A program made the position numbers and the translations under genes. A model generated the notes under the pieces. It had not been told where the DNA came from, made no database searches, and saw nothing but the letters and a program-made list of their open reading frames with translations. A DNA stretch of 64,000 nucleotides from Protoeuglena noctilucae (taxonomy: Eukaryota), in contig OY253677.1 in NCBI GenBank assembly GCA_958009085.1, positions 496,001 through 560,000 of the forward strand. The letters run 5' to 3'. How positions within the stretch are numbered: the first letter of the stretch is position 1; every line of letters begins with the position of its first letter. This document shows positions 1 through 64,000 of this stretch, one piece after another.

Positions 1-58
1 ACATGTGGCTTAATTGGGACATCACCATTACTATCCTCACAACCACCCTTCCCTCACC

Positions 59-2726
59 TGTCCCTGTCGACCTGGCTCGGCTGGAACATCATCTCAATCG
101 GTCCCCTGACTGTCGACACGAACAGGCGCTTCTGGGCCCGACGAGGGCTGGCGGTCGCCAGACGCTCGGGGAAGCCGGGGAAGCCACCGGGTGCCATGAC
201 CATTGCACGGAAGCGGGGGTACTGCAATTGGGGGGGCAGGTGCGGGAGTGGTGAGTGGGGTGCGGGAGTGGTGAGTGGGGTGCGGGAGTGGTGAGTAGGG
301 TGCGGGAGTGGTGGGTGGGGTGGCGGAAGTGCGGGTGGGCAAGCGGGCATGCATAGGGAAGGACTAACCATCTTCCTATCGATGTATCTGTCTCGACATC
401 GCAACGCCGCTAGCATGCAACACGTCGCCTCACTTGTTCCGGCGTCACAGTCAAGTGCACCACGCGGGGCTTGCCAGACGAACTGCCACCCCCGTCCGAG
501 TTGGGCTGCGAGGGAAGCGAGGGTTGTGATTACTGTCAGACTTACATGTTACAGTTATATGCAACCACGACAGTCATAGACTGGGATGCGGTCGTCATAC
601 ATGCGACCGTGACCGTCACAACACCCCCCGTCACCCCCGTGCCCCCCTAATCCACACAACCACCCCCCCCTCACCCTCCCCCACCTCCGTGCCCGCCCCG
701 CTCTCCTCCCCCCCTGCCCTCACCCCCACTACCACCCCACCCTTTCCCTCACCTCCATGCCCCCCTCATCCTCCCCACCCTCCCCCTCACCTCCGTGCCC
801 GCCCCGTTCTCCTCCCCCCCCTCCTCGGCCCCCTTGCTCGACACCTTCCCCACCGGCCCCACCGCCCCCCGCCTCTGCGGCCGCCCCACCATCGCCGCCA
901 CTTCGTGTTGCGTCCCGGCTGGGAGGATGAACTCCGTGAAGTCCTGACGGGACATGGGCACGTCCAGAACCACCTCACCGGCCTGGCCCTGGGCGCGGCA
1001 TGGATGAGAGGGGGAGTGAGCTGGGATGGCCGGCTGGCCCTGGGTACAGGGTTGATAAGGCAGGGCAGCTGAGCTCGAATAACTATGGCGGCAGTGACGG
1101 AAAGGTGGTCCTCACCTTGGAGTGGACGGCCTTGAGAAAGGCGTCAGCCACGGCGCCAGTGCACTGCATGAAACGGGAGCGGCAGGACGGCGACACGACC
1201 GCCTTGCCGTTGATCGTCACGGCCGGCAGCTTCTGCACCAGCTTGGCCAGGGGGAGCAGCTCCACGCGGCCCGCGGTCGCGTAGCACGGGCCGTCGCCAT
1301 CCTGTGATGGGAAACGGACAACAGTTGCGGTCGCGCAAGCCGCGTCTCCCGGCAGCGCAGTGACACGCTCCGCTCTGCATGCGCAGGACTGCAAAGCGAG
1401 CACTAGTTCGCGTAAATGACATGAAAACGGTGCGGTATGCATCATGCTAAGGGCCTGAGCTGCAGCTGCCAGGAGCGAGGGACGCACCGCAGGGATCAGC
1501 ACTGCGCTGCGGAGAACGGCCTTGCCAGGCAGTCCGGGGACGACTGCGGGCAAAAGCAATGAAGACTAAGTTAGTTGAATGATAAGTAACTTGTCGGACT
1601 GCCTTGCGAACAGGCCAGGTGAGCGCACCATCGCCACGCGTCGGCACGCACCCAGGATCTGGAGGACCTTGTACGTCCCGTCCGTGGCGACCACGACGTC
1701 GCCCGGCATCACGTTGACATCCATTCCCTCCATCGTTGCGCTCGGGCACGTCCAGGAAGGCGCCACGCCCGTGACCAAGCCCTGGAGCGCCTGCGACGGC
1801 AGCCAAGGCGCAGGCTCTGTGATCCGAACGTCCGTGTACCTCCGCGGGCACTCGCGAACAAAGAGCTTTACGATATAGGAGCACGCGCGAGGCTCCGCTT
1901 CCATTCGCCGCTCGCCTTGAACTCGGTAATAACGTCGTGGCCCTCCGGAGGCCGCACGTGGTACCCCGCGCGGTCCTCCGAGAGCGAGAGCTGAACGAGG
2001 ACATTGCCCTGCGAACAGTGAGAGAGAGACTGAGCGACGAAGGGGACGGCGAGAGCTGCAGAAAGCAGTGGGTCGAGATGGCGGGCGCGTATGCCGCGGC
2101 CTTCGATGCGTCCGGCGCGCCAGGCCATCGCGACACGGATCTTCAAGTCAAGTGCACTGCGCCGGCCACACGTAGACGTCACCTTGACCTCGGAGGGGTA
2201 CACGGACAGCTGCCCATCCAGCTCCATCGAGCAGGGCCGCACCAGGCGCCGGAGGCCCTTCGCGGCGCCGAGGTGGCTGCAGAGGCGCACATCGGGTGTC
2301 AAGTTCTGTTATGCGTCCAAGACATCCCCGCGGGCCCAAAGCCGCAGAAGGTCAAAGCTGCCATCCGCTTCGGGAGCCCCGCTCTCACCCGGTGAGCGCC
2401 ATGGAGGTCCGGAAGCGCGTGTACACCATGTCGAGGAGGTCACGTCCCAGCGCCACTTGCTTCTCGCTCGAGACCCGCAGGCCCTTGCACAGCTCGGCGC
2501 ACGTCGCGGCCAGGCTCTCAGCGAGAGCCGCGACTCGCGCGTCAACCAGGCTCTCGGGCACGCGGTCCTGCAGAGTTCCCATGACATGAGGTTTCGTGAC
2601 GGTCAGCTCCTCGCTCGAGGCGCTGCCGACCCACGAGGGTACATCGAGTGCATCCGTGGCGAGATTCACGGCGCGCGGGCCTCCTGCGCCACCGCCAGGT
2701 GCCGGCGCCTCCCCCGTCTTCATCAT
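59..2726 (-). CDS. Multi-exon hypothetical protein, 3' end runs off the window start; possible degenerate BAH-like segment
   Basis: Exons can be joined in frame across GT/GC-AG junctions: MMKTGEAP.. (2726), DRVPESLV.. (2567-2389), HLGAAKGL..ITEFK, LFVRECP..YKVLQIL, VVPGLPGK.., DGDGPCYATAG..VHSK (1302-1117), GQAGEVVL..AGTE (987-791), YPRFRAM..VDRDR (222-59). No confident family match. Confidence 0.55.
239..316. repeat. Intronic tandem repeat, about 20-nt unit (GGGTGCGGGAGTGGTGAGTG) x ~4
   Basis: Directly visible. It forms the C-rich 3' part of the minus-strand intron 223-790. Confidence 0.9.
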
Positions 2727-3276
2727 CGAGTCCAGCGCCAGCGAGCAGATCCGAAATCTCGCCGCGAGCCGTCAGCTCCGACCAGCTGGATGGCTCATCT
2801 AAAGACTGGACCACAACCGCTGTGCCAGCAGATAAAGTGCTTGAGTCGGCGACTGGCGGGTCCCTTACCGCATTTCTGACAGGGGCGCTGCGGTCGGGAT
2901 CCGCTCTGCAGCAGCTAAACACGGATCACCTACGCTTGAGGGTAAACGACCCTGCAGCCAGCATCGCAGCCGTGCGCGTTTCAAAGCACTCTCGTCTACC
3001 CCTCGCATGCCGATCGCTGTGCCAGTCACTACTGGTTCATCTCTGCCGTGCCTTCAGCCCAGTTCCCCTTGCCACGCCGCCCTTGAGACGCCGCCCCATA
3101 CACCATGCCACTCTCAGACACCATGCCACCCGCAGACGCCGCCCCACCCCTCAGACACCTGGCTACCCAGCCTCGGACTTGTTGCCACCCTCAGACTTGT
3201 TGCCACCCTGAGATGCGGTGATGTGGTGCCACCCCTCAAACGCCTTGCCGCTCTCATCTCACTCCCCGTGCCACCC

Positions 3277-6200
3277 TCAGGCACCCGCCACGAGCTGCCT
3301 GGCCTTGAGCTTGGCCTCCAGCGCCGCCACCTCCTCCTCGAGCTTGGCAGCCCGGGCCTCCATCTCCCTGCAAACACGTCCCAGTGCAGCAGGGTCAATG
3401 TCACTACGCTGCTAGTGGTGTCTCAGCACAGTGTAACAACGAGGTGTGAGCAGAGCAGATGGTGTGCTGACCATGTGCCCATCACCTGCGGCCGCGCCTC
3501 TCGATGTCGAGGACGCGCTGGAAGAGGAAGCTCATGCCCAGCATGGGCACCTTGACTGCGACAGAAGACGGGGGGGGTATCAGCTCTCACAGAGTCAAGG
3601 CAGGCAGGCAGCACAGTGTGGGCGCGGTTGCCACGTCTCAAGACCCCCTCAGGCTGCCACATCAAAGTGAGTCTGCTACATCATAGGTCGTCCATGCATG
3701 TACCAAACCCCTTCCCTCACCGTTGATGTCGTCGGGGAAGAGCCTCGGGGGCTGCCTCGCGCCCTTGCGCACCTCCTCCAGGGGGAAGCCCTTCTCGCGC
3801 ATGCTGCCCGCAAAGCTGCAGCACTCGAGCTTGGAGCCCTGCGGGGAAGGAGGGGGGGGCTGGGGGTGAGATGCTGCGCGAGGGAAAGGCCACAGTCTGC
3901 CTCACACCCCGTCACACCCACTCGCATGCAGTCATTCGCAGTCACACAACTCACACCCAGTCCCACCCCACTCACCTCCTCAATGTCGTCTAGGTCCAGC
4001 TCCCCGTGGAGCGTGTGGGCCTTGACCTCCTGTTGGAATGCCTGCGTGGGTGATGCCGGCATTGGCAGCGTGTGTGCTATCCGTGGCTTTGCACAATGCG
4101 CATGTGCAGTGACATGCAGAAGACATACATAAAACTGTATCCGACATTCAATGATTTAAGATTTAACACATAAGACTCAGTCCAAGGCGCGGCACCTTGA
4201 GGTAGGCGTCGTACTCGGCGGTGATGGCCTGGGGCAGCGCGGGGTGCTTGTCGGGGTTGTGCATGACGTACTCGTGGAAGCCCTCGCCGTCCAGGCGCAC
4301 CACGTGCCGGCGGCCCTGGGGCCCCTCCACGTGGGCCACGATGGCCGAGGGCACCACCTGGGAAGAACCACGGGGCGGCACTGCCATAGCAGGACGCTAA
4401 TACCAAGATCGAGTGAGACCGTCGGAGAATGAGATGACATGTGTTTGTAGCTTGGAGGTGCCGGGCTGCCGGCTTCCCTGCTAGGCAATTGGACCTCGGC
4501 TACTCCCAGGGCCGCCATGTGTTTGCAGCCGTGCCACCCAAAAAGCTCCAGGCCTCCTGCCCCTAGCGCGCACCTGGCCCCAGTCCTCGGGCTCATGGTC
4601 GTCGTCCTCCTCGTCGTCATCGATGATGGTCCTGCGCTGCCCCTGCGTCAGTGCCGGTGGGGCATCGGGCGTGTCGCTCTCCTCGGGCGTGCCACCGTCG
4701 CTCTCCTGCAGGGAGGGTGTCAACGCACGGTGACGCGTCATACGAACCACATTGCGACTAAATTGGAGACCACAGCGTAAGCAACCCATCTCTGTAAGTG
4801 CTTCAGCCACAGACAGGTATGCGACAGAGCTGCGCAGTCAGGGTGGCATGCCCTCACCACCTCCGCGTCCGAAGCCCCCGTGTCCTCCACCGGTGCCGCC
4901 ACCTTGCGCTTCTGCGACACAGCGGACGGCGCCCAAGCACTGGCATGACCACACATGTGGCAGTGCCGACGCGTCATGGACCCCACACCGCCATGGACAC
5001 CACCATGCGCAGAGAGTCCGTGACCCGTACTCAGACATCGCATTGTGGAACTCACAAAAAGGCTGGCATTTCCACCTCCGACCCACCTTGGCCTTGTCTG
5101 CCGGGAGGAGGCCCTCGTCCTGCATCCGCTTGAGCTCGGCCGCGGCCTCTTTCTTGGACTCTGCAGGGAGTGCACCCACACTTAGCCAATGCAGGACAGG
5201 GAATGTCAAGATATCAAAACCGGACTTCGAATCTCAAAGCTCAGGGAGGGTCAACTGGTCAGCAAGAGCCCCTCGCCCTCACCGGCCGCCTGCGCCTCGT
5301 AGCCCGCCTTGTCCTCCGCGCCCAGAGCCTTCCACATCTCCCCGAGCTTGCGAGCCACCTCGGGGAGCGAGGCGTTCCCCATGTCCGCGCGCACCTCGGC
5401 CCGCTTGGCGTCGCAGAAGAACTGCAAGAGGCCAAAAGAGCTAAGCTTCTCCTTAGCTTGCGCCAACCGGCCCGGGCGTCGAGCTGCTGGGAGTCCTCGG
5501 CGCAGCGCTAGTCCCAGACGGCCTGCCGCTAAGCGCTGCCTGGCGCACTCGCCATGTAGGCCGTCTTGGCGCGGGGCTTCTTGGGCCCGGCGTCCTTCTT
5601 GGGCGCAGCGTCCTTCTTCTTTCCCTCTGCCGCTTTCTTGCTGGCTGCGCCCAGAGAGCACCGGTACATTGGAAATCGTTAACACTCAGAGGTGCATGCA
5701 GTGACCGTGCAGCCGCCCAAGCTCACCCTTCTTGGCTGCATGGGCCGCGACCGCCTTGGGCGCGCTGGAGACCTTCAGCTGGACCTTGGCCATCTTCTTC
5801 CCCAGCGCAGGCTGCGGCAGAGCAGACAGAGAACGAAAGCAATCATGCGGCGTGGATCAATCGACGCCTTCGCAACACCGTGACGCGCAGCGGGCTGCAG
5901 CTGACAACCTTCTTCGCTGCGGTCGCTTCGGCCGTCGCGGCCGCCGCGCCCCCGTCCGCCGACTCCGCCGTCTTGTTTTCGGTCGAAACCGCGTCGCCGG
6001 TGCCTTCCGCGGCGCACTCGACGTGGCCATGCGCCAACGCCGGCTCGCAGTCGGGGGCACCAGCATCCGACTCCTCGGCCTCGTCCGCCGCCGCCTGCGT
6101 CTCGGCGACCTTCTCCTCCGCCGTCTCTTGGAGAAGCTCCATCAGGTCGTCGTCTTTGTCGACCGCGGCGCCCTTCGGCTGCGAACGAGGCCAGCAGCAT

Positions 6201-6370
6201 TTCACCCACTCCCACTCGAAATCGCACGGTCCGCGCGCCTCCTCCGGCTGCGCGACGCACGTCAAGCGCCTACGCCTCGCGCATGAGCGCACCTGCGGGT
6301 CCGCCTCAGCCGCGCTCGCCGGCCCGCCCACGGCGGGGCCCTTCGTCGTCAGCACCAGCTTCTTCACCAT
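3277..6370 (-). CDS. HMG-box protein with acidic/basic N-terminus, a possible chromo-like domain and a C-terminal coiled coil
   Basis: Spliced PKKPRAKTAYM|FFCDAKRAEVRADMGNASLPEVARKLGEMWKALGAEDKAGYEAQAA is a canonical HMG box. ATG at 6370; last exon EMEARAAKLEEEVAALEAKLK..GA* stops at 3277. Confidence 0.85.
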
Positions 6371-6491
6371 TTCTACTGCTGCCCAGACTTGGCCGCTGAG
6401 ACGAGGTAGAGGATTGGCGTCGTGAAAGCTCCCGTGGGAGGCCGAAGAGGGCGGGAAGGACCGGCGTCAGGATCCAACTGGCGCTCACGCT

Positions 6492-8020
6492 TCAGGCTAG
6501 CTCGCCTGCTGGCGCGAGGAACCCATCGTAGAAACGAACGAAATTGGCCCGCAATCTCTCCACGGCCTCGGGCAGGCCCCATCCCTTGGCGCGGGCAATG
6601 ACCTGCGCGCATTGCCCCACACGCAATAGGTTCCCTCCTCGCAAGTCACGCCCCAGCACGCGGTTACCTTGCCTCATCAACAGCCCCGCACCCTGTACAC
6701 GTCTTCCAAAGACGCCTCGAGGCGCTCGGCGCTGGTCTGGTCGCTCTCGGCGAGGACGCGGTCGTCAGGCACAGCGCGAATCTTGTCCTCCAGCGTTGCC
6801 GCCGACATCTTGACGGCCGTGTTGAACGAGAAGTAGACCCGGTCACCGACCGTCGGAATCGACACGAAGCGCCGCACCATCTCCACGCTGCCGCCGAACG
6901 AGTGAAGCATGATCCGCGGCGGCACCCTGTCCGCCTGCGCACAGGTCCAGCGCAGCATGTTGGACAGATCGCCGTCGCAACGCTAGGCTCAGTCGCAGTT
7001 ACATATGCTTGCCGCGTCCGCGACCCACGCACCGGGATGCCCCGCAAACACTCCTCCATGTACCCCTGAGCCCTGCGCAGTAGCAGGGAGCAATGCCTCC
7101 TTCTTCGCCCACGCCCGCCCATCGCTCTGTGGCACAGCATCGCGGGCAGCGCACCCGCCGCCGAAGAGCACCATTAAAGGCGACAGACGCTCGCAGCCCC
7201 ACCTTACGCAATGAATCGACACGGGGCGACCAAACTCCCCGGCCAGTGCCAAGTGAGCCTCCATGATCTCCTGCTGGTGCACGAACTTGGTCTGCACCCG
7301 GGTGCCCGGCAGAACGGCGGCGCGGTCGACGCCCACCTCCCCCACGACTGCCCGTGGGTCGGCCCTGAGTCGGTCCCGCAGCTCCGCCTCCCACCTCTCG
7401 CGGGGCAGGGGGTCCGGGAGGCGCGCGATGACGTCCGCGGCGGCAGACAGGTGCTTCTCGGACCCCTCGAACATGCTGGCCTTGTCTGCGGAGGTGTGGG
7501 GCAGGAGTTTGGCAACGATGTGCAATCCTCGGTGCTGCGAGCGAAGATGGGCACAGTCGACCTGGTCAGGCGTAGATATAATCATGTTTGCATGCTGCTG
7601 ATGGAGTTGAGTTGATGGAGCAGTGGCACCCTCGGTGAGCAAGCGAGAGTAGGCAGCGTGGCAGCCGGGCGTACCGGGGCACTGGTGAGACCCGTGGAGG
7701 TGCGACCACCAGGGATGGATGCCGAAGCAAGGGACAATCTTCGGACCGAGGGCAGAGGCCGCTGCAGCCACGTCCGCCCAGTCGTCGTGAGAGACGGACA
7801 TCAGCGCGAGGTGCCGGGGCTGGAGCGCGTCCAGGCCGCTGCCATGTGCGTCCAGGTGCGGATGGCAGTGCGCGTCCACCAAGTGGTCCCTCCTCAGCGG
7901 CCCGTCGGATGTCATCGCGCTGGCGTGGGCTCGACGACGCGCGCGCGAGGATGCGGGGACCCAGGCTGATGGGAAGCGCGCGAGACGGGGCCCGACGCCG
8001 GCAGTCCTCGAAAGATACAT
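6492..8020 (-). CDS. tatD: TatD-family metal-dependent nuclease with putative organelle-targeting N-terminus
   Basis: Motifs LVDAHCHPH, FGIHPWW, VGEVGVDR, PVSIHCVR, IMLHSFGGS, VLAESD. Confidence 0.9.
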
Positions 8021-8429
8021 AAGCTATGCAGTCGCACAAGTCTTCCAAGGGGCCATTTGAGCGAAGAGAAAGGCTGGGGGGGCCCGTTTGCAGACTGAGC
8101 GCGGTGGATGCCCGCAGCTGCGTGTGGAACGCGTAGCCTCGAGTGTGCGCCGCGCACCACGACACCTGATGCGCATGCGCGAGCAGACGGGTGAAAGACT
8201 CCGCGACAAGTGGGTATGAGCCCCGCAGCGCCAGAACACGTGCATATAGAACGACCGGGATGACGTGCGCGGGGACAGAGCTCTGAACCAGAGTGTCGGT
8301 GTTCGAGTCAATCCGATCGTGCGCTCCGGGAGGACGATATCCTTTCAGCCCGCCGCTTGAGCCTGGAACTCGGCGGCTCAGTCGGTGGCAGCGTCGTGTG
8401 CGCCTGGGCTGGTGTTTCGCGAATGTAGC

Positions 8430-9593
8430 ATGACTTCGACTTGGATTGTGCCAGCAGGGGTGGTGACGGGGTGCTGTTTTCCTCGCTGCCCTCTCCGTGC
8501 CAGAGGTTGGCCCGTGCGCCTACTTCGTCCATACCTGGCTGGCCCATCCGCGGGCCTCGGGCCTCGTCCGCCGGCAGAGGCACGCCTCAAAGCCGTCGCA
8601 TCGTCATGCCAAGAGCTCGCGGCGAGAAAACCTGCCCCTGCCGAGGACCTGCCGCAAGCAGACTGGCTGCAGCGGACGCGGCTGCTGGTGAAGGCGGAGG
8701 GCGCGGAGCGTTTGAGGAACGCCCGGGTGCTGCTGGTCGGCCTCGGTGGCGTGGGGAGCTTCGCGGCGGAGTTTTTGGCTCGAGCGGGCGTCGGGCACAT
8801 GACAATCGGTGAGCAGTCCTGGCGGCCACCAGCCTCGAGCAGTGCCATGCAGCCCTTTGTGAGGCCTGTGTTGGCTCATCCGAACGCAGTGGATGGGGAC
8901 GTGGTGGACGTTACGAACAAGAACAGGCAGCTCCCGGCCCTGGACTCGACCATTGGGAGGCGCAAGGCTGACGTCATTGCCAAGAGGCTGCGTGACATCA
9001 ACCCAGAGATGGGTGAGGGTGCAACCTGCACATGAGCCGGGAAGGGCGCCAGACAGTGGCAAGATCAAGCGTCACTGCGCGCCTTCTCGTCGCTGAACCG
9101 CGCAGGTCTCCGGGTGTGCGATGTGTTTTTGGAACCGGGGCCTTCGGACGCCCCCAACAGCATTCACGGCTTGTTCCAGGACGCCCACTACGATTACGTG
9201 GTGGACTGCATCGACACGCTGGCCCCCAAGGTGGAGCTCCTGATGCGGGCGCGTGAGGCCGGGTGCACGGTCGTGTCGAGCATGGGCGCGGGTGGCAAGT
9301 TGGACCCCGGCGCGGTGCGAGTCGCCGACCTCATGGACACGCTGGGGGACAGCCTGGCGAAGGCGGTGCGGAAGCGAGTCCGACAGGCCATGCGACAAGA
9401 AGGGCATGAGGGGCACGCACCCCTCGCCAGGAGCGGGGTGGTGGCCGTGTTCTCCGACGAGCCTGCCAGGCCCGCGAGCGTGTGCGAGGCGCAGAGCAGG
9501 TACAAGCGGAGCTACTACGGCACGATCTCGTACATGCCCGCCGTCTTCGGGCTCGCGGCGGCAGCCTACGTCATTCGACACTGCCTGGGGTGA
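8430..9593 (+). CDS. tcdA: tRNA threonylcarbamoyladenosine dehydratase (TcdA/CsdL, ThiF family)
   Basis: VGLGGVGSFAAEFLARAGVG, VDGDVVDVTNKNRQL, YVVDCID, SSMGAGGKLDP, YYGTISYMPAVFGL. Two introns; TGTAA lies about 105 nt after the stop. Confidence 0.92.
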
Positions 9594-9993
9594 GCACCCT
9601 CTTTGGTCAGCGGCCAGTGGCGGGGCACCTGGGTTGGAAGCACAAGCCCTGCATGCAATCTGCTTTTTTAGAATGGTGCGGAATGCAACCGAGGAGGCTT
9701 GTAAGCACGGCAAGTTCGTTCTGTGCGCGCAGGGAGCCGCAGAAGCTGTACACCCCAGAACGGGCCACCCCAACACGCGCTGGGGGTAAGAGAGCCGTGT
9801 CCAACGGTGCTAGAGAAGGCAAGGGTGCTAAAGACGACGATGTCTTAAGCGTGAGAGATGGGACGAATGGAGTAGGTACTAGCTGGCTCGCGAGGAGCCT
9901 GGCAAATGTGGAGGGAAGGGGCGTGGGCTACGATGGCAGCGGGATATGATCACATGTGATGATGTTGAACCTGGTACGCAGACACCGACTCGC

Positions 9994-10753
9994 TCATGCG
10001 GAGTCGGCGGTGCCCTGATGCTGGGCCAATGAGTCCGCGGCTTGGCCGAGGAGGGCGTTACCGACAGCGAGCACGCGCGTGGCCTTTTGCGCCGCTTCCA
10101 GGGAGGCCTGTGCCTCCCCCGCCGCGTGCCTGTGGAGAACAGCGGACTTGCATCAAGCCGAAATGCTCGAGGAGGGAAGCGGGGCGGAAGCAGCGCCGCG
10201 GGCCGTGCCTGAGCTCCTCCCGCAGCGCTGCCACTTTTTCCACGAGGGTCTCCAGGGACTCGTGCCGCGCCTCCAACGTGTCATCGTCCACAGGAATGGC
10301 GGCGACCAGCGACCTGCGCGGCAAGCATCGCAAATCGCGCCAATGCCTCACAGGAAGGCGTCTGTGCGGTAATGCTGCGGCCGCGGGGCGTGGATGGGGC
10401 GGATGCCGCTAACCTGAGCTTCTTGAGCTGCTCCATGATCTGCGACGCGACTTCCCGGGGATCTGCGGCCCAAGAGCAGCGAGTTGTGGCTCTATCCGTG
10501 ACACATAGAGTCGGGTGCCTCCCCAGCGCCCCGCTGCACCCATCAACCCGCCAGCAAGCTCGCCTGGTAGCTCTACAGGCTCGCTGTCCTTGCCGACTGC
10601 AGTGCGGGCAACCACCTGCTCCCCGCGCAGCGAAGCCGGCGCGCTGAAGCCCTGGAAGAGGTTGTAGCCATGGAGGAACGACTTCAGGACCTCATCCACG
10701 CTCAGCTGGATCTCAGACAGCACATCGCGCCTATTGCCCGCGCATTCCGCCAT
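9994..10753 (-). CDS. MED21: Mediator complex subunit 21-like
   Basis: Spliced DVLSEIQLSVDEV..FQGFSAPASL, ASQIMEQLKKLRSLVAAIP and LLGQAADSL resemble plant MED21 (DIISQLQEQVN.., FDALVAALP, LFGQAADNCL) as recalled. The model needs two GC donors (10593, 10208). Confidence 0.7.
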
Positions 10754-11068
10754 CGAGGGGTCCCCCCTCGCGCTCCGTTCGCGTGCTCTTCAACCCTCGC
10801 GCAAAGTGCACAAAAGAGAATCGCTCAGGGATCTTACCGAACGAGCAAGAGATAAACGGGGTGCTTGTTGTTCCACCCAGGGTCGAAGTGGACGGGAAAC
10901 GTTGCACCGGCGCGCCAGCCTGACCCACCCGAACTGCTCGCCCTCAGACGTGGGAGCAGCAGACTCCCGACGTCCTCAGGCGCCGGTCCCAGAGCTTTCG
11001 AGGGCGCATTCGTTACAGCAGCTCGGTGGAGAAGTGGCGGCAGGGCACGTGGAGCTGCAGGGGCGTGC

Positions 11069-11651
11069 CTACATGATGACGCAGGCGCACCCCTGCGACC
11101 GTTCTCCACTGGCCAGCTCCCCCTTCTTCGGCTCTTCCTTGGGTTTGGCCGCGCTCGCCTGCACGCATGACAGCAACCGGTCGGTACATGAAAGGGTAGG
11201 TCGGGCCGCACACGATGGGTCGGGCGACAGCACAAAAGCCACCGTGCAAACCCTGCCCACCTTGGCCTCTTGCGGGCGAAGCTGGACGTGCAGAGTTAGG
11301 ACCATGCCATCCTCCATCTCCTGGGCCCCCCCTGGCCACATCAAGGCCAGCGTCGCCTCTGGCTTCATCTCCCCCCCGTTCATGATGAGCCGGACCTGTC
11401 CCTCGTTCGTGGACCGTTGCTGCGAGAGCGCCAGGTGCGCGAGGTCGCGCGCTGCCTCAGCTGCCTCAGGCAGGGCGGGTGCCAGCGCCGGCTCAGCCCT
11501 TGCGGCCCCTCACCGCGGCCAGGGGGCCGTCACGCGGCCACTCGGCCACCAGCCGGCTCCGACATTGCGCCCCGGTCCATGAGGGATCCGCATCAAAGGG
11601 CCCGACGTCCCCCTGGGGATGACGGAACCGCACGCTGATCTTGGGGGGCAT
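11069..11651 (-). CDS. MUB: Membrane-anchored ubiquitin-fold protein (MUB/UBL3)
   Basis: MPPKISVRFRHPQGDVGPF..LVAEWP, VRLIMNGGEM, TLHVQLRP and C-terminal CaaX GCACVIM*. TGTAA lies downstream on the minus strand (11013-11017). Confidence 0.88.
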
Positions 11652-11662
11652 CCCTCCCGTCG

Positions 11663-12211
11663 TCACTCGGGCGCGCCCCGGCCGCGCTCGTCCTGCGCGG
11701 GCAGCGAAAAGAGACACCCGCCGTGCGTCGAGACCATAGCGCACCCTCAGGGGCCAAGCACGCGGCGGGAGGAGGCTGCATGACGTGGCATGACTCACCG
11801 AGCCCCCCTTGTCCCTCGTGCCGTAGAACAACGAGCCCCCGATGATGAGCAGAGCGACCGCTTGGAGTGACTTGGCGTTCTGGTACCACTTCTGGCTCGT
11901 CGCCTGCCGCCAAAGGTCCGCTGTGGCGCAGAAGGGCGGGGTCGCCTTGCGCGCGTCGGGATCGAGCACATGCGTGCCCAACAAGCAGCCGCGGATTGGA
12001 TTATGGCTGCAAATGCTACGCCGGAGACCGAAGGCAGCCCGCGCCGCGCCCCAAACGTGTCGGGGGCGTGTGCATTTGCTCTGCACCAGTGGTCCCCCCG
12101 CGCGGGAGCTCGTCTCGCTGTCCAGTGCTCCAGAGTGCACGGCAGGTGACGCAGCTCACCTATGTTATCGTGGCCCGGGGTCCTGCTTAAACCGCTTGGC
12201 TTCCCACGCAT
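11663..12211 (-). CDS. 67-aa single-TM microprotein immediately upstream of MUB
   Basis: Exons 12211-12160, 11920-11799 and 11692-11663 join in frame with GTGAG/CAG sites: MRGKPSGLSRTPGHDNIADLWRQATSQKWYQNAKSLQAVALLIIGGSLFYGTRDKGGSDERGRGAPE*. Confidence 0.7.
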
Positions 12212-12560
12212 GCGCACCTGCACAGACAGGTCCAGCACAGGTCCCAGGCAAGCACGGATGCTGCAGCGACGTCGAACGCGTGACGTTATCTCAGCCGCGA
12301 GAACGGGCGGTCTCGGCACGGCTCAAGGGCGCTTGCGGTGAGCCACAGAGGGTTCTCTGTGGACGCAGCCGTGCAGGAGGACGAGACGCTTCCACAATTT
12401 CTTCTGTCGAGGATTTCGCGGAGCGGGGCCCTCAAGCGCGCTCCGCGGCCCCCTCGTTCTCTCTGGCATCGGGGTATCCCCCGTTTGGCCAGCATAATGG
12501 CCCCCAAAGGCCCCAGGTCTCATTGAGAGCGTGTTCGACTCGCCGATATCACCCGCAGCG

Positions 12561-13693
12561 ATGATCTCGCTGCCCTCCGCCAGCGGATTGGCCGGGGCCC
12601 GGCATGTCAACTTGAGGCCGGCTCGGGCAGCTGTGGCAGGGCCGTTGAGGCCCCTGACCCGCCCCCTGCGCATGGTCCGCTCCGATGCCGCTGCATCGCT
12701 GCCCGCGGACTCCAGCGCGGGCGTGGTGACGACTCTGGACGCGACCGGGCATGCGCTGAGCATCGGAATCGCTGCGTCCATGGCCGCGAAGTTCTATAAT
12801 GGCTCGCTCTTCTCCTGGCACCCGACTCTCATGGCACTGGGCTTTGTAGCGTTCATGGCTATCGGGTAAGAGCGCACTCTACACGGGGGATTCGTGATGC
12901 AGAACCTTGCGCTTATCTCATGTCACAATCCGTCTGCGTCTCTTCTCCGTCGCGATATCGTTCGTTCTGATCCCCGTCCTCAGGATTATGCGGGCGATCG
13001 ACTTCCGCAAGGTCGGCGGGCAGGCCCGTGTCGCGGCGATCTTCATCCATGGTTTCCTCCAAACCGCGGCGATGGCTTGCATATCGCTCGGCTTCGCCGC
13101 CATCTTCCAGGTCCGGCAGTCCTCCTAGGCTCTGCTCCGAGCGGCCTTGTCTCTTGTGCCTCTCGCTGCACCTGACGTAAGCGTCGGAGGTGTCATGTAA
13201 GTGCATACCCAGCCCTGCAAACGATTCTAATCCACCTTGCCGCAGAACAAAATCATCAACGGCAAAGCGCACTTCGTGAGCCAGCACGGAAAGCTGGGCC
13301 TGGCAGCGACGGTGCTCGCGGCCCTCGTGGCCATCGGGGGGGCGTTCGCTTTTAAGAAATTCAAACTGATTGATATGTTCCCCACGGCGATGCAGCCGGT
13401 CATCAAGGAGCGCCACAGGTGCGTGTTTGCCGGCGAGCTGCCGTCCCTCATCCCTCGCACGCCCTTGGCGCGCCCCCTCGACAGCCAACGTGTGACACGT
13501 CCCCACCTGTTGCAGGCAGCTGGGCACAGTCACCCTGCTCCTGGCCATCGTGGTGACGTTCATGGGCATCAGCTACCCCCACATGGCCCGGGGGGCGTTC
13601 ACCCCTGCTTGGCAGGCCGGGCTCGTGGGACTGGCGGGCGTGATCCTGGGCAAGAGCTACGTCCAGCGGATCCAGCGCCCGGCCAAGAAGTGA
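12561..13693 (+). CDS. Cytochrome b561 family protein (CYB561D-like)
   Basis: Heme-ligand His motifs LFSWHPTLM, FIHGFLQ, HFVSQHGKLG and KERHR|QLG; multiple TM helices; three introns. Start uncertain. Confidence 0.85.
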
Positions 13694-13767
13694 CGCGTGG
13701 TGTTTAAGCAGCGGAGAGTGATCCCACACCCATAGCGACAGCGTTGAAACACAGAGACTCTGACGTA

Positions 13768-15694
13768 CTAGGGCCCCAGGCCCACGCCCCCCACCGCAAG
13801 CGCGTCCGGCCCCGCTCCCGTCGCACTGCCCAGCAGTCCCAAGTCAAAGTCCGCCGCGCGCCGCGACGACGAACGCGACCCCTGGCGCAAACTGCCGCGG
13901 GACGCGCCCGCACCGACCGACGTCCTGCGCGTGACGCCCCCCCGAGCCACCTCGTCCCCCTCCGCCCGGACTGTGAGCCCCGACGTCGCTCGCAGCAGCC
14001 CGTGTGGCGCCACCGACAGCAGCCCTGCCAGGTCCCTGTCCCCAGGACTCTCCGCGGCCTGCCCCCACGGCCGGCTCACGGCCCCACGCCTGCGCCCCGC
14101 ACTGGCCACCTTGGCGGGCAGCGGGTGCGGGCCCGAAGCAGACGCCGTCCGGTAGAACTCGCCCTCGGTCCCCGGCCGCACCCCACCCGCGTCGCCCTGG
14201 TCGCCCTGGTCAGCCCTCCCCGCCCCAGCCCGCGTGCCCCGCACCGCCATCCCCTCCCACACATCCACCGTCCCAGGCCCACCCCCGACCCTCGGGCGCC
14301 CCTGGCCGGCACCAGACCCAGCCGCAGACGCCGCTCGACGTCCCCGCCGCGGCGCGCCCTCCGTGGATCGCCCGTGGATGGAAGGCGAGGCGTCTGCCCT
14401 GCTCGCGTCCCCGTTCCCGTCACCCCCAGCGCCCCTCGCACCCCTCTCCCGCAGCCCTCCCAGCTCAGCCCCCGCCTCGCCGCTTCCCGCGTCCCCGTCC
14501 GGGCGCGCGGGCGCGAGTGATGCGGGCGCGGGCGACGTGGGCGCAAGCAGGTCGCGCTCTGCGGGCTGCTCGGAGTCTCCCGGCATTGATTGGACCACGA
14601 AGGGGTGCTGGGGGTGGGCCCCTCGAGCAAAACACGAGGAGCAGAGGTTGAAGGATGCGCAGACGACGCAGCGGTGCCGGGGGCCCGTCAGTGGGCTCTC
14701 GCGGCAGCCGCCGCAGACGACGCCGTAGTGACTGGCGGGGTCACGCTCGTGCCGGGGTACACGCGCGTGCACGGCCGGAGGGCGAAAGGTGGGTTTCCAG
14801 GTGAAGTCTCCCCAGTCGTTGCGGCACAGCGGGCACGACAGCTCCTTCCCGAGCGACGCTTGATGGTCGGCCCACACCCGCATACACCGGCCGTGCACGT
14901 TGCGACCGCAGCCCCACCGACTGCGCGGGCGGGAGAGGCGTCGGGCGGCATCGCGTGCGAACAGTGCGTGAGTCCCATGCGCGCTGCCGCTGGCCGACGC
15001 ACCAGTGCACCACGTCGGCCAAGGGGGCGGCGTCGAGGCACTCATAGCAGATGGGGCAGCTCTCGTCCGGCTCGATCGTGCGGCGCGCCACCTCCCCCGG
15101 CGCGAGCGCCGGCTCGTCGGGCGTCGCGGCGACCGCAGCGGGGGGCGCCCTGCTCTGCACCCGGGGTGCCTGCAGCGGCAAAAGCGACCTCGATGGAGCC
15201 ATGCTGGATGCAGGGAACCGGCATCCCCCCCGGCGCCGCCCCGGGGCTGCGAAAACGCACCTCTGCGCATCTCAAAACCTCATCGAGCTCTCGGTCGATG
15301 AGGCTGAGCTGCCACACGATCGGGTTGCTCTCGGGGACGCGCAAGACCCGCACGAGGACGAACAACATGTGGACGCACAGCTCGGACGGGGGACCCCGCG
15401 CGCTAGACGGCTGACACGTGCAAGAGGGAGACGCGCCGATGCGCACCCTGCGAGGCGGGGCACAGGACGCGCTGTGAATTTGGAAACGCCCAAGTGTCAT
15501 TTCACCAGCGCGCGCCGGGCCTCCGCTCGCCTCCGCTTGACCTCGCTTCCCTCTTCCCGAACCAAGAAGCTGGTGGGGCCGAGGCGCTGAACGACAAACA
15601 TCGTCAGCTCTCGCAGCGCGGCCAAGTGGTCCCGCACAGCCTGCGGGCGACGACGAACACCAGCGGCTTCCATGTCTCGCGCTTGCCATCGCAT
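13768..15694 (-). CDS. SWIM-RING-ZZ zinc-finger E3 ligase (ZSWIM2-like)
   Basis: SWIM CTC..LCVH; RING CPIC..C.WGCGRNVHGRC..CPLC; ZZ CGGC..HRCVVCASFNLCSSC..HPQH. Start approximate. Confidence 0.88.
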
Positions 15695-16216
15695 GGTAGA
15701 CAGCATGCGCATCGCTTTCGCTTTCGATATTCAGACGGCCCGCCTTTCGCGGAGAAAGCGCGGCATTGGTCGAACCGCGCAGAACGCACCTGCGTCGGCT
15801 TGGCGCGGAACGGGCACACCCTCTCCGACATGGCTGCCAACGTCTTCACATATAAGCCTCTTTGCGGGCGGGTAGCGCCACGAGAGCGCGGCTGCACGTG
15901 CCCCCTCGGCCGAGGCACTGCGAGCCTCTGCGAGCCTGTGCGAAACCGACCGGTGCCGCTGCCAAGCAGCCCAGCCTGGCTACAAGCAACAAAGATGACT
16001 CGTCACGTCGTGCGTTTTCAAGATCACGAGGCCAAACCGGGCCAGAGTACGTCAGGAAGCACCTTGTTTCCGACAAGGTACGTGATGCGCGTGTAACAGA
16101 GCGTTTCCGTAAGCAACACAAAAGATCGAGAACAGCGAGAGAGATAAAGAGACCTCTGCGCCCCGGCGCGCCATACACCGCTACAACCGGGGTGGCGCCG
16201 CACGCGGGCGGGGCCG

Positions 16217-19200
16217 TCACTCTTGGCCTGTGGTGGGTGCCGTGGGCGCCCTAGTCTCCTCCGTCGACGCGACGTTCGCCTTCCCGCGGATGGAGCGCGT
16301 CTGCAGATCGAGCTGCACCAACTCCACGGGCGGCCGGCTCGCGGAGCCGTGGGACCCCGCCTCGACGTCGTGGTCCGGGCCCACCCTGCGACGAGGGCCG
16401 GGAACGAGAGCCTTTTATTGCTTTGGGTAAACCTCATCGCAGTAGACGTCGTAACATGGGGGCACACACGGCTTCGCTTTGACAGCCCGCCGCTGGGTAT
16501 CGAAAGCGCACCTGGACTTGCGGAAGCCCGTGGGGCGCCCCTTGGCGGTCGTGACGCTCACGGGCTTGGCGCCGGCGGCGTGGTCGCGAGCGGGCTCCAA
16601 TCGGCTCTGGAACACCTGCTCGAAATTGACGTCGTCTCCCGACCTGATAAACCGCTCGAATCTCTCCAGGCGGTCGGCGTTGATGTTCCTCTGGCTGCCC
16701 TGCCGCAGGGCGTTCCTGCAGAGAAGAGGGTGGGTTGAGCGGTCGCGGCCAAGTCACTGGTTGACGAAATGTTCTTGTAGCTTAGTTGCTGAGACGCTGC
16801 CGGGTTCCCTGATAGGCATATCCATAACCACGACCATGACCATTGCCACACCCTCAGCAAGTGCGTCTGCCCGCCACTTCCCCTCACCTGAGCTTCTGCG
16901 CCTCCTTCATGATGTTCTGGCTCCCGCTCATGGGGCTGGAGATGTTGCCGCGCAGCTCCCCGATCACCAGCCGCATCTCCCCGCCACTTCGGGGGCTCAT
17001 TACGCCCCTCGGTGTGCACGTGCCCGACGGCACGTTCTCGCCCTCGGCCACGCTGCCCACAGCACGCGTGCCCGTGGTGCAGTTGTGCATGTCGACCCAC
17101 TTGACGAACGTGGCGATGCACCGGTCCCGCAGGTCCTGAGCGATGGGGGGCAGAAGAGAAGACAACAGGGCCACGAGGGGCGCGGTGGTCGACTCGAGCT
17201 CGGACAGCTGCCACTGCGGGGTGATGGTGCGGATCAGCGACACGCAGCCGTCCTCTGCCTTGGCGACGGTGATGAAGTCCATGGCGGGGATCCCGAAGGC
17301 CTCGGACGTCGCTAACTCCGCCACCACCTGCGCGGTGCGGGTGCATCGAGCGAGCAGGTGATGATTGAGCGCGTGGTCATGGTCATGGTGCGACGGTGTG
17401 CGCTAGCATGTGAAACATGTTAGTAGAAGCATAATGAGGCAGGTGGATAAGACACGCGATGGGATGCATGGGTGGCGCGGCGATGGATGCGCCCGTCTCT
17501 CACAATCCCAACCGATGCGCCAATTTCACACCGTGACCAAAGCATGCTCTTCAAACTCGCCTCTTCCGTCTGTCGGAACCCCCACTGCAGTGCCTCCTCG
17601 GGTGGTTTGAACAGCGGGGCCTGCTGGGCCAGGCGCATGAGGGACTTCTGCAGCGTGAGCATGCTGGTCGAAGAGAACCACCAGATGTCCTGCGATGGAT
17701 GAATGCCGATGCGATGCACAGCATATCAGGCGCTCTGAGAAGACAGGTGAAACTCCACGGGGCAGGCAACACACAAACGCGCATGTTCAGGTGTTCTCCT
17801 CCCGTCACCTTGCGGCTGTCCTGGTCGCCCTGGATGCGCTTGCGGGACAGCTTGGTCAGCCAGTGCCGGTTGCGCGCCACCATCATCTGTGAGGGCAGCG
17901 ACTCTGCTTGGGTCAGCCAGGGCGCCGCTGGAGGGTGTTACCTCATGCAACATGACAAGTGATGTCACACATGACAACACAAGTGACCCTCACCTGCTCG
18001 CACAGGCACCTGCCATGGCATGTCCCTCACCACCAGCTCCATCTCACAGCCCACCAGCCACTTGTCTCACCTCCAGCTCCATGTCGAAGTCCAGTCTCCT
18101 GCCCCCGTCCGTGGCCAGCATCGTCTTGAGGATGACGCGGCGTATCTCGCGCCTCTCGTCCGCACTCATGGAAGCAAAGATGTCACGGGAAGGGCTGCTG
18201 GCTGCCACCTCGAACACTGCAGGGGTGGGGATGGCATTAAGCAGTTGTCGAAACTCAGCTGCTACATCCAGACAGCAGGACGCTACGACACCGGTGGCGT
18301 GTTGTCGCACTCGCCCACGTCGCAACCGCACCCCCACGCACCCAACATCGCATGCGTGATTGCCCTCACCCGTCGCGGCGGCCAGGTTCTCCAGGGGACT
18401 GGAGTCGTTGAATCTGACAGCGATGGGGTCGCCCTTGGCGATGAGGAAGGCGTTGGACAGTCCAGGGGAGCTCACGTAACTCGCCAGTGCCCCGACCAAG
18501 AGGGCCATCATGTTGAGGGGAGTCATGCGGTCCAGGCCACCCCGCGTGATGAGCCAGTACATCATGTGCATCGTCTCCACCGCCTTCCACGCGTTGTGGT
18601 AGGGCTTCTCCGCGTGGCGGCTGCACGCAGAGGCATGAAAATGCGGGGTGGGGCGTCGTGACTCAGCCAAACCAGCAGCCGTGCGACGATCCATGACGAT
18701 ACATGAGCGTGGGCGGCGACAGCACAAGGAGCATGTGCATGTAACCGAGTCACAAGACCATGCCAGCCCCGCCCGCCCCGCCAACTTCCCCCCCTGCACT
18801 TGGGTCAGTACCGTCGCAGGCCCAGGCACCCCGACAGGGCAAGTCCCCCACCTGAGTATCTCCTTCGCCCACTCCGAGAAGGCCTTGTGGCTGCAGAGGC
18901 TGTCCGGGATGCGGGACTTGAACCAGATGGCCTTGGCTGCCCCGTGCAGCTCCGCCAGGTCGAAGGCCATGGTCGACCACTCGAGTGTCCCCAGCCGCGG
19001 GAACACCTTGGGGGGATGGAGCGGTCCGTGTGCTCTTGCGCGTCCTGGGAACGAGGCGGGATGGAGAGAGGGATGAAGTCAAGTGTACTTTTGTAATGTT
19101 TGTTGTAATCTTTACAACGCTATGCCATCAAATAGACGGGCCAGTGGGGGTATGCATGCCCCATGCACATCCCACTCGCGCACCTTCTTCCTGACCAGCA

Positions 19201-21430
19201 GCGTCCCCGAGGTGGTGGGGTTCTGGGAGAACGCCAGGTACGACACCAGGGCATCCCCCATCGACCCGGGGGCGTTCCCCGCCCGCCACGTCTGCGCACG
19301 GTCCGCCAGGAGACCACGGAGGTGGGCCCTGCGATGGTAAGGGAAGCACGCAAAGTTGACTAATCAATTGGCACCCGTGCAGTTCAATGGCACAGTTGAC
19401 TGACGGACTGCAGATGAAGGGCACGAGGGTCTAGAGCTCGCCATGCTCACTACAGCTCATCCCATGCCACGCTCACCACAGCTCATCCCATGCCATGCTC
19501 ACCTCAGCGCCACGAGCGCCAGTCCCAGGAGTCGGTACACGGCCCGGTGGATGCCGATGGACTCCACCACCGCGTTGCTGCCCTCGTTCAGAGCCTCCAG
19601 GGACTTCTTCCTCGTGTCGCCGCCCACTGCAAACACGATGCACATGTTGAGGTTAGGCGATGCGATGCAATCGGAAATTGGCTTAAATAGGCAGTCGATG
19701 TCATCAGAGTCGGCGTCGAAGTCAGTGTTTGCATGCAACCATCATGCTTAAGCAACACCCAAACGCATGAAGCCTCACCGGAGTCGGCGTCGAAGTCTGC
19801 GGTGCTGTTGCTGGTCACGTGACCACTATCATCCAGGAACGACGCGGCCAGGAAGATGCCCTGGAGGGAATCTTTGAGCGGGGCAAAGACGGCGCGGTGC
19901 ACCACCCGCAAGAGAAGGGCGTGGATGCACACGCACGCCACAATCAGCGCGGCCTTGACGGCCGAAGAGACAATCACGTGGCTACTCCTGCGGGGGTGAG
20001 GGTGGGGGTGGGCATTGGTTGGTGGGGCATGTTAGCAAGAACGAGCCACGATGGCAGCGAAACTAAGCACGAGAAGCCGGGCTCAGCAGAGGCAGAGACA
20101 GGCGCAGTGGTCGAGTCATGTCGGCGCTCGCCGTGGTATCAAACATGGATCTTCAGGTCTCCCCACACAGTTTGCAAAGCAACTGTCCCACCTGAGTCGG
20201 TCGATGCCTAGCACCACCGTGACACCGTACAGGTCGGTGCTGTAGATGACGGCCTGGGACCTATGCTGGAGTGGCGTGAGGGGAGCCAGGGTCAAATTCA
20301 CACCCACGCCCGTGCCGTCCAGGTACACCTGCGGCGATGATGGGGCTGGCAGTCTACGCACTGCAGCTGAACACAGCTGACGCGCCATCTCCACCCCCAC
20401 CGCTGCTCTCCGTCCCCCCAGTCGGCTCTCACCAGGTCGTACTGCGGGTAGCCCGCCACCGCGCTCAGGATCGAGGCCTTGAGCTCCCCCAGCTGCGTTG
20501 CGTCCCCCGCCCCCACCACCCGCGCAAACGTGGCCACCTCGGTCGACAGCCGGATGCTCAGCTCGCGCACGTAGTCACCCGTGCTCGCGGTCAGCACGCA
20601 GAGCATCAGCGCGAGGCCCAGCACTGCGGGCGCGAAAGCGTTTGCGTTATGTTAACCCCTCCAATGACCTGCCAAGCTTTGCCAAGCTTGGTAGTGCCAC
20701 ACGCCCTGCACGCCTTGCAAGCCAAGCCCCTCACCCATCGACACCCAGACGAGGCATACGCTGCCCTGGAGCACGGACGCCTGCTCGTGGCCCAGGAGGT
20801 CCTCAGCAGCGGACAGCCTCCCCCGCACGGCGCGTTCGTGGTAGAAGCGCAACGTGACGCGTGCGTAGGCCAGCGCACCCATGACCAGGAACGCCGCGGC
20901 GGTGAGCACCGAGAAACCCACGAGGGCGCTCTCGTCCAGGCCCCTTTCGGACGCCACCTCCGCCCGCACGGGGTGGTTGGGCTCGGTGGAGCTTATGGGC
21001 AGCGCGAGAGAGTAGAAACCCAGGCAGGCGCCGAGGGCCAGGCAGCAGAGGGTCTGCACCGCGGCCCACACCCAGTCGAGGCTCACGCGCCGCTCGCGGC
21101 GGGAGCGGGCGCGGATGGCTGCGGGAGAGAGGCGTCGGCAGATGGTTGTTCGCGGTGTTTGTGCGATTCGGCAGATATTCCGGCCCGAGCATCGGCGGAG
21201 GCGGCACCTTGAACGGTGAGGAGGTCCGCGAACCACACGGCGAGCACTGCGCTGAAGACGCCGAGGACGAAAGGCCTCGCATCGTGGTTGCGGTCCCCCG
21301 GCCCGTACGCCAGCCACGCGATGGCGACCGTGAAGGACGCGAGCAGGGCCGTCGCAATCAGGAAGACTGCGAGAAGTGTAACCGCTGTGTTCGCATCCAG
21401 CGCGGCGTCGCGCGGGCGCGGGAGAGGCAC
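16217..21430 (-). CDS. Multi-pass membrane protein with a degenerate class I cyclic-nucleotide phosphodiesterase domain
   Basis: PYHN, PGLSNAFLI..DPIAVRFNDSSPLEN and RRVILKTMLATD match the PDEase_I layout. N-terminal exons are strongly hydrophobic. About 15 exons; true start unresolved. Confidence 0.8.
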
Positions 21431-22792
21431 GCGTCTGCAACGGACCTGCCCATGGCCGCGAGTGCAGCGCCCGGAATATGCGGTTGTTCCACGGGGCCGC
21501 GTGGTAATTGCGCTCGAGGATGGACCCTATCTGCAGGTGGAGCGCCCGCTTGGCGTCCGAGATGATGTGTATGGGGTCGCTCCCATGCTCCCCTGTGTTT
21601 CCCGGGATATCTTCAGCTAGGGGCGTCTTCCCCTGCGGTATGGGATAGAGATGCAGCGTAGCGTTTGAGGAGAGTTGTCGATAACAGGCACGGGGCGTGA
21701 CGGGAGGAACCATGGCTGCGGGCTGCGCTGCGGTGGCCAGCACGCGCGCGAGGACCCGCATCATGGCCGCGACGGCACATTGCGCTAGGAAGAGGCAGGT
21801 GAACGAGCGTATGCCGCACCTCCAGCGCCCTCTTCGACCTCCTCATTGGCGCGCCATGACACCGCCACCGGCCAAACGGCCGAACTGCGGACACCACGCG
21901 ATGCGCAAGAGTCAAGAGCACGACGAGGGGCATCCATGTCGCCCAGCGCACGGCCCTGTTGAATGTTTGGGGGTGGCCCACTCCGCAGCGTGGCTTTCTA
22001 GATTTTTCTAGCCCCAGCGCGCTGCGAGGACTCGCGGGGGACCCCCGCGAGACTTACGCGGGCTTATCAAGTCATTGTTATCGCGCACACGAGGGGGGGG
22101 GAAGCCGCAGGAAGCCGCAATTCACCCTACAAGGGCCCTTGGCCTGTGGAGGGCGCCCCAGGCCCCTCGTCACGTCCCAATTGCTATTACTTGGAACACA
22201 AAGGCCCGATGCTAGGTGGTGCAGCGTTAAACACAGTCTACAGCGCACAGAAATGGGACGACGTGAGAAATGGCGTCATTCCAGGAGCAAAGGCCTGCTA
22301 ATATTCGTTGGTAGCTTGTTTTCGCACCCATTCAAGCGTCAAAGAGACAAACGAACTTTTCCTTCGTGCCAGTTTTTTCGTTTCAAATGTCGGGGACGTC
22401 TCTGGGACGGGCCCGGCAACCCCACTGCAGGTGCAGGCCTCCACAAGGACGCTACAGGAGGATGGCGTTGCATAGGGATTGGACTGACGCCACGCAGGTT
22501 GCTTCTTCCTCAAGGGCGCTTGTTCCACAGCACCCCCGCGCTCGCCACGACGGCTAGTCCTGGCTACAGCTTTGAAAAAAGGCGTAGTTTTTCAGGGATG
22601 CTGGGGTTGAGCGCTGCTTCGCATTTGAAAGCTTTGTCCAGGTTCCATGCAGCGACATCTGGCGTTGTCTGGCGAGCTTTTTAGCCGGCTGGTGGCCTGC
22701 GGGAGCAGCATTTCGTCGCTTTTGCGTCATCATTCACATTCTTGACCCGTCCAGCTGGTGGATCTAGCCTCGTGCCGTAGAGAGGGGCCAGG

Positions 22793-23914
22793 ATGGCCGC
22801 GCCCAATGATGTCATGACCGTGGAAGAGTATGCCGAGTTGAAAAGACGTGGCTTCCCTCCCGGAGGAATGATAAACGGACATTCTCGGACGAAGCTCGTG
22901 GCTGCGGCGACAAGGAGGGGGTGGGGAATGTTCACGGACGCCGATGGCAAGCTGTGCAAACAGGTTGATCCAGATGACAGGCGCTTAAGGGTGCGGAGAG
23001 AGAAGTTGGGTCGTTGCTCCTTCTACTATCGTGTCCTGGTCACGTTTCGCGTTACGTCTGCCGCCCAGCTGTGGCTGCAGGTTTTGCCCTTTCACCAATG
23101 GGAGGACCTGTGGACAAACGTTTTAAGGCCCCGCAGTCACGTCGATTTTCACGAAAGTCTGACTCCTTACCAAGCTTTAAAGGCTGAGCTGGCAGCGTCC
23201 CGCGAACACGTTACTGAGCTCCAGGACCGGATCGCGGCCCTCCAGCCGCACGGGGCGCAGGTCCTGGAGCTCGAGGCGCAGGCCGAGGCATTTCGAGAGC
23301 GGATCGCGGCCCTCGAGCCGCTTGAGGCGCAGGTCCTGGCACTTCAAGAGCGGATCGCGGCCCTCGAGCCGCTCGAGGCGCAGGTCGCGGCCCTCCAGGA
23401 GCGGAACGCGGCCCTCCAGGAGCGGAACGCTGCTATCCAGGAGCAGATTGCGGCCCTCCAGCCGCACGAGGCGCAGGTCCTGGAGCTCGAGGCGCAGGCC
23501 GAGGCATTTCGAGAGCGGATCGCGGCCCTCGAGCCGGTCGAGGCGCAGGTCGCGGCCCTCCAGGAGCGGAACGCGGCCCTCCAGGAGCAGAACGCGGCCC
23601 TTGAGGAGAAGCTGCGCCTGGCTAAGGTGGCACATGACGAGGAGGTCCAGCGGCTGAACGAGGACATGGCGAGGCTTGGAGGTCTGGATGGAGGCGTGGG
23701 CGAGGGCGAGAGCGAGAGCAAGAGCGAGAGCGGAGCTGGGAATGTGGTCGGGGGCGCGGCCGCGGGCGCTGGCGCGCAGGAGGTCGCTGGGCCCAGTGAG
23801 ACCGAGCCGACGCAGACCGTCGCCGCTGCAAACGGTCGGGATGGGGGGCGCGCGGACCAGGACACCGCCGGCACCCAGGACGTTGTCAAGAGCAGCCCCA
23901 AGGCCGATGCCTAA
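22793..23914 (+). CDS. Orphan coiled-coil repeat protein (373 aa, or 343 aa if the in-frame intron 22991-23080 is spliced)
   Basis: Long ATG-initiated ORF with GC3-rich codons and internal heptad repeats ERIAALEPLEAQVAALQ. Confidence 0.75.
   Translation: MAAPNDVMTVEEYAELKRRGFPPGGMINGHSRTKLVAAATRRGWGMFTDADGKLCKQVDPDDRRLRVRREKLGRCSFYYRVLVTFRVTSAAQLWLQVLPFHQWEDLWTNVLRPRSHVDFHESLTPYQALKAELAASREHVTELQDRIAALQPHGAQVLELEAQAEAFRERIAALEPLEAQVLALQERIAALEPLEAQVAALQERNAALQERNAAIQEQIAALQPHEAQVLELEAQAEAFRERIAALEPVEAQVAALQERNAALQEQNAALEEKLRLAKVAHDEEVQRLNEDMARLGGLDGGVGEGESESKSESGAGNVVGGAAAGAGAQEVAGPSETEPTQTVAAANGRDGGRADQDTAGTQDVVKSSPKADA
23225..23601 (+). repeat. Coding tandem repeats built from 21/42-nt units
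   Basis: GCGGCCCTCCAGGAGCGGAAC and CGGATCGCGGCCCTCGAGCCG..GAGGCGCAGGTC recur. The block near 23235-23320 is duplicated near 23450-23536. Confidence 0.9.
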
Positions 23915-24257
23915 GCAGGTGGGCCTCACATGCCCTGCTCTGTCCGTGTGCATGGTGTCGCGTGGTGCAACGCTGCCCCACACCAAAAGGGTGCCCTTCG
24001 TCGTGTCTGCAGCTGCTATTTTGGACGAGCGCCCTTCAAGTCCAGGCAGTGCGCTGGAGAGGGCAGTGAGGCCCCTCGGGACGGGACAGGAGGGATTCCA
24101 ACTTAGCCGTGCGTAGCGGACCAGTAGCCAGAGATGCCCAGATGTCGTGATGGCGTAGAGGTTCGCATGTGATGCGTGTCCGTAGGCTCGCTTCAAGCAT
24201 GGCCGCAGGAGTCCTGCCCAACCCACAGCTCTACTGAGCTCGCCACGACAGCAAGCC

Positions 24258-27200
24258 CTAGCCCCTGCCACCCCGCCCGCCCCTGCCGCCCCTGCCACCC
24301 CGCCCACGGAACCCACCCCTGCCCCGGTCGCCACCCCGGCCGCCCCTCCCCCACCCCCCCGTCCTCCCTGGCGAGTACCCTCCCCTCCCTGCGGAGCCAG
24401 AAAACAGCAGGGATTCAACCGCACCACGCACGCCACGCCATAACAACAATTCCAGCTGCGCTGCCAAAATGCCCCCACCTCCGAATCGGCCCCCGCCCCC
24501 GCCCCCTCCGTACCCTCCCCCGGCGTCCTCTCGCGGTTTGAGCTCCGGCAGGCTGTCTGGCATGAACACCGGCGCCTCGCTGCCCTCCTTGGCATCTTTG
24601 CAAATCATCGACACATAGTCCCCTGCTCGGTCGACCGGCACGTCAAACACCGCACCCTTGGCGTCCGCGGTGATCGTCATCCGCTTGATCTGCGAGGAGC
24701 GGAGGGGGCGGTGCAATGGTAAACCCCTCTGCGCCGCAGCGGCATCTTAGGTCCCTGTCACAGCACGAACCACCAAGCCCTCGCCAGCGTCGCCCCACCT
24801 CGTTCATCATCTCCTCCGGGAGGCGCGTGCGCAGGAACCCGAACACCTGCCCCGGGCGCTCGACCTCCCAGGGCGACCGGTACTGCAGGGTGGCAAAGTC
24901 GTCGGACGCCGTCAACAGCGACCGCCGACGCAGGCCCGAGGTGTGCCCGGTGATCTTCGCGAGCGCCAGCGCCAGGATGTCCGCGTCGTCCAGCTTTGAA
25001 TCGCGGGACTTGAGGTCGTAGAGGAGTCGCTCGGCGGACGGGCGGAAGTGGGGCACCACGGCACGGGCCACCTCCTCAATCGCATCCACCGCGCGCTGCA
25101 GTAAGAGACGCACGGGTTGGTGAAAGGGACGTTGGAATGACTTGCGCTAAGGCGTGGAATCGAGGTACAGCACTTGGCACATTGGCCGTGCCATCCTGCC
25201 AGCTAACGCTGCCGACCCCGTCACCCACCTCCGCGGCGATGCGCGCCATCTCCGCCGGCTGCGGCGCCCCCACGCGCTCGAACTTGACCCCCGCGCGCTT
25301 CTCAATGTACGGCACGGCGTCCTCGCGGCTGCGCGTCACCAGCATGATGGACACCCCCGTGGCGCCCGCGCGACCTGCGCGGAACACGCATTTACTCCCA
25401 AATATCATAACCGGATCATCGCCATGTCTCTCCGATCCACACCGGCACAGCTAAGTCCCAAGCTGGCTCGCGCAGACCGCCAAAAGTCGTCACCCGTGCG
25501 CCCACTGCGGTGGATGTACGTCTCGTGGTCCTTGGGCGGACTCGTCTGTATCACCAACTCCACGCCGCTGATGTCCAGCCCCCGCGCCGCGACGTCCGTT
25601 GCCACCAGCACCGCGAACTTGCCCTCCTTGAACGCACGCAGCGACGCCTCACGGGCCTCCTGCTTGATGTCCCCGTGCAGCGCACGCGCCCCGATGACCT
25701 CGGAGATCTGACCCGCCAGCTCGTTGCACTCGTTCTTGGTCTCTGCAAGGGCCGCAAGTGAGGCTTTGTTAGCGCTGCGATGGGCGCATACCCAAGCGCG
25801 TTGCTGCTGGGGCCGAGCCAGCTGCGCCGCGTACCCGTGAACACGATGGAGCGACCGGAGCAGCCGTACGATCGGACGAGGTCGACCACCAGGTTGGCCG
25901 CGTCGGACCTGCACACAGGGTTCACACTCACCAGGTTCGAACCTGCCACGCGTCAATGGTGCAGTGCGCTATGACAAAGAGACCAGGTCACATGTCCCAT
26001 GGCAACAAGCGCCTGGTCAGCACGACAGCCTAATCATCCCCAGCAAGCGCACCCTGCGCCTCACCTGAGGCAAGGGAGCACGAGGTGTTGCACGGCGGTG
26101 GACGCCTTCATTCGGTCGGTGCCCACCATGTCCACCGTGTGGTGTCCCTCTTTCAGGTACTTGTTCGCGATGCCCTTGACCCAGGGCGGCAGGGTGGCCG
26201 AGAACAGCAGCGTCTGCACGCGGCTGGGGTCGGGGATCGCACCGATGATCTTCTCCACGTCCTCCGCGAATCCCATGTTGAGCATCTCGTCGCACTCGTC
26301 CAAGACACGGAACTTGATGTTATCCATACGCAAAGTGCCCTTTTCCAGGAAGTCCTTCACGCGGCCGGGCGTGCCCACCACCACGTCCACCCCACGACTG
26401 CGGACGGTGGAAGGTACAGTGAGCCGGGGTGCCCTAACCGTGACCCTAGCCAATAGGTGGTGCCAGCGTGGCCCAGGGTGCGCATGACATCTCAGCAGGT
26501 CAGGTGTTTGTTGACTGACACATGCACACCAGGCCCTTGCTTCCTCACCGCAATGCCGACTCTTGGGGACCGTACGCGGACCCTCCGTACACGCACACGG
26601 TCGTCAGCCCGGCCGCCTTGCCCATGTACTGGAAGTCCTCGTGCACCTGCTTGGCCAGCTCCCTCGTGGGCGCCAGCACTGCGACACACAGCGACGTTGC
26701 CCGTGTCAGCCTCACCCCTGCCACGTCAGGTCTGACGGCGGTGCGCCAGGGGCATGCCTCACCCACTGCCATGGGCCCGCGGCCCGCTGCCCTCCGCCCG
26801 GACGTAGGGACGGACGACATGCACGACTGGACGATGGGCAGCGTGAACGCGAGGGTCTTGCCGCAGCCCGTCCGCGCCCTGCCCACCAGGTCGTTGCCGC
26901 CCAGCACCGGACGCAGCGTCTCGGCCTGGATAGGGAACAGCGCCTTGATACCTGCGATGCGGGAATACGGAAACAAACCGTTCAGCTGAACGCTGCCAGC
27001 CATACGCACGCAACACGGCATGCAGACGCGCAGGCTCGCCTTTCTCGCGCAGGAGGTCCTTGATTTCAGCGTCCAGAGGGAAGTTGTCCAGAGCCATGGG
27101 ATCCTCGGGGGCCTCGGCAACGCCGTTGGCGGCCTCATCTGCGGCGGCGACGCGTCCCGGGCATGACAAAGCAGGCCAGGCTGCAAGCGCGCCACGACGC

Positions 27201-27460
27201 ACGCACCTCCGCTCACCCTCGGCCTCCTCGCCCTTCTTCGACTTCTTCTTCTTGTCCTTCTTCTTATCCGCCTTTTCCTCCTCCGCTCCGGCGTCCCGCT
27301 CCCGCTTCCGCTTCTCTTTCTTGGCCGGCGCCTCGGTCGCCTTTTCTTCTGCGACCTCCTCCGCCCGCTTGCGCTTGCTCTCCTTGGAGGACTTCTTCTC
27401 CTTGACCTCAGCAACCACCCCGTTCTCCTTCCCGCCCTCCTTTCGCTTCTTGTCGCCCAT
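24258..27460 (-). CDS. DDX21: DEAD-box RNA helicase DDX21/RH7 (GUCT domain, RGG tail)
   Basis: [60 protein letters not shown]; Lys-rich N-terminus; GUCT-like RRSLL..GAVFDVP; RGG repeats. Confidence 0.93.
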
Positions 27461-27953
27461 CGCGCCTCCCCGAGACGACCGTCGCAGCCGCCGGCAACTG
27501 CAAGGACTACTCGAGCGCCCGCCGAGAAAGCAGCCGTTGCGTGGCGCGCAAGCGACCAAGCAAGGTATCCAGCACGACTCTGCGGCCTCAGCTGTCCGCT
27601 GCGGCAAGCAAGGGCGGAGGCAAAAAGTGACTTTAGGGCTTGCGAGTTTCCGTGTCCTGCGAGGGTCGATAACTACAACTGCGGTGTCCTCGGAGCACAG
27701 ATGAACTATATCTACGGCACGGCGTGCATATTCGCTGAAAACAAGGCGCAGGGAAGCAAAGCCGACTGTCAGAAGGGTTCCCCCGCCGAGGGCGCGCCCA
27801 AGGAGGGGTCGCCGCCGTCCATCGCTTGGCAGTTGGCTCGTTCGTGCCAGTGCATTTGTCGTGGAAGGGCGGTCGTCCGCGTGTCTGCTTACTTAGACTT
27901 CCAGCCCAAGGCGCGCTCGACTTAAACGCCCGGACGAACCCCGAGGCGCCGCG

Positions 27954-30832
27954 ATGAGCGGGTCCTTGACCTACTGCTGCCCGCCTCGCGGGGGGCACAC
28001 ATGCTCCCGGGCAGGGCCGCGCACGCCAAGCCGCCACACGTCATCCAATGTCCCAGCCCGGATGGGGCCCCGGATGGAGCGGAGGGCGCGCGCCCAGGTG
28101 ACATTCTTCACGCTGTCATCGAGGCGCTTCTCGCCGTGGCCCATAGCCGCATGCCCACGTCTTGCCAGCCGCGTTTTTATGCCAAAGCAACGTGGCTCAG
28201 TGCACCGGCCTACGCGCTCCCTTTCGCGTGCTTTGCCGCGCATGTCATCAGAGAGAGTCTAACCCAAAGCACGGTGGCCGGCCTGCAGGCGGCCGAGAGC
28301 GTCGCGATGCCTGCTCCGCCCGCGGTGGACGACCACGACCACGCCAGCCCGGGGAGGAGCGGAGCGGATGAGGGGGACGCGAACTTTTGCGGGCAGGAGG
28401 GCGCAGTGTTTAAGCGGGCGCCGATCCAATCGGGCAAGGCGAGAGGACGCTAGCGTGCACATCGCCCGTCCTCCCTCTTTGCGCTCCCCCGTTCAAACGT
28501 TCGTTTGCCGCCACGTGGCCGCAGGGCAAGTACCACATCCACACGTTCGGATGCCAGATGAACCTGGCGGACTCGGAGCGCATGGCCGGGGTGCTCGAGA
28601 CCCTCGGCTACTCGTGCACAGGTGCGTGCTGTGCTTTGCTGAGACGCCCACAACACGATTCGCAGGCGCAGCTGGGGACGCAGCTTGTTAGCCCTGTCAG
28701 TGATGGCTTGTTACTAACAAGTTGTCTATTATTGCTTGTTACGATTGCTTGTTAATAACAATATTGCTTGTTACTGCTTTCTATGCGCAGAGGACGCTTC
28801 GGAGGCGGACGTGATGGTGATGAACACGTGCTCGATCCGCGAGAAGGCAGAGCTCAAGGTCTACTCGGCGCTGGGGGAGCAAGTCAAGCGGAAGAGGGCC
28901 AACATGGGAGGGCTCAAGATCGTAGGTGAGTGCTTGCTGTAGATACCGGGTGTTGCCGGGTGCTGTGCAAGAGGCGGGCGTGCTGTGCTTGTATGTCTTT
29001 CTCGGAGTAGCACACTTGACTCACAGCGTGCTCGCCCGCTTATGACGTCGCAGTGGCGGGGTGCGTGGCGCAGCAGGAGGGGGAGGCCCTGCTCCGTCGC
29101 GTGCCGGAGGTGGACGTGGTGATGGGTCCTCAGTTCGCCAATCGCATCGGAGAGCTGCTGGAGAGGGTAGACCAGGGGAGTCAGGTGGTGGCGACGGAGC
29201 AGGTACCTGTAGAGGAAGACATCACGGTGCCCCGGCGCGGGTCGGACATCACGGCCTGGGTGAACGTCATTTACGGGTGCAACGAGAAGTGCAGCTACTG
29301 CGTCGTGCCCTACACGCGGGGGCTCGAGCAGAGCCGCCGGCCGGAAGACATCAGGCGAGCGGCAGGGTGGCGAAGGGCGCGGTGTTGGGGGCCGCAGCAG
29401 GCGACGCTGGGTGGCTGTCGGTGCGCGGCGTGTGCTGACGATGCCTTCGGGTCTTTGCAGGCGCGAGATGCTGGCGCTGGGGGAGGCGGGGTACAAGGAG
29501 GTCACGCTGCTGGGCCAGAACGTCGATGCGTTTGGGAGGGACCTGCCAGGTGAGCCGGCGCCGTGCGTCCCGGTCAGCCCATGCATGGCGTGGTGCTTTA
29601 TAAATCGTCATCCCTCTCATCCAGAGCTTTAGAGCTGGCCTCGTGAGCCCCTACATATCCTCGCCTGTTTGCAAATCGCCTGTCGTACATGACCTGACCA
29701 GTCACCACACACCCTGCACACACACCTACCTGCAGGCATGGCGGAGGACGGCTCCGGCCGCCGCCGCAACACCTTCACGGATCTCCTCGACTTCGTCCAC
29801 GACGTCCCAGGCATCCAGCGCATCCGATTTGCGACGTCCCACCCCCGCTACTTCACCGAACGGCTCATCAAGAAGTGCGCGGAGCTCCCCAAGCTCTGCG
29901 AGTTCTTCCACATCCCCGTGCAAAGCGGGGACAACGACATCCTGCGCGAGATGCTGCGGGGGTACACCCACGAGCGGTGAGCCATGCACGTGCGGCGGGG
30001 CATGCACCCCCCACGCTGTAACGAGGGTTTGTCGGGTTGTGATTGTGACGCACGCCTGTGCTCCCTGCGCCCTGATTGTGTTGATACCGAAGGACCGTCA
30101 GGCTGTGACGCACCTGTCCGCCCACTGCGCCCCAGGTACCGCCGAATCATCGACAGCATCCGCCGCCACATGCCGGACGCATCCGTGTCGACCGACATCA
30201 TCGTGGGCTTCCCGGGAGAGACCGAGGAGCAGTTTGAACGCACGGTGGCGCTCATACGCGAAGTGGGATTCGACCGTGTCAACACGGCCGCCTACAGCCC
30301 CCGGCCCAACACGCCCGCGGCTACGTGGGACAACCAGGTGGCGGATCTGATCAAGGCGGACCGCCTCAACCGGCTCAACCAGGTCGTCAACGAGGTGCGG
30401 GGGCGAAGGCCGAACGCACTTGCGCTTGCTATCGCTGGCGTGGTGGCGTGGGAAGAGGGTTACTACTCAAGTGCGCGTGATGCGAAGATCGGTGACTTCT
30501 GCACTCGCAGGTGGCTACGGAGCGGTCGCAGCGGTTCCTGGGTGCGACGGTGGAGGTGCTGGTGGAGGGGCCCAACCCCAAGCACGCCGGGCAGATGATG
30601 GGGCGCAGCAGGCACAACAAGCTCGTGTTCTTCGAGGGAGAGCCCAGCCTCAGGTGCCCATTGCTGTGGTCGAGTCGTGAAAGGGACTCTGCTGTCGATT
30701 GCGTGAGGTGCGGTGTCTCCAAAGCACGTTTGCTCTCGTGTTTGTGCCTGCAGGGGGGAGCTGGTCCACGTGCGCGTCGACCGGTGCAACGCCTACTCCC
30801 TGTTCGGGTCCTTGGTGGCCCCGGCGCAGTAG
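27954..30832 (+). CDS. miaB: tRNA-2-methylthio-N6-dimethylallyladenosine synthase (radical SAM + TRAM), probably plastid-targeted
   Basis: [44 protein letters not shown] (CxxxCxxC), [32 protein letters not shown] and a TRAM end. Eight or nine introns. Confidence 0.95.
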
Positions 30833-32167
30833 GGGCGAGCCTGGGGGCTTCGCTGGCAAGGGGGGGGACTGCATGGCGCCAAGAAGCTCTGGAGCGCGGG
30901 GAGCTTGGCCCCAGGCTAGATGGGAGTTCATAGCAGCGGCTGCTCACTACACACAAGCATACAGACACACAGATGCATCAGAGATGTCATGGGGCGCCTG
31001 ACACGCGTGCAGGCGTGGGTGTGTGAAGACGCATCAGCCTTCTGCTTGGGCTCAACACCGGCCCGCCCATCTCCTTGCGACACTCTCTTTGTCTGATGCT
31101 CCGTCCGCCCTTTTTAGTGCGCGGTTCGTCTCGCCGCCTGTCTGGTAGCCGGAAGTCAGAAGCTGTTGGGGCTCGTGGCGGCGAATCACGATTCTCTTGT
31201 GAACAAGGAACTCGTGAGGTGCTCCGAACGCGTCTCGGAGCGACCGTGGGGTGAGAGATGTGACCCCGGCGAATCTGATGCACGCGCTGACTCCGCTATG
31301 GACGATTTCTTGCCACATCTTTCGTATTTCGACGGCAGCGTAGCCGCTGTCGCGTGGGGGGGGCTCAACGGCGCGAGTTCGCGTCCGGGCTTGTTGTGGG
31401 CGCCCGGGCTTCGTCGGCGCGGCCCCCTGCCCTGCCCTCCGCGCTTTTCTCGTGACGTTATGACGCCACGATGCGCATGCGATCTTTGCTTTCCCGAGGA
31501 GGTCCCGCCCGAGGGCTGCCTGGCCCAGGCCGAGATTTTCCCCACGGCGTCGCCCCGGCGCGCCTGGGCCCCCAAGCGTGGCCCCCTCCCGACCGCGCGG
31601 TCCCGATACCGGCCTGAAGCCCGTTGGCGGGCTCGCTGGTCGCGCGGCCGGCCCGTCGGAGCGCACGGGCAGGCAGGAGGCCGTTGGTGCCGCGGGAGCC
31701 CTAACGGCGCGCCCGCGCGTCTTGCCGCCCTTTCCGCCGCATCCATGGGCGCCGACACGAATGATAATCGCTCAGGGCCCCGCGCATGGGCCAGATACGG
31801 CGCGCACGGGGCCCTCGCGGGCGGTTTGAGGACCACACGTGCAAGGCCCCGGCCGTCGCGCGGCTACGGTGACTATATTTTTGTTTTTCCCGCAGTAACC
31901 GGACGTATTTCAATCAAAGAGCATCGTAAAGTCCTTTCCGGGGCATGGGACCCGCCACGATGGCCCCGGGACGCAGCACCCCCGTAGGGCAGGGCGGGGG
32001 TCTAACCGTGAAGCCCGGGAGCCGCGGTTTGGACCCTCCGGCGCTGCGCTCCATGTCTGTGGCGGCGACGTCGGGCTCGGGCCCCGAGTCGCGGGTGGGC
32101 GAGACCCGGAGCGTGCGCTACGTGGTGGCTTCAGAGCGGGGTGCGGCGGAGGGGGGGGCGACTGACC

Positions 32168-35146
32168 ATGACGCCTCTACAAGGGCGCCGTATGCAAGGA
32201 AGCCAGGGAAGCGAGGTGAGTCGAGTCAGGCGCATGCAGAGCGCGGCGTGGGGGCTGGGCGGGGCAGGGTGAACTGCGTAGTGAGGCGTGCGTAAATGTC
32301 GGTGCGTTGTTCACGCAGCCGCGGGGCCGGTGCTGGCGGCGAGGCTGCCGCCCTGGTCCGGGGACGGCGTTGGGGTGGAGAACGAGGTCGACGACCAGGA
32401 CGCCGATTTTGAGGATCCAAAGCCACTCGGCGACGCGGACGAGGAGCGGTGAGTAGCAGCATGAGAGCAAGGGGTACGTGTATATATGTGCTGTGGTATC
32501 TACCCTCTGGTAGGTCTGTGGCAGGCAGCGGTGGGTGGGTAAGTGGGCGTGGCAGGCAGGCTCAGTATCAGTATCTAGCTCACACACTTACCAACGCGCC
32601 AGCCGGCTTGACCCATGCTCGCCACCCACGTGACCTCCCCACGTGCACCCTTGCTCATCGCTTCCCGCAGCACCAAGCGCAAGCGTCTGACGTGGACCCC
32701 TGAGCTCCACCAGCGTTTCCTGGACGCCATTCGGCAGCTGGGGCTGCACCGTGCGGTGCCCAAGGCCATTTTGCGCATCATGGACGTGCCGGGCATGACG
32801 AGGGAGAATGGTGAGTGGAGTTGTGTTGCATGAATGGGGACAGTGGTGTTTGGCATTGTGTGTGGCATGATGACCTGACCAGGGAGAACGGTGAGTGGCA
32901 TGGGATGGCATGAATGGGGAGGGTGGGGTGTGTGGGGTGTGACGTGACGCAGCTGTGCCACCGCTGCCGTCGCATGCGAGTGGTGGCAGGTATGTCTACC
33001 ATCTGCGAGTACCAACCCGGGCATTGAGTGACATCATTTCATGTTCTCGTCACCCCTGCAGTGGCCAGTCACCTTCAGAAGTACCGCGCATGGCTGAAGA
33101 AGGCACACACGGGGGGAGGGGCGGGGGGGCCCACGCGCGACGTGGCCGTGCAGGACAGCCCCACGGTGAGAGGACGCGATGGATGCAATTGCATGCGGGT
33201 TTAGTTTACTTTACTGCCATGCTCAGTTCTTGCCATGTATGAGCCGGCTCGGCTGCCACTGCCACGCCGGCTTGGCTGCCACCGCTTTCGCCACCGCCCA
33301 CGATGCCCAGTCAACAGACACCCACTCCACGCCGCGTGTTATAAACAACAATCTCCTCCCTCTCTTCCCACCGCAGAGTCCCGCGGAGGCGGGCGCGAAC
33401 CCTGACCACCCCCCGGCCCCCGACGGCCGTGTCGATGCGTGGGGTGGGTCGGTGCCCCAGGCGCTGCTGAGAGGCATCGACGGCAGCCACGGCGACCGCT
33501 TAGGCTTCCCTTTTGTCTTCCCGGCGGGGACGCAGTCCGGAAAGGCCGGGAGCGCCGCTGGGCGTGCCAGCCGGTGGGCCCGGGGGGTCGCCGGGCGTGG
33601 CGTGAACGCACGCAACGGGGGAAAGCGGCAGGGGAGCAGCGCTGCGGGTGGCGGCATCGGCAACGCTCCGAACCTCTTAAGCGTCAATGCGCCGCCTCTG
33701 TGGGTCGGGGAGGGCGCGGGGGGGCGGAGCGCGGCGTCGTTGCTGCCGTTCTCGTCGACCGGCCTCAACGCCGTTCTGCCAGGCACTGCGTCGCTGCCCC
33801 CGCTGTGGGTGCTGCCCCCCAAGGCGCCGGGAGCGGGGGGAGGGGAACAGGGCGGCGCGGGCAGGGGTGCGCTGCCACCGGCGGGCACGCATCTGGAGGG
33901 GTGGCCGGGGGCGGGGGCGTGGGCGGCAGCGGAGGGGGCGGGGGTGGTCGCCGGGCACTGGGGCGACTCCCGGCTGCCATCCCAGGGGCTTCAGTGGCCT
34001 GACGCTGTGGTGTCTGCGCCTGGGGCAGTTGGGCAGGGCAAGAGTGGGACGCTGTTGGATCTGTGGGAAGCTGCACAGCGAGAGGAAGCGGGTGCGGGTG
34101 CGGGTGTGCATAGGGTGGGGGTGTCTGCGGGGGGTGGGGGTGAGGTGGAGCGGAGAGGGGAGGGTTATGAGTGGGATGCGGAGAGTGAGGGGAGGGGGGA
34201 GTCTCCGGGCAGGGATGCCTGGCCTCAGGGCCCGGGGGAGGGCGATGGGAAGGAACACGCGAGGGGGCACAACCATGCATGGCGGCAGGGGTTGGTAGAT
34301 GACGATGCTAAGAGACCGGGGGTAGGGCACGGTTCATGGCGGCAAGGAGTGGTGATGGTTGATGATGATGGGAAGGGGTTGGTGAGGGATGCTGTGGGTG
34401 TGCAGGGAGGGGTGGTGCTGCCGGTGGGGAGCGCCTGGGTGCCGTCTCGTGGGGTTCTCAACTCCTGGAGTCCCCTGTGGCGCGAGCCTGGGGTCACTGG
34501 TGGGGTTACAAGTGGGGTTATGACTGGGGTAGCGACTGGGGTTACAAGTGGAGTGACTGGGATGGCTAACGGGGTGACTGGTGGGGTGGTGACTGGGGTA
34601 GCGAATGGGGTGACGGCTGGGGTGGCAACGGCTGCGGTGCCCCCCCATCGGCCTCTGCTGGCCGCGTCGCAGTCGATCGGTGCGTCGTTGGATGCGCTGG
34701 CCGTGCAGGACGAGCCGGGGAGGCGAGGGTCCATGGATGACGGCCCGGGGGGGGGGGGGGATCTTATGGTAGCGGCAGAGATGGGTGCGACGGAGGGCGA
34801 GCGGGGTAGCAGTGGGGGTGCCGCTGGGCAGGGAGGGTCGCCGGCGCGGCACGCAGCGGGGGACGGGAGGGGAGGGGCGCGGGAGGTGGCCTTAGCCGCG
34901 TCATGCACCGACGGCCCCACCACCGCTCGCCTACCGGAGTGCGCGGGTGCCGGTGCCAAGCCGGGGTCGTCCACTGCTCTCCAAAACGCCAGGCGCGGGG
35001 CGCTCGTGGCTCCCCGGGCCGTGCGGCTGCAGCCCGCATCTCCCGGCAGGGGCTGGCAGCTGCCGGGGCAGGAAGCAAACGTTCCCAGGTTTCGCCCTTT
35101 CGCCAGCGTCCCTGCCCGGAGCCCCGGCAGCGCCGCCCTCGGCCGG
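32168..35146 (+). CDS. GARP (Myb-like SHLQKY) transcription factor, LUX/ARR-B type DNA-binding motif without a receiver domain; truncated by the gap
   Basis: Spliced KRKRLTWTPELHQRFLDAIRQLGLHRAVPKAILRIMDVPGMTRENV|ASHLQKYR, followed by a long low-complexity exon still open at the gap. Confidence 0.88.
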
Positions 35147-35346
35147 NNNNNNNNNNNNNNNNNNNNNNNNNNNNNNNNNNNNNNNNNNNNNNNNNNNNNN
35201 NNNNNNNNNNNNNNNNNNNNNNNNNNNNNNNNNNNNNNNNNNNNNNNNNNNNNNNNNNNNNNNNNNNNNNNNNNNNNNNNNNNNNNNNNNNNNNNNNNNN
35301 NNNNNNNNNNNNNNNNNNNNNNNNNNNNNNNNNNNNNNNNNNNNNN
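35147..35346. other. Assembly gap or scaffold spacer (200 N)
   Basis: A run of exactly 200 N. Confidence 0.98.
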
Positions 35347-35567
35347 ACCCTAACCCTAACCCTAACCCTAACCCTAACCCTAACCCTAACCCTAACCCTA
35401 ACCCTAACCCTAACCCTAACCCTAACCCTAACCCTAACCCTAACCCTAACCCTAACCCTAACCCTAACCCTAACCCTAAACTAACCTAACCCTAACCCTA
35501 CCCTACCTACCTAACCCTACCCTGACCCTACCCTAAACCTAACCCTAACCTAACCTGCCCTAACCCT
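35347..35567 (+). repeat. Telomeric array (CCCTAA)n, i.e. TTAGGG-type, degenerating inward
   Basis: About 22 perfect CCCTAA units to about 35478, then variant units (CCCTA, CCTAA, CCCTGA). Confidence 0.97.
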
Positions 35568-36381
35568 CGGCCGGACTTGACGATTCACCCGCTTGTAAGT
35601 CTAATAACTCATGATGGTCATGATGGTTGGATGATGGCTGCTTGCGCGTTGCTTGCGTAGTCGTTGCTTGGTGGGGCCATTTGGCCTCACCTGTTCCTTT
35701 TTCCTCCCCGTTTGTTTGGCGCCTGCAATGCAGCCCGCGCGAGTTCGAACCCTGCCAGGTCCCGTTTCCTTTAAGCGACGCGGCTTTTCGATTCCCACCC
35801 CGTTTCCGCCCCGTTTGGTGCCTCGTCTCAGCTCGGCAGCGGTGTCCTTTCACACGCCGCAGCGTGCCTTGCGCCGCTGCCTTGAAGGGTGGCTATGATG
35901 TGATGGATGATGATATGATGTGATATGATGGAAGGTGGATGGGAAGAGAGAGACATTCAAACATTCAGAAACGACAACTTGTTGCTAAGCAAGGCGGAGG
36001 GGCAGGGTTGTGTGCGTCGCGATGCCAAGTGTGGGCAAGGCATTAGCACGCCGATGGCTGTCGGTCCCTGACACCCTCCCTTGCTCACTCCTCCCCCGCT
36101 CTCACCCTTTCCCCGCTCTCACCCTTTCCCCGCTCACGCCCTCCCTCCACCATCACTGTGTCTTCTTGCTTTCCCCGCCGTCGGCGATCATTGCCGAGGC
36201 CTCTGTGACGGGCAGGCGAACCGACAATTGGTTAAAAACGTACCTCTCATTCCCCACCTCTAACCACCCCCCTCATGCCGCATCGCTTCCCACCGGCCCC
36301 CCCCTCCAGCTCCACCTGCCCCCGCTATCATCACCCCCCATCTCTATCCACCCGCCATCTCTCCTCATCTCTCAACTCCAT

Positions 36382-39300
36382 TCAACCCCCTCCCCTTGTC
36401 TCACCTGCCCCCCCCTCCAATTCGATCTGCCTCCTCCGCTCCACGATGACCGGGTGAGTGAGAACCGGGAACAGGCTGCGGCATGCCCTCTCGATGAGCA
36501 GGCACAGCGTGAAGGAGACGGCCGCACCGATGATGAGCTTGTCCTGCATCTTGCCTGTGATGTAAGGGGGTGGGGGGGTGTGGTGGGGTGGAGTGCAGGC
36601 AAAGGGTGCATGCATGTGATGCGTGGGGAATGGGGAAAGTACAATGGTATGACTACAATTACTACCATAGTATTACTACTGACAACGTGGTACATGGGGC
36701 TAATGGACGATATCATGGATGGCAAGCATCGCCAGCACATCTCACTAGCAAGCATTCACCACAAACACCTCTCCCCATCAAACATTCCCATCCCCTCTCA
36801 CTAACAATCACTGCCACCATCTCTCACCCGGTATGGCCACCCCCTGGAACCAGTCGCTCAGCCACAGCAGCATCTCACTATACATCTAGTTATACATCTC
36901 ACTATCACTATCACTATCAATCACTGCCACTATCTCTCACCAGGAATCGGCACCCCCTGGAACCAGTCGCTCAACCACGGCAGCATCCCCGTCACCATCG
37001 CAAAGTAGAGCGCCCCCAGCGCCACCATCCCCCGCATCATGATCCCATTCTCGGTGATATCGATGCTGAACGGCCTGCCCACGTAGTTCACCGCGAACGT
37101 AGTCACTTGCTGGATGATGTTCACCAAAAAGCAAGTGGTGTTGACCAAATTGGGGTGAAACTCGTCGTCGGGTTTCTGGCGCTGCGAGGGGTCCTGGTGG
37201 GCGAGTGCCCAGTTGTAGGCGAGCATGAGGAAGGATAGCTGGACGGCGAACTGGCCCAAGAGGGACAGGAAGACGTAGGGGGACAGCACGCGGGGCTGGG
37301 GATGGGGGGGAGAAGTTTGTTAAGAGTAACTCTTAGTGTTGAGAGGGGGAGGGAGACGTAGGGACAGCACGCGGGGCTGGGGGGGGGGGGGGGGGGGGAG
37401 TGATGGGGGGTGGGTGAGTTTGTTAAGAGTAAGTGTTTAAGAGGGAGAGGGAGACGTAGGGACAGCACGCGGGGCTGGGAATGGGGGGCGGGGGGGGGGG
37501 GGGGTGAGTGGTTGAAAGGGTGTGAGAATTGTGAGGGGTTGAAAGGGTGCGGCAGGAGCGATGAGGGGTAAGCGACTCTCCGGGTGTGAGCGGGTGAGAG
37601 CGTGCACACAATGCGTTTGCCGACAGCATTGCACCCGTGTCTGCCCTACCCCCCCCTCCCCATCTCACCTGCGGCAGCTGCGGGGCCAACGCATCGACCG
37701 GCCTGGACTGCGAGAGGAGGAAGAACATCGCCGCGCTAAACATGCCCGACACGGTCGCCTGGTAGTCCCCCATCTTGACCCCCTGCAAGTACTGCACCGA
37801 GTACGAGTACGCCCCCAGCAGGCTGAGCTGCCCCAGAATCTTGAACATCTGCACCGTGGTGACGAGCGTGCACCGGCCCTGGCGGAGGATGTCGATGCAG
37901 GGCTGCACGCTGCTTGCGCGGGCGGTGAAGGGGGCGGCCATGGAGGCGTCGCCGGGCTTGACCATCGGGGCGTCCTGTGTTGTGGGGGGGGGGGGAGGAT
38001 GTTTAGATATGGGGGTGTAGGGTTGGGGCAGGGGGCGGGCAAGGCATGGCCAACGTGACGAGGGATCTTTATCAACAACCCATCCATCAATATAACTAAC
38101 TATCAATTTACAACCAGCCCTCACCATCCCCGCCATCTCCGTCTCCATCTCGTCCATAGCCACGCACATGCCAAACCATCTACCCACACATACACATATA
38201 TAAAACTATAATAAACATCAATATATTACACATAATCACCCCTCACCATCCCCGCCATCTCGCTCTCCATCTTGTCCATGGCCACGCACATGTCGATGAC
38301 CCTCTTGTTCCCCTCCACCCGCACGCCCGCATCAATGTACCTCTGAAGCATCTGCGTCCCTCGCCCGCCCGTCAGCTGATCCGAAAGCATCTTGGCGCGA
38401 TAGAGAGGGTCACTGGGGTCCAACACCCTCTCAGGTGGGGTGGCAGGGGTGGCAGTGGGGTTAACAAGCGATGTTGCACCATCACCCCCCGCCCCCGCCC
38501 GCACAGCTCTGTTCCCGTTGTAAGTCCCATCCACACTATCTCCCTTGCCGCCCTCTGGCTGCTTCTTCTTGACTGGCAGCGCAAGCAGGGCAACACCCAC
38601 GTGTGCGGCCTTGAGAGCGCCGACGTCGTTGGTCCCATCACCGCACATGAGCACGGCGCGGTTGAGGGATTTGAATGTGTTGACCACGAGCTCCTTCTGA
38701 TCGGGGGACACGCGGGCGAAGACCTGGGGGGGGGGTGGTGAGGGGTAGAGAGGGTTAGGATACATATGCAGGGGGGGGGGGGGGGGGAGGGGTGCCATGC
38801 GCACTAACAGAGGGGGGTGGTGTGTGCAGAGAGGGGCAAGCAGTGTGCTGGCTGACTGCTGAACAACCCCTGCAAACCCAGCTGCAAGCCTTCCAAACAC
38901 AAAAGCACAGCATCACTCTGCCAAACCACTGCATCACTCTGCCCCACCGCCCCCTCACCTGCACCCGCGGCACAACCGCCTCCAGCAGCCCCCTCCCCTG
39001 CACGTGCGTCAACGCGTCCCCCGTCACGCAGAGATCGAAATCCAACGCCAGCTCTCTTATCGCCGCCTCATTCGCAGTGAAGTCCAACCGGTGTCGCCCG
39101 TCGGGGGATCGATACTCAAACCGCGAATCGGGCTCCTCACGCAGCGCCCTGTCGCGCGCCGCATCGCTGTCATCCGAATCGGCACTTGTAGAGCGCGGGC
39201 GGGAGGGGCCACCGGGAGCGTGGCTGGTGCGCGACGGGGTGGTGGTGTTGGTGAGCGTGGCTGTTCTTGTGTTTGTGACCGCGGTTGTGGTAGTGGTAGA

Positions 39301-42300
39301 CGTGGTTGTGACAGATGGGACGGCATCCGACGCGCTCGCCCCCGCATCGGCGCTCACCGCCTTGTGCCCCAGGATCAGCACCTGCCTCTCCACAATGTGC
39401 GTCTGTCTGGCCACGTGGCAAGCGGTGAGCGGCGCATCTCCCGTGATCATCACCAGCTGCAGGGCGGCGTCCCTCAGATGTCGCAGTGCGGGCTCGGAGC
39501 CCTCTTTGAGCGGCGTGGCGAACACGGCGAATCCCGCGAAACGTAGTCGGCTCTCGATGTCGGCGCGAGGGGCGTCCTTGGCGGCGGCAGACGACAGGCC
39601 TGGGGGGGAGGGGGGGGGTTGCTATGTGGGGGTGGGTGGCACTGGGGTAGGATGGGATGGTGCTGATGTGTGGATGTCGACATGGGTGCGGGAGGGGGGG
39701 GGTTGGATGTGGGGTGGTGCTGGTATGTGATGCGACACTCCGGGTGCTCATTGGAAAGATTTGGTGTATATCATTGGGGTTGGCAAACAGCCCTGGTTGC
39801 TACTTAAGCGTCCCATGTGCGATTTGTAATCCCTCTCTACCTCACCATCACCCTTGCACACACCCACACGCAACCAAGCCACGCCACCCAGACCAACCAA
39901 CCCCCCCCCCCCCCCCCCCCCCACAACAACCCCACAATAACACTCCCGCCAATTCAAATCCAATCCATTCCAATTCCCATCCACAAGACCCCTCACCCGG
40001 CAGCGCGCGCCCCGCCAGCGCCAGCACCCGCATCCCCTGCGCCGCCCACGCCCGATGCGCCTCATCATACCCCACAGGCACCTCCTTGAGCAACCCCCTC
40101 ACCACCTCCGGCGCGCCCTTCGTCACCACGAACGCTCCATCCGCCCCCCCCAGCCACTCCACCACCCCCCCCCCCATCGCCGCCGCCCCCTTGCACTGCA
40201 GGACCACACTCATCCGCTTCAGATCGGAGTTGAATGCGTGGCGCACGATCACCGCGAACCGCCCCGCGACGCCGCCGGGCGTGGCTTCGGTCGCGGCGAC
40301 TTCCGATTGCGTGACGCGCAAGTGAAGGCGTGCGTTGGCTGCTACTTCAAGCGGATCGCCCACCGCTCTCCCGTCGATCTCTGCGATGGCGCTGCACATG
40401 CCCAGGGCGACGACGGCGGGGGGGGGGAGGGTGGCGGGGTCGGATGCGTCGGTGAAGTGGGGGGCGCCGGACTGGGGGGGGGATTGGTGGGGATTGGTGA
40501 GGGGTGTGGGGTGAGAGGGGGGAGAGTGAGTTGAGTGGGTGAGATACAGTTTAATCAACTAACACGTACAGTTACATTCAACCATCAACCCCCCGCTAAC
40601 AAACACACCACCACTCGCCTTGTCGATCCCCACCACCCCCTTGGACTCCATGTCGTCTAATAACCATCAACCATGAACAGCCCTAACAATCAGATATAGA
40701 AATCACCTTGTCGATCCCCACCACCCCCTTGAACTCCATGTCGTCGGAGGTGAGCGTGCCCGTCTTGTCGAAGCAGCAAACGTCGACTTTCCCAGCAAAG
40801 GGGATGCGGAAGGGCTCGGTGCAGAAGACGCGGGCGCGCAGCAGGGTGATCTGCGGATGGCATTGTGTATGGAGATGTCGTGAATGGTATGATTACAACG
40901 ATGGCGAGTGAGGATACGCGAGGGTAATCTGGGAATGGAGTAACAAACACAGGGTTGTGGATGCATGACTAGCACTCGCAGTCGCATGACCACTGTCAGT
41001 ACCACCATCACTACCACTACCACTGCCAGTGGCATGATCATCGCTGCCACGCAGTATTAACATCAATGATTCAGCACACGTGATATCAAAACACATATAG
41101 TGCTTTACTCCAGTGATCCACTCACCAGGGACGCGTTGACGGCCATGGTCAGCTCCATGGGCAGCTCGGGCGGCACCACCGACGTGACGATGATCACCAC
41201 ATACAGCAGAATCTTGGTCTTGCTCCTCTCGGGATCGTGCCACGTCTGGCTAATGTAATACCCTGCAGCAGCGACGGCGAACATGAGCAGGAAGAGGATG
41301 AACACGCCCGTCTCCCAGTTATTGGCGCTAATGCGGTCGGTGGAATAGAGAATGGTGCGCATCAGTCGGCCCTGGGAAGTGCCGAATCCGGTCCGCAGTA
41401 CCACCGCCACGCAGCCGCCGTCGGGGGGGGGTGGCACGGAAGAGGGGGGGGGTGGGGGGGGAGTCGCTGCCCTCGCCGCCCGCGTCGTGCTGTGATGGGG
41501 AAGGGGGTAAGGGTGTGTGGGTGTGTGAAAGGGGTGTGGGGGGATGGGGGGGGGTGTGTGGGGGTGTGGGGTGGGGCGTGGGTGTGGGTGTGGGTGTGGG
41601 TGTGGGTGTTTGCAGCACCTTGGCATCGGCAACCAATCACACGCTCCTCACTCCTCCCCCCCCCTCTCACCTGCAGCACCTTCGTCCCGGCAAACAGCAC
41701 CCGCTCCTTGCTCCTCGTCACATGCAACACGGGCTCCCCCTCCCCCTCTCCCTCTCCCTTCCCCTTCCCAACCACCACCGCCCCAGTTGTTGCCCCCACC
41801 ACCACCGCTCCCGTTGTTGCCCCCCTCGCCGCGTGCGCATCCATCGGTAGCTTGCTCTGCGGCGTGCTCTCCCCCGTCAACACAGCCTCGTCGACGATAA
41901 CACTGCCCGTGAGCAATAGCATGTCGGCGGGCACCACCACCTCTTGTCCCTGGGGTCGTGTCACTGACACCAGGTCCCCTGGCACCAGGGATGAGCCGGG
42001 GATGGTGACCCAGGAGCCGGCACTGGGGGGGAGGGGGTGGGGGAGTGATGAGACGTGTTGTTATGTGAGGTGAGGTGAGGTGAGGTGGCAGGGGGGCAGC
42101 AGTTTGTGACGATGATTCGCCTGTCATACCCCCCCACACACAATGTCACAATTGGTGTCAACCATCCTTATCAGCCACCCCCTCCCAATTCTCACCGGTA
42201 CACCGTCACATCCTCACCAATCCTTCACCAGTCATCATCCATTGTCGCCCATTCTCACCCCCAACCCCCTCAACCCTCACAACCCTCACCGGTACACCGT

Positions 42301-43675
42301 CACGTCGGGCGTCTTGGGCCGCAGCCCCCTGAGCTCCTTGAGGCTCCTGAGCCTCTGGAAGACGACCGTGCACTCGAAGCTGACGAGCATGAACACGGTG
42401 AAGAGGGAGTAGTACCAGTAGGAATCGAACACCCACAGCAGGACGCAAAACATCTGGGGAGATGTATGGGAGAGAGCAGCGAGCTGTGACAATGGATGAG
42501 CGTCGTGTTTGGTGAGGAAGAATGAGAGCATGTGTGGGATAATCTATACATGACACCATGACATGCCGAAACATTCTGACTACAGCCAGCAAGCCAGCAG
42601 CTGCATTGTACATAAGAGATTCACCACCACCACCACCACCCCTCGCCTGGAACACGAAGAAGGGCGCCAGCATCTGCTCCTGCAGCAGTGCCACGAAGGT
42701 GGGCAGGGGCAGGTTCATCTCATTCGGGCCCCAGACGGCCGTGGCCGCAGCCACGTCCTCCTCCGCGGCCCAGCCGGGCCAGGCGAGGTAACTGCGCAGC
42801 GGCTGGTGGTCCAAGAAGGGTAGGGCCACGAAGCACCCCCGCGCCGCATCCAGCACCACTTGCAGCTTGCGGAAGTTGAAGGAGACCTCGAGAGCGCATT
42901 CGGAACCCCGCGAGAGGACGCGCTTGGTCAGAGGGACCATCGCGGTGGCCCCGTTGAACTGCTCCGGGTCGACTTTCACCGTGTCCGCCTGCGGGCGAGG
43001 CGAGACGCGCGCGACGGTTCGCGCGATGATAAAAGAGATGATTGTTTAGCGTTCTGACCGCAAGAGCCGCCCGCACACCTCGGCGATGCCCCGGGCGCGG
43101 GAGTAGCGGAGGAGCGCGTCGATGCTGACGAACCAGTGGCACAAAAGGAAGGAGAGAATCTGCAGCACGGCCGCGCCGAGCAGCACCCACAACGAGATCC
43201 ACACGCCGGCCTCTTTGCCTGCGGCGGCGGATGAGCCGGGGAGCTGCACGGCGGTCGCGAGGGAGCGCGCCCATGACCCTGCCGCAGGAGCGCAGCCGCC
43301 CGCGCTTGCGCGCAACGGCGCGCCTCGAATCGCGTGCCACAGTGCGCTGACGGTCGAGGCGCCCACGGCCGTCGCGGCCGCGGGGACATCCAGCTGCGCG
43401 ACGCGTGGGCGCTTCTTGTAGAGCGTCGCCCGCTTCAGGCCCTGCGAGAAAACCAGCAGACGCTTTGTGATGGTCCCGTCATCCAATGAAAGAGACCAGG
43501 GATCGCACGGTCGGGGATCGCGCGCGGGGCTGCGCGTCTTTCGAGGCGCAAACTTGGGCGGCAGATCTACCTTCGCCTCCAGGTTATAGACGCCGCCGTG
43601 CTTCCGATCGCATTCTCGAAGCAGATCCTCCAAGCCACTCCCGGCAGCGCCCCACTGCAGGTGCGCTGCGTCCAT
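36382..43675 (-). CDS. P5A-type ATPase (Spf1/ATP13A1/PDR2-like)
   Basis: [108 protein letters not shown]. Confidence 0.95.
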
Positions 43676-44195
43676 CCTTCCTCCCTCGAAGCGGCCGGGC
43701 TCGACTACCGAGCTATTCCAGCTTCACTCCTCGCTCTGCGACAGCAGTTTGATGCCAACGTTTCCAACACGAGCCAAAGGGACCCCAAGGGGCCTCAAGG
43801 CAACCAGCCCCACGGGCGGGTACTGCTGACGTGCACCGAGGGGCTGCAGAGCAAGGACGGCACGGCCACCCAGCGACACTGATGTGCGCAACTGTCAAGA
43901 AACGAGCCGTCAAATCAGGATCCACGACCCGTGCAGTCCAGCGTGTGCCAGAGCAACTGCTTGAATCGCGCTTCAGAGTGCCGATTTGGAATAGCAGCAG
44001 CAGCCACACTGCCGTGGCCTGACTAATGCTCTAGTGCGCCACAGCGCTAGGCTAGGATGATTGCTAGGAGCAACCAACGAGCATTGCCAAACAAGGAGCA
44101 CCATGCATGGCGGTCAGGCAGGGACCACTGCATGCTGCAGCAGGCATCGCCAACCTATCGCCCCATTGCTTGCATGCACTGCACTGCCATCTGTA

Positions 44196-46564
44196 TCACC
44201 CACTGATCAAGGAGCAGTGCCCCCGTGTGATGGCCCACAACGTCGACTCGAGGTCCCCCGCGCCCCACCGCGGCCCGCCTGTCTCCAGCCAGCCGGGGGA
44301 CCTGAAGTACTCCTGCAGCGGCCCCCGCCCCTCTACAGTTGGGAACCGGCGCTCCTTGGACGTCATGCTCCGCGGAAGCCACGCGCACGTCCACTCCCGG
44401 TGGTTGCAGTGCATGAAGTGGAGCTCCCCGTCAATGCCGGACTGGGCCATGGCCACGTGCGTGACCCCGTGGCCGGACCCGGGCACGCCGCCCCACCGCA
44501 CCGGGTAGGGCACCATGTGGTAGTCACCCCCGGCCAGCGTGATGCCCCAGGCGAAGGGCTCCTTGTCGCCGACGCCCAGGGAGTGACACAGCATCCACTC
44601 GAGCGCGCGGTTGGGGTACGCCATGAGGAAGAGCGCCGTGAAGAGGCCCGGGAGGTGCCGGGCACGGTCCACGGCCAGCTGCCCCGACTCGTGGGCCTGC
44701 CGTGGGGCGGCGAACCCCGCCTGGGCCAGCAGGGCCTCGTAGTCCACCACGCCTGCCAGCGTCTCCGTGGTTTGGGGAGCAACCCCGAGGCGCGGGTTGC
44801 TGCCCTCGCCAGGCACAGCCGCGGGCGTCGTGAGGCCGGCCATCTCGCGCGCCCGCGCAGCGATGGGGAAGACCTGGGGGTCGACGGAGAGCCCCCCAAA
44901 GTCGGGCCACATGACGGCGCCGTACTGCTGGAAGTACGCGCTGTCCATGATGGGCCCCGGGTCCCGGAGCACGATGTTGTCGGCGTCGACCAGGAAGACC
45001 TCCCGGAAGGGCGCCAGCGTGACGGCCACAACCTTGAGGGCGTAGAGGGAGAGGTCGTAGAGGACCTTGCGGGAGAGCATGGCGGACCCGCCGCCGTCCG
45101 TGGCGCCCAGGGCCGGGAGGAGGCGGTCGATGACGACCACGGCCGTGTTGAGGTTCTGACGCAAGTAGGCCTCGACGGTGGGGGAGGGGCACTCGAAGGA
45201 GTAGCACCAGAGCTGGGCCGGCTCGGCGAAGCCCCCCTGTCGCAGCGACCACAGCGCCAGCATGGCCTGGGGCAGGACGTGCCCCCCGCCCACCACCACG
45301 GCGCCCCGGGGAGCCGACGCGCCGAGCAGGGCCGAGGTGTCGATCTCGCCCGCCAGCCGCAGGAAGTGCCCCAGCTGCGCCGCCAGCAGCTGTCGCTCCT
45401 CCGGGCTGTACGTGAGGCCTTCTCGCACGTAGTCCTCCCGGGGGTACACGCGCCTGCCTAAGGGCGCCGCCACCCACGCCGTCGCCTCTCCCCGACCACC
45501 CCGCGTCGGCGAATCGCTCGCTGGGCCCCGGGGCAGGGCCGAGAGGTACAGGGCCTTGGCCATGGCCACGTTGAGGTCCACCCACGCGGTCTCTGCGGCC
45601 TCCTCCCATGTCAACGACACCCCATTTGGAGGCTTCTGGTCCTGGGAACAGGGGCGCATGCCCGGTGAGGGAGGGGGGAGGCCCAAGCAGCACTGCTCCA
45701 CACATTGCGATGAGGTGCATGGGCCTGGCATGGCTCGCCTGGTAGGTCAGCTCGCGGGGATGGAAGGGGCGGCCGTTCTCGAGCATCACCGCCGACGGCT
45801 CGCGAGTGAAGCTCATCGACGTCATGAAGAGGCCTCCTGCAATCCACTGCCGCGCCCGAGCCCTGCAAGCATGTGATGCAATGCCGAAGTGCAACCTCGC
45901 GACAGGCAGGAGACGAGCCATGAGTGCCGAGCGCCGGACATCTTCATACCTGGCGATCGCATTCACGTTCTTGAGCGCAGATGACGTCGCGACGCCGAGG
46001 AGGACGACGGCAAGGACCACGGCGGCATGCCAAGGCCTCACCCAGGCCTTGAGCCGTTGTGCGGCCCTGCGGATGCGAATATTGCCCAAGGATCATGTGC
46101 GCTGAAGCCTACATGCGAGATGCACTCCGCGTTTGGCATGCGCGCCCCGCGAAGTTGAATGTCGCGGACAAAAGGCGAGCAGATGCGCAGGTGAAGCATT
46201 CAAATGCATCTGCCGATCGGTGCGGTTTCGCGCAGGACTGCGTGATGGAGAGAGTCTATCGTGACAAGATAGGTCTGGAAAGCTCGAGTTATGTGCCGCC
46301 GCTGCGGATTGAGCCCACCAAATCTTCGCATTGCGTGGAATGTACAACGTATGCGCAATCCAGCCGCGAATCTGGGAGACAACTCGCTCCTATTGAAGTT
46401 AATCACGTACACCAACGGGAGGGCACGCAACGGTGCGTCGCGTGCATGGCATCCTAACATGCGGCGCGGGTACGAACAGATGCTGTGCCCCCTCACCTCA
46501 AACGCCGCTGCAGCTGATCGCACAATCCGACCGCCGCTTCTTCATCCCTGTCCACAAGTCCCAT
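44196..46564 (-). CDS. GT71 (MNN1/MNN2-like) alpha-mannosyltransferase, type II membrane protein, paralog A
   Basis: GAVVVGGG, LKVVAVTLAPFREVFLVDADN, YGAVMWPDF, HESGQLAVD, GDKEPF; N-terminal TM HAAVVLAVVLLGV. Exon 1 inferred at 46564-46497. Confidence 0.85.
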
Positions 46565-46873
46565 GTCAGCAGTTGGCGATCAGGCTAGTGGGGCCTCCAT
46601 GTCCATGCCTTGCTACAAAACTGTTCAAGAAAGCATGGCCCGGCGTAAGCGGAAAGGGGCGGCGCCGGTGCAGTGGACTGTCCGAGGATGCCTCCCTTGA
46701 CGCGCCCGTGATCAGCTGGGCCAGCTGACGGCGCACGCCACATGCGGCACAACTCCAGCAGTATTCACAGACTGCGCATCTCTCCCTGCCATCAACTAAC
46801 AAAACACCTCGCGAAATCTGCGCACATGCACGTCGCACGCAGGATAGATTGACGCGGACGTCGCCGGCACCAA

Positions 46874-49800
46874 TCAGGGCCCGCCTCCGCGCGCCAGCGC
46901 TGCCCTGGGCGCAGGCTCCCGACACAACACCACGACGTCCCGCATGCTCCCATGACTGGAGCTGGTGAGCGCGTGCAGGAACCGCGCGCACTCGCGGTAC
47001 CCGAGCGCGGCCGTGAACCCTGCTCCGTCGTGGCGGTGGATCCTCACCAGTGTCGTGTCGAAGAGCGCAACGTGGGACGGCAGCGAGGACGTCGCGTTCA
47101 GCGCGCGGAGGAAGCGCTGCGGAGCGAAACGAAGAGAGAAAGGGTCAGCTCTTGACGAGCCGAGCAGGGGCGCGTCAACCGTCAGCAGCCGGCCTGCTCT
47201 CGGCGTCTGCCACCAGACCTCTGCCCCAGCCACTGCTCTAGCTCACTGTCCCAAGTCTCTACCCCAGTCAGTCCTCAGCCACCATCCCTCTACCCCCAAT
47301 GCTCAACCACCATGCCTCTACCCCAATCCTCTCCCCCAACCCTCACGCACCCCCCGGTCCGACATGACCACCTCCTCCTCCGTCCCCCTCCGCGGCACCC
47401 CGCCCGTGTCGATGGCCCCCTTCTGGAAGGGCCTGCTCGACTCCTGCTTGGGTATCCGCGTGCCCACCGCCTCCCACGTGCCCCACGCCAGCGGTCGATG
47501 GGGCGGGTACGTGAAGGTCCCCTCGGGGCGGTAGCCGGGCGGGGAGCAGTCGGGGAAGCCAAGCGACACGGACGCTGCGGGAAGTGACGTACGGGCATAG
47601 CAGAACTGATTATTCGAACAGAAGACTTCATCAGCCTGTTGCTCAGATTGGTACCGTCATGCTACCATCAGCCCCGCTGTGCTCCACTCAGCCTTGCTAC
47701 GGTGTTGCCTGCTGCCATCAGCCCTGTCACCACTACCCTGCCACAATCTCATCCCCGTCCCCTCACCTTGGTGGATGTAGGCGTGGTACTGGGTGGAGTG
47801 GCACGGCATGAGGAAGTACACCGACCGGACGCGCCCGGCCGCGGCCTCTGACGCCAGAAACGTCACCGCTGACACCGCGCCCCTCTGGTGCACCAGGCTG
47901 AAGTAAGACCACATGGCGCACTGGACGACAAGCACGGCGGCCACGGCGCCGCGGAGGAGTTTGCGGACCGTGGGGGGGCGGCGGTGGAAAGCTGATGCCG
48001 ACGCGACCCCCACGTCCGGTCCCCACATCTGCCGCAGCCCCGCGCCGATGACCGGCATGATGACCTGGACTGGGCTGATGAGCAGCCGGAACTCCTTGTG
48101 CGGGCTGATGCTGAGGCCTGCCAGGTTAACCAGGTACAGCACGTACAGGCCCCTTGAGGTGCCCTCGGGAGTGAGCCCCATCGCCAGTCCCTTGCAGGCC
48201 GGGTCCGCGTGCGGGGGCTCGTGCATGGGGACGGATGCCGTGGAGGTGGATGCCGGCACGCCCAGGGCCTCGAGGGCGCGCGGAAGGAAGAAGGCGGCGG
48301 TGAGGGGCACTGCGGGGGCGCGGGGTGGGGGGCGGGATGGGGTGAGGGTGTATGCTACGCACGTGGCATGTGGGTTACACTGTTATTTCTTTAATAGCAT
48401 ACGGCATACAGCAGCGCCCATTGAACAGGCGGTGACCGATAGACGCGCCGCAGACACACTTGCCCTTGTTCCCAGCTCTTGTTCCCAGGGCTGTCACATG
48501 TGACTGGTACAATTGACAACGCATGGCTCACCGAGGAAGGAGGTGAGGGCGAGTGCGGTGCCCTCGAGGAAGTACCACACGGCGTGGTGGGATCCGTAAT
48601 ACGAGCTGTCCCCCGACAGCGCGTCGAACTGGACGAACGTGATGAGGGGGAATACCCACGTGCCGTAGCAGGCGCGGTCGACGAGGGCGGAGAGGGCCAG
48701 GGCGGCGGCACCCGCGGGGAGGGCGAATCGCACCCCGTACCACAGCGTGCGTGACGCGTCGACCCAGAGCATGGCCACCGTGAAGGCCAGCCATGGGATG
48801 ACCGCGGTGGGGCGGATGACGACGGAGAGGGCCGCGAGGAAGAGGGCCTGGGAACAGAGGGCGGGGTTAGGGCAGCGTGGGACTGCGTATGAAGGGTTAG
48901 CTGGGTAGCAACGTGGGACTGCATGTGAAGGGGTTAGCTGGGTGCGCTGGCGTCCGCATCGGCACCCGCACAACCATGCAGCTGCAGGTGCCTGGCCATA
49001 ACTATGAGTTCTATCCAAACAAAAAGCCGGAAGCGTGGCTCTTACCAGGAACACCCTCTGCGGCGACTCGTGGTCGTGGGTCGCGCGTTTGGTCGCCTTG
49101 GCAGAGCAGGGGGCGCGACCAGGCTGAAGAGGCATGCGAGGGGGAAGTCCCACAGGCACAGGGACGCCATGAGGAGTAGGGACTCAAGGCAGTTGGAATA
49201 GGAACGCACGAGACAGAAGCCGTTGAACCAGTACGACAGCTGCGCCAGGGCTGCCCAGGGGACGTACTCTTTGCCCATCCAGTGCTGCGGTGGGGGGGTA
49301 TGGGGGGTGGAACAGGGGTTGGCACAGGCATTAGGTGTGGCACAGGGATGGCGCAGGGTAGCACAAGTGGTAGGGGTGGCACAGGTGGCACACACGGCAA
49401 AACGGAAGTGACACAAGCAGCGGCACGGGCGGAGGCCTGAACGACACATAACACAGGTGTGCCGAGAGAACAGGTGAGAGCAATGATATATGTATTCTCT
49501 ACCATCTCGCGTCATCACCTGCGTCAGGTGGAGGATGCAGAAGTCGACCAGTGCCGCGACGGTGCCGTGCATGAGCCGCGGTGTGACACGGACCACTGCA
49601 GGAGTGTCCAGGCCCAGGAACTTGACCACCTCCAGCGGCGCCGCCAAGAAGAGGGGATGCCAGTAGGACCTGCGGGCGGGGCGGGAGGCCGGGTGGGGGG
49701 GCATGCGGACGGTGCGAGTGGCGCATGGGCTGGCAGCAGTCCTGGTGCGATTGCTAGTGGGCGAGACGCGGACCTGAGTTGCGCGATCCATTCCCACGTG

Positions 49801-50049
49801 AAATGTCCGTACCCAAAGACCTGCGCGAGGACGCGGGGACGTGTGGTGAGTCCGGGCGGGGGCGACAGGCCGCAGGGCAGCGCGTTCGCTCGTCACCAGC
49901 CGGTGGGCGACCTCTGGGCCCTGCCAGAACTCGTCCGGAGCGAAAGACGTGCTTATGACGAGCGCTTGTACGGATCGGAACGCGATCAGACCCCACAGAA
50001 CCCGGGCCGGGTGCCGGGAGAGCCAGCCATACGCGCTGGCCGGGAACAT
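46874..50049 (-). CDS. PIGB: GPI mannosyltransferase 3 (PIG-B/Gpi10, GT22)
   Basis: TSFAPDEFWQGPEVAHRL|VFGYGHFTWEW..LR|SYWHP, RSYSNCLE, IRPT, YYGSHH..WYF, HKEFR, FLMPCHST, FPDCSP. Confidence 0.92.
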
Positions 50050-50470
50050 GCTCGGCCCTGCGCCGTGCGCCGGGCTGCCCTCGCCGACGGCTAGGGAGTG
50101 CGGAGACGAGGCGTCTGTGCCCGGGAGTCGACGCTCTCGACACTCCAGTGATCGGGCATCCGGCGCACAATGGCTCGCCCCTGCGACCGCGGGCGGCGGC
50201 AGGCCCAGCGGGTAATCCAGGACGCGTGTTCCTGCTAGCGTGGTGATCGTGGGAAACTCCGATCCTGCAGGCGCTTGAAGACCAGCCCGCAAAAAGCGCC
50301 TGCAGGATTAGCCAGAAACAAATCATTTTAGGGGGCCGCGGTGCTACGCCTCAGCCATTACTTGCACGTCTCTGTATTCCGTCGTGCACGTCAGCAACCC
50401 GCCTGGTTCGGATCGGCCTCTCAAGCCGCGGGCCTTCCGTGGCCGCACTCGGGCATGCGCCCTGCTCGAG

Positions 50471-52703
50471 ATGGCGTGGCGCAAGGCCGCGAACGGCTAT
50501 GCCAAGGTCGATGACGATGTCAGGCGAGCCTGGCGTCGCACGGCACGGTTGCCCGGCACCGCGACGCATTGCAGGAGCTGATGGTGGATACGTCTGCATC
50601 TGCGGCTGAATCCATCCCGAGCCACCTTCAGAGATCGCCGCCCGCAGCCGCAAGCATCGGGCGCGGGGCCGGGTCCGGCCGCGGTGGCTGCTCACCTGCG
50701 GCGCCCTCGCAGCGGCCGTCGTCGTCATCCTTGCGGTCGTGTGGTGGCTCCTGGGGCGCGTCACAAGGTGCTGCGATTGCGCGAAATCACGATTCACCTG
50801 CATGGATCCCGCATTTCCCGCTCCCTTACCAGGATCGCGAGCGGGGACCCCCATCGCCGGCCTGCAGGTCCCGCTTCAAGGCATGGCTCTTCCAGGGCTA
50901 CCACGTGCATCACATGAGCTTTTCGAGTGAGCCAACTATGGTTTACACGCTGGACGGGAGGCGCTACAATCCGCCCGCGCCCGAGGGGGAGCCCGTGAGT
51001 GCGCGTGGGGCGCAGCGCAGACACAATCCGCGCGATTGGGAGGGCCTTCCGCGATGACAAACCACCATCGATTCGTATCTCTGCAGAGTATCGCAGCGTG
51101 GAAGATGGCGACGGCGCACGTCTGGGCGGCGCTGAACCTGAACGTGGCGCGGGCGTTCTATGCATCAACCGGGCGCAAGGTGCCAGACGGGGCCACGTTC
51201 CGCGGCAATCCTGCGCTGCGGCCCGTCGGCAGTTCCTCGAGCGGGCGCGGAGCCACCGCGTGGCTGGCCGCGCCCCTGGGTCGGCGGGCGGCCGACGGCG
51301 ACGACTACGTGCGACGCGGGGAGCGTTACACGGCAGAGCAGCGGGCGACGCTGGCGGCGCAGGTCGGGGAGTTCGTGCGGCTGATGGGGGACGTGTCGGC
51401 GGAGCGCATGTGGGCGTGGCCGCCCGGGGAGGGCCGCGGGGTGGTGGTGGTGGGCGGGGGGCGGGTGCTGGCACAGTCGATGCTGGCCTTCTGGTCCCTG
51501 CGCATGGCGGGGTGCACGCTCCCCGGCGAGCTCTGGACGTTCGCGTTCGAGCGCCCGCCCCCGCGCATCGAGCGTTTCTTGGCGCAGAGCCTTGGCGTGC
51601 GGGTGGTGGTGGTCGAGGACGTGCTGCCCCAGCTGCGCGGCACCGACGGCGGCGGTCCCGCGGTGCTGTCGGACAGGATCTTCCGGGATCTGTCGTTCTT
51701 CACCCTCAAGGTCCTCGCAATCTCGATGAGTTCTTTCCGAGAAGTGCTGATGGTCGACGCCGACAACATCGTGATGCGGGACCCCACCTTCCTCTTCGAC
51801 GATCCGCTCTACCAGCGCTACGGCGCCGTGCTCTGGCCCGACTACTTCGGCCTCATGGTCGACCCGCAGCTGATCGACGTGGCCGACGCCGCGTGGGGCC
51901 ACGCGACGCATGCGAAGTGGACACCGTGGCCCCGGGCGCGTGCTCCCAGCCAGGGCAACCCCAGGATGGATCGGACGGCGGCGGGGGCGGAGGCGTGGGT
52001 GGGGGACATCGACTATGACGCGCTGCTGAAGGAAGCGCAGTTCCCGGCGCCACGGTGGACGCACGAGTCGGGGCAGGTGAGGAGGGGTTGGGGTGAGGAG
52101 TAATGGGATGCCCAGTGCTACGCTTATCATCGCTTGTCCACTTGTCTCTTCTCATCATCTCTTACCATCTCTAATCACCGCTCATCACCCCCTGTCCCAC
52201 TCATGCCTCTCCCGCAGATGCTCATCGACCGCACCCGTCACCTCCCCGGCCTGTGGCTGGCCCTCTTCTTCATGGCCTACCCCAACCGCACCTTCGAGTA
52301 CCTCTTCTCCAACGCCATCGGCATGGGAGACAAGGAGGCCTTCGCCTGGGGCATCACGCTGGCGGGAGGCGACTACCACCTCGCCCCGCACCTCCCGCAC
52401 CACGCGGGGGGTCCCAGGGACGGCAAGGCTTTCGAGAGCATGGGGACGGCGCAGTTCGCGCCCGACGGGATGCTCCTGTTCATGCACGCGAACCGCAGGG
52501 ACTGGCGGTGCGACCGCGTTCCCAAGCGGCTGTCTGTTGCGGACTACCGATACAAGGAGTTGCTGGGTGTGGGTCCCCTGGCCGACTACTTGCGGTCGGA
52601 AGTTTGGCAGGCCACCGGGGGGCCGCACTGGGGCGCGGGGGACTTTGAGGCGACGGTGTGGGTGCTCACGCGGGGCTTCTGCGCCGCCATCGCGTCTGCG
52701 TGA
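50471..52703 (+). CDS. GT71 alpha-mannosyltransferase, paralog B
   Basis: RGVVVVGGG, LKVLAISMSSFREVLMVDADN, YGAVLWPDY, HESGQ|MLIDR, GDKEAF; TM LAAAVVVILAVVWWLL. Colinear with paralog A. Confidence 0.85.
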
Positions 52704-53138
52704 GGCTGTTTCTAGGCGATAGATGGGCGAGCGGGCACATAATAGCCCGTGTAGGGACATGGCAGTAGTGTTAGCTCTTAGTATTAGCTCTCGCGGGACC
52801 CCTGAGTAGCGGACTTTCAAAACGCGAGTCCAACGTGCTGCACACATCACGTGAGAAGCGAGTGAGAGGCCCTGCCGGCCTGAGAATCGGCATTCATCGC
52901 ACCCCCGTCGTGAAGTCGAGACTGCGGACGCGACCGGAGCAGGGGCGGCGACGATGACAACTTGGCTAGACCTCCTGGCCGCCCTCCCGGGGAGGTAGGC
53001 GTTGCGGCGGGTTCCGCGCGTACGCTCTTGATAGAATGTGCGGATGGCGCAGCCGGACGCGGCTGAGCGGCGTCGGGGAGCGAGCTCGGGACACGCTGCC
53101 GCGGCCCCCTCCCTCGCAGGGCCGCCAACGCCGCCCAG

Positions 53139-54896
53139 ATGCTGCTCACACAGCCAGCGGAGTTCGTCACGACGATCGCGGACTCCATCGACACCATCCC
53201 GGCCACGGTTGTCTTCATCGGCCACGCGGCGAACTGCTTCCTGGCCCTGTCTTCCGGTGAGCGCTCGCTGCTCGAGCGAGGGAGCAAACCCGCTTTGTCG
53301 ATGGAGAGATGCGTGAAGAAGGGGTCGGCCGCGGGGTGGGCCCGCCGGCTGCACGGCGAGGACACCGCGACGCCCCGCATTCGGGCGTCGCAGCCTGCCA
53401 AGTGCGGGCTGGTGCGGGCTTGATTTCCAGCATTGTTGCGTTATTCTGGAAGCGTTACTGTTCATGACACCTTATGCGACCGCAAATCCGGTCATGCCGC
53501 GCTCCCGGCCTCCGCCGGGCTGTGCTCGCGTCATTCATTATGGTCACGCAATGCGCCTCTTTTCCCGCAATTTCCACCCCGCTCCCGCCTTCACCGACGC
53601 AGAGGCGGGAGAGAAGGGCGGCAAGCGCGCTTCCTGGCTCAAGACGCTGATCCTGGGGTACCTTTTGGCCCAAGCGGGCGTGGACATCTCAAACTGGGTG
53701 CGCCGCGCGCCGTAGCCGCGCCCTGCGCCGTGCCTTGCGATCCACTTATCGCAAATATTTATCGTCGACGCAGCTCGTCGGCCTCCCCCTGGACACGTGG
53801 ACGGACTGGAAGTTCCCGACCATCATCGCGGTGGTGTGGTACGCGTCCACATGCTCGCCGCTGCTGAAGCTCCTCGGGGACTTCAAGCTCATGGGTATTC
53901 CGGTGTTCGCCATGTTCATGGCCGGCATGACGGAGGTCTACAGCGCCCAGGTGGGTGCGAGGAAGGCCAATGACGGTATCGTCGCTCACTGTGGGTGCAC
54001 CACGATTGCCGGTCGCACGAGCCACATGCCCCAGCGTGTGATCCCCATGGCCGTGCTAGTCGCGCACAGCCTCACGCCACCTCTGAGTCACCGCCTTAGT
54101 TACCACCTCTCAGTCACCGCCTCTGCGTCACCGCCCGCCTCTAAGCAACCGCCTCTGATTCACCGCAGGGCATCCGCGACGTGGTGTTCAAGGGTGCGGG
54201 GATCTACGGTGCCAAGGCCTGGGCGTCGCTGGTGTGCCTGGGGGCGCTGAACACGATCGGGGGGGTGTTCCTGCGGCACTACGGGGACAAGGCCGTCCAG
54301 GACACGGAGGTGAGAGATGAGAGATGAGAGAGGGACTGAATGCGGTGGGGGCGAGGCTGTGTGTTGACAGCACAGGACCGCAGGGCTCACTGCGCCCACC
54401 ACCCCCACCCTCACCGCCCCCTCACTGTCCCCTCACTGCACCCACCACCCCGACCCTCACCGCCCCCTCACTGCACTCACCACCCCCACCCTCACCCCCC
54501 CTCCCCATCCCCCATCCCACACCCCTACTCCCCCCCCCCTCCCAGCTCGACCGCCCCTCGGTCGACTTCTACTTCTACCTCTGCCACACCGTCGCCTTCG
54601 CGGGCCTCACGGTGTGGACGGCCACGCTCCCGGCCCAAGCCGCTTACGGCGTCATCGTGATCTCCATGCTGGCGCGCTCGGTGCTCGCCGAGATCGATTA
54701 CGGCCTCGACTGGACGCCCTACGCCAGCTCTTTGGTTCACGCCATCACCCAGGTGCCCGACGTGTCGGGTCTGCCCCACTTCGTGCCGTCGTTTGTGTCG
54801 GACCTCCTGTCGGTGCCCAAGCGCCTGGCACGGCAGCTGGCGCCCAAGCCGGCCGCTCCCAAGGCCGCCGAGGGCAAGCAGGGGAAGAAGGACTGA
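53139..54896 (+). CDS. Multi-pass membrane protein, TRIC/TMEM38-like cation channel candidate
   Basis: Five exons join in frame. SWLKTLILGYLLAQAGVDISNWLVGLP, IAVVWYASTCSP, MTEVYSAQ, CLGALNTIGG and ELDRPS follow the helix pattern of TMEM38 as recalled. TGTAA lies about 25 nt after the stop. Confidence 0.6.
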
Positions 54897-55557
54897 GGGG
54901 GAGGCTACAAGTGAGGGAGATGTAAACGAGGATGGATGAGGGCACTGTCCCGCATCTCATGGGAGGAGTTGATGAGGGCTGACAACTCGGTGTGAGAGGG
55001 GTTGATGGGGACTGACAAAGACCCCGGTGTGAGGAGGGCTGAGGAGGGTTCAAGAGGACTAGGAGGGACATATAACACAAAAGAGATAGGGGTGGCCTGG
55101 TCGCAGGGTAGGCCCCTGAGAGTTTCCCGCAGCAGGGCTGTGGGTGAAGGCGATGGTTGGAGCTGTGCTGTGCTATGTGACCCCTGTCGTGCGTCTGTTG
55201 ACCTTGATCTTGCGAGATCTGTGTTGCGGTTCAAGTCACTGGCTCCTGAGCTCGGAGCTCGCGAGGCGATCGGGGACGATAAAAGGCTTCCCAAACTGCT
55301 GCCCCGCACGGCCCGCATCGCAGCCCCGCATCGCAACTACAGCGGTGCTGAAAAGGCGGCCCTTGTGAAGGCGGGGTGCCGGTATACACGGCCGTACACA
55401 CACAGAAAAGGGGCGCGCCGTGGGTCCCGAAAACGCCCCCAAGGGGACTGGCTCGCTTTGTGTGAGTGTCATGGAACAAACAAACACCTCGTTGTTGCTG
55501 GGAAAGCACCGCGTGCAGTTGCCGATGGGAAAGCAGGGACTCGGGTGCTCTCGGCCC

Positions 55558-58500
55558 CTATGCGCTGCCGGCGGTGCTGGAGGTGGCGTACTTTTGGATG
55601 AAGCTCTGCGGATGGGAGAGCGAGTGGTGGAGTGGATGATGGAGTTATCGCGACGTCGCATTACCAATTGTCACTTTCTTGACTGCATCAAAAGATGGTG
55701 ACACCATAGCACGGTATGCAACTCATACCAAGATCCAAAGTACTCGTTATCAGTACAAAAATCACTGCCTATATCATCCATCCTCGCCTTCTGGTTCCAG
55801 AAGGGCGCGAGTAGCACGAAGATGGCGGCGCAGGAGGCGATGAGTGCGGAGAAGAACACGCCCCACCCGTACTGGTGGACGGCTAAGGAGAGGGGGACGC
55901 CAGCCGACGCGGCGCCCATGTAGCTGATCAGGCCGATGATGCCCTGGGGTTGGGTGCGGGAGAGAACGGGTGAGATGATGTGCTATGTGCAATTATAGCT
56001 GATTAGGCCGAGGATGCCCTGGGGGGGAGTGGGTGGGGACGGGGAGTGAGACTGGGTGACTGGGGACTGGCTGTGCTGTGCAGCGTGATGGGTGACGAGG
56101 TTGATTGTCACTTGCGATGGGGCGTGTGTGGGAGAGAGCGAGTGAGACTGCCCGTGCACACCCACGTCCTCTTTGCAATTCCCAACTGTGTATTTCTGTC
56201 CCAGTCATCAACAACCCCGCATCCTTGCCTGGGACGCCCCCACCGCCTTCGGCCCAGCCACCTCCGCGGCCGCCAGGCCCGTCAGCATCTGCGGGGAGAT
56301 GGGGCACACGCTTTACATGTGTTGCGTCTAATCGCATTTGCCTTATTCAGCTGAAACAGGAAGCCGATAAAGGAAGTTGTGAGAACGACGAGTGCATGGC
56401 GACAGGGAGCGTAGCGACGGGCAACCAGCACAGGCAAGTGCATAACAACAACAAATAACAGGTATCGCATAGTTATCTCACCTGTGGTCCGTACAGGAAG
56501 AACCCGATCATGAAGACAGACGCCCACTGGGCCCAGGCAGCGCTAGCGGGGATGTTGGCAAACGTGACCAGGGCCTGCATGGGTGGGAGATGGTAAGTGA
56601 TGGTGAGTGAGTGATTGGTGAGTAGTGAGTGATGGTGCATATGAGTGCATGGATGTTGGCGAACGTGACCAGGGCCTGTGTGGGTGGGAGTGAGTGAGGG
56701 TGAGTGATGCATGTCCACACAGGCGGGGGTAGGAGTGATGATGCAGGTCGATACAAGCGAGAGAGGCAGGCAGGTCGATACAGGCAAACGCCCACGTCAC
56801 AGCGTGCACGCTCATCTGAACAACAGCCCTCACCAGTGCGACAGCTATGATTAACAATCATAACTGCGATCCCTGCTGCTCACCAGTGCCATGCCGATGG
56901 AGCACGCCATCATGATCTGCACGCGCTTGCCCACCACGCCCTCGCCCTCCTTCATCGTGGAGATGCGCCTGCAAATGGGAGATAGGAGATAATGCGAAAC
57001 AGTACATAGGGGACATCGCAGTAAAAAACAACTGCCATGTGAATCATTACTGCGACTCGGCAGCTCCACCTCATCGCTACCCCACCCCTCGCCAGTCACT
57101 GAGTCCACTCCCCTCATCGCTACCACCCCTCACCAGTCACTGAGCTTCCCCGCCAGCAGGCTCCCCGCCAGCCCCCCCAGCTCCAGCCCAGAGACGCGCA
57201 CGGCCGCCATCGCAGCGTCCTCCACGCCCTTAGCCTGCAACACACATAGCAGAGTGGACGATAGCGGAGTGGACGACTTTCACGACACTGTCTGGCGCAA
57301 CGCAGGCCTGCCTCCCTCGCATGCGCGCAAGGAGCGTTCGTGACAACGCGACAGCCAATGCCCATGCCAATGCCAATAGCAATACCGATACCGATACCGA
57401 TACCAGCCCCAGTCACCTTGATGAGGTAGAAGCTGCGTCATAGTCACAGTCACAAGTCACAGTCACACTCATGAGTCATAGTCACCTTGATGAGGTAGAA
57501 GACGAGCCAGGAGGTGGCGGCCTGCCTGACCACATAGACGAAGAAGTACTGCAGCGCGAATGCCCAGAGCACCGGGTTGCGGAAGACCGTGTACTTGGCA
57601 GACGCCTTCTCGCCCAGTGCGTCCATGTCCACGGAGGGGCCCTGGGACTGGGAGCCGCCCTTCTTGGTGCCTGCGGGGTAGATGAGGGGGCGTCACATAT
57701 AGTAGTAGTTGAAGCTAGGGGTTAGGGGTTGTGTGACTGGGAGCCGCCCTTCTTGGTGCCTGCGGGGTGATGGAGGGGGTTGAAATGGAAAATAGGTGGA
57801 TAGAGATGCCCCTCATTTGTGATGATCAATACTCCGTCCATTACCACAGCCCCTTCCTCGCGACACCCAATACTCCCTCCACTACCACATCCCCTCACCT
57901 GTGACACCCCCGCTACCCCCCCTCCACCCGCACATCCCCTCACCTGTGACACCCCCGCTACCCCTCCTCACACCATCACAACCTCCCATCCCATCCCATC
58001 CTCACCCGAATCAACAGGCGGGAACCCCATCTGCTCCGGCGTGTCCTTGATAAGCAGCATGACGACGCCACTCATGGCCGTAGCGATCAGAGCGGGCGCG
58101 AACATACCCCAGCGCCAGCCGAGGGCCCTGGCAGCGCCGCCCGCGATGATGGGGGCTAAGAAGGCTCCCAGGTTGTTGGAGGTCGTCCAGATGCCCCACC
58201 AGGTGCCGCGCTCTTTGCTGTCGAACCACTGAAAGGGGAGGGTGGTGTGGGGAGATGTGAGTGAGCGTCACTCTCTTTGCTGTGGAGTTACTGTGGGGGA
58301 CGGTGATGGTGTGGGGAGATGTGGGTGAACGAGCCAATGGCTGCCCCGCTAGCCTAGGGAATACACATACACCCACCTGCACACCCATCAACCACCGCAC
58401 CCATCAGCACATCCACCCTTCCAACCCCCCACCCCTCGCCTTGGTGAGCAGCCGGGCGCACGCGGGCGCTCCGGTCCCCTGGAACAGCCCATTGATGATC

Positions 58501-59672
58501 CACAGCGACACGAACCACGGGAGGCTGTTACCCAGACCGAATACCGCATTGGCCACGGCAGTCGCCAAGAGACCGAACGAGAGCATCTGGTAGGGCTTGA
58601 GGTGGTCGCCCAGGACACCCGCCACGAGCTGCGGGGGTGGGGGAGGTGGGGGAGGTGAGGTTCGAGTCTCACTGAAGCAGGGTGTGACGGGGTACGGGGT
58701 ACGTCAAAGTGGGCTGGGTGAGGTGGGGGCTGTATAGCGCTCGGCGCAGGTACAGGCGGGGCTGGGTCGAGGTGGGGCTGCACGGCTGATTTTTGATGAG
58801 GGAGGGGCGGCGGTGCGAGGTTCGAATCTCAGCAGCGTTGCGTGCGCAGACGTGAGTACGACTCGCCTTGGAGGACGAATAGGCGATGGGGAAGGCGGAC
58901 GTGACGATGCCGACCTTGGTGAGGTTGAAGCCCAGGCTCGGGTCGGCCTCCATGACGGGGGCGACGTAGGGGAGCGAGTTGCGGGTGAGGTAGAAGCACC
59001 CGTAGCCGAGCATGATGCCCGTGAAGACCACCAGGCGCGCGCGCAGGAAGGAGGAGTTCGTCTCCGAATCCGAGGGCTGTGGAGTGGGGCTCGACCCAGG
59101 CGCGGCGGCTCCTGCGGGCCGCGAGGGGGAGGGATCGCGGGCGGGCGGGTCCGGGGGGTCAAAAGGCACCCCCGTGGGCACGTCACGCTCCCAGGCTCCT
59201 CACCCGCCGCTCTGGAGACGCGGGTCCGGCTCTGACTGGCATGTTCGATAGAGTACCAGTTCGCCGGGACTTTGTCCGGGAGCCGCGAGCGCAGCGGCGC
59301 GCGGGGGGCGGCCTTCGAGACTCGCGACGGTTGCCCGACCGTCACCCAGTCGCGGCCGCAAGCGGGCCGGACGGTAGCCCTGCGTGTGTATGAATGCCGA
59401 CATCGCGGGGAGAAGGAGCGGGGACGGGGGGGGTGCTCCAGCGCGCGGGAGGCGGGGAGCGGCTCGGCAAAGTCCAAGCCTCGCGAAACGCCCCGATGGG
59501 CGCATGATGGGCGCGATGCCACAGTCCGTAGTCGAGAAAAGAGAACACGGCTGCGAATCGTGGCGACCAAGGGAAGACGAGGCGGGGGATCAGGCCGAAC
59601 CAGCCGAGTTTGCCGTGTGGAGCTCCCAACGTGCGTCCTCGGGCTATTCGCCCAGCCGCACCTGGCCAGCAT
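55558..59672 (-). CDS. uhpC: MFS organophosphate:Pi antiporter, UhpC-type hexose-phosphate transporter, probably plastid-targeted
   Basis: GYGCFYLTRNSL, NGLFQGTGAPACARLLTK|WFDSKERGTWWGIW, KDTPE, YFFVYVVRQ, LELGGLAGSLLAGKLSD, GFFLYGPQ|ML, GLISYMGAASAG. Last exon SFIQKY..SA* is 55605-55558. Start uncertain. Confidence 0.88.
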
Positions 59673-60389
59673 GTTCTCCGATAATAGAGGAGGTCGGTGA
59701 CCAGTGGCCAGGGGTTGAAGCGGCTGGGAGACCAAGCGCTGCGCTGCGGCGCTTCTCCTTGCCGCCGCCAAGCCTTTCGGCGACTGGTGTCACGATGGGA
59801 CGCGTCGGCGGGGCGATGGCAGACACGGACGTCAAGCCCGTTCCTCTCCAGCCTTTGTCATGGCAGGAGCTGCCCAACTCTGGCGTTGACACATCTCATT
59901 CAAGCGTGCGCTGAGGCTGAGGTATTGGAAGGTAGAACAAAAATCGAAACGGAGTGTCCTAGCGGCGGGCGAGTACTGCAGTCCTATAGGATACGCCGTA
60001 CTACTGGTGGGAATGGGCACTGGAACACCCCTGATGGCACATGCACATCCATGCCATCAACCTCCTTAGCAAAACTACACGTCACGAAGACGGGCGTACG
60101 ATCCCTAATCGACAATGAGGGGGATTAGGTTGGGAGGGATCATGGCATGCGATGCGCTAGCTTTACAGGAACACGGGGGAGGGCCACGGGGGAAGGGAGG
60201 GCCATGGAGGGGACATGCACGAAATGGTCCACGATTTGGATGATACACGCACTGCGTCCGTCGAGCAGTGGAGAGGGGGGAAGGGTTCGCAAGACCGGGG
60301 AACGCAGCACGACCGCATTGGTCGGGGTGGCCCTTGCGGGTGCGCGGGTAATGGGGATAACCTGGAGATACCGTGGCGGCCTGCGCGCG

Positions 60390-62404
60390 TCAGATGTCGT
60401 CAAAGAACGACTCCAGGGAGCAGGTGCCGGTGTCGGAGTCGCGGACGTGGAGGCCCGCGATGTCGTCAAGGCTGCCCCCGAAGAGCGCCTCGTCGCCCAG
60501 CAGCTGGTCCACCAGGTCCGGGTCCAAGTCACCGAGGGCGTCATCCTCCGCGAGCCAGCGGGACTCCTTGGATTGGGGCTCGTCGGGGGAGGACTGCGGG
60601 GCGGGCCTCTTGAAGCGGGTGGGGGACGTCGACCCTGGGGGTGCGTGGGGCTCGGGGGCAGACGGGGGCCCGTCGGGGGGGCACAGCACCGTGGAAGCTG
60701 CGGGGAGAGCGGGGCGTGCTCGTTGACATCGGTATCAACACCACATGCTGACGTCCATGGCAGTACCACGTTGGCCGAGACGCGTGCGCATGGTTCGAGG
60801 GCGTGCTAATCAGTACCAGTACCGGCATCAGCGCCACCTTGGCCGAGACGCGTGCGCATGTGTGTTGGAAGCTTGCCGCGTGCGAGCGTGTGCGGCTCGC
60901 CTTCGCTCGGCACGGAGACCAGGGCCCCTGGGTCGGCGGTGATGCTCGGGGTCTGAGCCCAGAGCGCGGGGGATGCGCAGGGCACCCATATGGGCCCGGG
61001 CACGGCCTGGATGGGGCCCGTGGGGTAGAGCAGCACCGGGTATGGGACCGGCACCACGCCGCAGATCGGCATGGGCATGCCGGGCGGGCACGTCATCGAG
61101 GGCTGCAGGGCCGGCCCGAGCACGGGGCCCTGAGCCGCGGGGGCCAATGGGCCGCTGGTCCCCGTCGCTGCTGGCGAGGGGAGCGGTGCCAGGACGGAGG
61201 TCGTCGCAGCCGGCAGCGCACTCGGACCACTCGGCGAGGAGGTGAAGGAACTCGGTGGCTCCATGTCGAGGAGCACAAGGCCGTGGTTGCCGAGCGTCCG
61301 GATGTCGCGCATCTTGCCGTCGCCTGCGGGCGGCAAGGCACAGGGACGGGTCGTGGCAAGATCACGCGAGCGGTGCGCACGCCGGCGGCCCAGAGCGGAT
61401 GGGGCCCGCGACGCACGTTCGGTGTAAAAGAGCTTCTGCGGGTCGGCCCGGACGATCCCCGAGGCCCCCATGTGCTGGTATCGCGAGCCGAAAACGTAGC
61501 TCTGGTATTTTGGCTCGACTGCCTTTGTTGAGAGGGCGATGACCACGAACTTGGTCCATCCCTGGGCGTCCCTCGGGGCCTCTGCGCGCGCGTGCGAGAT
61601 AGGTCTGCGACCTTCCAGCCCTGCCATAGCCCTGGGCCTTGTTGGAGGAAAGTCAGTCAGTTTGCGCGCGTGCGAAGCACACTACGTGCGGAGCACACAG
61701 GGTCAGGCAGCAGGTATAGCAGCGTGGGCGTCGTCGACCGTGACCTCACCGGCAGTGAATGTGGACGTGATCGGGACCTGGATGCCTTGCCCCCAGCCAG
61801 CAGGGGCCAGTCGGCACCACAGCCGGCCGGGCTCGTCCTCCCGCGCAGGCACGACAGCGATCCGGCCGCCGGAGCTCGTGCGCCCTCCCAGGGAGAAATC
61901 GAAGATGACGACCCTGCGACACCCAGGCACGCGCTCCGGGAGCGGTCACCGCATGCTGGGCGCGTCGACGGTCGTCAGCCCCCGCCCCAGCGAGCTCACC
62001 GGTTCCGGCCCACAATCAGGATCGGGGAGATGATATTTGCGTTCTCGTCCTGGACTTCGTACTCAAAGACCCGCAGGAGGTGTCCCCGCTCGCGGAGCAG
62101 CTGGAGAGGTGGGAGAGGGACGTTGTTACGAACCTTGTGGCGTGCAACGACTCGCCATCGACAACCAGAAAGCAATCTTGTTCGAAATGAACGCGGAGGG
62201 CGGCTCCTTGCAACGAGGGGGCAACAGGGCAGTGCGAAAAGGGGTCGGTTGCGGTCGCCAGCGGACGCCGGCCCCCGCGGCCGCTTTGGACCCTGATACC
62301 TCCACGAGAACAGACTAATTGTCTGAAACACTCACGTTGGCGAGGTAGGTACACATCGCCGGGTCCGTCAGGGAGAACGGGCGCTGGCGAGACCCTGCCG
62401 ACAT
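60390..62404 (-). CDS. Hypothetical protein: globular N-terminus, Pro-rich middle, acidic/hydrophobic C-terminal tail
   Basis: Exons join in frame: MSAGSRQ..YLAN|LLRERGH..GRNR|VVIFDFSL..TFTA|EAPRDAQGWTKFVV..FYTE|.. ending SLESFFDDI*. Confidence 0.6.
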
Positions 62405-63023
62405 GTTCGAGCGATTGCAAAGCGCTGCTGGTAATATGCTGCTTCGATGATGCCAATCGGTGCAATCGCGGTCCCTCGCTCGTCGCCCGTCACGTCGATT
62501 GCGCTCCGTGTGCCGTGGGGACGGACCACAATGGCCCGAGTAGCTTCCCCTTATGAGGGAAGTTATCGTGGCATCTCGCGGAAGACCTTGCTGTATAAAT
62601 GCGCCGGCACTGGTCCGACCTGACCGACCTTTTGTCTGACAAAATTAGACCAGCTCACGTGCACATGTCGGCGTCATTCACTGGTTGATTATCTGCCCAA
62701 TGAACGTGATGTTTTCTGGAACGGCTGGCTGGGTCGACTTTTGATGGTTAGCAATCCCGCGGCCTCCGCGACGGCCGCGAGCTCCCACGGATAGCAGGTG
62801 TGACGCTTTTTCATGGCATTAGGCCCCATGAAATGTGCCAGCGTCGCCGGCGCGTGGGTGTCCCTGGGTGATCTGTCCGCGGACGCTGCACGCGCACAGC
62901 ACTTGTTCGGAGACGGCGCGCGTCGTGTTTGACTCTCAGGGTCGAAGCTTCGCAGGGCTGGACGGGCGGGCGCCCAAGTCGCCGCCAATCGCCCGCGCAG
63001 GGCCGCGAGTGGTGACTGCGGGC

Positions 63024-64000
63024 ATGGGGCCGGTGAGCGCCGCGCGGGAGCGGATCCGCGCCGCGGCGACGGGCGCATCCGCTACCTGTCTATCGATCCA
63101 AGTGCTCCCCTTGCGCTCGTGGCATCTCGACGCGTCTTCTGCCCGCAGGCCCAGGCGGCCCCGCCTCCGAAGGCGTCCAGCGGCGACTTCCCCGCGAAAG
63201 GTGCGAGCGCATCCGGCGGCATCGTTCTTGCTTTCCATGCGATGCGCGCGCGGGTGGGTAAGCCAGGCAAAGGCGCGGATCCCCTGCAGGCGGGCGATTC
63301 CTGGACCTCGACGATGGGGCGTTTGTGGAGAAGCGCGCCCCTTTCCTCAGCAGGAAGAACTGGCCGAGTCTGCTCGCCACGCTGGGCCTCGCGCTCGTCG
63401 CGTCGTTCGTCCTGCGCGCCCTGAGCGGTGAGCGCCGCGCTGCTGGCCCCCGTGCGTGCCCCTCACACACCCCTCACACACCCCCGGCTTTGCCCGGCGG
63501 CTACGCGGCACGGCGACCCACGTCCCGCCCCGCCGCTCCCGCAGCTAGCGTCGCGAGCAAGGACCGGGACGTCTTCTTGGTCCCCGACGCGCCCGGCATC
63601 GAGCTGCACTGGCTGCGGCACAACGCGACGAGCCCATGTCACCTCAAAGTCCTGGTGGCCCAGACGGTCGAGCCGGGCCCTTTCAAGGCGTTGCTGGACG
63701 CCAGCCTGCCCGTGAACCAGGCGTACGCGCAGGAGCGTGGGTACGACTACGTTTCGCTGACGGGCGTGGCGTACGGGGGCCTCAACCGCATGGCGACGTT
63801 CAACAAGATCTTCCTGCTGGACATGGTGGAGCGCATGGGGCAGTACGACGTGGTCTTCTACCTCGACGCGGACGCCATGGTGGTCAACCCGGGGCTGCGG
63901 GTCGAGGAGGTCGCTCCCCCATGGGCGCTCCTCACCGCCAGCCGCGGGCGCAAGGACCGGCGGTGGGACGTGAACGCGGGGGTGTTTCTGTGGAACCTGC
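63024..64000 (+). CDS. GT34-like (GMA12/MNN10) glycosyltransferase, type II membrane protein, runs off the window end
   Basis: TM LLATLGLALVASFVL, then NQAYAQERGYDY, FNKIFLL, YDVVFYLDADAMVVNP (DxD) and VNAGVFLWN. Confidence 0.8.

What the first reader, a model, noticed from the sequence alone, without database searches (positions are those of the whole stretch)
682..60860. Splice-junction echoes: introns carry a copy of their own exon/intron boundary (window-wide)
Seen outside the two densest genes: 682-714 copies 788-820 (last 30 nt of exon plus GTG donor, 1 mismatch); 19707-19723 copies 19781-19797 (PDE exon end); 32877-32920 copies 32797-32840 (GARP exon end plus GTGAGT); 60771-60792 copies 60839-60860. 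With the P5A and UhpC cases this is about 15 events in 6 genes, on both sides of the gap, each 45-125 nt from the original. Inference: a recurrent local duplication process that is tolerated when the copy falls in an intron. It would lengthen introns, create decoy or alternative splice sites, and could seed new introns or recursive splicing. I do not recognise this as a described feature at this density.
Basis: partly seen in the sequence, partly recalled or inferred. Interest (0 to 1): 0.78.

Follow-up and report, generated by a model that had tools for sequence, protein, structure and literature searches.

The report
Exon-boundary copies inside algal introns
In several genes of a GC-rich marine alga, introns hold a second, apparently unused copy of their own splice junction, most likely left by frequent short local DNA duplications that lengthen introns and plant decoy splice sites.

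Summary
All four named pairs exist, and I count about 16 junction echoes in 6 genes, 43-122 nt from the original and all in direct orientation. Direct pairs at 45-130 nt number 14, against 0-1 in 20 shuffles, and there are no inverted pairs within 1 kb. For 7 of 8 events in the stretch laid with reads, DNA contigs span both copies, including contigs from an independent marine metagenome. RNA contigs place the real splice junction on the exon-adjacent copy for 6 events. In 21 checked introns, 9 of 42 junctions share 10 or more exact bases with their own intron, against about 0.6% for other introns. Echo sites score as strong as real sites.

The echoes are best read as neutral products of a short-range copying process, either tandem duplication or incomplete template switching, that survive only when the extra copy lies in an intron. 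If 40-125-nt tandem duplications hit at random and exonic ones are purged, 46% should span a junction; I tallied 11 of 18. So no junction-targeting is required. However, several young echoes copy only the exon end plus the splice motif, which plain tandem duplication does not explain. This is a new variant of a known kind. I found no evidence for new introns, recursive splicing or function.

The parts
776..820 (-). Original: last 30 nt of a minus-strand exon (ends 791) plus 15 nt of intron. Its echo is 672-714, d=104-106.
   Evidence: for the repeat. for ORF plus GAG|GTGAGG consensus only. The region is G-rich and low in complexity. No RNA or homology support.
672..714 (-). Echo of 776-820 inside the intron; keeps GAG|GTGGGG.
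19781..19797 (-). Original: 17 nt of the phosphodiesterase-gene exon end, stopping 2 nt short of the donor at 19779|19778. Its echo is 19707-19723, d=74.
   Evidence: 17/17; the ORF continues across a 151-nt intron with GTGAGG...TTTGCAG. PDEase_I domain downstream.
19707..19723 (-). Echo of the PDE exon end inside the intron. It carries no GT, so it is an exon-only copy.
32796..32840 (+). Original: 15 nt of the Myb/GARP exon end plus 30 nt of intron (donor 32810|32811). Its echo is 32876-32920, d=80, 82% identical throughout, so it looks like a true tandem unit.
   Evidence: One search finds a Myb domain. That the intron splits a ...TREN|V... motif typical of this Myb class is from my own recall.
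32876..32920 (+). Echo of the Myb exon end plus GTGAGTGG.
36402..36419 (-). Tentative original, a G-rich exon end plus GTG in the P5A 3' region. Its echo is 36291-36308, d=111.
   Evidence: Low complexity, and the junction is not verified.
36911..36987 (-). Original: 47 nt of the P5A exon end plus 30 nt of intron (donor 36941|36940). Its echo is 36798-36874, d=113, 90% identical throughout, so tandem-type.
   Evidence: The exon is set by tblastn and Pfam Cation_ATPase_C.
36798..36874 (-). Echo of the P5A exon end; keeps CGG|GTGAGAGA.
37258..37310 (-). Original acceptor junction: 15 nt of intron plus 38 nt of P5A exon (junction 37296|37295). Two echoes lie upstream in the intron at 37342-37391 and 37439-37488.
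   Evidence: The two echoes share a 2-nt deletion and substitutions relative to the exon, so the roughly 100-nt unit holding the echo was itself duplicated (37314-37398 vs 37417-37496).
37342..37496 (-). Two echo units of the P5A acceptor junction, forming an array of about 100-nt units.
38240..38292 (-). Original: 46 nt of P5A exon end plus GTGAGGG (donor 38247|38246). Its echo is 38118-38170, d=122.
   Evidence: The RNA contig piece ends at 38246. DNA contigs of X1 and X5 span both copies.
38118..38170 (-). Echo with ATG|GTGAGGGC, PWM score 10.9.
40706..40745 (-). Original: 39 nt of P5A exon end plus 1 nt of intron (donor 40707|40706). Its echo is 40618-40657, d=88, 39/40 identical.
   Evidence: X1 and X5 contigs span both copies. 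There is residual collinear similarity of the intron parts, 0 of 410 controls as high.
40618..40657 (-). Echo with AAG|GCGAGTGG, a GC-type donor, PWM score 11.2.
42274..42303 (-). Original: 14 nt of P5A exon end plus GTGAG... (donor 42290|42289). Its echo is 42180-42209, d=94, with 19 nt exact.
   Evidence: X1 and X5 contigs span both copies. The spacer begins with two exact GTGAGGGTT units.
42180..42209 (-). Echo with CCG|GTGAGAAT, PWM score 10.2.
55921..55949 (-). Original acceptor junction of UhpC: 6 nt of intron plus 23 nt of exon (55944|55943). Its echo is 55996-56024, d=75.
   Evidence: RNA joint in X9 and X11, refined to a GC-AG intron. DNA contigs span both copies.
55996..56024 (-). 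Echo acceptor, PWM score 14.7.
56550..56589 (-). Original acceptor junction: 15 nt of intron plus 25 nt of exon (56575|56574). Its echo is 56651-56690, d=101.
   Evidence: RNA joint. DNA contigs span both copies.
56651..56690 (-). Echo acceptor, PWM score 12.5.
57112..57144 (-). Original donor junction: 11 nt of exon plus 22 nt of intron (57134|57133). Its echo is 57069-57103, d=43, a true tandem repeat of 1.9 copies.
   Evidence: RNA joint. TRF period 41..
57069..57103 (-). Echo; the donor is changed from GT to GC (CTG|GCGAGGGG, PWM score 9.6).
57480..57501 (-). Original donor junction: 16 nt of exon plus GTGACT (57486|57485). Its echo is 57411-57432, d=69, 22/22 identical.
   Evidence: RNA joint. 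The spacer is a degenerate (GTGACT)n array.
57411..57432 (-). Echo with AAG|GTGACTGG, PWM score 10.3.
57646..57679 (-). Original acceptor junction: 9 nt of intron plus 25 nt of exon (57671|57670). Its echo is 57735-57768, d=89, 34/34 identical.
   Evidence: RNA joint. Both copies are not within one listed DNA contig, because the contigs end at this repeat.
57735..57768 (-). Echo acceptor, PWM score 10.4.
58217..58328 (-). Older 64-nt tandem unit across the acceptor 58229|58228. The intron part 58243-58264 vs 58307-58328 is 21/22 identical. The echo of the exon start is decayed to about 17/25 with 11 nt exact.
   Evidence: The junction rests on ORF plus consensus only.
60834..60860 (-). Original: 23 nt of exon end plus GTGG (donor 60838|60837). 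Its echo is 60766-60792, d=68.
   Evidence: ORF plus consensus only.
60766..60792 (-). Echo; the last exon base is changed (AAC|GTGG).

Best explanation
The echoes are real genomic DNA with no function of their own. They are left by a very active, short-range (43-122 nt), same-strand copying process. I think this process is out-of-register template switching during replication or break repair in these low-complexity introns. When the re-copied stretch runs the full distance it gives an ordinary tandem unit, as at 36798/36911, 57069/57112, 32796/32876, 58243/58307 and the 37314-37496 array. When re-copying stops early it leaves only a patch, consisting of 11-47 nt of exon plus 1-15 nt of splice motif, set down 40-75 nt inside the intron. 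Products that fall inside exons are purged. Products that span a junction survive only if the exon-adjacent site stays in use, so the spare copy sits in the intron as an unused, full-strength decoy. Exons and introns here are only 60-400 nt long, so nearly half of all tolerated events must span a junction. Splice-like motifs that recur inside the introns probably act as the microhomology that starts or ends the switch. Shown: the copies are real, local, direct-only and far above chance; they sit on RNA-proven junctions; the exon-adjacent site is the one seen in RNA contigs; the echo motifs are strong. Inferred: the enzymology (slippage, flap or synthesis-dependent end joining), the role of microhomology, and neutrality.
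For: Locality and orientation: 14 direct pairs at 45-130 nt, 1 beyond 300 nt, and 0 inverted pairs within 1 kb, against 0-1 pairs in 20 shuffles. Reality: independent DNA contigs span both copies for 7 of 8 events. Junction link: 9 of 42 junctions share at least 10 exact nt with their own intron, against 0.5-0.7% of 840 non-cognate comparisons; exon segments 32-62 nt from the junction do so in 1 of 42 cases. The random tandem null predicts J/(J+I)=0.46 and 30% exonic events; I observed 11 of 18 and no exonic events in these genes. Full tandem units exist both across junctions and inside introns. Patch-type primary products are supported by young pairs whose spacer is unlike the flank: 57411/57480 (22/22, p=0.89) and 57646/57735 (34/34, p=0.44). 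In another alga, L012 has 65/66 identity with an unrelated AT-rich 28-nt spacer. Spacers of three donor echoes are arrays of the donor motif itself. Strong splice-like decoys unrelated to echoes do occur: 8 of 13 strong intronic donors. Identities run from 82% to 100% without a gap, as expected for continuous birth and neutral decay. RNA contigs from two samples use only the exon-adjacent sites.
Against: There is no ancestral allele, so I cannot tell whether an event added only the patch or a whole unit. In at least 6 events the exon-derived part is 92-100% identical while the rest of the would-be unit is at or near background. Yet intron-only arrays of similar period keep 81-95% identity across the whole unit. 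Neither simple tandem duplication nor a two-switch patch model is proven. The exon share of the unit is below 0.5 in 16 of 16 events, which a uniform tandem model does not predict. Strong decoy acceptors are rare apart from the echoes (2 of 6), so pre-existing acceptor-like microhomology is not well supported. Twelve of 16 events lie in two genes, which a uniform rate does not explain. RNA evidence comes from assembled contigs, which hide rare isoforms, so 'unused' means 'not dominant'.
Confidence: 0.55

Rival explanations
1. Only plain tandem duplication operates. Whole 43-122-nt units are duplicated at random positions. Selection removes exonic products. The intron-derived part of each unit is then quickly scrambled by microsatellite-type indels, so only the non-repetitive exon-derived part stays recognisable. 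No patch copying and no role for splice motifs is needed.
For: The junction-to-intron ratio fits this null: 11 of 18 observed against 46% expected, p=0.14. Collinear residual similarity of intron parts is seen in 40618/40706 (0 of 410 controls as high), 56550/56651 (p=0.013) and 38118/38240 (p=0.036). L024 shows about 20/27 identity by eye. Pooled over the events with alignable intron parts, mismatch rates are similar, about 11% in exon parts and 16% in intron parts (hand count). Spacers are rich in small internal repeats.
Against: The two perfectly identical echoes (22/22 and 34/34) and the 65/66 echo in L012 have spacers with no detectable relation to the flank. Intron-only tandem arrays keep unit-wide identity. 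The exon share never exceeds half of the unit.
Confidence: 0.22
2. The copying is tied to splicing or transcription. For example, a break in the intron is repaired using the nascent pre-mRNA as template. That would explain why copies are sense-oriented, confined to genes and anchored on the junction.
For: All copies are direct and lie in the transcribed sense. Under the 'short copy dropped anywhere' null, 8 of 11 pairs are junction-anchored against 18% expected, and no template is wholly exonic against 20-30% expected. All 11 complex, non-overlapping pairs in the right-hand scaffold are junction-type.
Against: Direct-only orientation is equally expected from DNA slippage. The window is too gene-dense to test intergenic DNA. 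The copies include intron bases, so mature mRNA is not the template. Full tandem units and intron-internal arrays need a DNA mechanism anyway. No direct evidence.
Confidence: 0.1
3. The echoes are kept by selection, for instance as decoy sites that feed regulated unproductive splicing, or as intronic binding platforms.
For: Echo sites keep full-strength motifs: donors score 9.5-11.2 and acceptors 10.4-14.7, while the 95th percentile of intronic decoys is 3.7 and 7.6. The exon-derived part is better kept than the neighbouring intron sequence in several events.
Against: Identities form a continuum down to 82%, and some echoes have lost the site: 19707-19723 has no GT, and 58281-58328 has a decayed exon part. 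The events occur in unrelated genes and at both donor and acceptor sides. No echo-site joint appears among the 15 joints shown. No conservation data are available.
Confidence: 0.07
4. The spacers are small inserted elements, introner-like or filler DNA, flanked by unusually long target-site duplications that happen to span the junction.
For: The copy-spacer-copy layout fits. Two donor spacers run exactly from GT to AG (40658-40706 and 57433-57485).
Against: The 13 spacers match nothing else in the window and do not match each other. No inverted repeats were found. For acceptor echoes the spacer must already carry the branch site and pyrimidine tract of the working acceptor, which random filler would not provide. 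None of the acceptor spacers starts with GT.
Confidence: 0.03
5. The repeats are an assembly or polishing artefact.
For: Contigs break at the 34-nt exact repeat at 57646-57679.
Against: Seven of 8 events are spanned by contigs from X1 and from an independent metagenome, X5, with 0-4 differences over 1.3-5 kb.
Confidence: 0.02

Closest known systems
Intron gain by tandem genomic duplication of an AGGT-containing exon segment (Rogers' model; Hellsten et al. 2011, PMC3265369, passages read; review by Yenerall and Zhou 2012, PMC3443670, passages read)
   Same: A short intragenic direct duplication produces duplicated splice signals, and the redundant copy ends up inside an intron so the protein is unchanged.
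   Different: In that model the duplication lies inside an exon and creates a new intron bounded by the two AGGT copies. Here a pre-existing junction is re-copied into its own intron. No intron among the 21 checked is bounded by a repeat. No new intron arises.
Internal gene duplications that include exon-intron boundaries (Gao and Lynch 2009, PNAS). The paper is not held; I saw only its entry in the reference list of PMC3443670, and the content is from my recall.
   Same: Small duplications within genes are common and can add splice sites or intronic sequence.
   Different: As I recall, those are mostly larger segments found by annotation-wide self-alignment. The scale here is 17-77 nt copies within 125 nt, many of them partial units, at up to 6 per gene.
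Introners, meaning transposon-derived introns with target-site duplications (Gozashti et al. 2022, PMC9860276, abstract seen in a search listing; Huff et al. 2016, recalled)
   Same: An intron carries a duplicate of adjacent exon sequence, and the phenomenon is frequent in aquatic algae.
   Different: Introners are multi-copy families with short target duplications that flank the whole intron. Here there is no family, the copies are 17-77 nt, and they lie inside an older intron.
Duplications of 5-108 bp between short direct repeats in yeast flap-endonuclease (rad27) mutants, and templated insertions of polymerase-theta or synthesis-dependent end joining (both recalled, not read here)
   Same: The size range is the same (up to about 125 nt), and both are local and direct with short homologies at the ends. 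Templated insertions give copy-spacer-copy layouts.
   Different: I could not test the enzymology. End-joining inserts are usually shorter and, as I recall, also occur inverted; none is inverted here.
Alternative 5' splice sites born from tandem arrays in human introns (Zhuo et al. 2007, recalled)
   Same: Repeats carrying donor-like motifs next to an exon supply extra donor sites.
   Different: There the extra sites are used. Here the RNA contigs shown use only the exon-adjacent site.

Membership tests
Rogers-type intron gain by tandem duplication | The intron is bounded by the two copies of a duplicated exonic AGGT segment, so repeat spacing equals intron length. | tested here: not met
   Repeat spacings are 43-122 nt inside introns of 151-373 nt. 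No repeat has spacing equal to intron length among the pairs up to 500 nt apart. The echoes lie in intron interiors.
Rogers-type intron gain by tandem duplication | The intron sequence is derived from the flanking exons. | tested here: not met
   Only 11-47 nt of each echo is exon-derived. The rest of the intron is unrelated to the exons.
Introner / transposon-derived intron | A multi-copy family of similar intronic elements. | tested here: not met
   The 13 spacers have no significant match to each other or elsewhere in the 64-kb window. A genome-wide test was not possible because no genome is held.
Introner / transposon-derived intron | Terminal inverted repeats and short target-site duplications at the intron ends. 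| tested here: not met
   There are no inverted repeats within 1 kb. The direct copies are 17-77 nt long and lie inside the intron, not at its ends.
Slippage-type tandem duplication / minisatellite | Direct orientation and short range. | tested here: met
   19 of 20 direct pairs lie within 300 nt, and no inverted pair lies within 1 kb.
Slippage-type tandem duplication / minisatellite | Head-to-tail units that are similar over their whole length. | tested here: inconclusive
   Met for 36798/36911, 57069/57112, 32796/32876, 58243/58307 and 37314/37417. Weak collinear similarity for 3-4 more. None for 57411/57480 and 57646/57735.
Templated insertion by microhomology-primed repair | The derived allele differs from the ancestral one by insertion of a copy of nearby sequence only. 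| not testable with these tools
   No close relative of the locus was found. The 79%-identical relative's contigs could not be fetched.
Templated insertion by microhomology-primed repair | Microhomology at the insert borders. | tested here: inconclusive
   On the intron side the copies end in 1-15 nt of splice consensus, which also recurs as decoys. The exon-side borders show no obvious shared bases.
Recursive splice sites | An acceptor immediately followed by a donor (AG|GT) inside the intron, and used in RNA. | tested here: not met
   Echo acceptors are followed by the exon copy and then by AC, AT, TA or TC/TT, not by GT. No such joint is among the 15 shown; another 38 joints were not shown.

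The most novel reading that the evidence does not exclude
The alga has an endogenous, transposon-independent way of growing and perhaps founding introns. A template switch anchored on splice-site motifs, possibly guided by the nascent transcript, repeatedly copies the true junction and its exon flank into the intron. This continuously seeds full-strength decoy splice sites, which the spliceosome must ignore by a positional rule that favours the outermost sites.
Probability: 0.15. Interest if true: 0.75.

Novelty: new variant of a known kind. Interest (0 to 1): 0.5.

Why it matters
How introns grow, shift and arise is a long-standing open question, and caught-in-the-act events are scarce. Here about a fifth of the checked junctions carry a dated record, at 82-100% identity, of a local duplication across a working splice site. 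DNA and RNA support come from natural populations. This gives a tractable system for three measurements. The first is the rate and spectrum of micro-duplications in genes. The second is how a spliceosome chooses between two locally equal sites 43-122 nt apart. The third is whether such copies ever become new exons or introns. In practice, such echoes are traps for gene predictors, because the decoys score as well as the true sites. If the process turns out to be junction-anchored rather than random, it would be a new mutational route linking splicing signals to genome instability.

Tried and rejected
- No whole genome is held for the window, so no genome-wide census was possible. The scan's earlier notes were empty.
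- The first protein search, with a variable P5A exon, gave only distant hits. These served for exon mapping only.
- The metagenome scan with a P5A exon returned 80 loci, none a close relative (best 75-78% over about 50 residues).
- The window's mannosyltransferase ORF has an identical protein and a 79% relative in the protein collection. Neither has a name or a fetchable contig.
- Taxon: named best hits of a conserved P5A exon are all green plants and algae at 64-70%. Chloropicon was considered and rejected because its GC content is 57-60%, its telomere is TTTAGG-type and it has fewer than 1 intron per gene (passages). Pelagophytes were considered because of their TTAGGG telomeres and about 14-17% GC-AG introns, but they are intron-poor (passages).
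- A BLAST of the spacers found no source or family.
- A first complexity filter, the share of distinct 3-mers, was biased by length and wrongly dropped long repeats. I replaced it with dinucleotide entropy.
- In one search four echo sites (57069, 37342, 37439, 58281) were scored out of register because of indels. One search gives the correct sites for two of them.
- A global-alignment test of spacer against flank using random-window controls overstated similarity. I replaced it with controls taken from other introns.
- RNA: only 15 of 53 joints were shown, and all runs laid were assembled contigs. Use of echo sites at low level could therefore be neither seen nor excluded.
- Literature: 6 full-text searches found no description of junction copies inside introns at this density. 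Gao and Lynch 2009 is not held.
- Contigs end at 57651 and 57675, so the 57646/57735 pair is not shown spanned.

Full report
WHAT THE WINDOW IS. The window is 65% G+C eukaryotic DNA. A 200-N gap at 35147-35346 is followed directly by (CCCTAA)n at 35347-35567. Two scaffolds are therefore joined here, and the right-hand one starts at a chromosome end. Pfam hits on high-GC3 reading frames give this gene map: TatD, ThiF-like, ubiquitin-like, ZZ finger, a phosphodiesterase (minus strand, 18-20 kb), a coiled-coil gene, a DEAD/GUCT helicase, a radical-SAM gene, a Myb gene (plus strand, 32.6 kb), a P5A-type ATPase (minus strand, 36.3-43.7 kb), two mannosyltransferases, an Alg9-like gene, and a sugar-phosphate transporter ('UhpC', minus strand, 55.4-59.2 kb). 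The DNA is held by runs labelled with one organism and by marine metagenomes and metatranscriptomes. Named best hits of a conserved P5A exon are all green plants and algae at 64-70% identity. I therefore treat the organism as a marine green alga of uncertain class.

THE REPEATS ARE REAL AND NOT CHANCE. All four named pairs are present, and so are the P5A and UhpC pairs. I left out the telomere and the coiled-coil coding repeats. Direct pairs of at least 20 nt and 88% identity then number 4 at 20-45 nt, 14 at 45-130 nt, 1 at 130-300 nt (the two-unit step of a triple array) and 1 beyond. There are 7 inverted pairs, none within 1 kb. Twenty shuffles that keep composition in 30-nt blocks gave 0 pairs nineteen times and 1 pair once, against 14 observed. 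The process is strictly local and direct.

NOT AN ASSEMBLY ARTEFACT. I laid contigs of four runs on 38050-58049. For 7 of the 8 junction events in that stretch, both copies lie within single listed contigs. This holds for X1 (for example 52633-57651 with 0 differences) and for X5, a marine metagenome of another study (54539-57675 with 4 differences and 1 gap; 40171-41431; 38050-38772; 41617-44636). The eighth event, a 34-nt exact repeat at 57646-57679, is where the listed contigs stop.

WHERE THE JUNCTIONS ARE. Metatranscriptome contigs from two samples give seven UhpC introns and five introns of the neighbouring plus-strand gene. One P5A intron and the exon end at 38246 are also seen in RNA contig pieces. 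The other P5A junctions come from tblastn with five distant P5A proteins plus frame and consensus. Two further UhpC introns come from ORF continuity. Of these 21 introns, 4 start with GC.

HOW THE PAIRS SIT ON THE JUNCTIONS. In every junction pair one copy straddles the working junction and the other lies in the same intron. Echoes of donors lie downstream of the donor, and echoes of acceptors lie upstream of the acceptor. Six events are RNA-backed: 38240, 55921, 56550, 57112, 57480 and 57646. The Myb event is backed by the domain. The pairs at 776-820, 19781-19797, 58229 and 60834-60860 rest on ORF and consensus only.

AN UNBIASED JUNCTION TEST. For the 21 introns, I compared the last 30 nt of the upstream exon with the interior of its own intron. 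They share an exact run of 10 nt or more in 5 of 21 cases. The first 30 nt of the downstream exon does so in 4 of 21. The same exon ends compared with the other 20 introns do so in 0.5% and 0.7% of 420 comparisons each. Exon segments 32-62 nt from the junction do so in 1 of 42 cases, and that one belongs to a long junction copy. The statement 'introns carry a copy of their own boundary' therefore holds for about a fifth of the junctions in these three genes.

IS THERE JUNCTION ENRICHMENT? The answer depends on the null model.
- Random tandem null. If tandem duplications of the observed sizes fall at random in the three genes, 30% are wholly exonic, 32% span one junction and 38% are wholly intronic. 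Among tolerated events, 46% should then span a junction.
- My hand tally is 11 junction-spanning and 7 intron-internal pairs with spacing of 40 nt or more, giving p=0.14. One of the 7 lies where the P5A exon structure is uncertain. On this null no targeting is needed; short exons and introns suffice.
- Short-copy null. If a short copy is dropped anywhere in an intron from a template 43-122 nt away, only 18% of templates should span a junction and 20-30% should be wholly exonic. I observed 8 of 11 and none.
- With a complexity filter and non-overlapping copies, all 11 pairs in the right-hand scaffold are junction-type, and the left-hand scaffold has none that pass. That filter favours exon-derived sequence.

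ANATOMY.
- Copies hold 11-47 nt of exon. In most events they also hold only 1-15 nt of intron, which is essentially the splice consensus.
- Four or five events carry 22-30 nt of intron at the same identity as the exon part, so they are true tandem units: 36798/36911, 57069/57112, 32796/32876 and 58243/58307. In addition, the roughly 100-nt unit at 37314-37496 re-duplicated an existing echo, as shown by changes the two echoes share relative to the exon.
- The exon share of the spacing is 0.14-0.46 in 16 of 16 events.
- Spacers match nothing else in the window. Three donor spacers are arrays of the donor motif itself.
- On a weight matrix built from the 21 introns, echo donors score 9.5-11.2 (real partners 8.8-12.5) and echo acceptors 10.4-14.7 (real partners 10.0-13.9). 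The 95th percentile of other intronic GT/GC sites is 3.7, and of other intronic AG sites 7.6.
- None of the 15 RNA joints shown uses an echo site. Another 38 joints were not shown, and contigs hide rare forms.

MECHANISM. A single tandem duplication makes the spacer identical to the sequence beyond the echo. I tested this against controls taken from other introns. The similarity is clear and collinear for 40618/40706 (0 of 410 controls as high). It is suggestive for 56550/56651 (p=0.013), 38118/38240 (p=0.036) and 42180/42274 (p=0.07). It is absent for the two perfect echoes, 57411/57480 (p=0.89) and 57646/57735 (p=0.44) (global version).

Copy-spacer-copy can also be a primary product. In another alga's P5A gene (L012), a 66-nt acceptor-plus-exon copy with 1 mismatch sits 94 nt from its original, across an unrelated AT-rich 28-nt spacer.

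I therefore favour one process with two outcomes: an out-of-register template switch that either re-copies the full distance, giving a tandem unit, or stops early, giving a patch. Splice-like motifs may serve as the short homology. Strong decoy donors unrelated to echoes are common (8 of 13). Decoy acceptors are not (2 of 6). The enzymology is inferred. The size limit near 125 nt and the direct-only orientation fit slippage or flap-type duplication and synthesis-dependent end joining as I recall them.

WHAT REMAINS UNEXPLAINED. In several events the exon part is much better preserved than the rest of the unit. The exon share never exceeds one half. Twelve of 16 events lie in two minus-strand genes, one of them 1-8 kb from the telomere.

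ELSEWHERE. Among 80 P5A loci from metagenomes (490 kb), the same criteria give 32 pairs, or 0.065 per kb. This compares with 0.64 per kb in this P5A gene and 1.32 per kb in UhpC. Single exon-end echoes occur in L024/L026/L027, which are 99% identical to each other, and in L056 and L012. A brine alga with 2-kb introns (L004/L005) has many local duplications, but they are intron-internal, as the length-based null predicts. The phenomenon itself is therefore general. What is unusual here is its density in short-intron genes.

COMPARISON WITH KNOWN WORK. The closest described idea is intron gain by tandem duplication of an AGGT-containing exon segment (passages read in PMC3443670 and PMC3265369). 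Here no intron is bounded by the duplication, so that membership test fails, although the logic is shared: duplicated splice signals, with the redundant copy spliced out. Introners are excluded within the window because there is no family, no inverted ends and no short terminal duplications. Six full-text searches found no report of junction copies inside introns at this density. The library lacks most subscription papers.

VERDICT. I file it as a new variant of a known kind, with moderate interest.

Noticed in passing
window 35147-35567: A 200-N gap is followed at once by about 37 units of CCCTAA. The window joins two scaffolds and the right-hand one begins at a telomere. The P5A gene starts roughly 1 kb from it.
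   Followed up: partly
window 55606-55787, 55944-56228, 58229-58439, 58629-58866: Four of the 21 checked introns begin with GC instead of GT. Two of these are backed by RNA joints. Several echo donors are also GC-type.
   Followed up: partly
window 52900-55605: One metatranscriptome contig runs through the spliced plus-strand gene (five introns) and on into the minus-strand UhpC gene. The two convergent genes therefore overlap or abut in their 3' ends around 54544-55605.
   Followed up: no
window 23219-23608: The coiled-coil ORF 22781-23911 (+) holds in-frame coding repeats with periods of 21, 51 and 93 nt. These are the only exonic local duplications seen, and all periods are multiples of three.
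   Followed up: no
window 37379-37398 and 39901-39922: Homopolymer runs of G20 and C22 lie inside P5A introns. The introns are G-rich at the 5' side and C-rich at the 3' side on the coding strand.
   Followed up: no
window 44821-45608: An RNA contig of run X11 lies on the mannosyltransferase ORF with 68 differences and 6 gaps. It is probably a transcript of a related organism from the same water. A protein 79% identical to this ORF (P0009) exists in the protein collection.
   Followed up: partly
L012:1122-1281; L056:1326-1475; L024:4622-4701 (also L026, L027): P5A genes of unrelated organisms from metagenomes also carry exon-end or exon-start copies in the adjacent intron: 66 nt at d=94, 34 nt at d=75 and 21 nt at d=59.
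   Followed up: partly
L004:3739-4076 and 6523-6720 (also L005): The P5A gene of a brine-lake alga, with about 2-kb introns, is full of 40-100-nt local duplications. These are intron-internal rather than junction-spanning.
   Followed up: partly
window 56825-56840: A short 11-nt echo (6 nt of exon end plus GTGAG) lies 50 nt inside intron 56575-56883, below the detection thresholds used. More such mini-echoes may exist.
   Followed up: no

Follow-up and report, generated by a model that had tools for sequence, protein, structure and literature searches.

The locus and its two reading frames

On the minus strand of the analysed window, by which the whole stretch of 64,000 nucleotides is meant, exons 12211–12160, 11920–11799 and 11692–11663 join into a frame of 204 nt (ORF1), comprising 67 codons and TGA and interrupted by introns of 239 and 106 nt with GT..AG ends. 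Its stop codon (11665–11663) is separated by a spacer of 11 nt (11662–11652) from the ATG at position 11651, which opens a second frame composed of exons 11651–11514, 11419–11261 and 11158–11069. This frame specifies a MUB protein of 128 amino acids with CVIM at the C-terminus. The product of ORF1 contains a hydrophobic stretch, AVALLIIGGSLFYG. Exon borders of ORF1, the positions of its TGA and of the MUB ATG, as well as the length of the spacer, had all been given in the original prediction and turned out to be correct when checked against the sequence. No paralogues were detected in the window by tblastn, and no Rfam matches were found in it. The features are listed below in the direction of transcription (X2, X4 and X5 are RNA runs described in the next section).

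12212..12387, minus strand: 5′ leader of exon 1; contains no ATG; its extent is the reach of RNA contigs X2 record 3 (12218–12387), X4 record 8 and X5 record 14
12160..12217, minus strand: alternative segment of exon 1, 58 nt; kept with donor 12160 GTGAGC (form A) and removed with donor 12218 GTGCGC (form B); the ATG of ORF1 (12211–12209) lies inside
12160..12211, minus strand: part of exon 1 that codes for ORF1, 17 codons and one base; start context gtgcgcATGcg; codon bias absent
11921..12159, minus strand: intron 1, GT..AG, 239 nt (297 nt with donor 12218)
11799..11920, minus strand: ORF1 exon 2, 40 whole codons; predicted hydrophobic helix; the strongest coding-type codon-position bias of the locus
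11693..11798, minus strand: intron 2, GT..AG, 106 nt; its joint is present in 3/3 RNA runs and absent from the DNA run; flat composition
11514..11692, minus strand: shared internal exon with the end of ORF1 (11692–11663), the spacer (11662–11652) and the ATG and first coding exon of MUB (11651–11514); the exon product matches PF13881
11420..11513, minus strand: intron 3, 94 nt; joint in 3/3 RNA runs
11261..11419, minus strand: MUB coding exon 2, 53 codons; GC3 periodicity
11159..11260, minus strand: intron 4, 102 nt; joint in 3/3 RNA runs
11069..11158, minus strand: coding part of the last MUB exon, with the CaaX box CVIM at its end, then TAG; P0020
11013..11017, minus strand: TGTAA, candidate poly(A) signal 52 nt 3′ of the MUB stop; RNA contigs run past it

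The downstream protein had been taken for a MUB already in the original prediction, and this identification is supported by three observations. Profile PF13881 (Rad60-SLD_2) matches it with 43.6 bits at a cut-off of 23, so that residues 4–112 are aligned with profile positions 2–106 of 111. Among structures it is similar to 4x57_B (Arabidopsis MUB3, E 3.9e-5) and 1se9_A (At3g01050, E 0.0043), and its C-terminus is a CaaX box, C-V-I-M, directly followed by TAG. MUBs are described as prenylated regulators of E2 activation, and binding of AtMUB3 to AtUBC8 is known (Lu et al. 2016, PMC4996978, in the part of the article available to us). By analogy with this family the protein encoded here may be prenylated and may bind E2. 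Fitting PF13881, the structures of MUB3 and At3g01050 and the CaaX end of the MUB/UBL3 family, it differs from its relatives in being divergent: word searches returned copies of the same organism only, and a metagenome scan for MUB relatives with flanking DNA gave 248 pattern matches, none of which was confirmed. The single-sequence AF2 model of MUB is of low confidence (pLDDT 53.4).

Splicing of the locus and its alternative 5′ splice site

Six RNA libraries, all of them marine metatranscriptomes from two studies, contain about half of the words sampled from positions 10900–12400 (1501 bases). Four more runs, which have a single organism label and an unrecorded library type, contain all of these words, and one of them, X7, was taken as a DNA control. 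Three RNA runs, X2 and X4 (study P1) and X5 (study P2), were compared with X7 over positions 10600–12700. Joints 11158/11261, 11419/11514 and 11692/11799 were registered in all three RNA runs, i.e. in both studies, and joint 11920/12160 in two of them (X2 and X4) belonging to one study; in X5 neither of the two possible joints between exons 1 and 2 was recovered. The DNA control was contiguous over the locus and had no joints at all. On the plus strand the joints show CT..AC ends, which correspond to GT..AG on the minus strand. Thus both ORF1 junctions named beforehand, 12160/11920 and 11799/11692, are used in RNA contigs and absent from the DNA run.

Single RNA contigs, namely X2 record 1 (1636 nt) and X4 record 6 (764 nt), extend from position 11922 through exons 2 and 3 of ORF1 and the three exons of MUB. 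Within one contig exon 11692–11514 is spliced at both ends, and it is therefore an internal exon containing the stop codon of ORF1 together with the start codon of MUB; the placement of both in one exon had been proposed. Two non-overlapping frames are hence carried by the same spliced RNA contigs, though contigs are not single molecules. Stored protein records agree with this structure. P0001 (67 aa, a JGI record) coincides with the product of spliced ORF1 letter for letter, P0020 (128 aa) is identical to spliced MUB, and P0019 (71 aa) represents the frame of ORF1 extended by four codons upstream, across the 12218 site. P0001 and P0020 are ORF calls from apparently spliced, RNA-derived contigs, and P0018 and P0024 are unspliced fragments from DNA contigs. 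The central element of the original prediction, a spliced 67-codon frame which ends 11 nt before the start of MUB in a shared mRNA, is in this way confirmed by the sequence and by RNA contigs.

A second donor at position 12218 (CAG|GTGCGC), which was absent from the original account and is new here, joins the same acceptor 11920 and skips 297 nt. It was registered in X2 and X4 and was absent from X7. In both RNA runs the contigs of the two splice forms branch cleanly from the exon 1 contig which they share (12218–12387) and form a bubble with two arms, and contig depths for joints 11920/12160 and 11920/12218 were 15.2 vs 7.2 in X2 and 7.03 vs 3.5 in X4. The form with ORF1 thus predominates approximately 2:1; this estimate is rough, as contig depth is a poor measure, and contigs, which lose rare forms, have no power to show true isoform ratios or 5′ ends. 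RNA depth was zero over 12446–12516 in all three RNA runs. Usage of donor 12218 removes segment 12217–12160 with the ATG of ORF1, and since the remaining leader is ATG-free, the ATG of MUB becomes the first one. Because the locus yields an mRNA without the ORF1 start, it is not exclusively bicistronic. The idea of a bicistronic locus therefore holds insofar as both frames are found on spliced RNA contigs, and needs the amendment that it is incompletely so. An unrecognised N-terminal extension of the ORF1 product in the minor form was considered as well and rejected: the leader, read in this frame, lacks an ATG and has a codon score of −0.40.

The 3′ part of the locus is less informative. As had been stated, TGTAA appears only after MUB: between 12400 and 10700 the minus strand contains a single copy (11017–11013), located 52 nt past the MUB stop. 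Its value as evidence is low, however. The window has 33 TGTAA motifs with 25 expected, and this number was reached in 8 of 100 shuffles. In the absence of enrichment the lack of this motif inside the frames says little. RNA contigs continue about 150 nt or more beyond it, up to 10857 in X4, up to 10870 in X5 and past 10600 in X2. For these two reasons TGTAA was rejected as evidence. The contig ends at 10857 and 10870 coincide with a branch of DNA contigs at 10830–10859 and are therefore uninformative on the 3′ end as well.

Coding signal and predicted product of ORF1

Open frames are cheap in this DNA with 64% G+C, where 6382 of the 12717 forty-codon windows are open. An open frame of the length of ORF1 is common by chance; splicing and codon-position bias are not. 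GC content in the three codon positions is 0.57/0.54/0.84 in ORF1 vs 0.69/0.50/0.82 in MUB, and the permutation test for GC3 ≥ 0.84 in any frame over the whole ORF1 gave P = 5.5e-5. In exon 2 the corresponding values are 0.53/0.47/0.90, and in the ORF1 part of exon 1 they are 0.47/0.59/0.65, with no codon bias in its 17 codons. The contrast of exon 2, 0.40, belongs to the top 1.5% of the 12717 forty-codon frame-windows in the window. All its thirty-codon sub-windows (11/11) have contrasts of 0.37–0.47, and the maximum among 392 windows taken from introns and UTRs of the gene is 0.30. Codon-position bias rises and falls at the exon borders.

The codon-usage score, for which six Pfam-matched ORF stretches in other parts of the window (1079 codons) served as a training set, leads to the same conclusion for exon 2. 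It amounts to +0.28 bits per codon in this exon and +0.115 in MUB, vs −0.53 in ORF1 exon 1; wrong frames, introns and UTRs are in the range from −0.64 to +0.07, with wrong frames at about −0.5 to −0.6. Intron 2 has flat codon-position composition and negative codon scores. The composition of exon 2 is thus of the coding type, which would not be expected if the peptide were irrelevant, and ORF1 probably gives a translated, selected product.

Relatives of this product were not found in Pfam, word, HMMER and Atlas searches. No Pfam family matched it at E up to 1, and the word-indexed search among proteins of 33–105 aa returned only ORF1 itself. HMMER with ORF1 as a query against 1.84 billion representatives gave 16 matches at E up to 0.001, one of which was again ORF1. 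The other 15 are longer proteins (154–2213 aa), scored mostly over several summed stretches, and they were rejected as chance similarity; four that were inspected (P0002, P0005, P0009 and P0016) are tandem-repeat proteins with approximately 25–40% identity per repeat unit. The best score in the Atlas search was 0.75, with nothing usable, and none of 598 pattern matches obtained in a metagenome locus scan was confirmed. Within the Pfam, protein, Atlas and metagenome collections covered, the absence of relatives is a weak argument. These searches yielded neither a relative of ORF1 nor a close relative of MUB with flanking DNA, and a conserved linkage between the two frames accordingly found no support in them.

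The original prediction described the product as a membrane protein with one helix, and the hydrophobic stretch is indeed there, but as a membrane helix it is marginal. Its core comprises approximately 16 residues with charged residues on the flanks. The best Kyte–Doolittle mean is 1.93 over 15 residues and 1.32 over 19 residues, the latter being under the usual 1.6. The single-sequence AF2 model predicts one helix at residues 17–51 (mean pLDDT 69.7). Judging from these predictions, a membrane helix in ORF1 is plausible but marginal.

Expression of the two frames and comparison with known loci

Start sites of the two frames differ in their context: both have C at +4, but position −3 is C before the ATG of ORF1 and G before that of MUB. 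Judged by the general preference for a purine at −3, which may not be the consensus of the host, the start of ORF1 is weak. Over the 212 nt from one start to the other no ATG occurs, vs 3.1 predicted by the window frequency (Poisson P 0.043); by mononucleotide shuffle the same depletion has P 0.10 and is weak on its own. The whole 391-nt leader contains one ATG with 5.8 expected, vs 11 in the 387-nt coding sequence of MUB. No structured element was detected at the stop/start region, where 73 nt fold no better than shuffles (z +1.23). A spacer of 11 nt after a frame of 67 codons is unfavourable for reinitiation, and from the two mechanisms proposed at the outset, leaky scanning or reinitiation, the former was therefore ranked first: sequence features fit it, and reinitiation has the lower rank. 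Since no other AUG intervenes in these 212 nt, leaky scanning to MUB is possible.

Based on these data one can assume an incompletely bicistronic nuclear gene, which gives rise to the ORF1 product and to MUB reached by leaky scanning, with splice choice between the two message types. We consider this explanation probable, somewhat beyond an even chance. One promoter upstream of approximately 12387 would then produce a five-exon pre-mRNA from the minus strand. In the major form (donor 12160) the first AUG, at 12211, would open ORF1, the stop codon of which precedes the AUG of MUB by 11 nt in the same internal exon. ORF1 would specify a small, probably lineage-restricted protein with one long helix and a short hydrophobic core, perhaps embedded in the membrane, and ribosomes scanning past its presumably weak AUG would produce MUB from the same mRNA. 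In the minor form the weaker donor 12218 would eliminate 58 nt with the AUG of ORF1, making the MUB AUG the first one. As the two donors yield messages with and without the ORF1 start, the choice between them could set the amount of MUB and the presence of the ORF1 product. An extended version of this model, in which the choice of one of the two 5′ splice sites, separated by 58 nt, works like a switch that selects either a bicistronic mRNA for the orphan membrane microprotein and MUB or a MUB-only mRNA, with the microprotein serving as a lineage-specific membrane partner or regulator of MUB, is speculative and seems rather improbable. If it is true, the proportion of two proteins that act together at the membrane would depend on splicing.

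ORF1 may alternatively be a regulatory uORF, so that the act of its translation lowers initiation at MUB and may expose the mRNA to decay, the peptide itself has no function, and the alternative donor provides an escape. This possibility deserves attention, even if we regard it as unlikely. It is in line with the fact that no homologue of ORF1 appeared in any search, that its exon 1 codons are devoid of coding bias, and that the alternative splice form deletes exactly its ATG. The stop codon of ORF1 is located upstream of exon junctions 11514/11419 and 11261/11158, and exposure to nonsense-mediated decay is for this reason possible. For Arabidopsis, the portion of PMC11291117 available to us reports uORFs of more than 50 codons to be targets of decay. 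An irrelevant peptide, on the other hand, should not show GC3 of 0.90, a codon score exceeding that of MUB and a bias which ends at exon borders. Still less probable is that ORF1 is a chance frame in a spliced G+C-rich leader with no meaningful translation, which would make MUB a usual monocistronic gene whose leader consists of three exons. The abundance of open frames (6382/12717), the apparently weak start context and the absence of relatives agree with such a view, but the ATG of ORF1 is the first AUG of the major form after an ATG-free leader of at least 176 nt, and some scanning ribosomes would start there; codon-position bias with P 5.5e-5, falling into the top 1.5% of frame-windows, contradicts it too. 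Fusion of ORF1 with MUB by retention of intron 2, read-through or frameshifting, which would supply MUB with an N-terminal helix, is hardly credible: the genomic frame 11493–12155 does continue through intron 2 without a stop, over 220 codons, and shares its phase with the MUB ATG, but no RNA contig retains this intron (contigs lose rare forms), its composition is flat with negative codon scores, the stop/start region folds no better than shuffles (z +1.23), and in the spliced form 14 nt separate the first base of TGA from the first base of the MUB ATG, which puts the two out of frame.

The incompletely bicistronic gene preferred here has counterparts among green-algal bicistronic nuclear loci, for instance TOM22-SDHAF3 and OST4-FAM32A, described in the available portions of Gallaher et al. 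2021 (PMC7896298) and Duenas et al. (PMC11291117 and PMC11892635). For curated loci of two green algae the available text of PMC11291117 gives a median ORF1 of 357 and 291 nt, spacers of 183 and 40 nt and leaders of 83 and 54 nt. According to the same text, such loci start ORF1 in a weak context and are depleted of ATG ahead of ORF2, and mutation tests support leaky scanning. The locus studied here resembles them, as far as they are described there, in a short ORF1 (204 nt) and a short spacer (11 nt), in an ORF1 start that looks weak by the general purine rule, with no ATG between the starts of ORF1 and ORF2, and in the arrangement of two non-overlapping frames, carried there by a capped spliced mRNA and read here from contigs. 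TOM22 and OST4 are small ORF1 products with a single hydrophobic helix, typical of this kind of loci in the published descriptions at hand, and the predicted product of ORF1 looks alike. In contrast to the loci described there, ORF1 has no known relative here, and with at least 176 nt the leader exceeds their medians. In addition, the locus is not exclusively bicistronic, as the alternative 5′ splice site deletes the start of ORF1. It fits the class termed "incompletely polycistronic" by Gallaher et al. (PMC7896298), as this class is outlined in the accessible part of the paper, with the monocistronic form made by splice-site choice rather than by a second promoter. A comparison by name found MUB, UBL3 and Rad60 neither in the article of Gallaher et al. 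nor in 7 supplementary files each of Gallaher et al. and Duenas et al.; pairs given there by identifier only would escape it.

Thus, the locus is real and incompletely bicistronic, and it belongs to a known type of two-gene mRNAs, the green-algal label referring to its features and not to the lineage of the host. It opens no new kind of system; alternative splice removal of the ORF1 start is the one twist on an otherwise ordinary case. If ORF1 is translated, the two-gene mRNAs of eukaryotes, the known number of which is growing, gain an unannotated lineage-restricted small protein, of a sort that standard gene callers overlook. The locus would also be a compact natural example of 5′ splice-site use, not a second promoter, deciding between bicistronic and monocistronic messages for the downstream gene, and a convenient test case for combined splicing and leaky scanning.

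Two other systems are close in certain respects. In the CDC26-TTM3 locus, which the available part of PMC11291117 describes for plants and green algae, an ORF1 of approximately 65 codons also precedes a longer ORF2 in one mRNA, and interplay with nonsense-mediated decay is to be expected, since the stop of ORF1 is located before exon junctions. CDC26, however, is deeply conserved and has a known function, whereas ORF1 here is an orphan. An upstream frame in the MUB leader itself was described for cereals (rice cDNA AK066145; Tran et al. 2008, PMC2527020). In the accessible portion of that paper it appears as a conserved classical short uORF of 12 nt, situated 58–231 nt before the main frame. 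Compared by this description, the frame found here is of a different kind: it occupies 204 nt over three exons, its codon bias is gene-like, and 11 nt separate its end from MUB.

Open frame through intron 2 and possible strain variation in intron 4

On the minus strand, the genomic frame at 11493-12155 reads through intron 2 without a stop for 220 codons, in the same phase as the MUB start codon; therefore retention of this intron would fuse most of ORF1, the short upstream frame, to MUB. Such a fusion through the retained intron was seen in no RNA contig, and no codon bias was found in intron 2. For intron 4, the window was compared with P0022, a stored protein representing an unspliced ORF from an ENA record. 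The two differ in a single residue, located inside the translated intron (about 11159-11260), while the exon-derived parts are identical. This hints at strain variation restricted to intron 4.

Flanks of the MUB locus

Genes neighbouring the MUB locus on both sides contain the following coding features:

13231-13704, plus strand, one of the ORFs of the divergent upstream gene, with a Cytochrom_B561 match below threshold (17.5 bits versus a cut-off of 23)
10580-10759, minus strand, strong GC3 periodicity of the next coding exon (ATG at 10753), covered by X2 record 1

The divergent gene, on the plus strand within the stretch 12388-13707, begins about 170 nt upstream of the MUB locus. RNA contigs of this gene start at 12556-12559, and the segment 12388-12555, which is without RNA contig cover, is probably a bidirectional promoter common to both genes.

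On the opposite side (minus strand, 10600-11068 and beyond), X2 record 1, a metatranscriptomic RNA contig, extends from the MUB 3' UTR beyond the TGTAA motif and across position 10600, for about 615 nt more. This extension reflects either read-through or an overlap between the transcripts of tightly spaced genes, the contigs being compatible with both. Contigs of the DNA run fork at 10830-10859 (records 15, 16 and 17, the last of lower depth), and RNA contigs from two studies stop close to this point, at 10857 and 10870; taken together, the fork and the nearby RNA ends suggest a sequence variant or a repeat there. Isolated three-base GC periodicity (contrast 0.28) was registered in the 3' UTR over the 120 nt at 10940-11059. 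No convincing ORF was found to account for it, and it probably arose by chance.

Mannosyltransferase-type ORFs elsewhere in the window

Family matches marked three glycosyltransferase-type ORFs:

44199-45746, minus strand
50931-52100, plus strand
49045-50307, minus strand

Two of them match Mannosyl_trans3 (PF11051; E = 6.8e-24 and 8e-21), and the Alg9-like glycosyltransferase ORF (PF03901) lies less than 8 kb from both. These ORFs may represent a small mannosyltransferase gene cluster.
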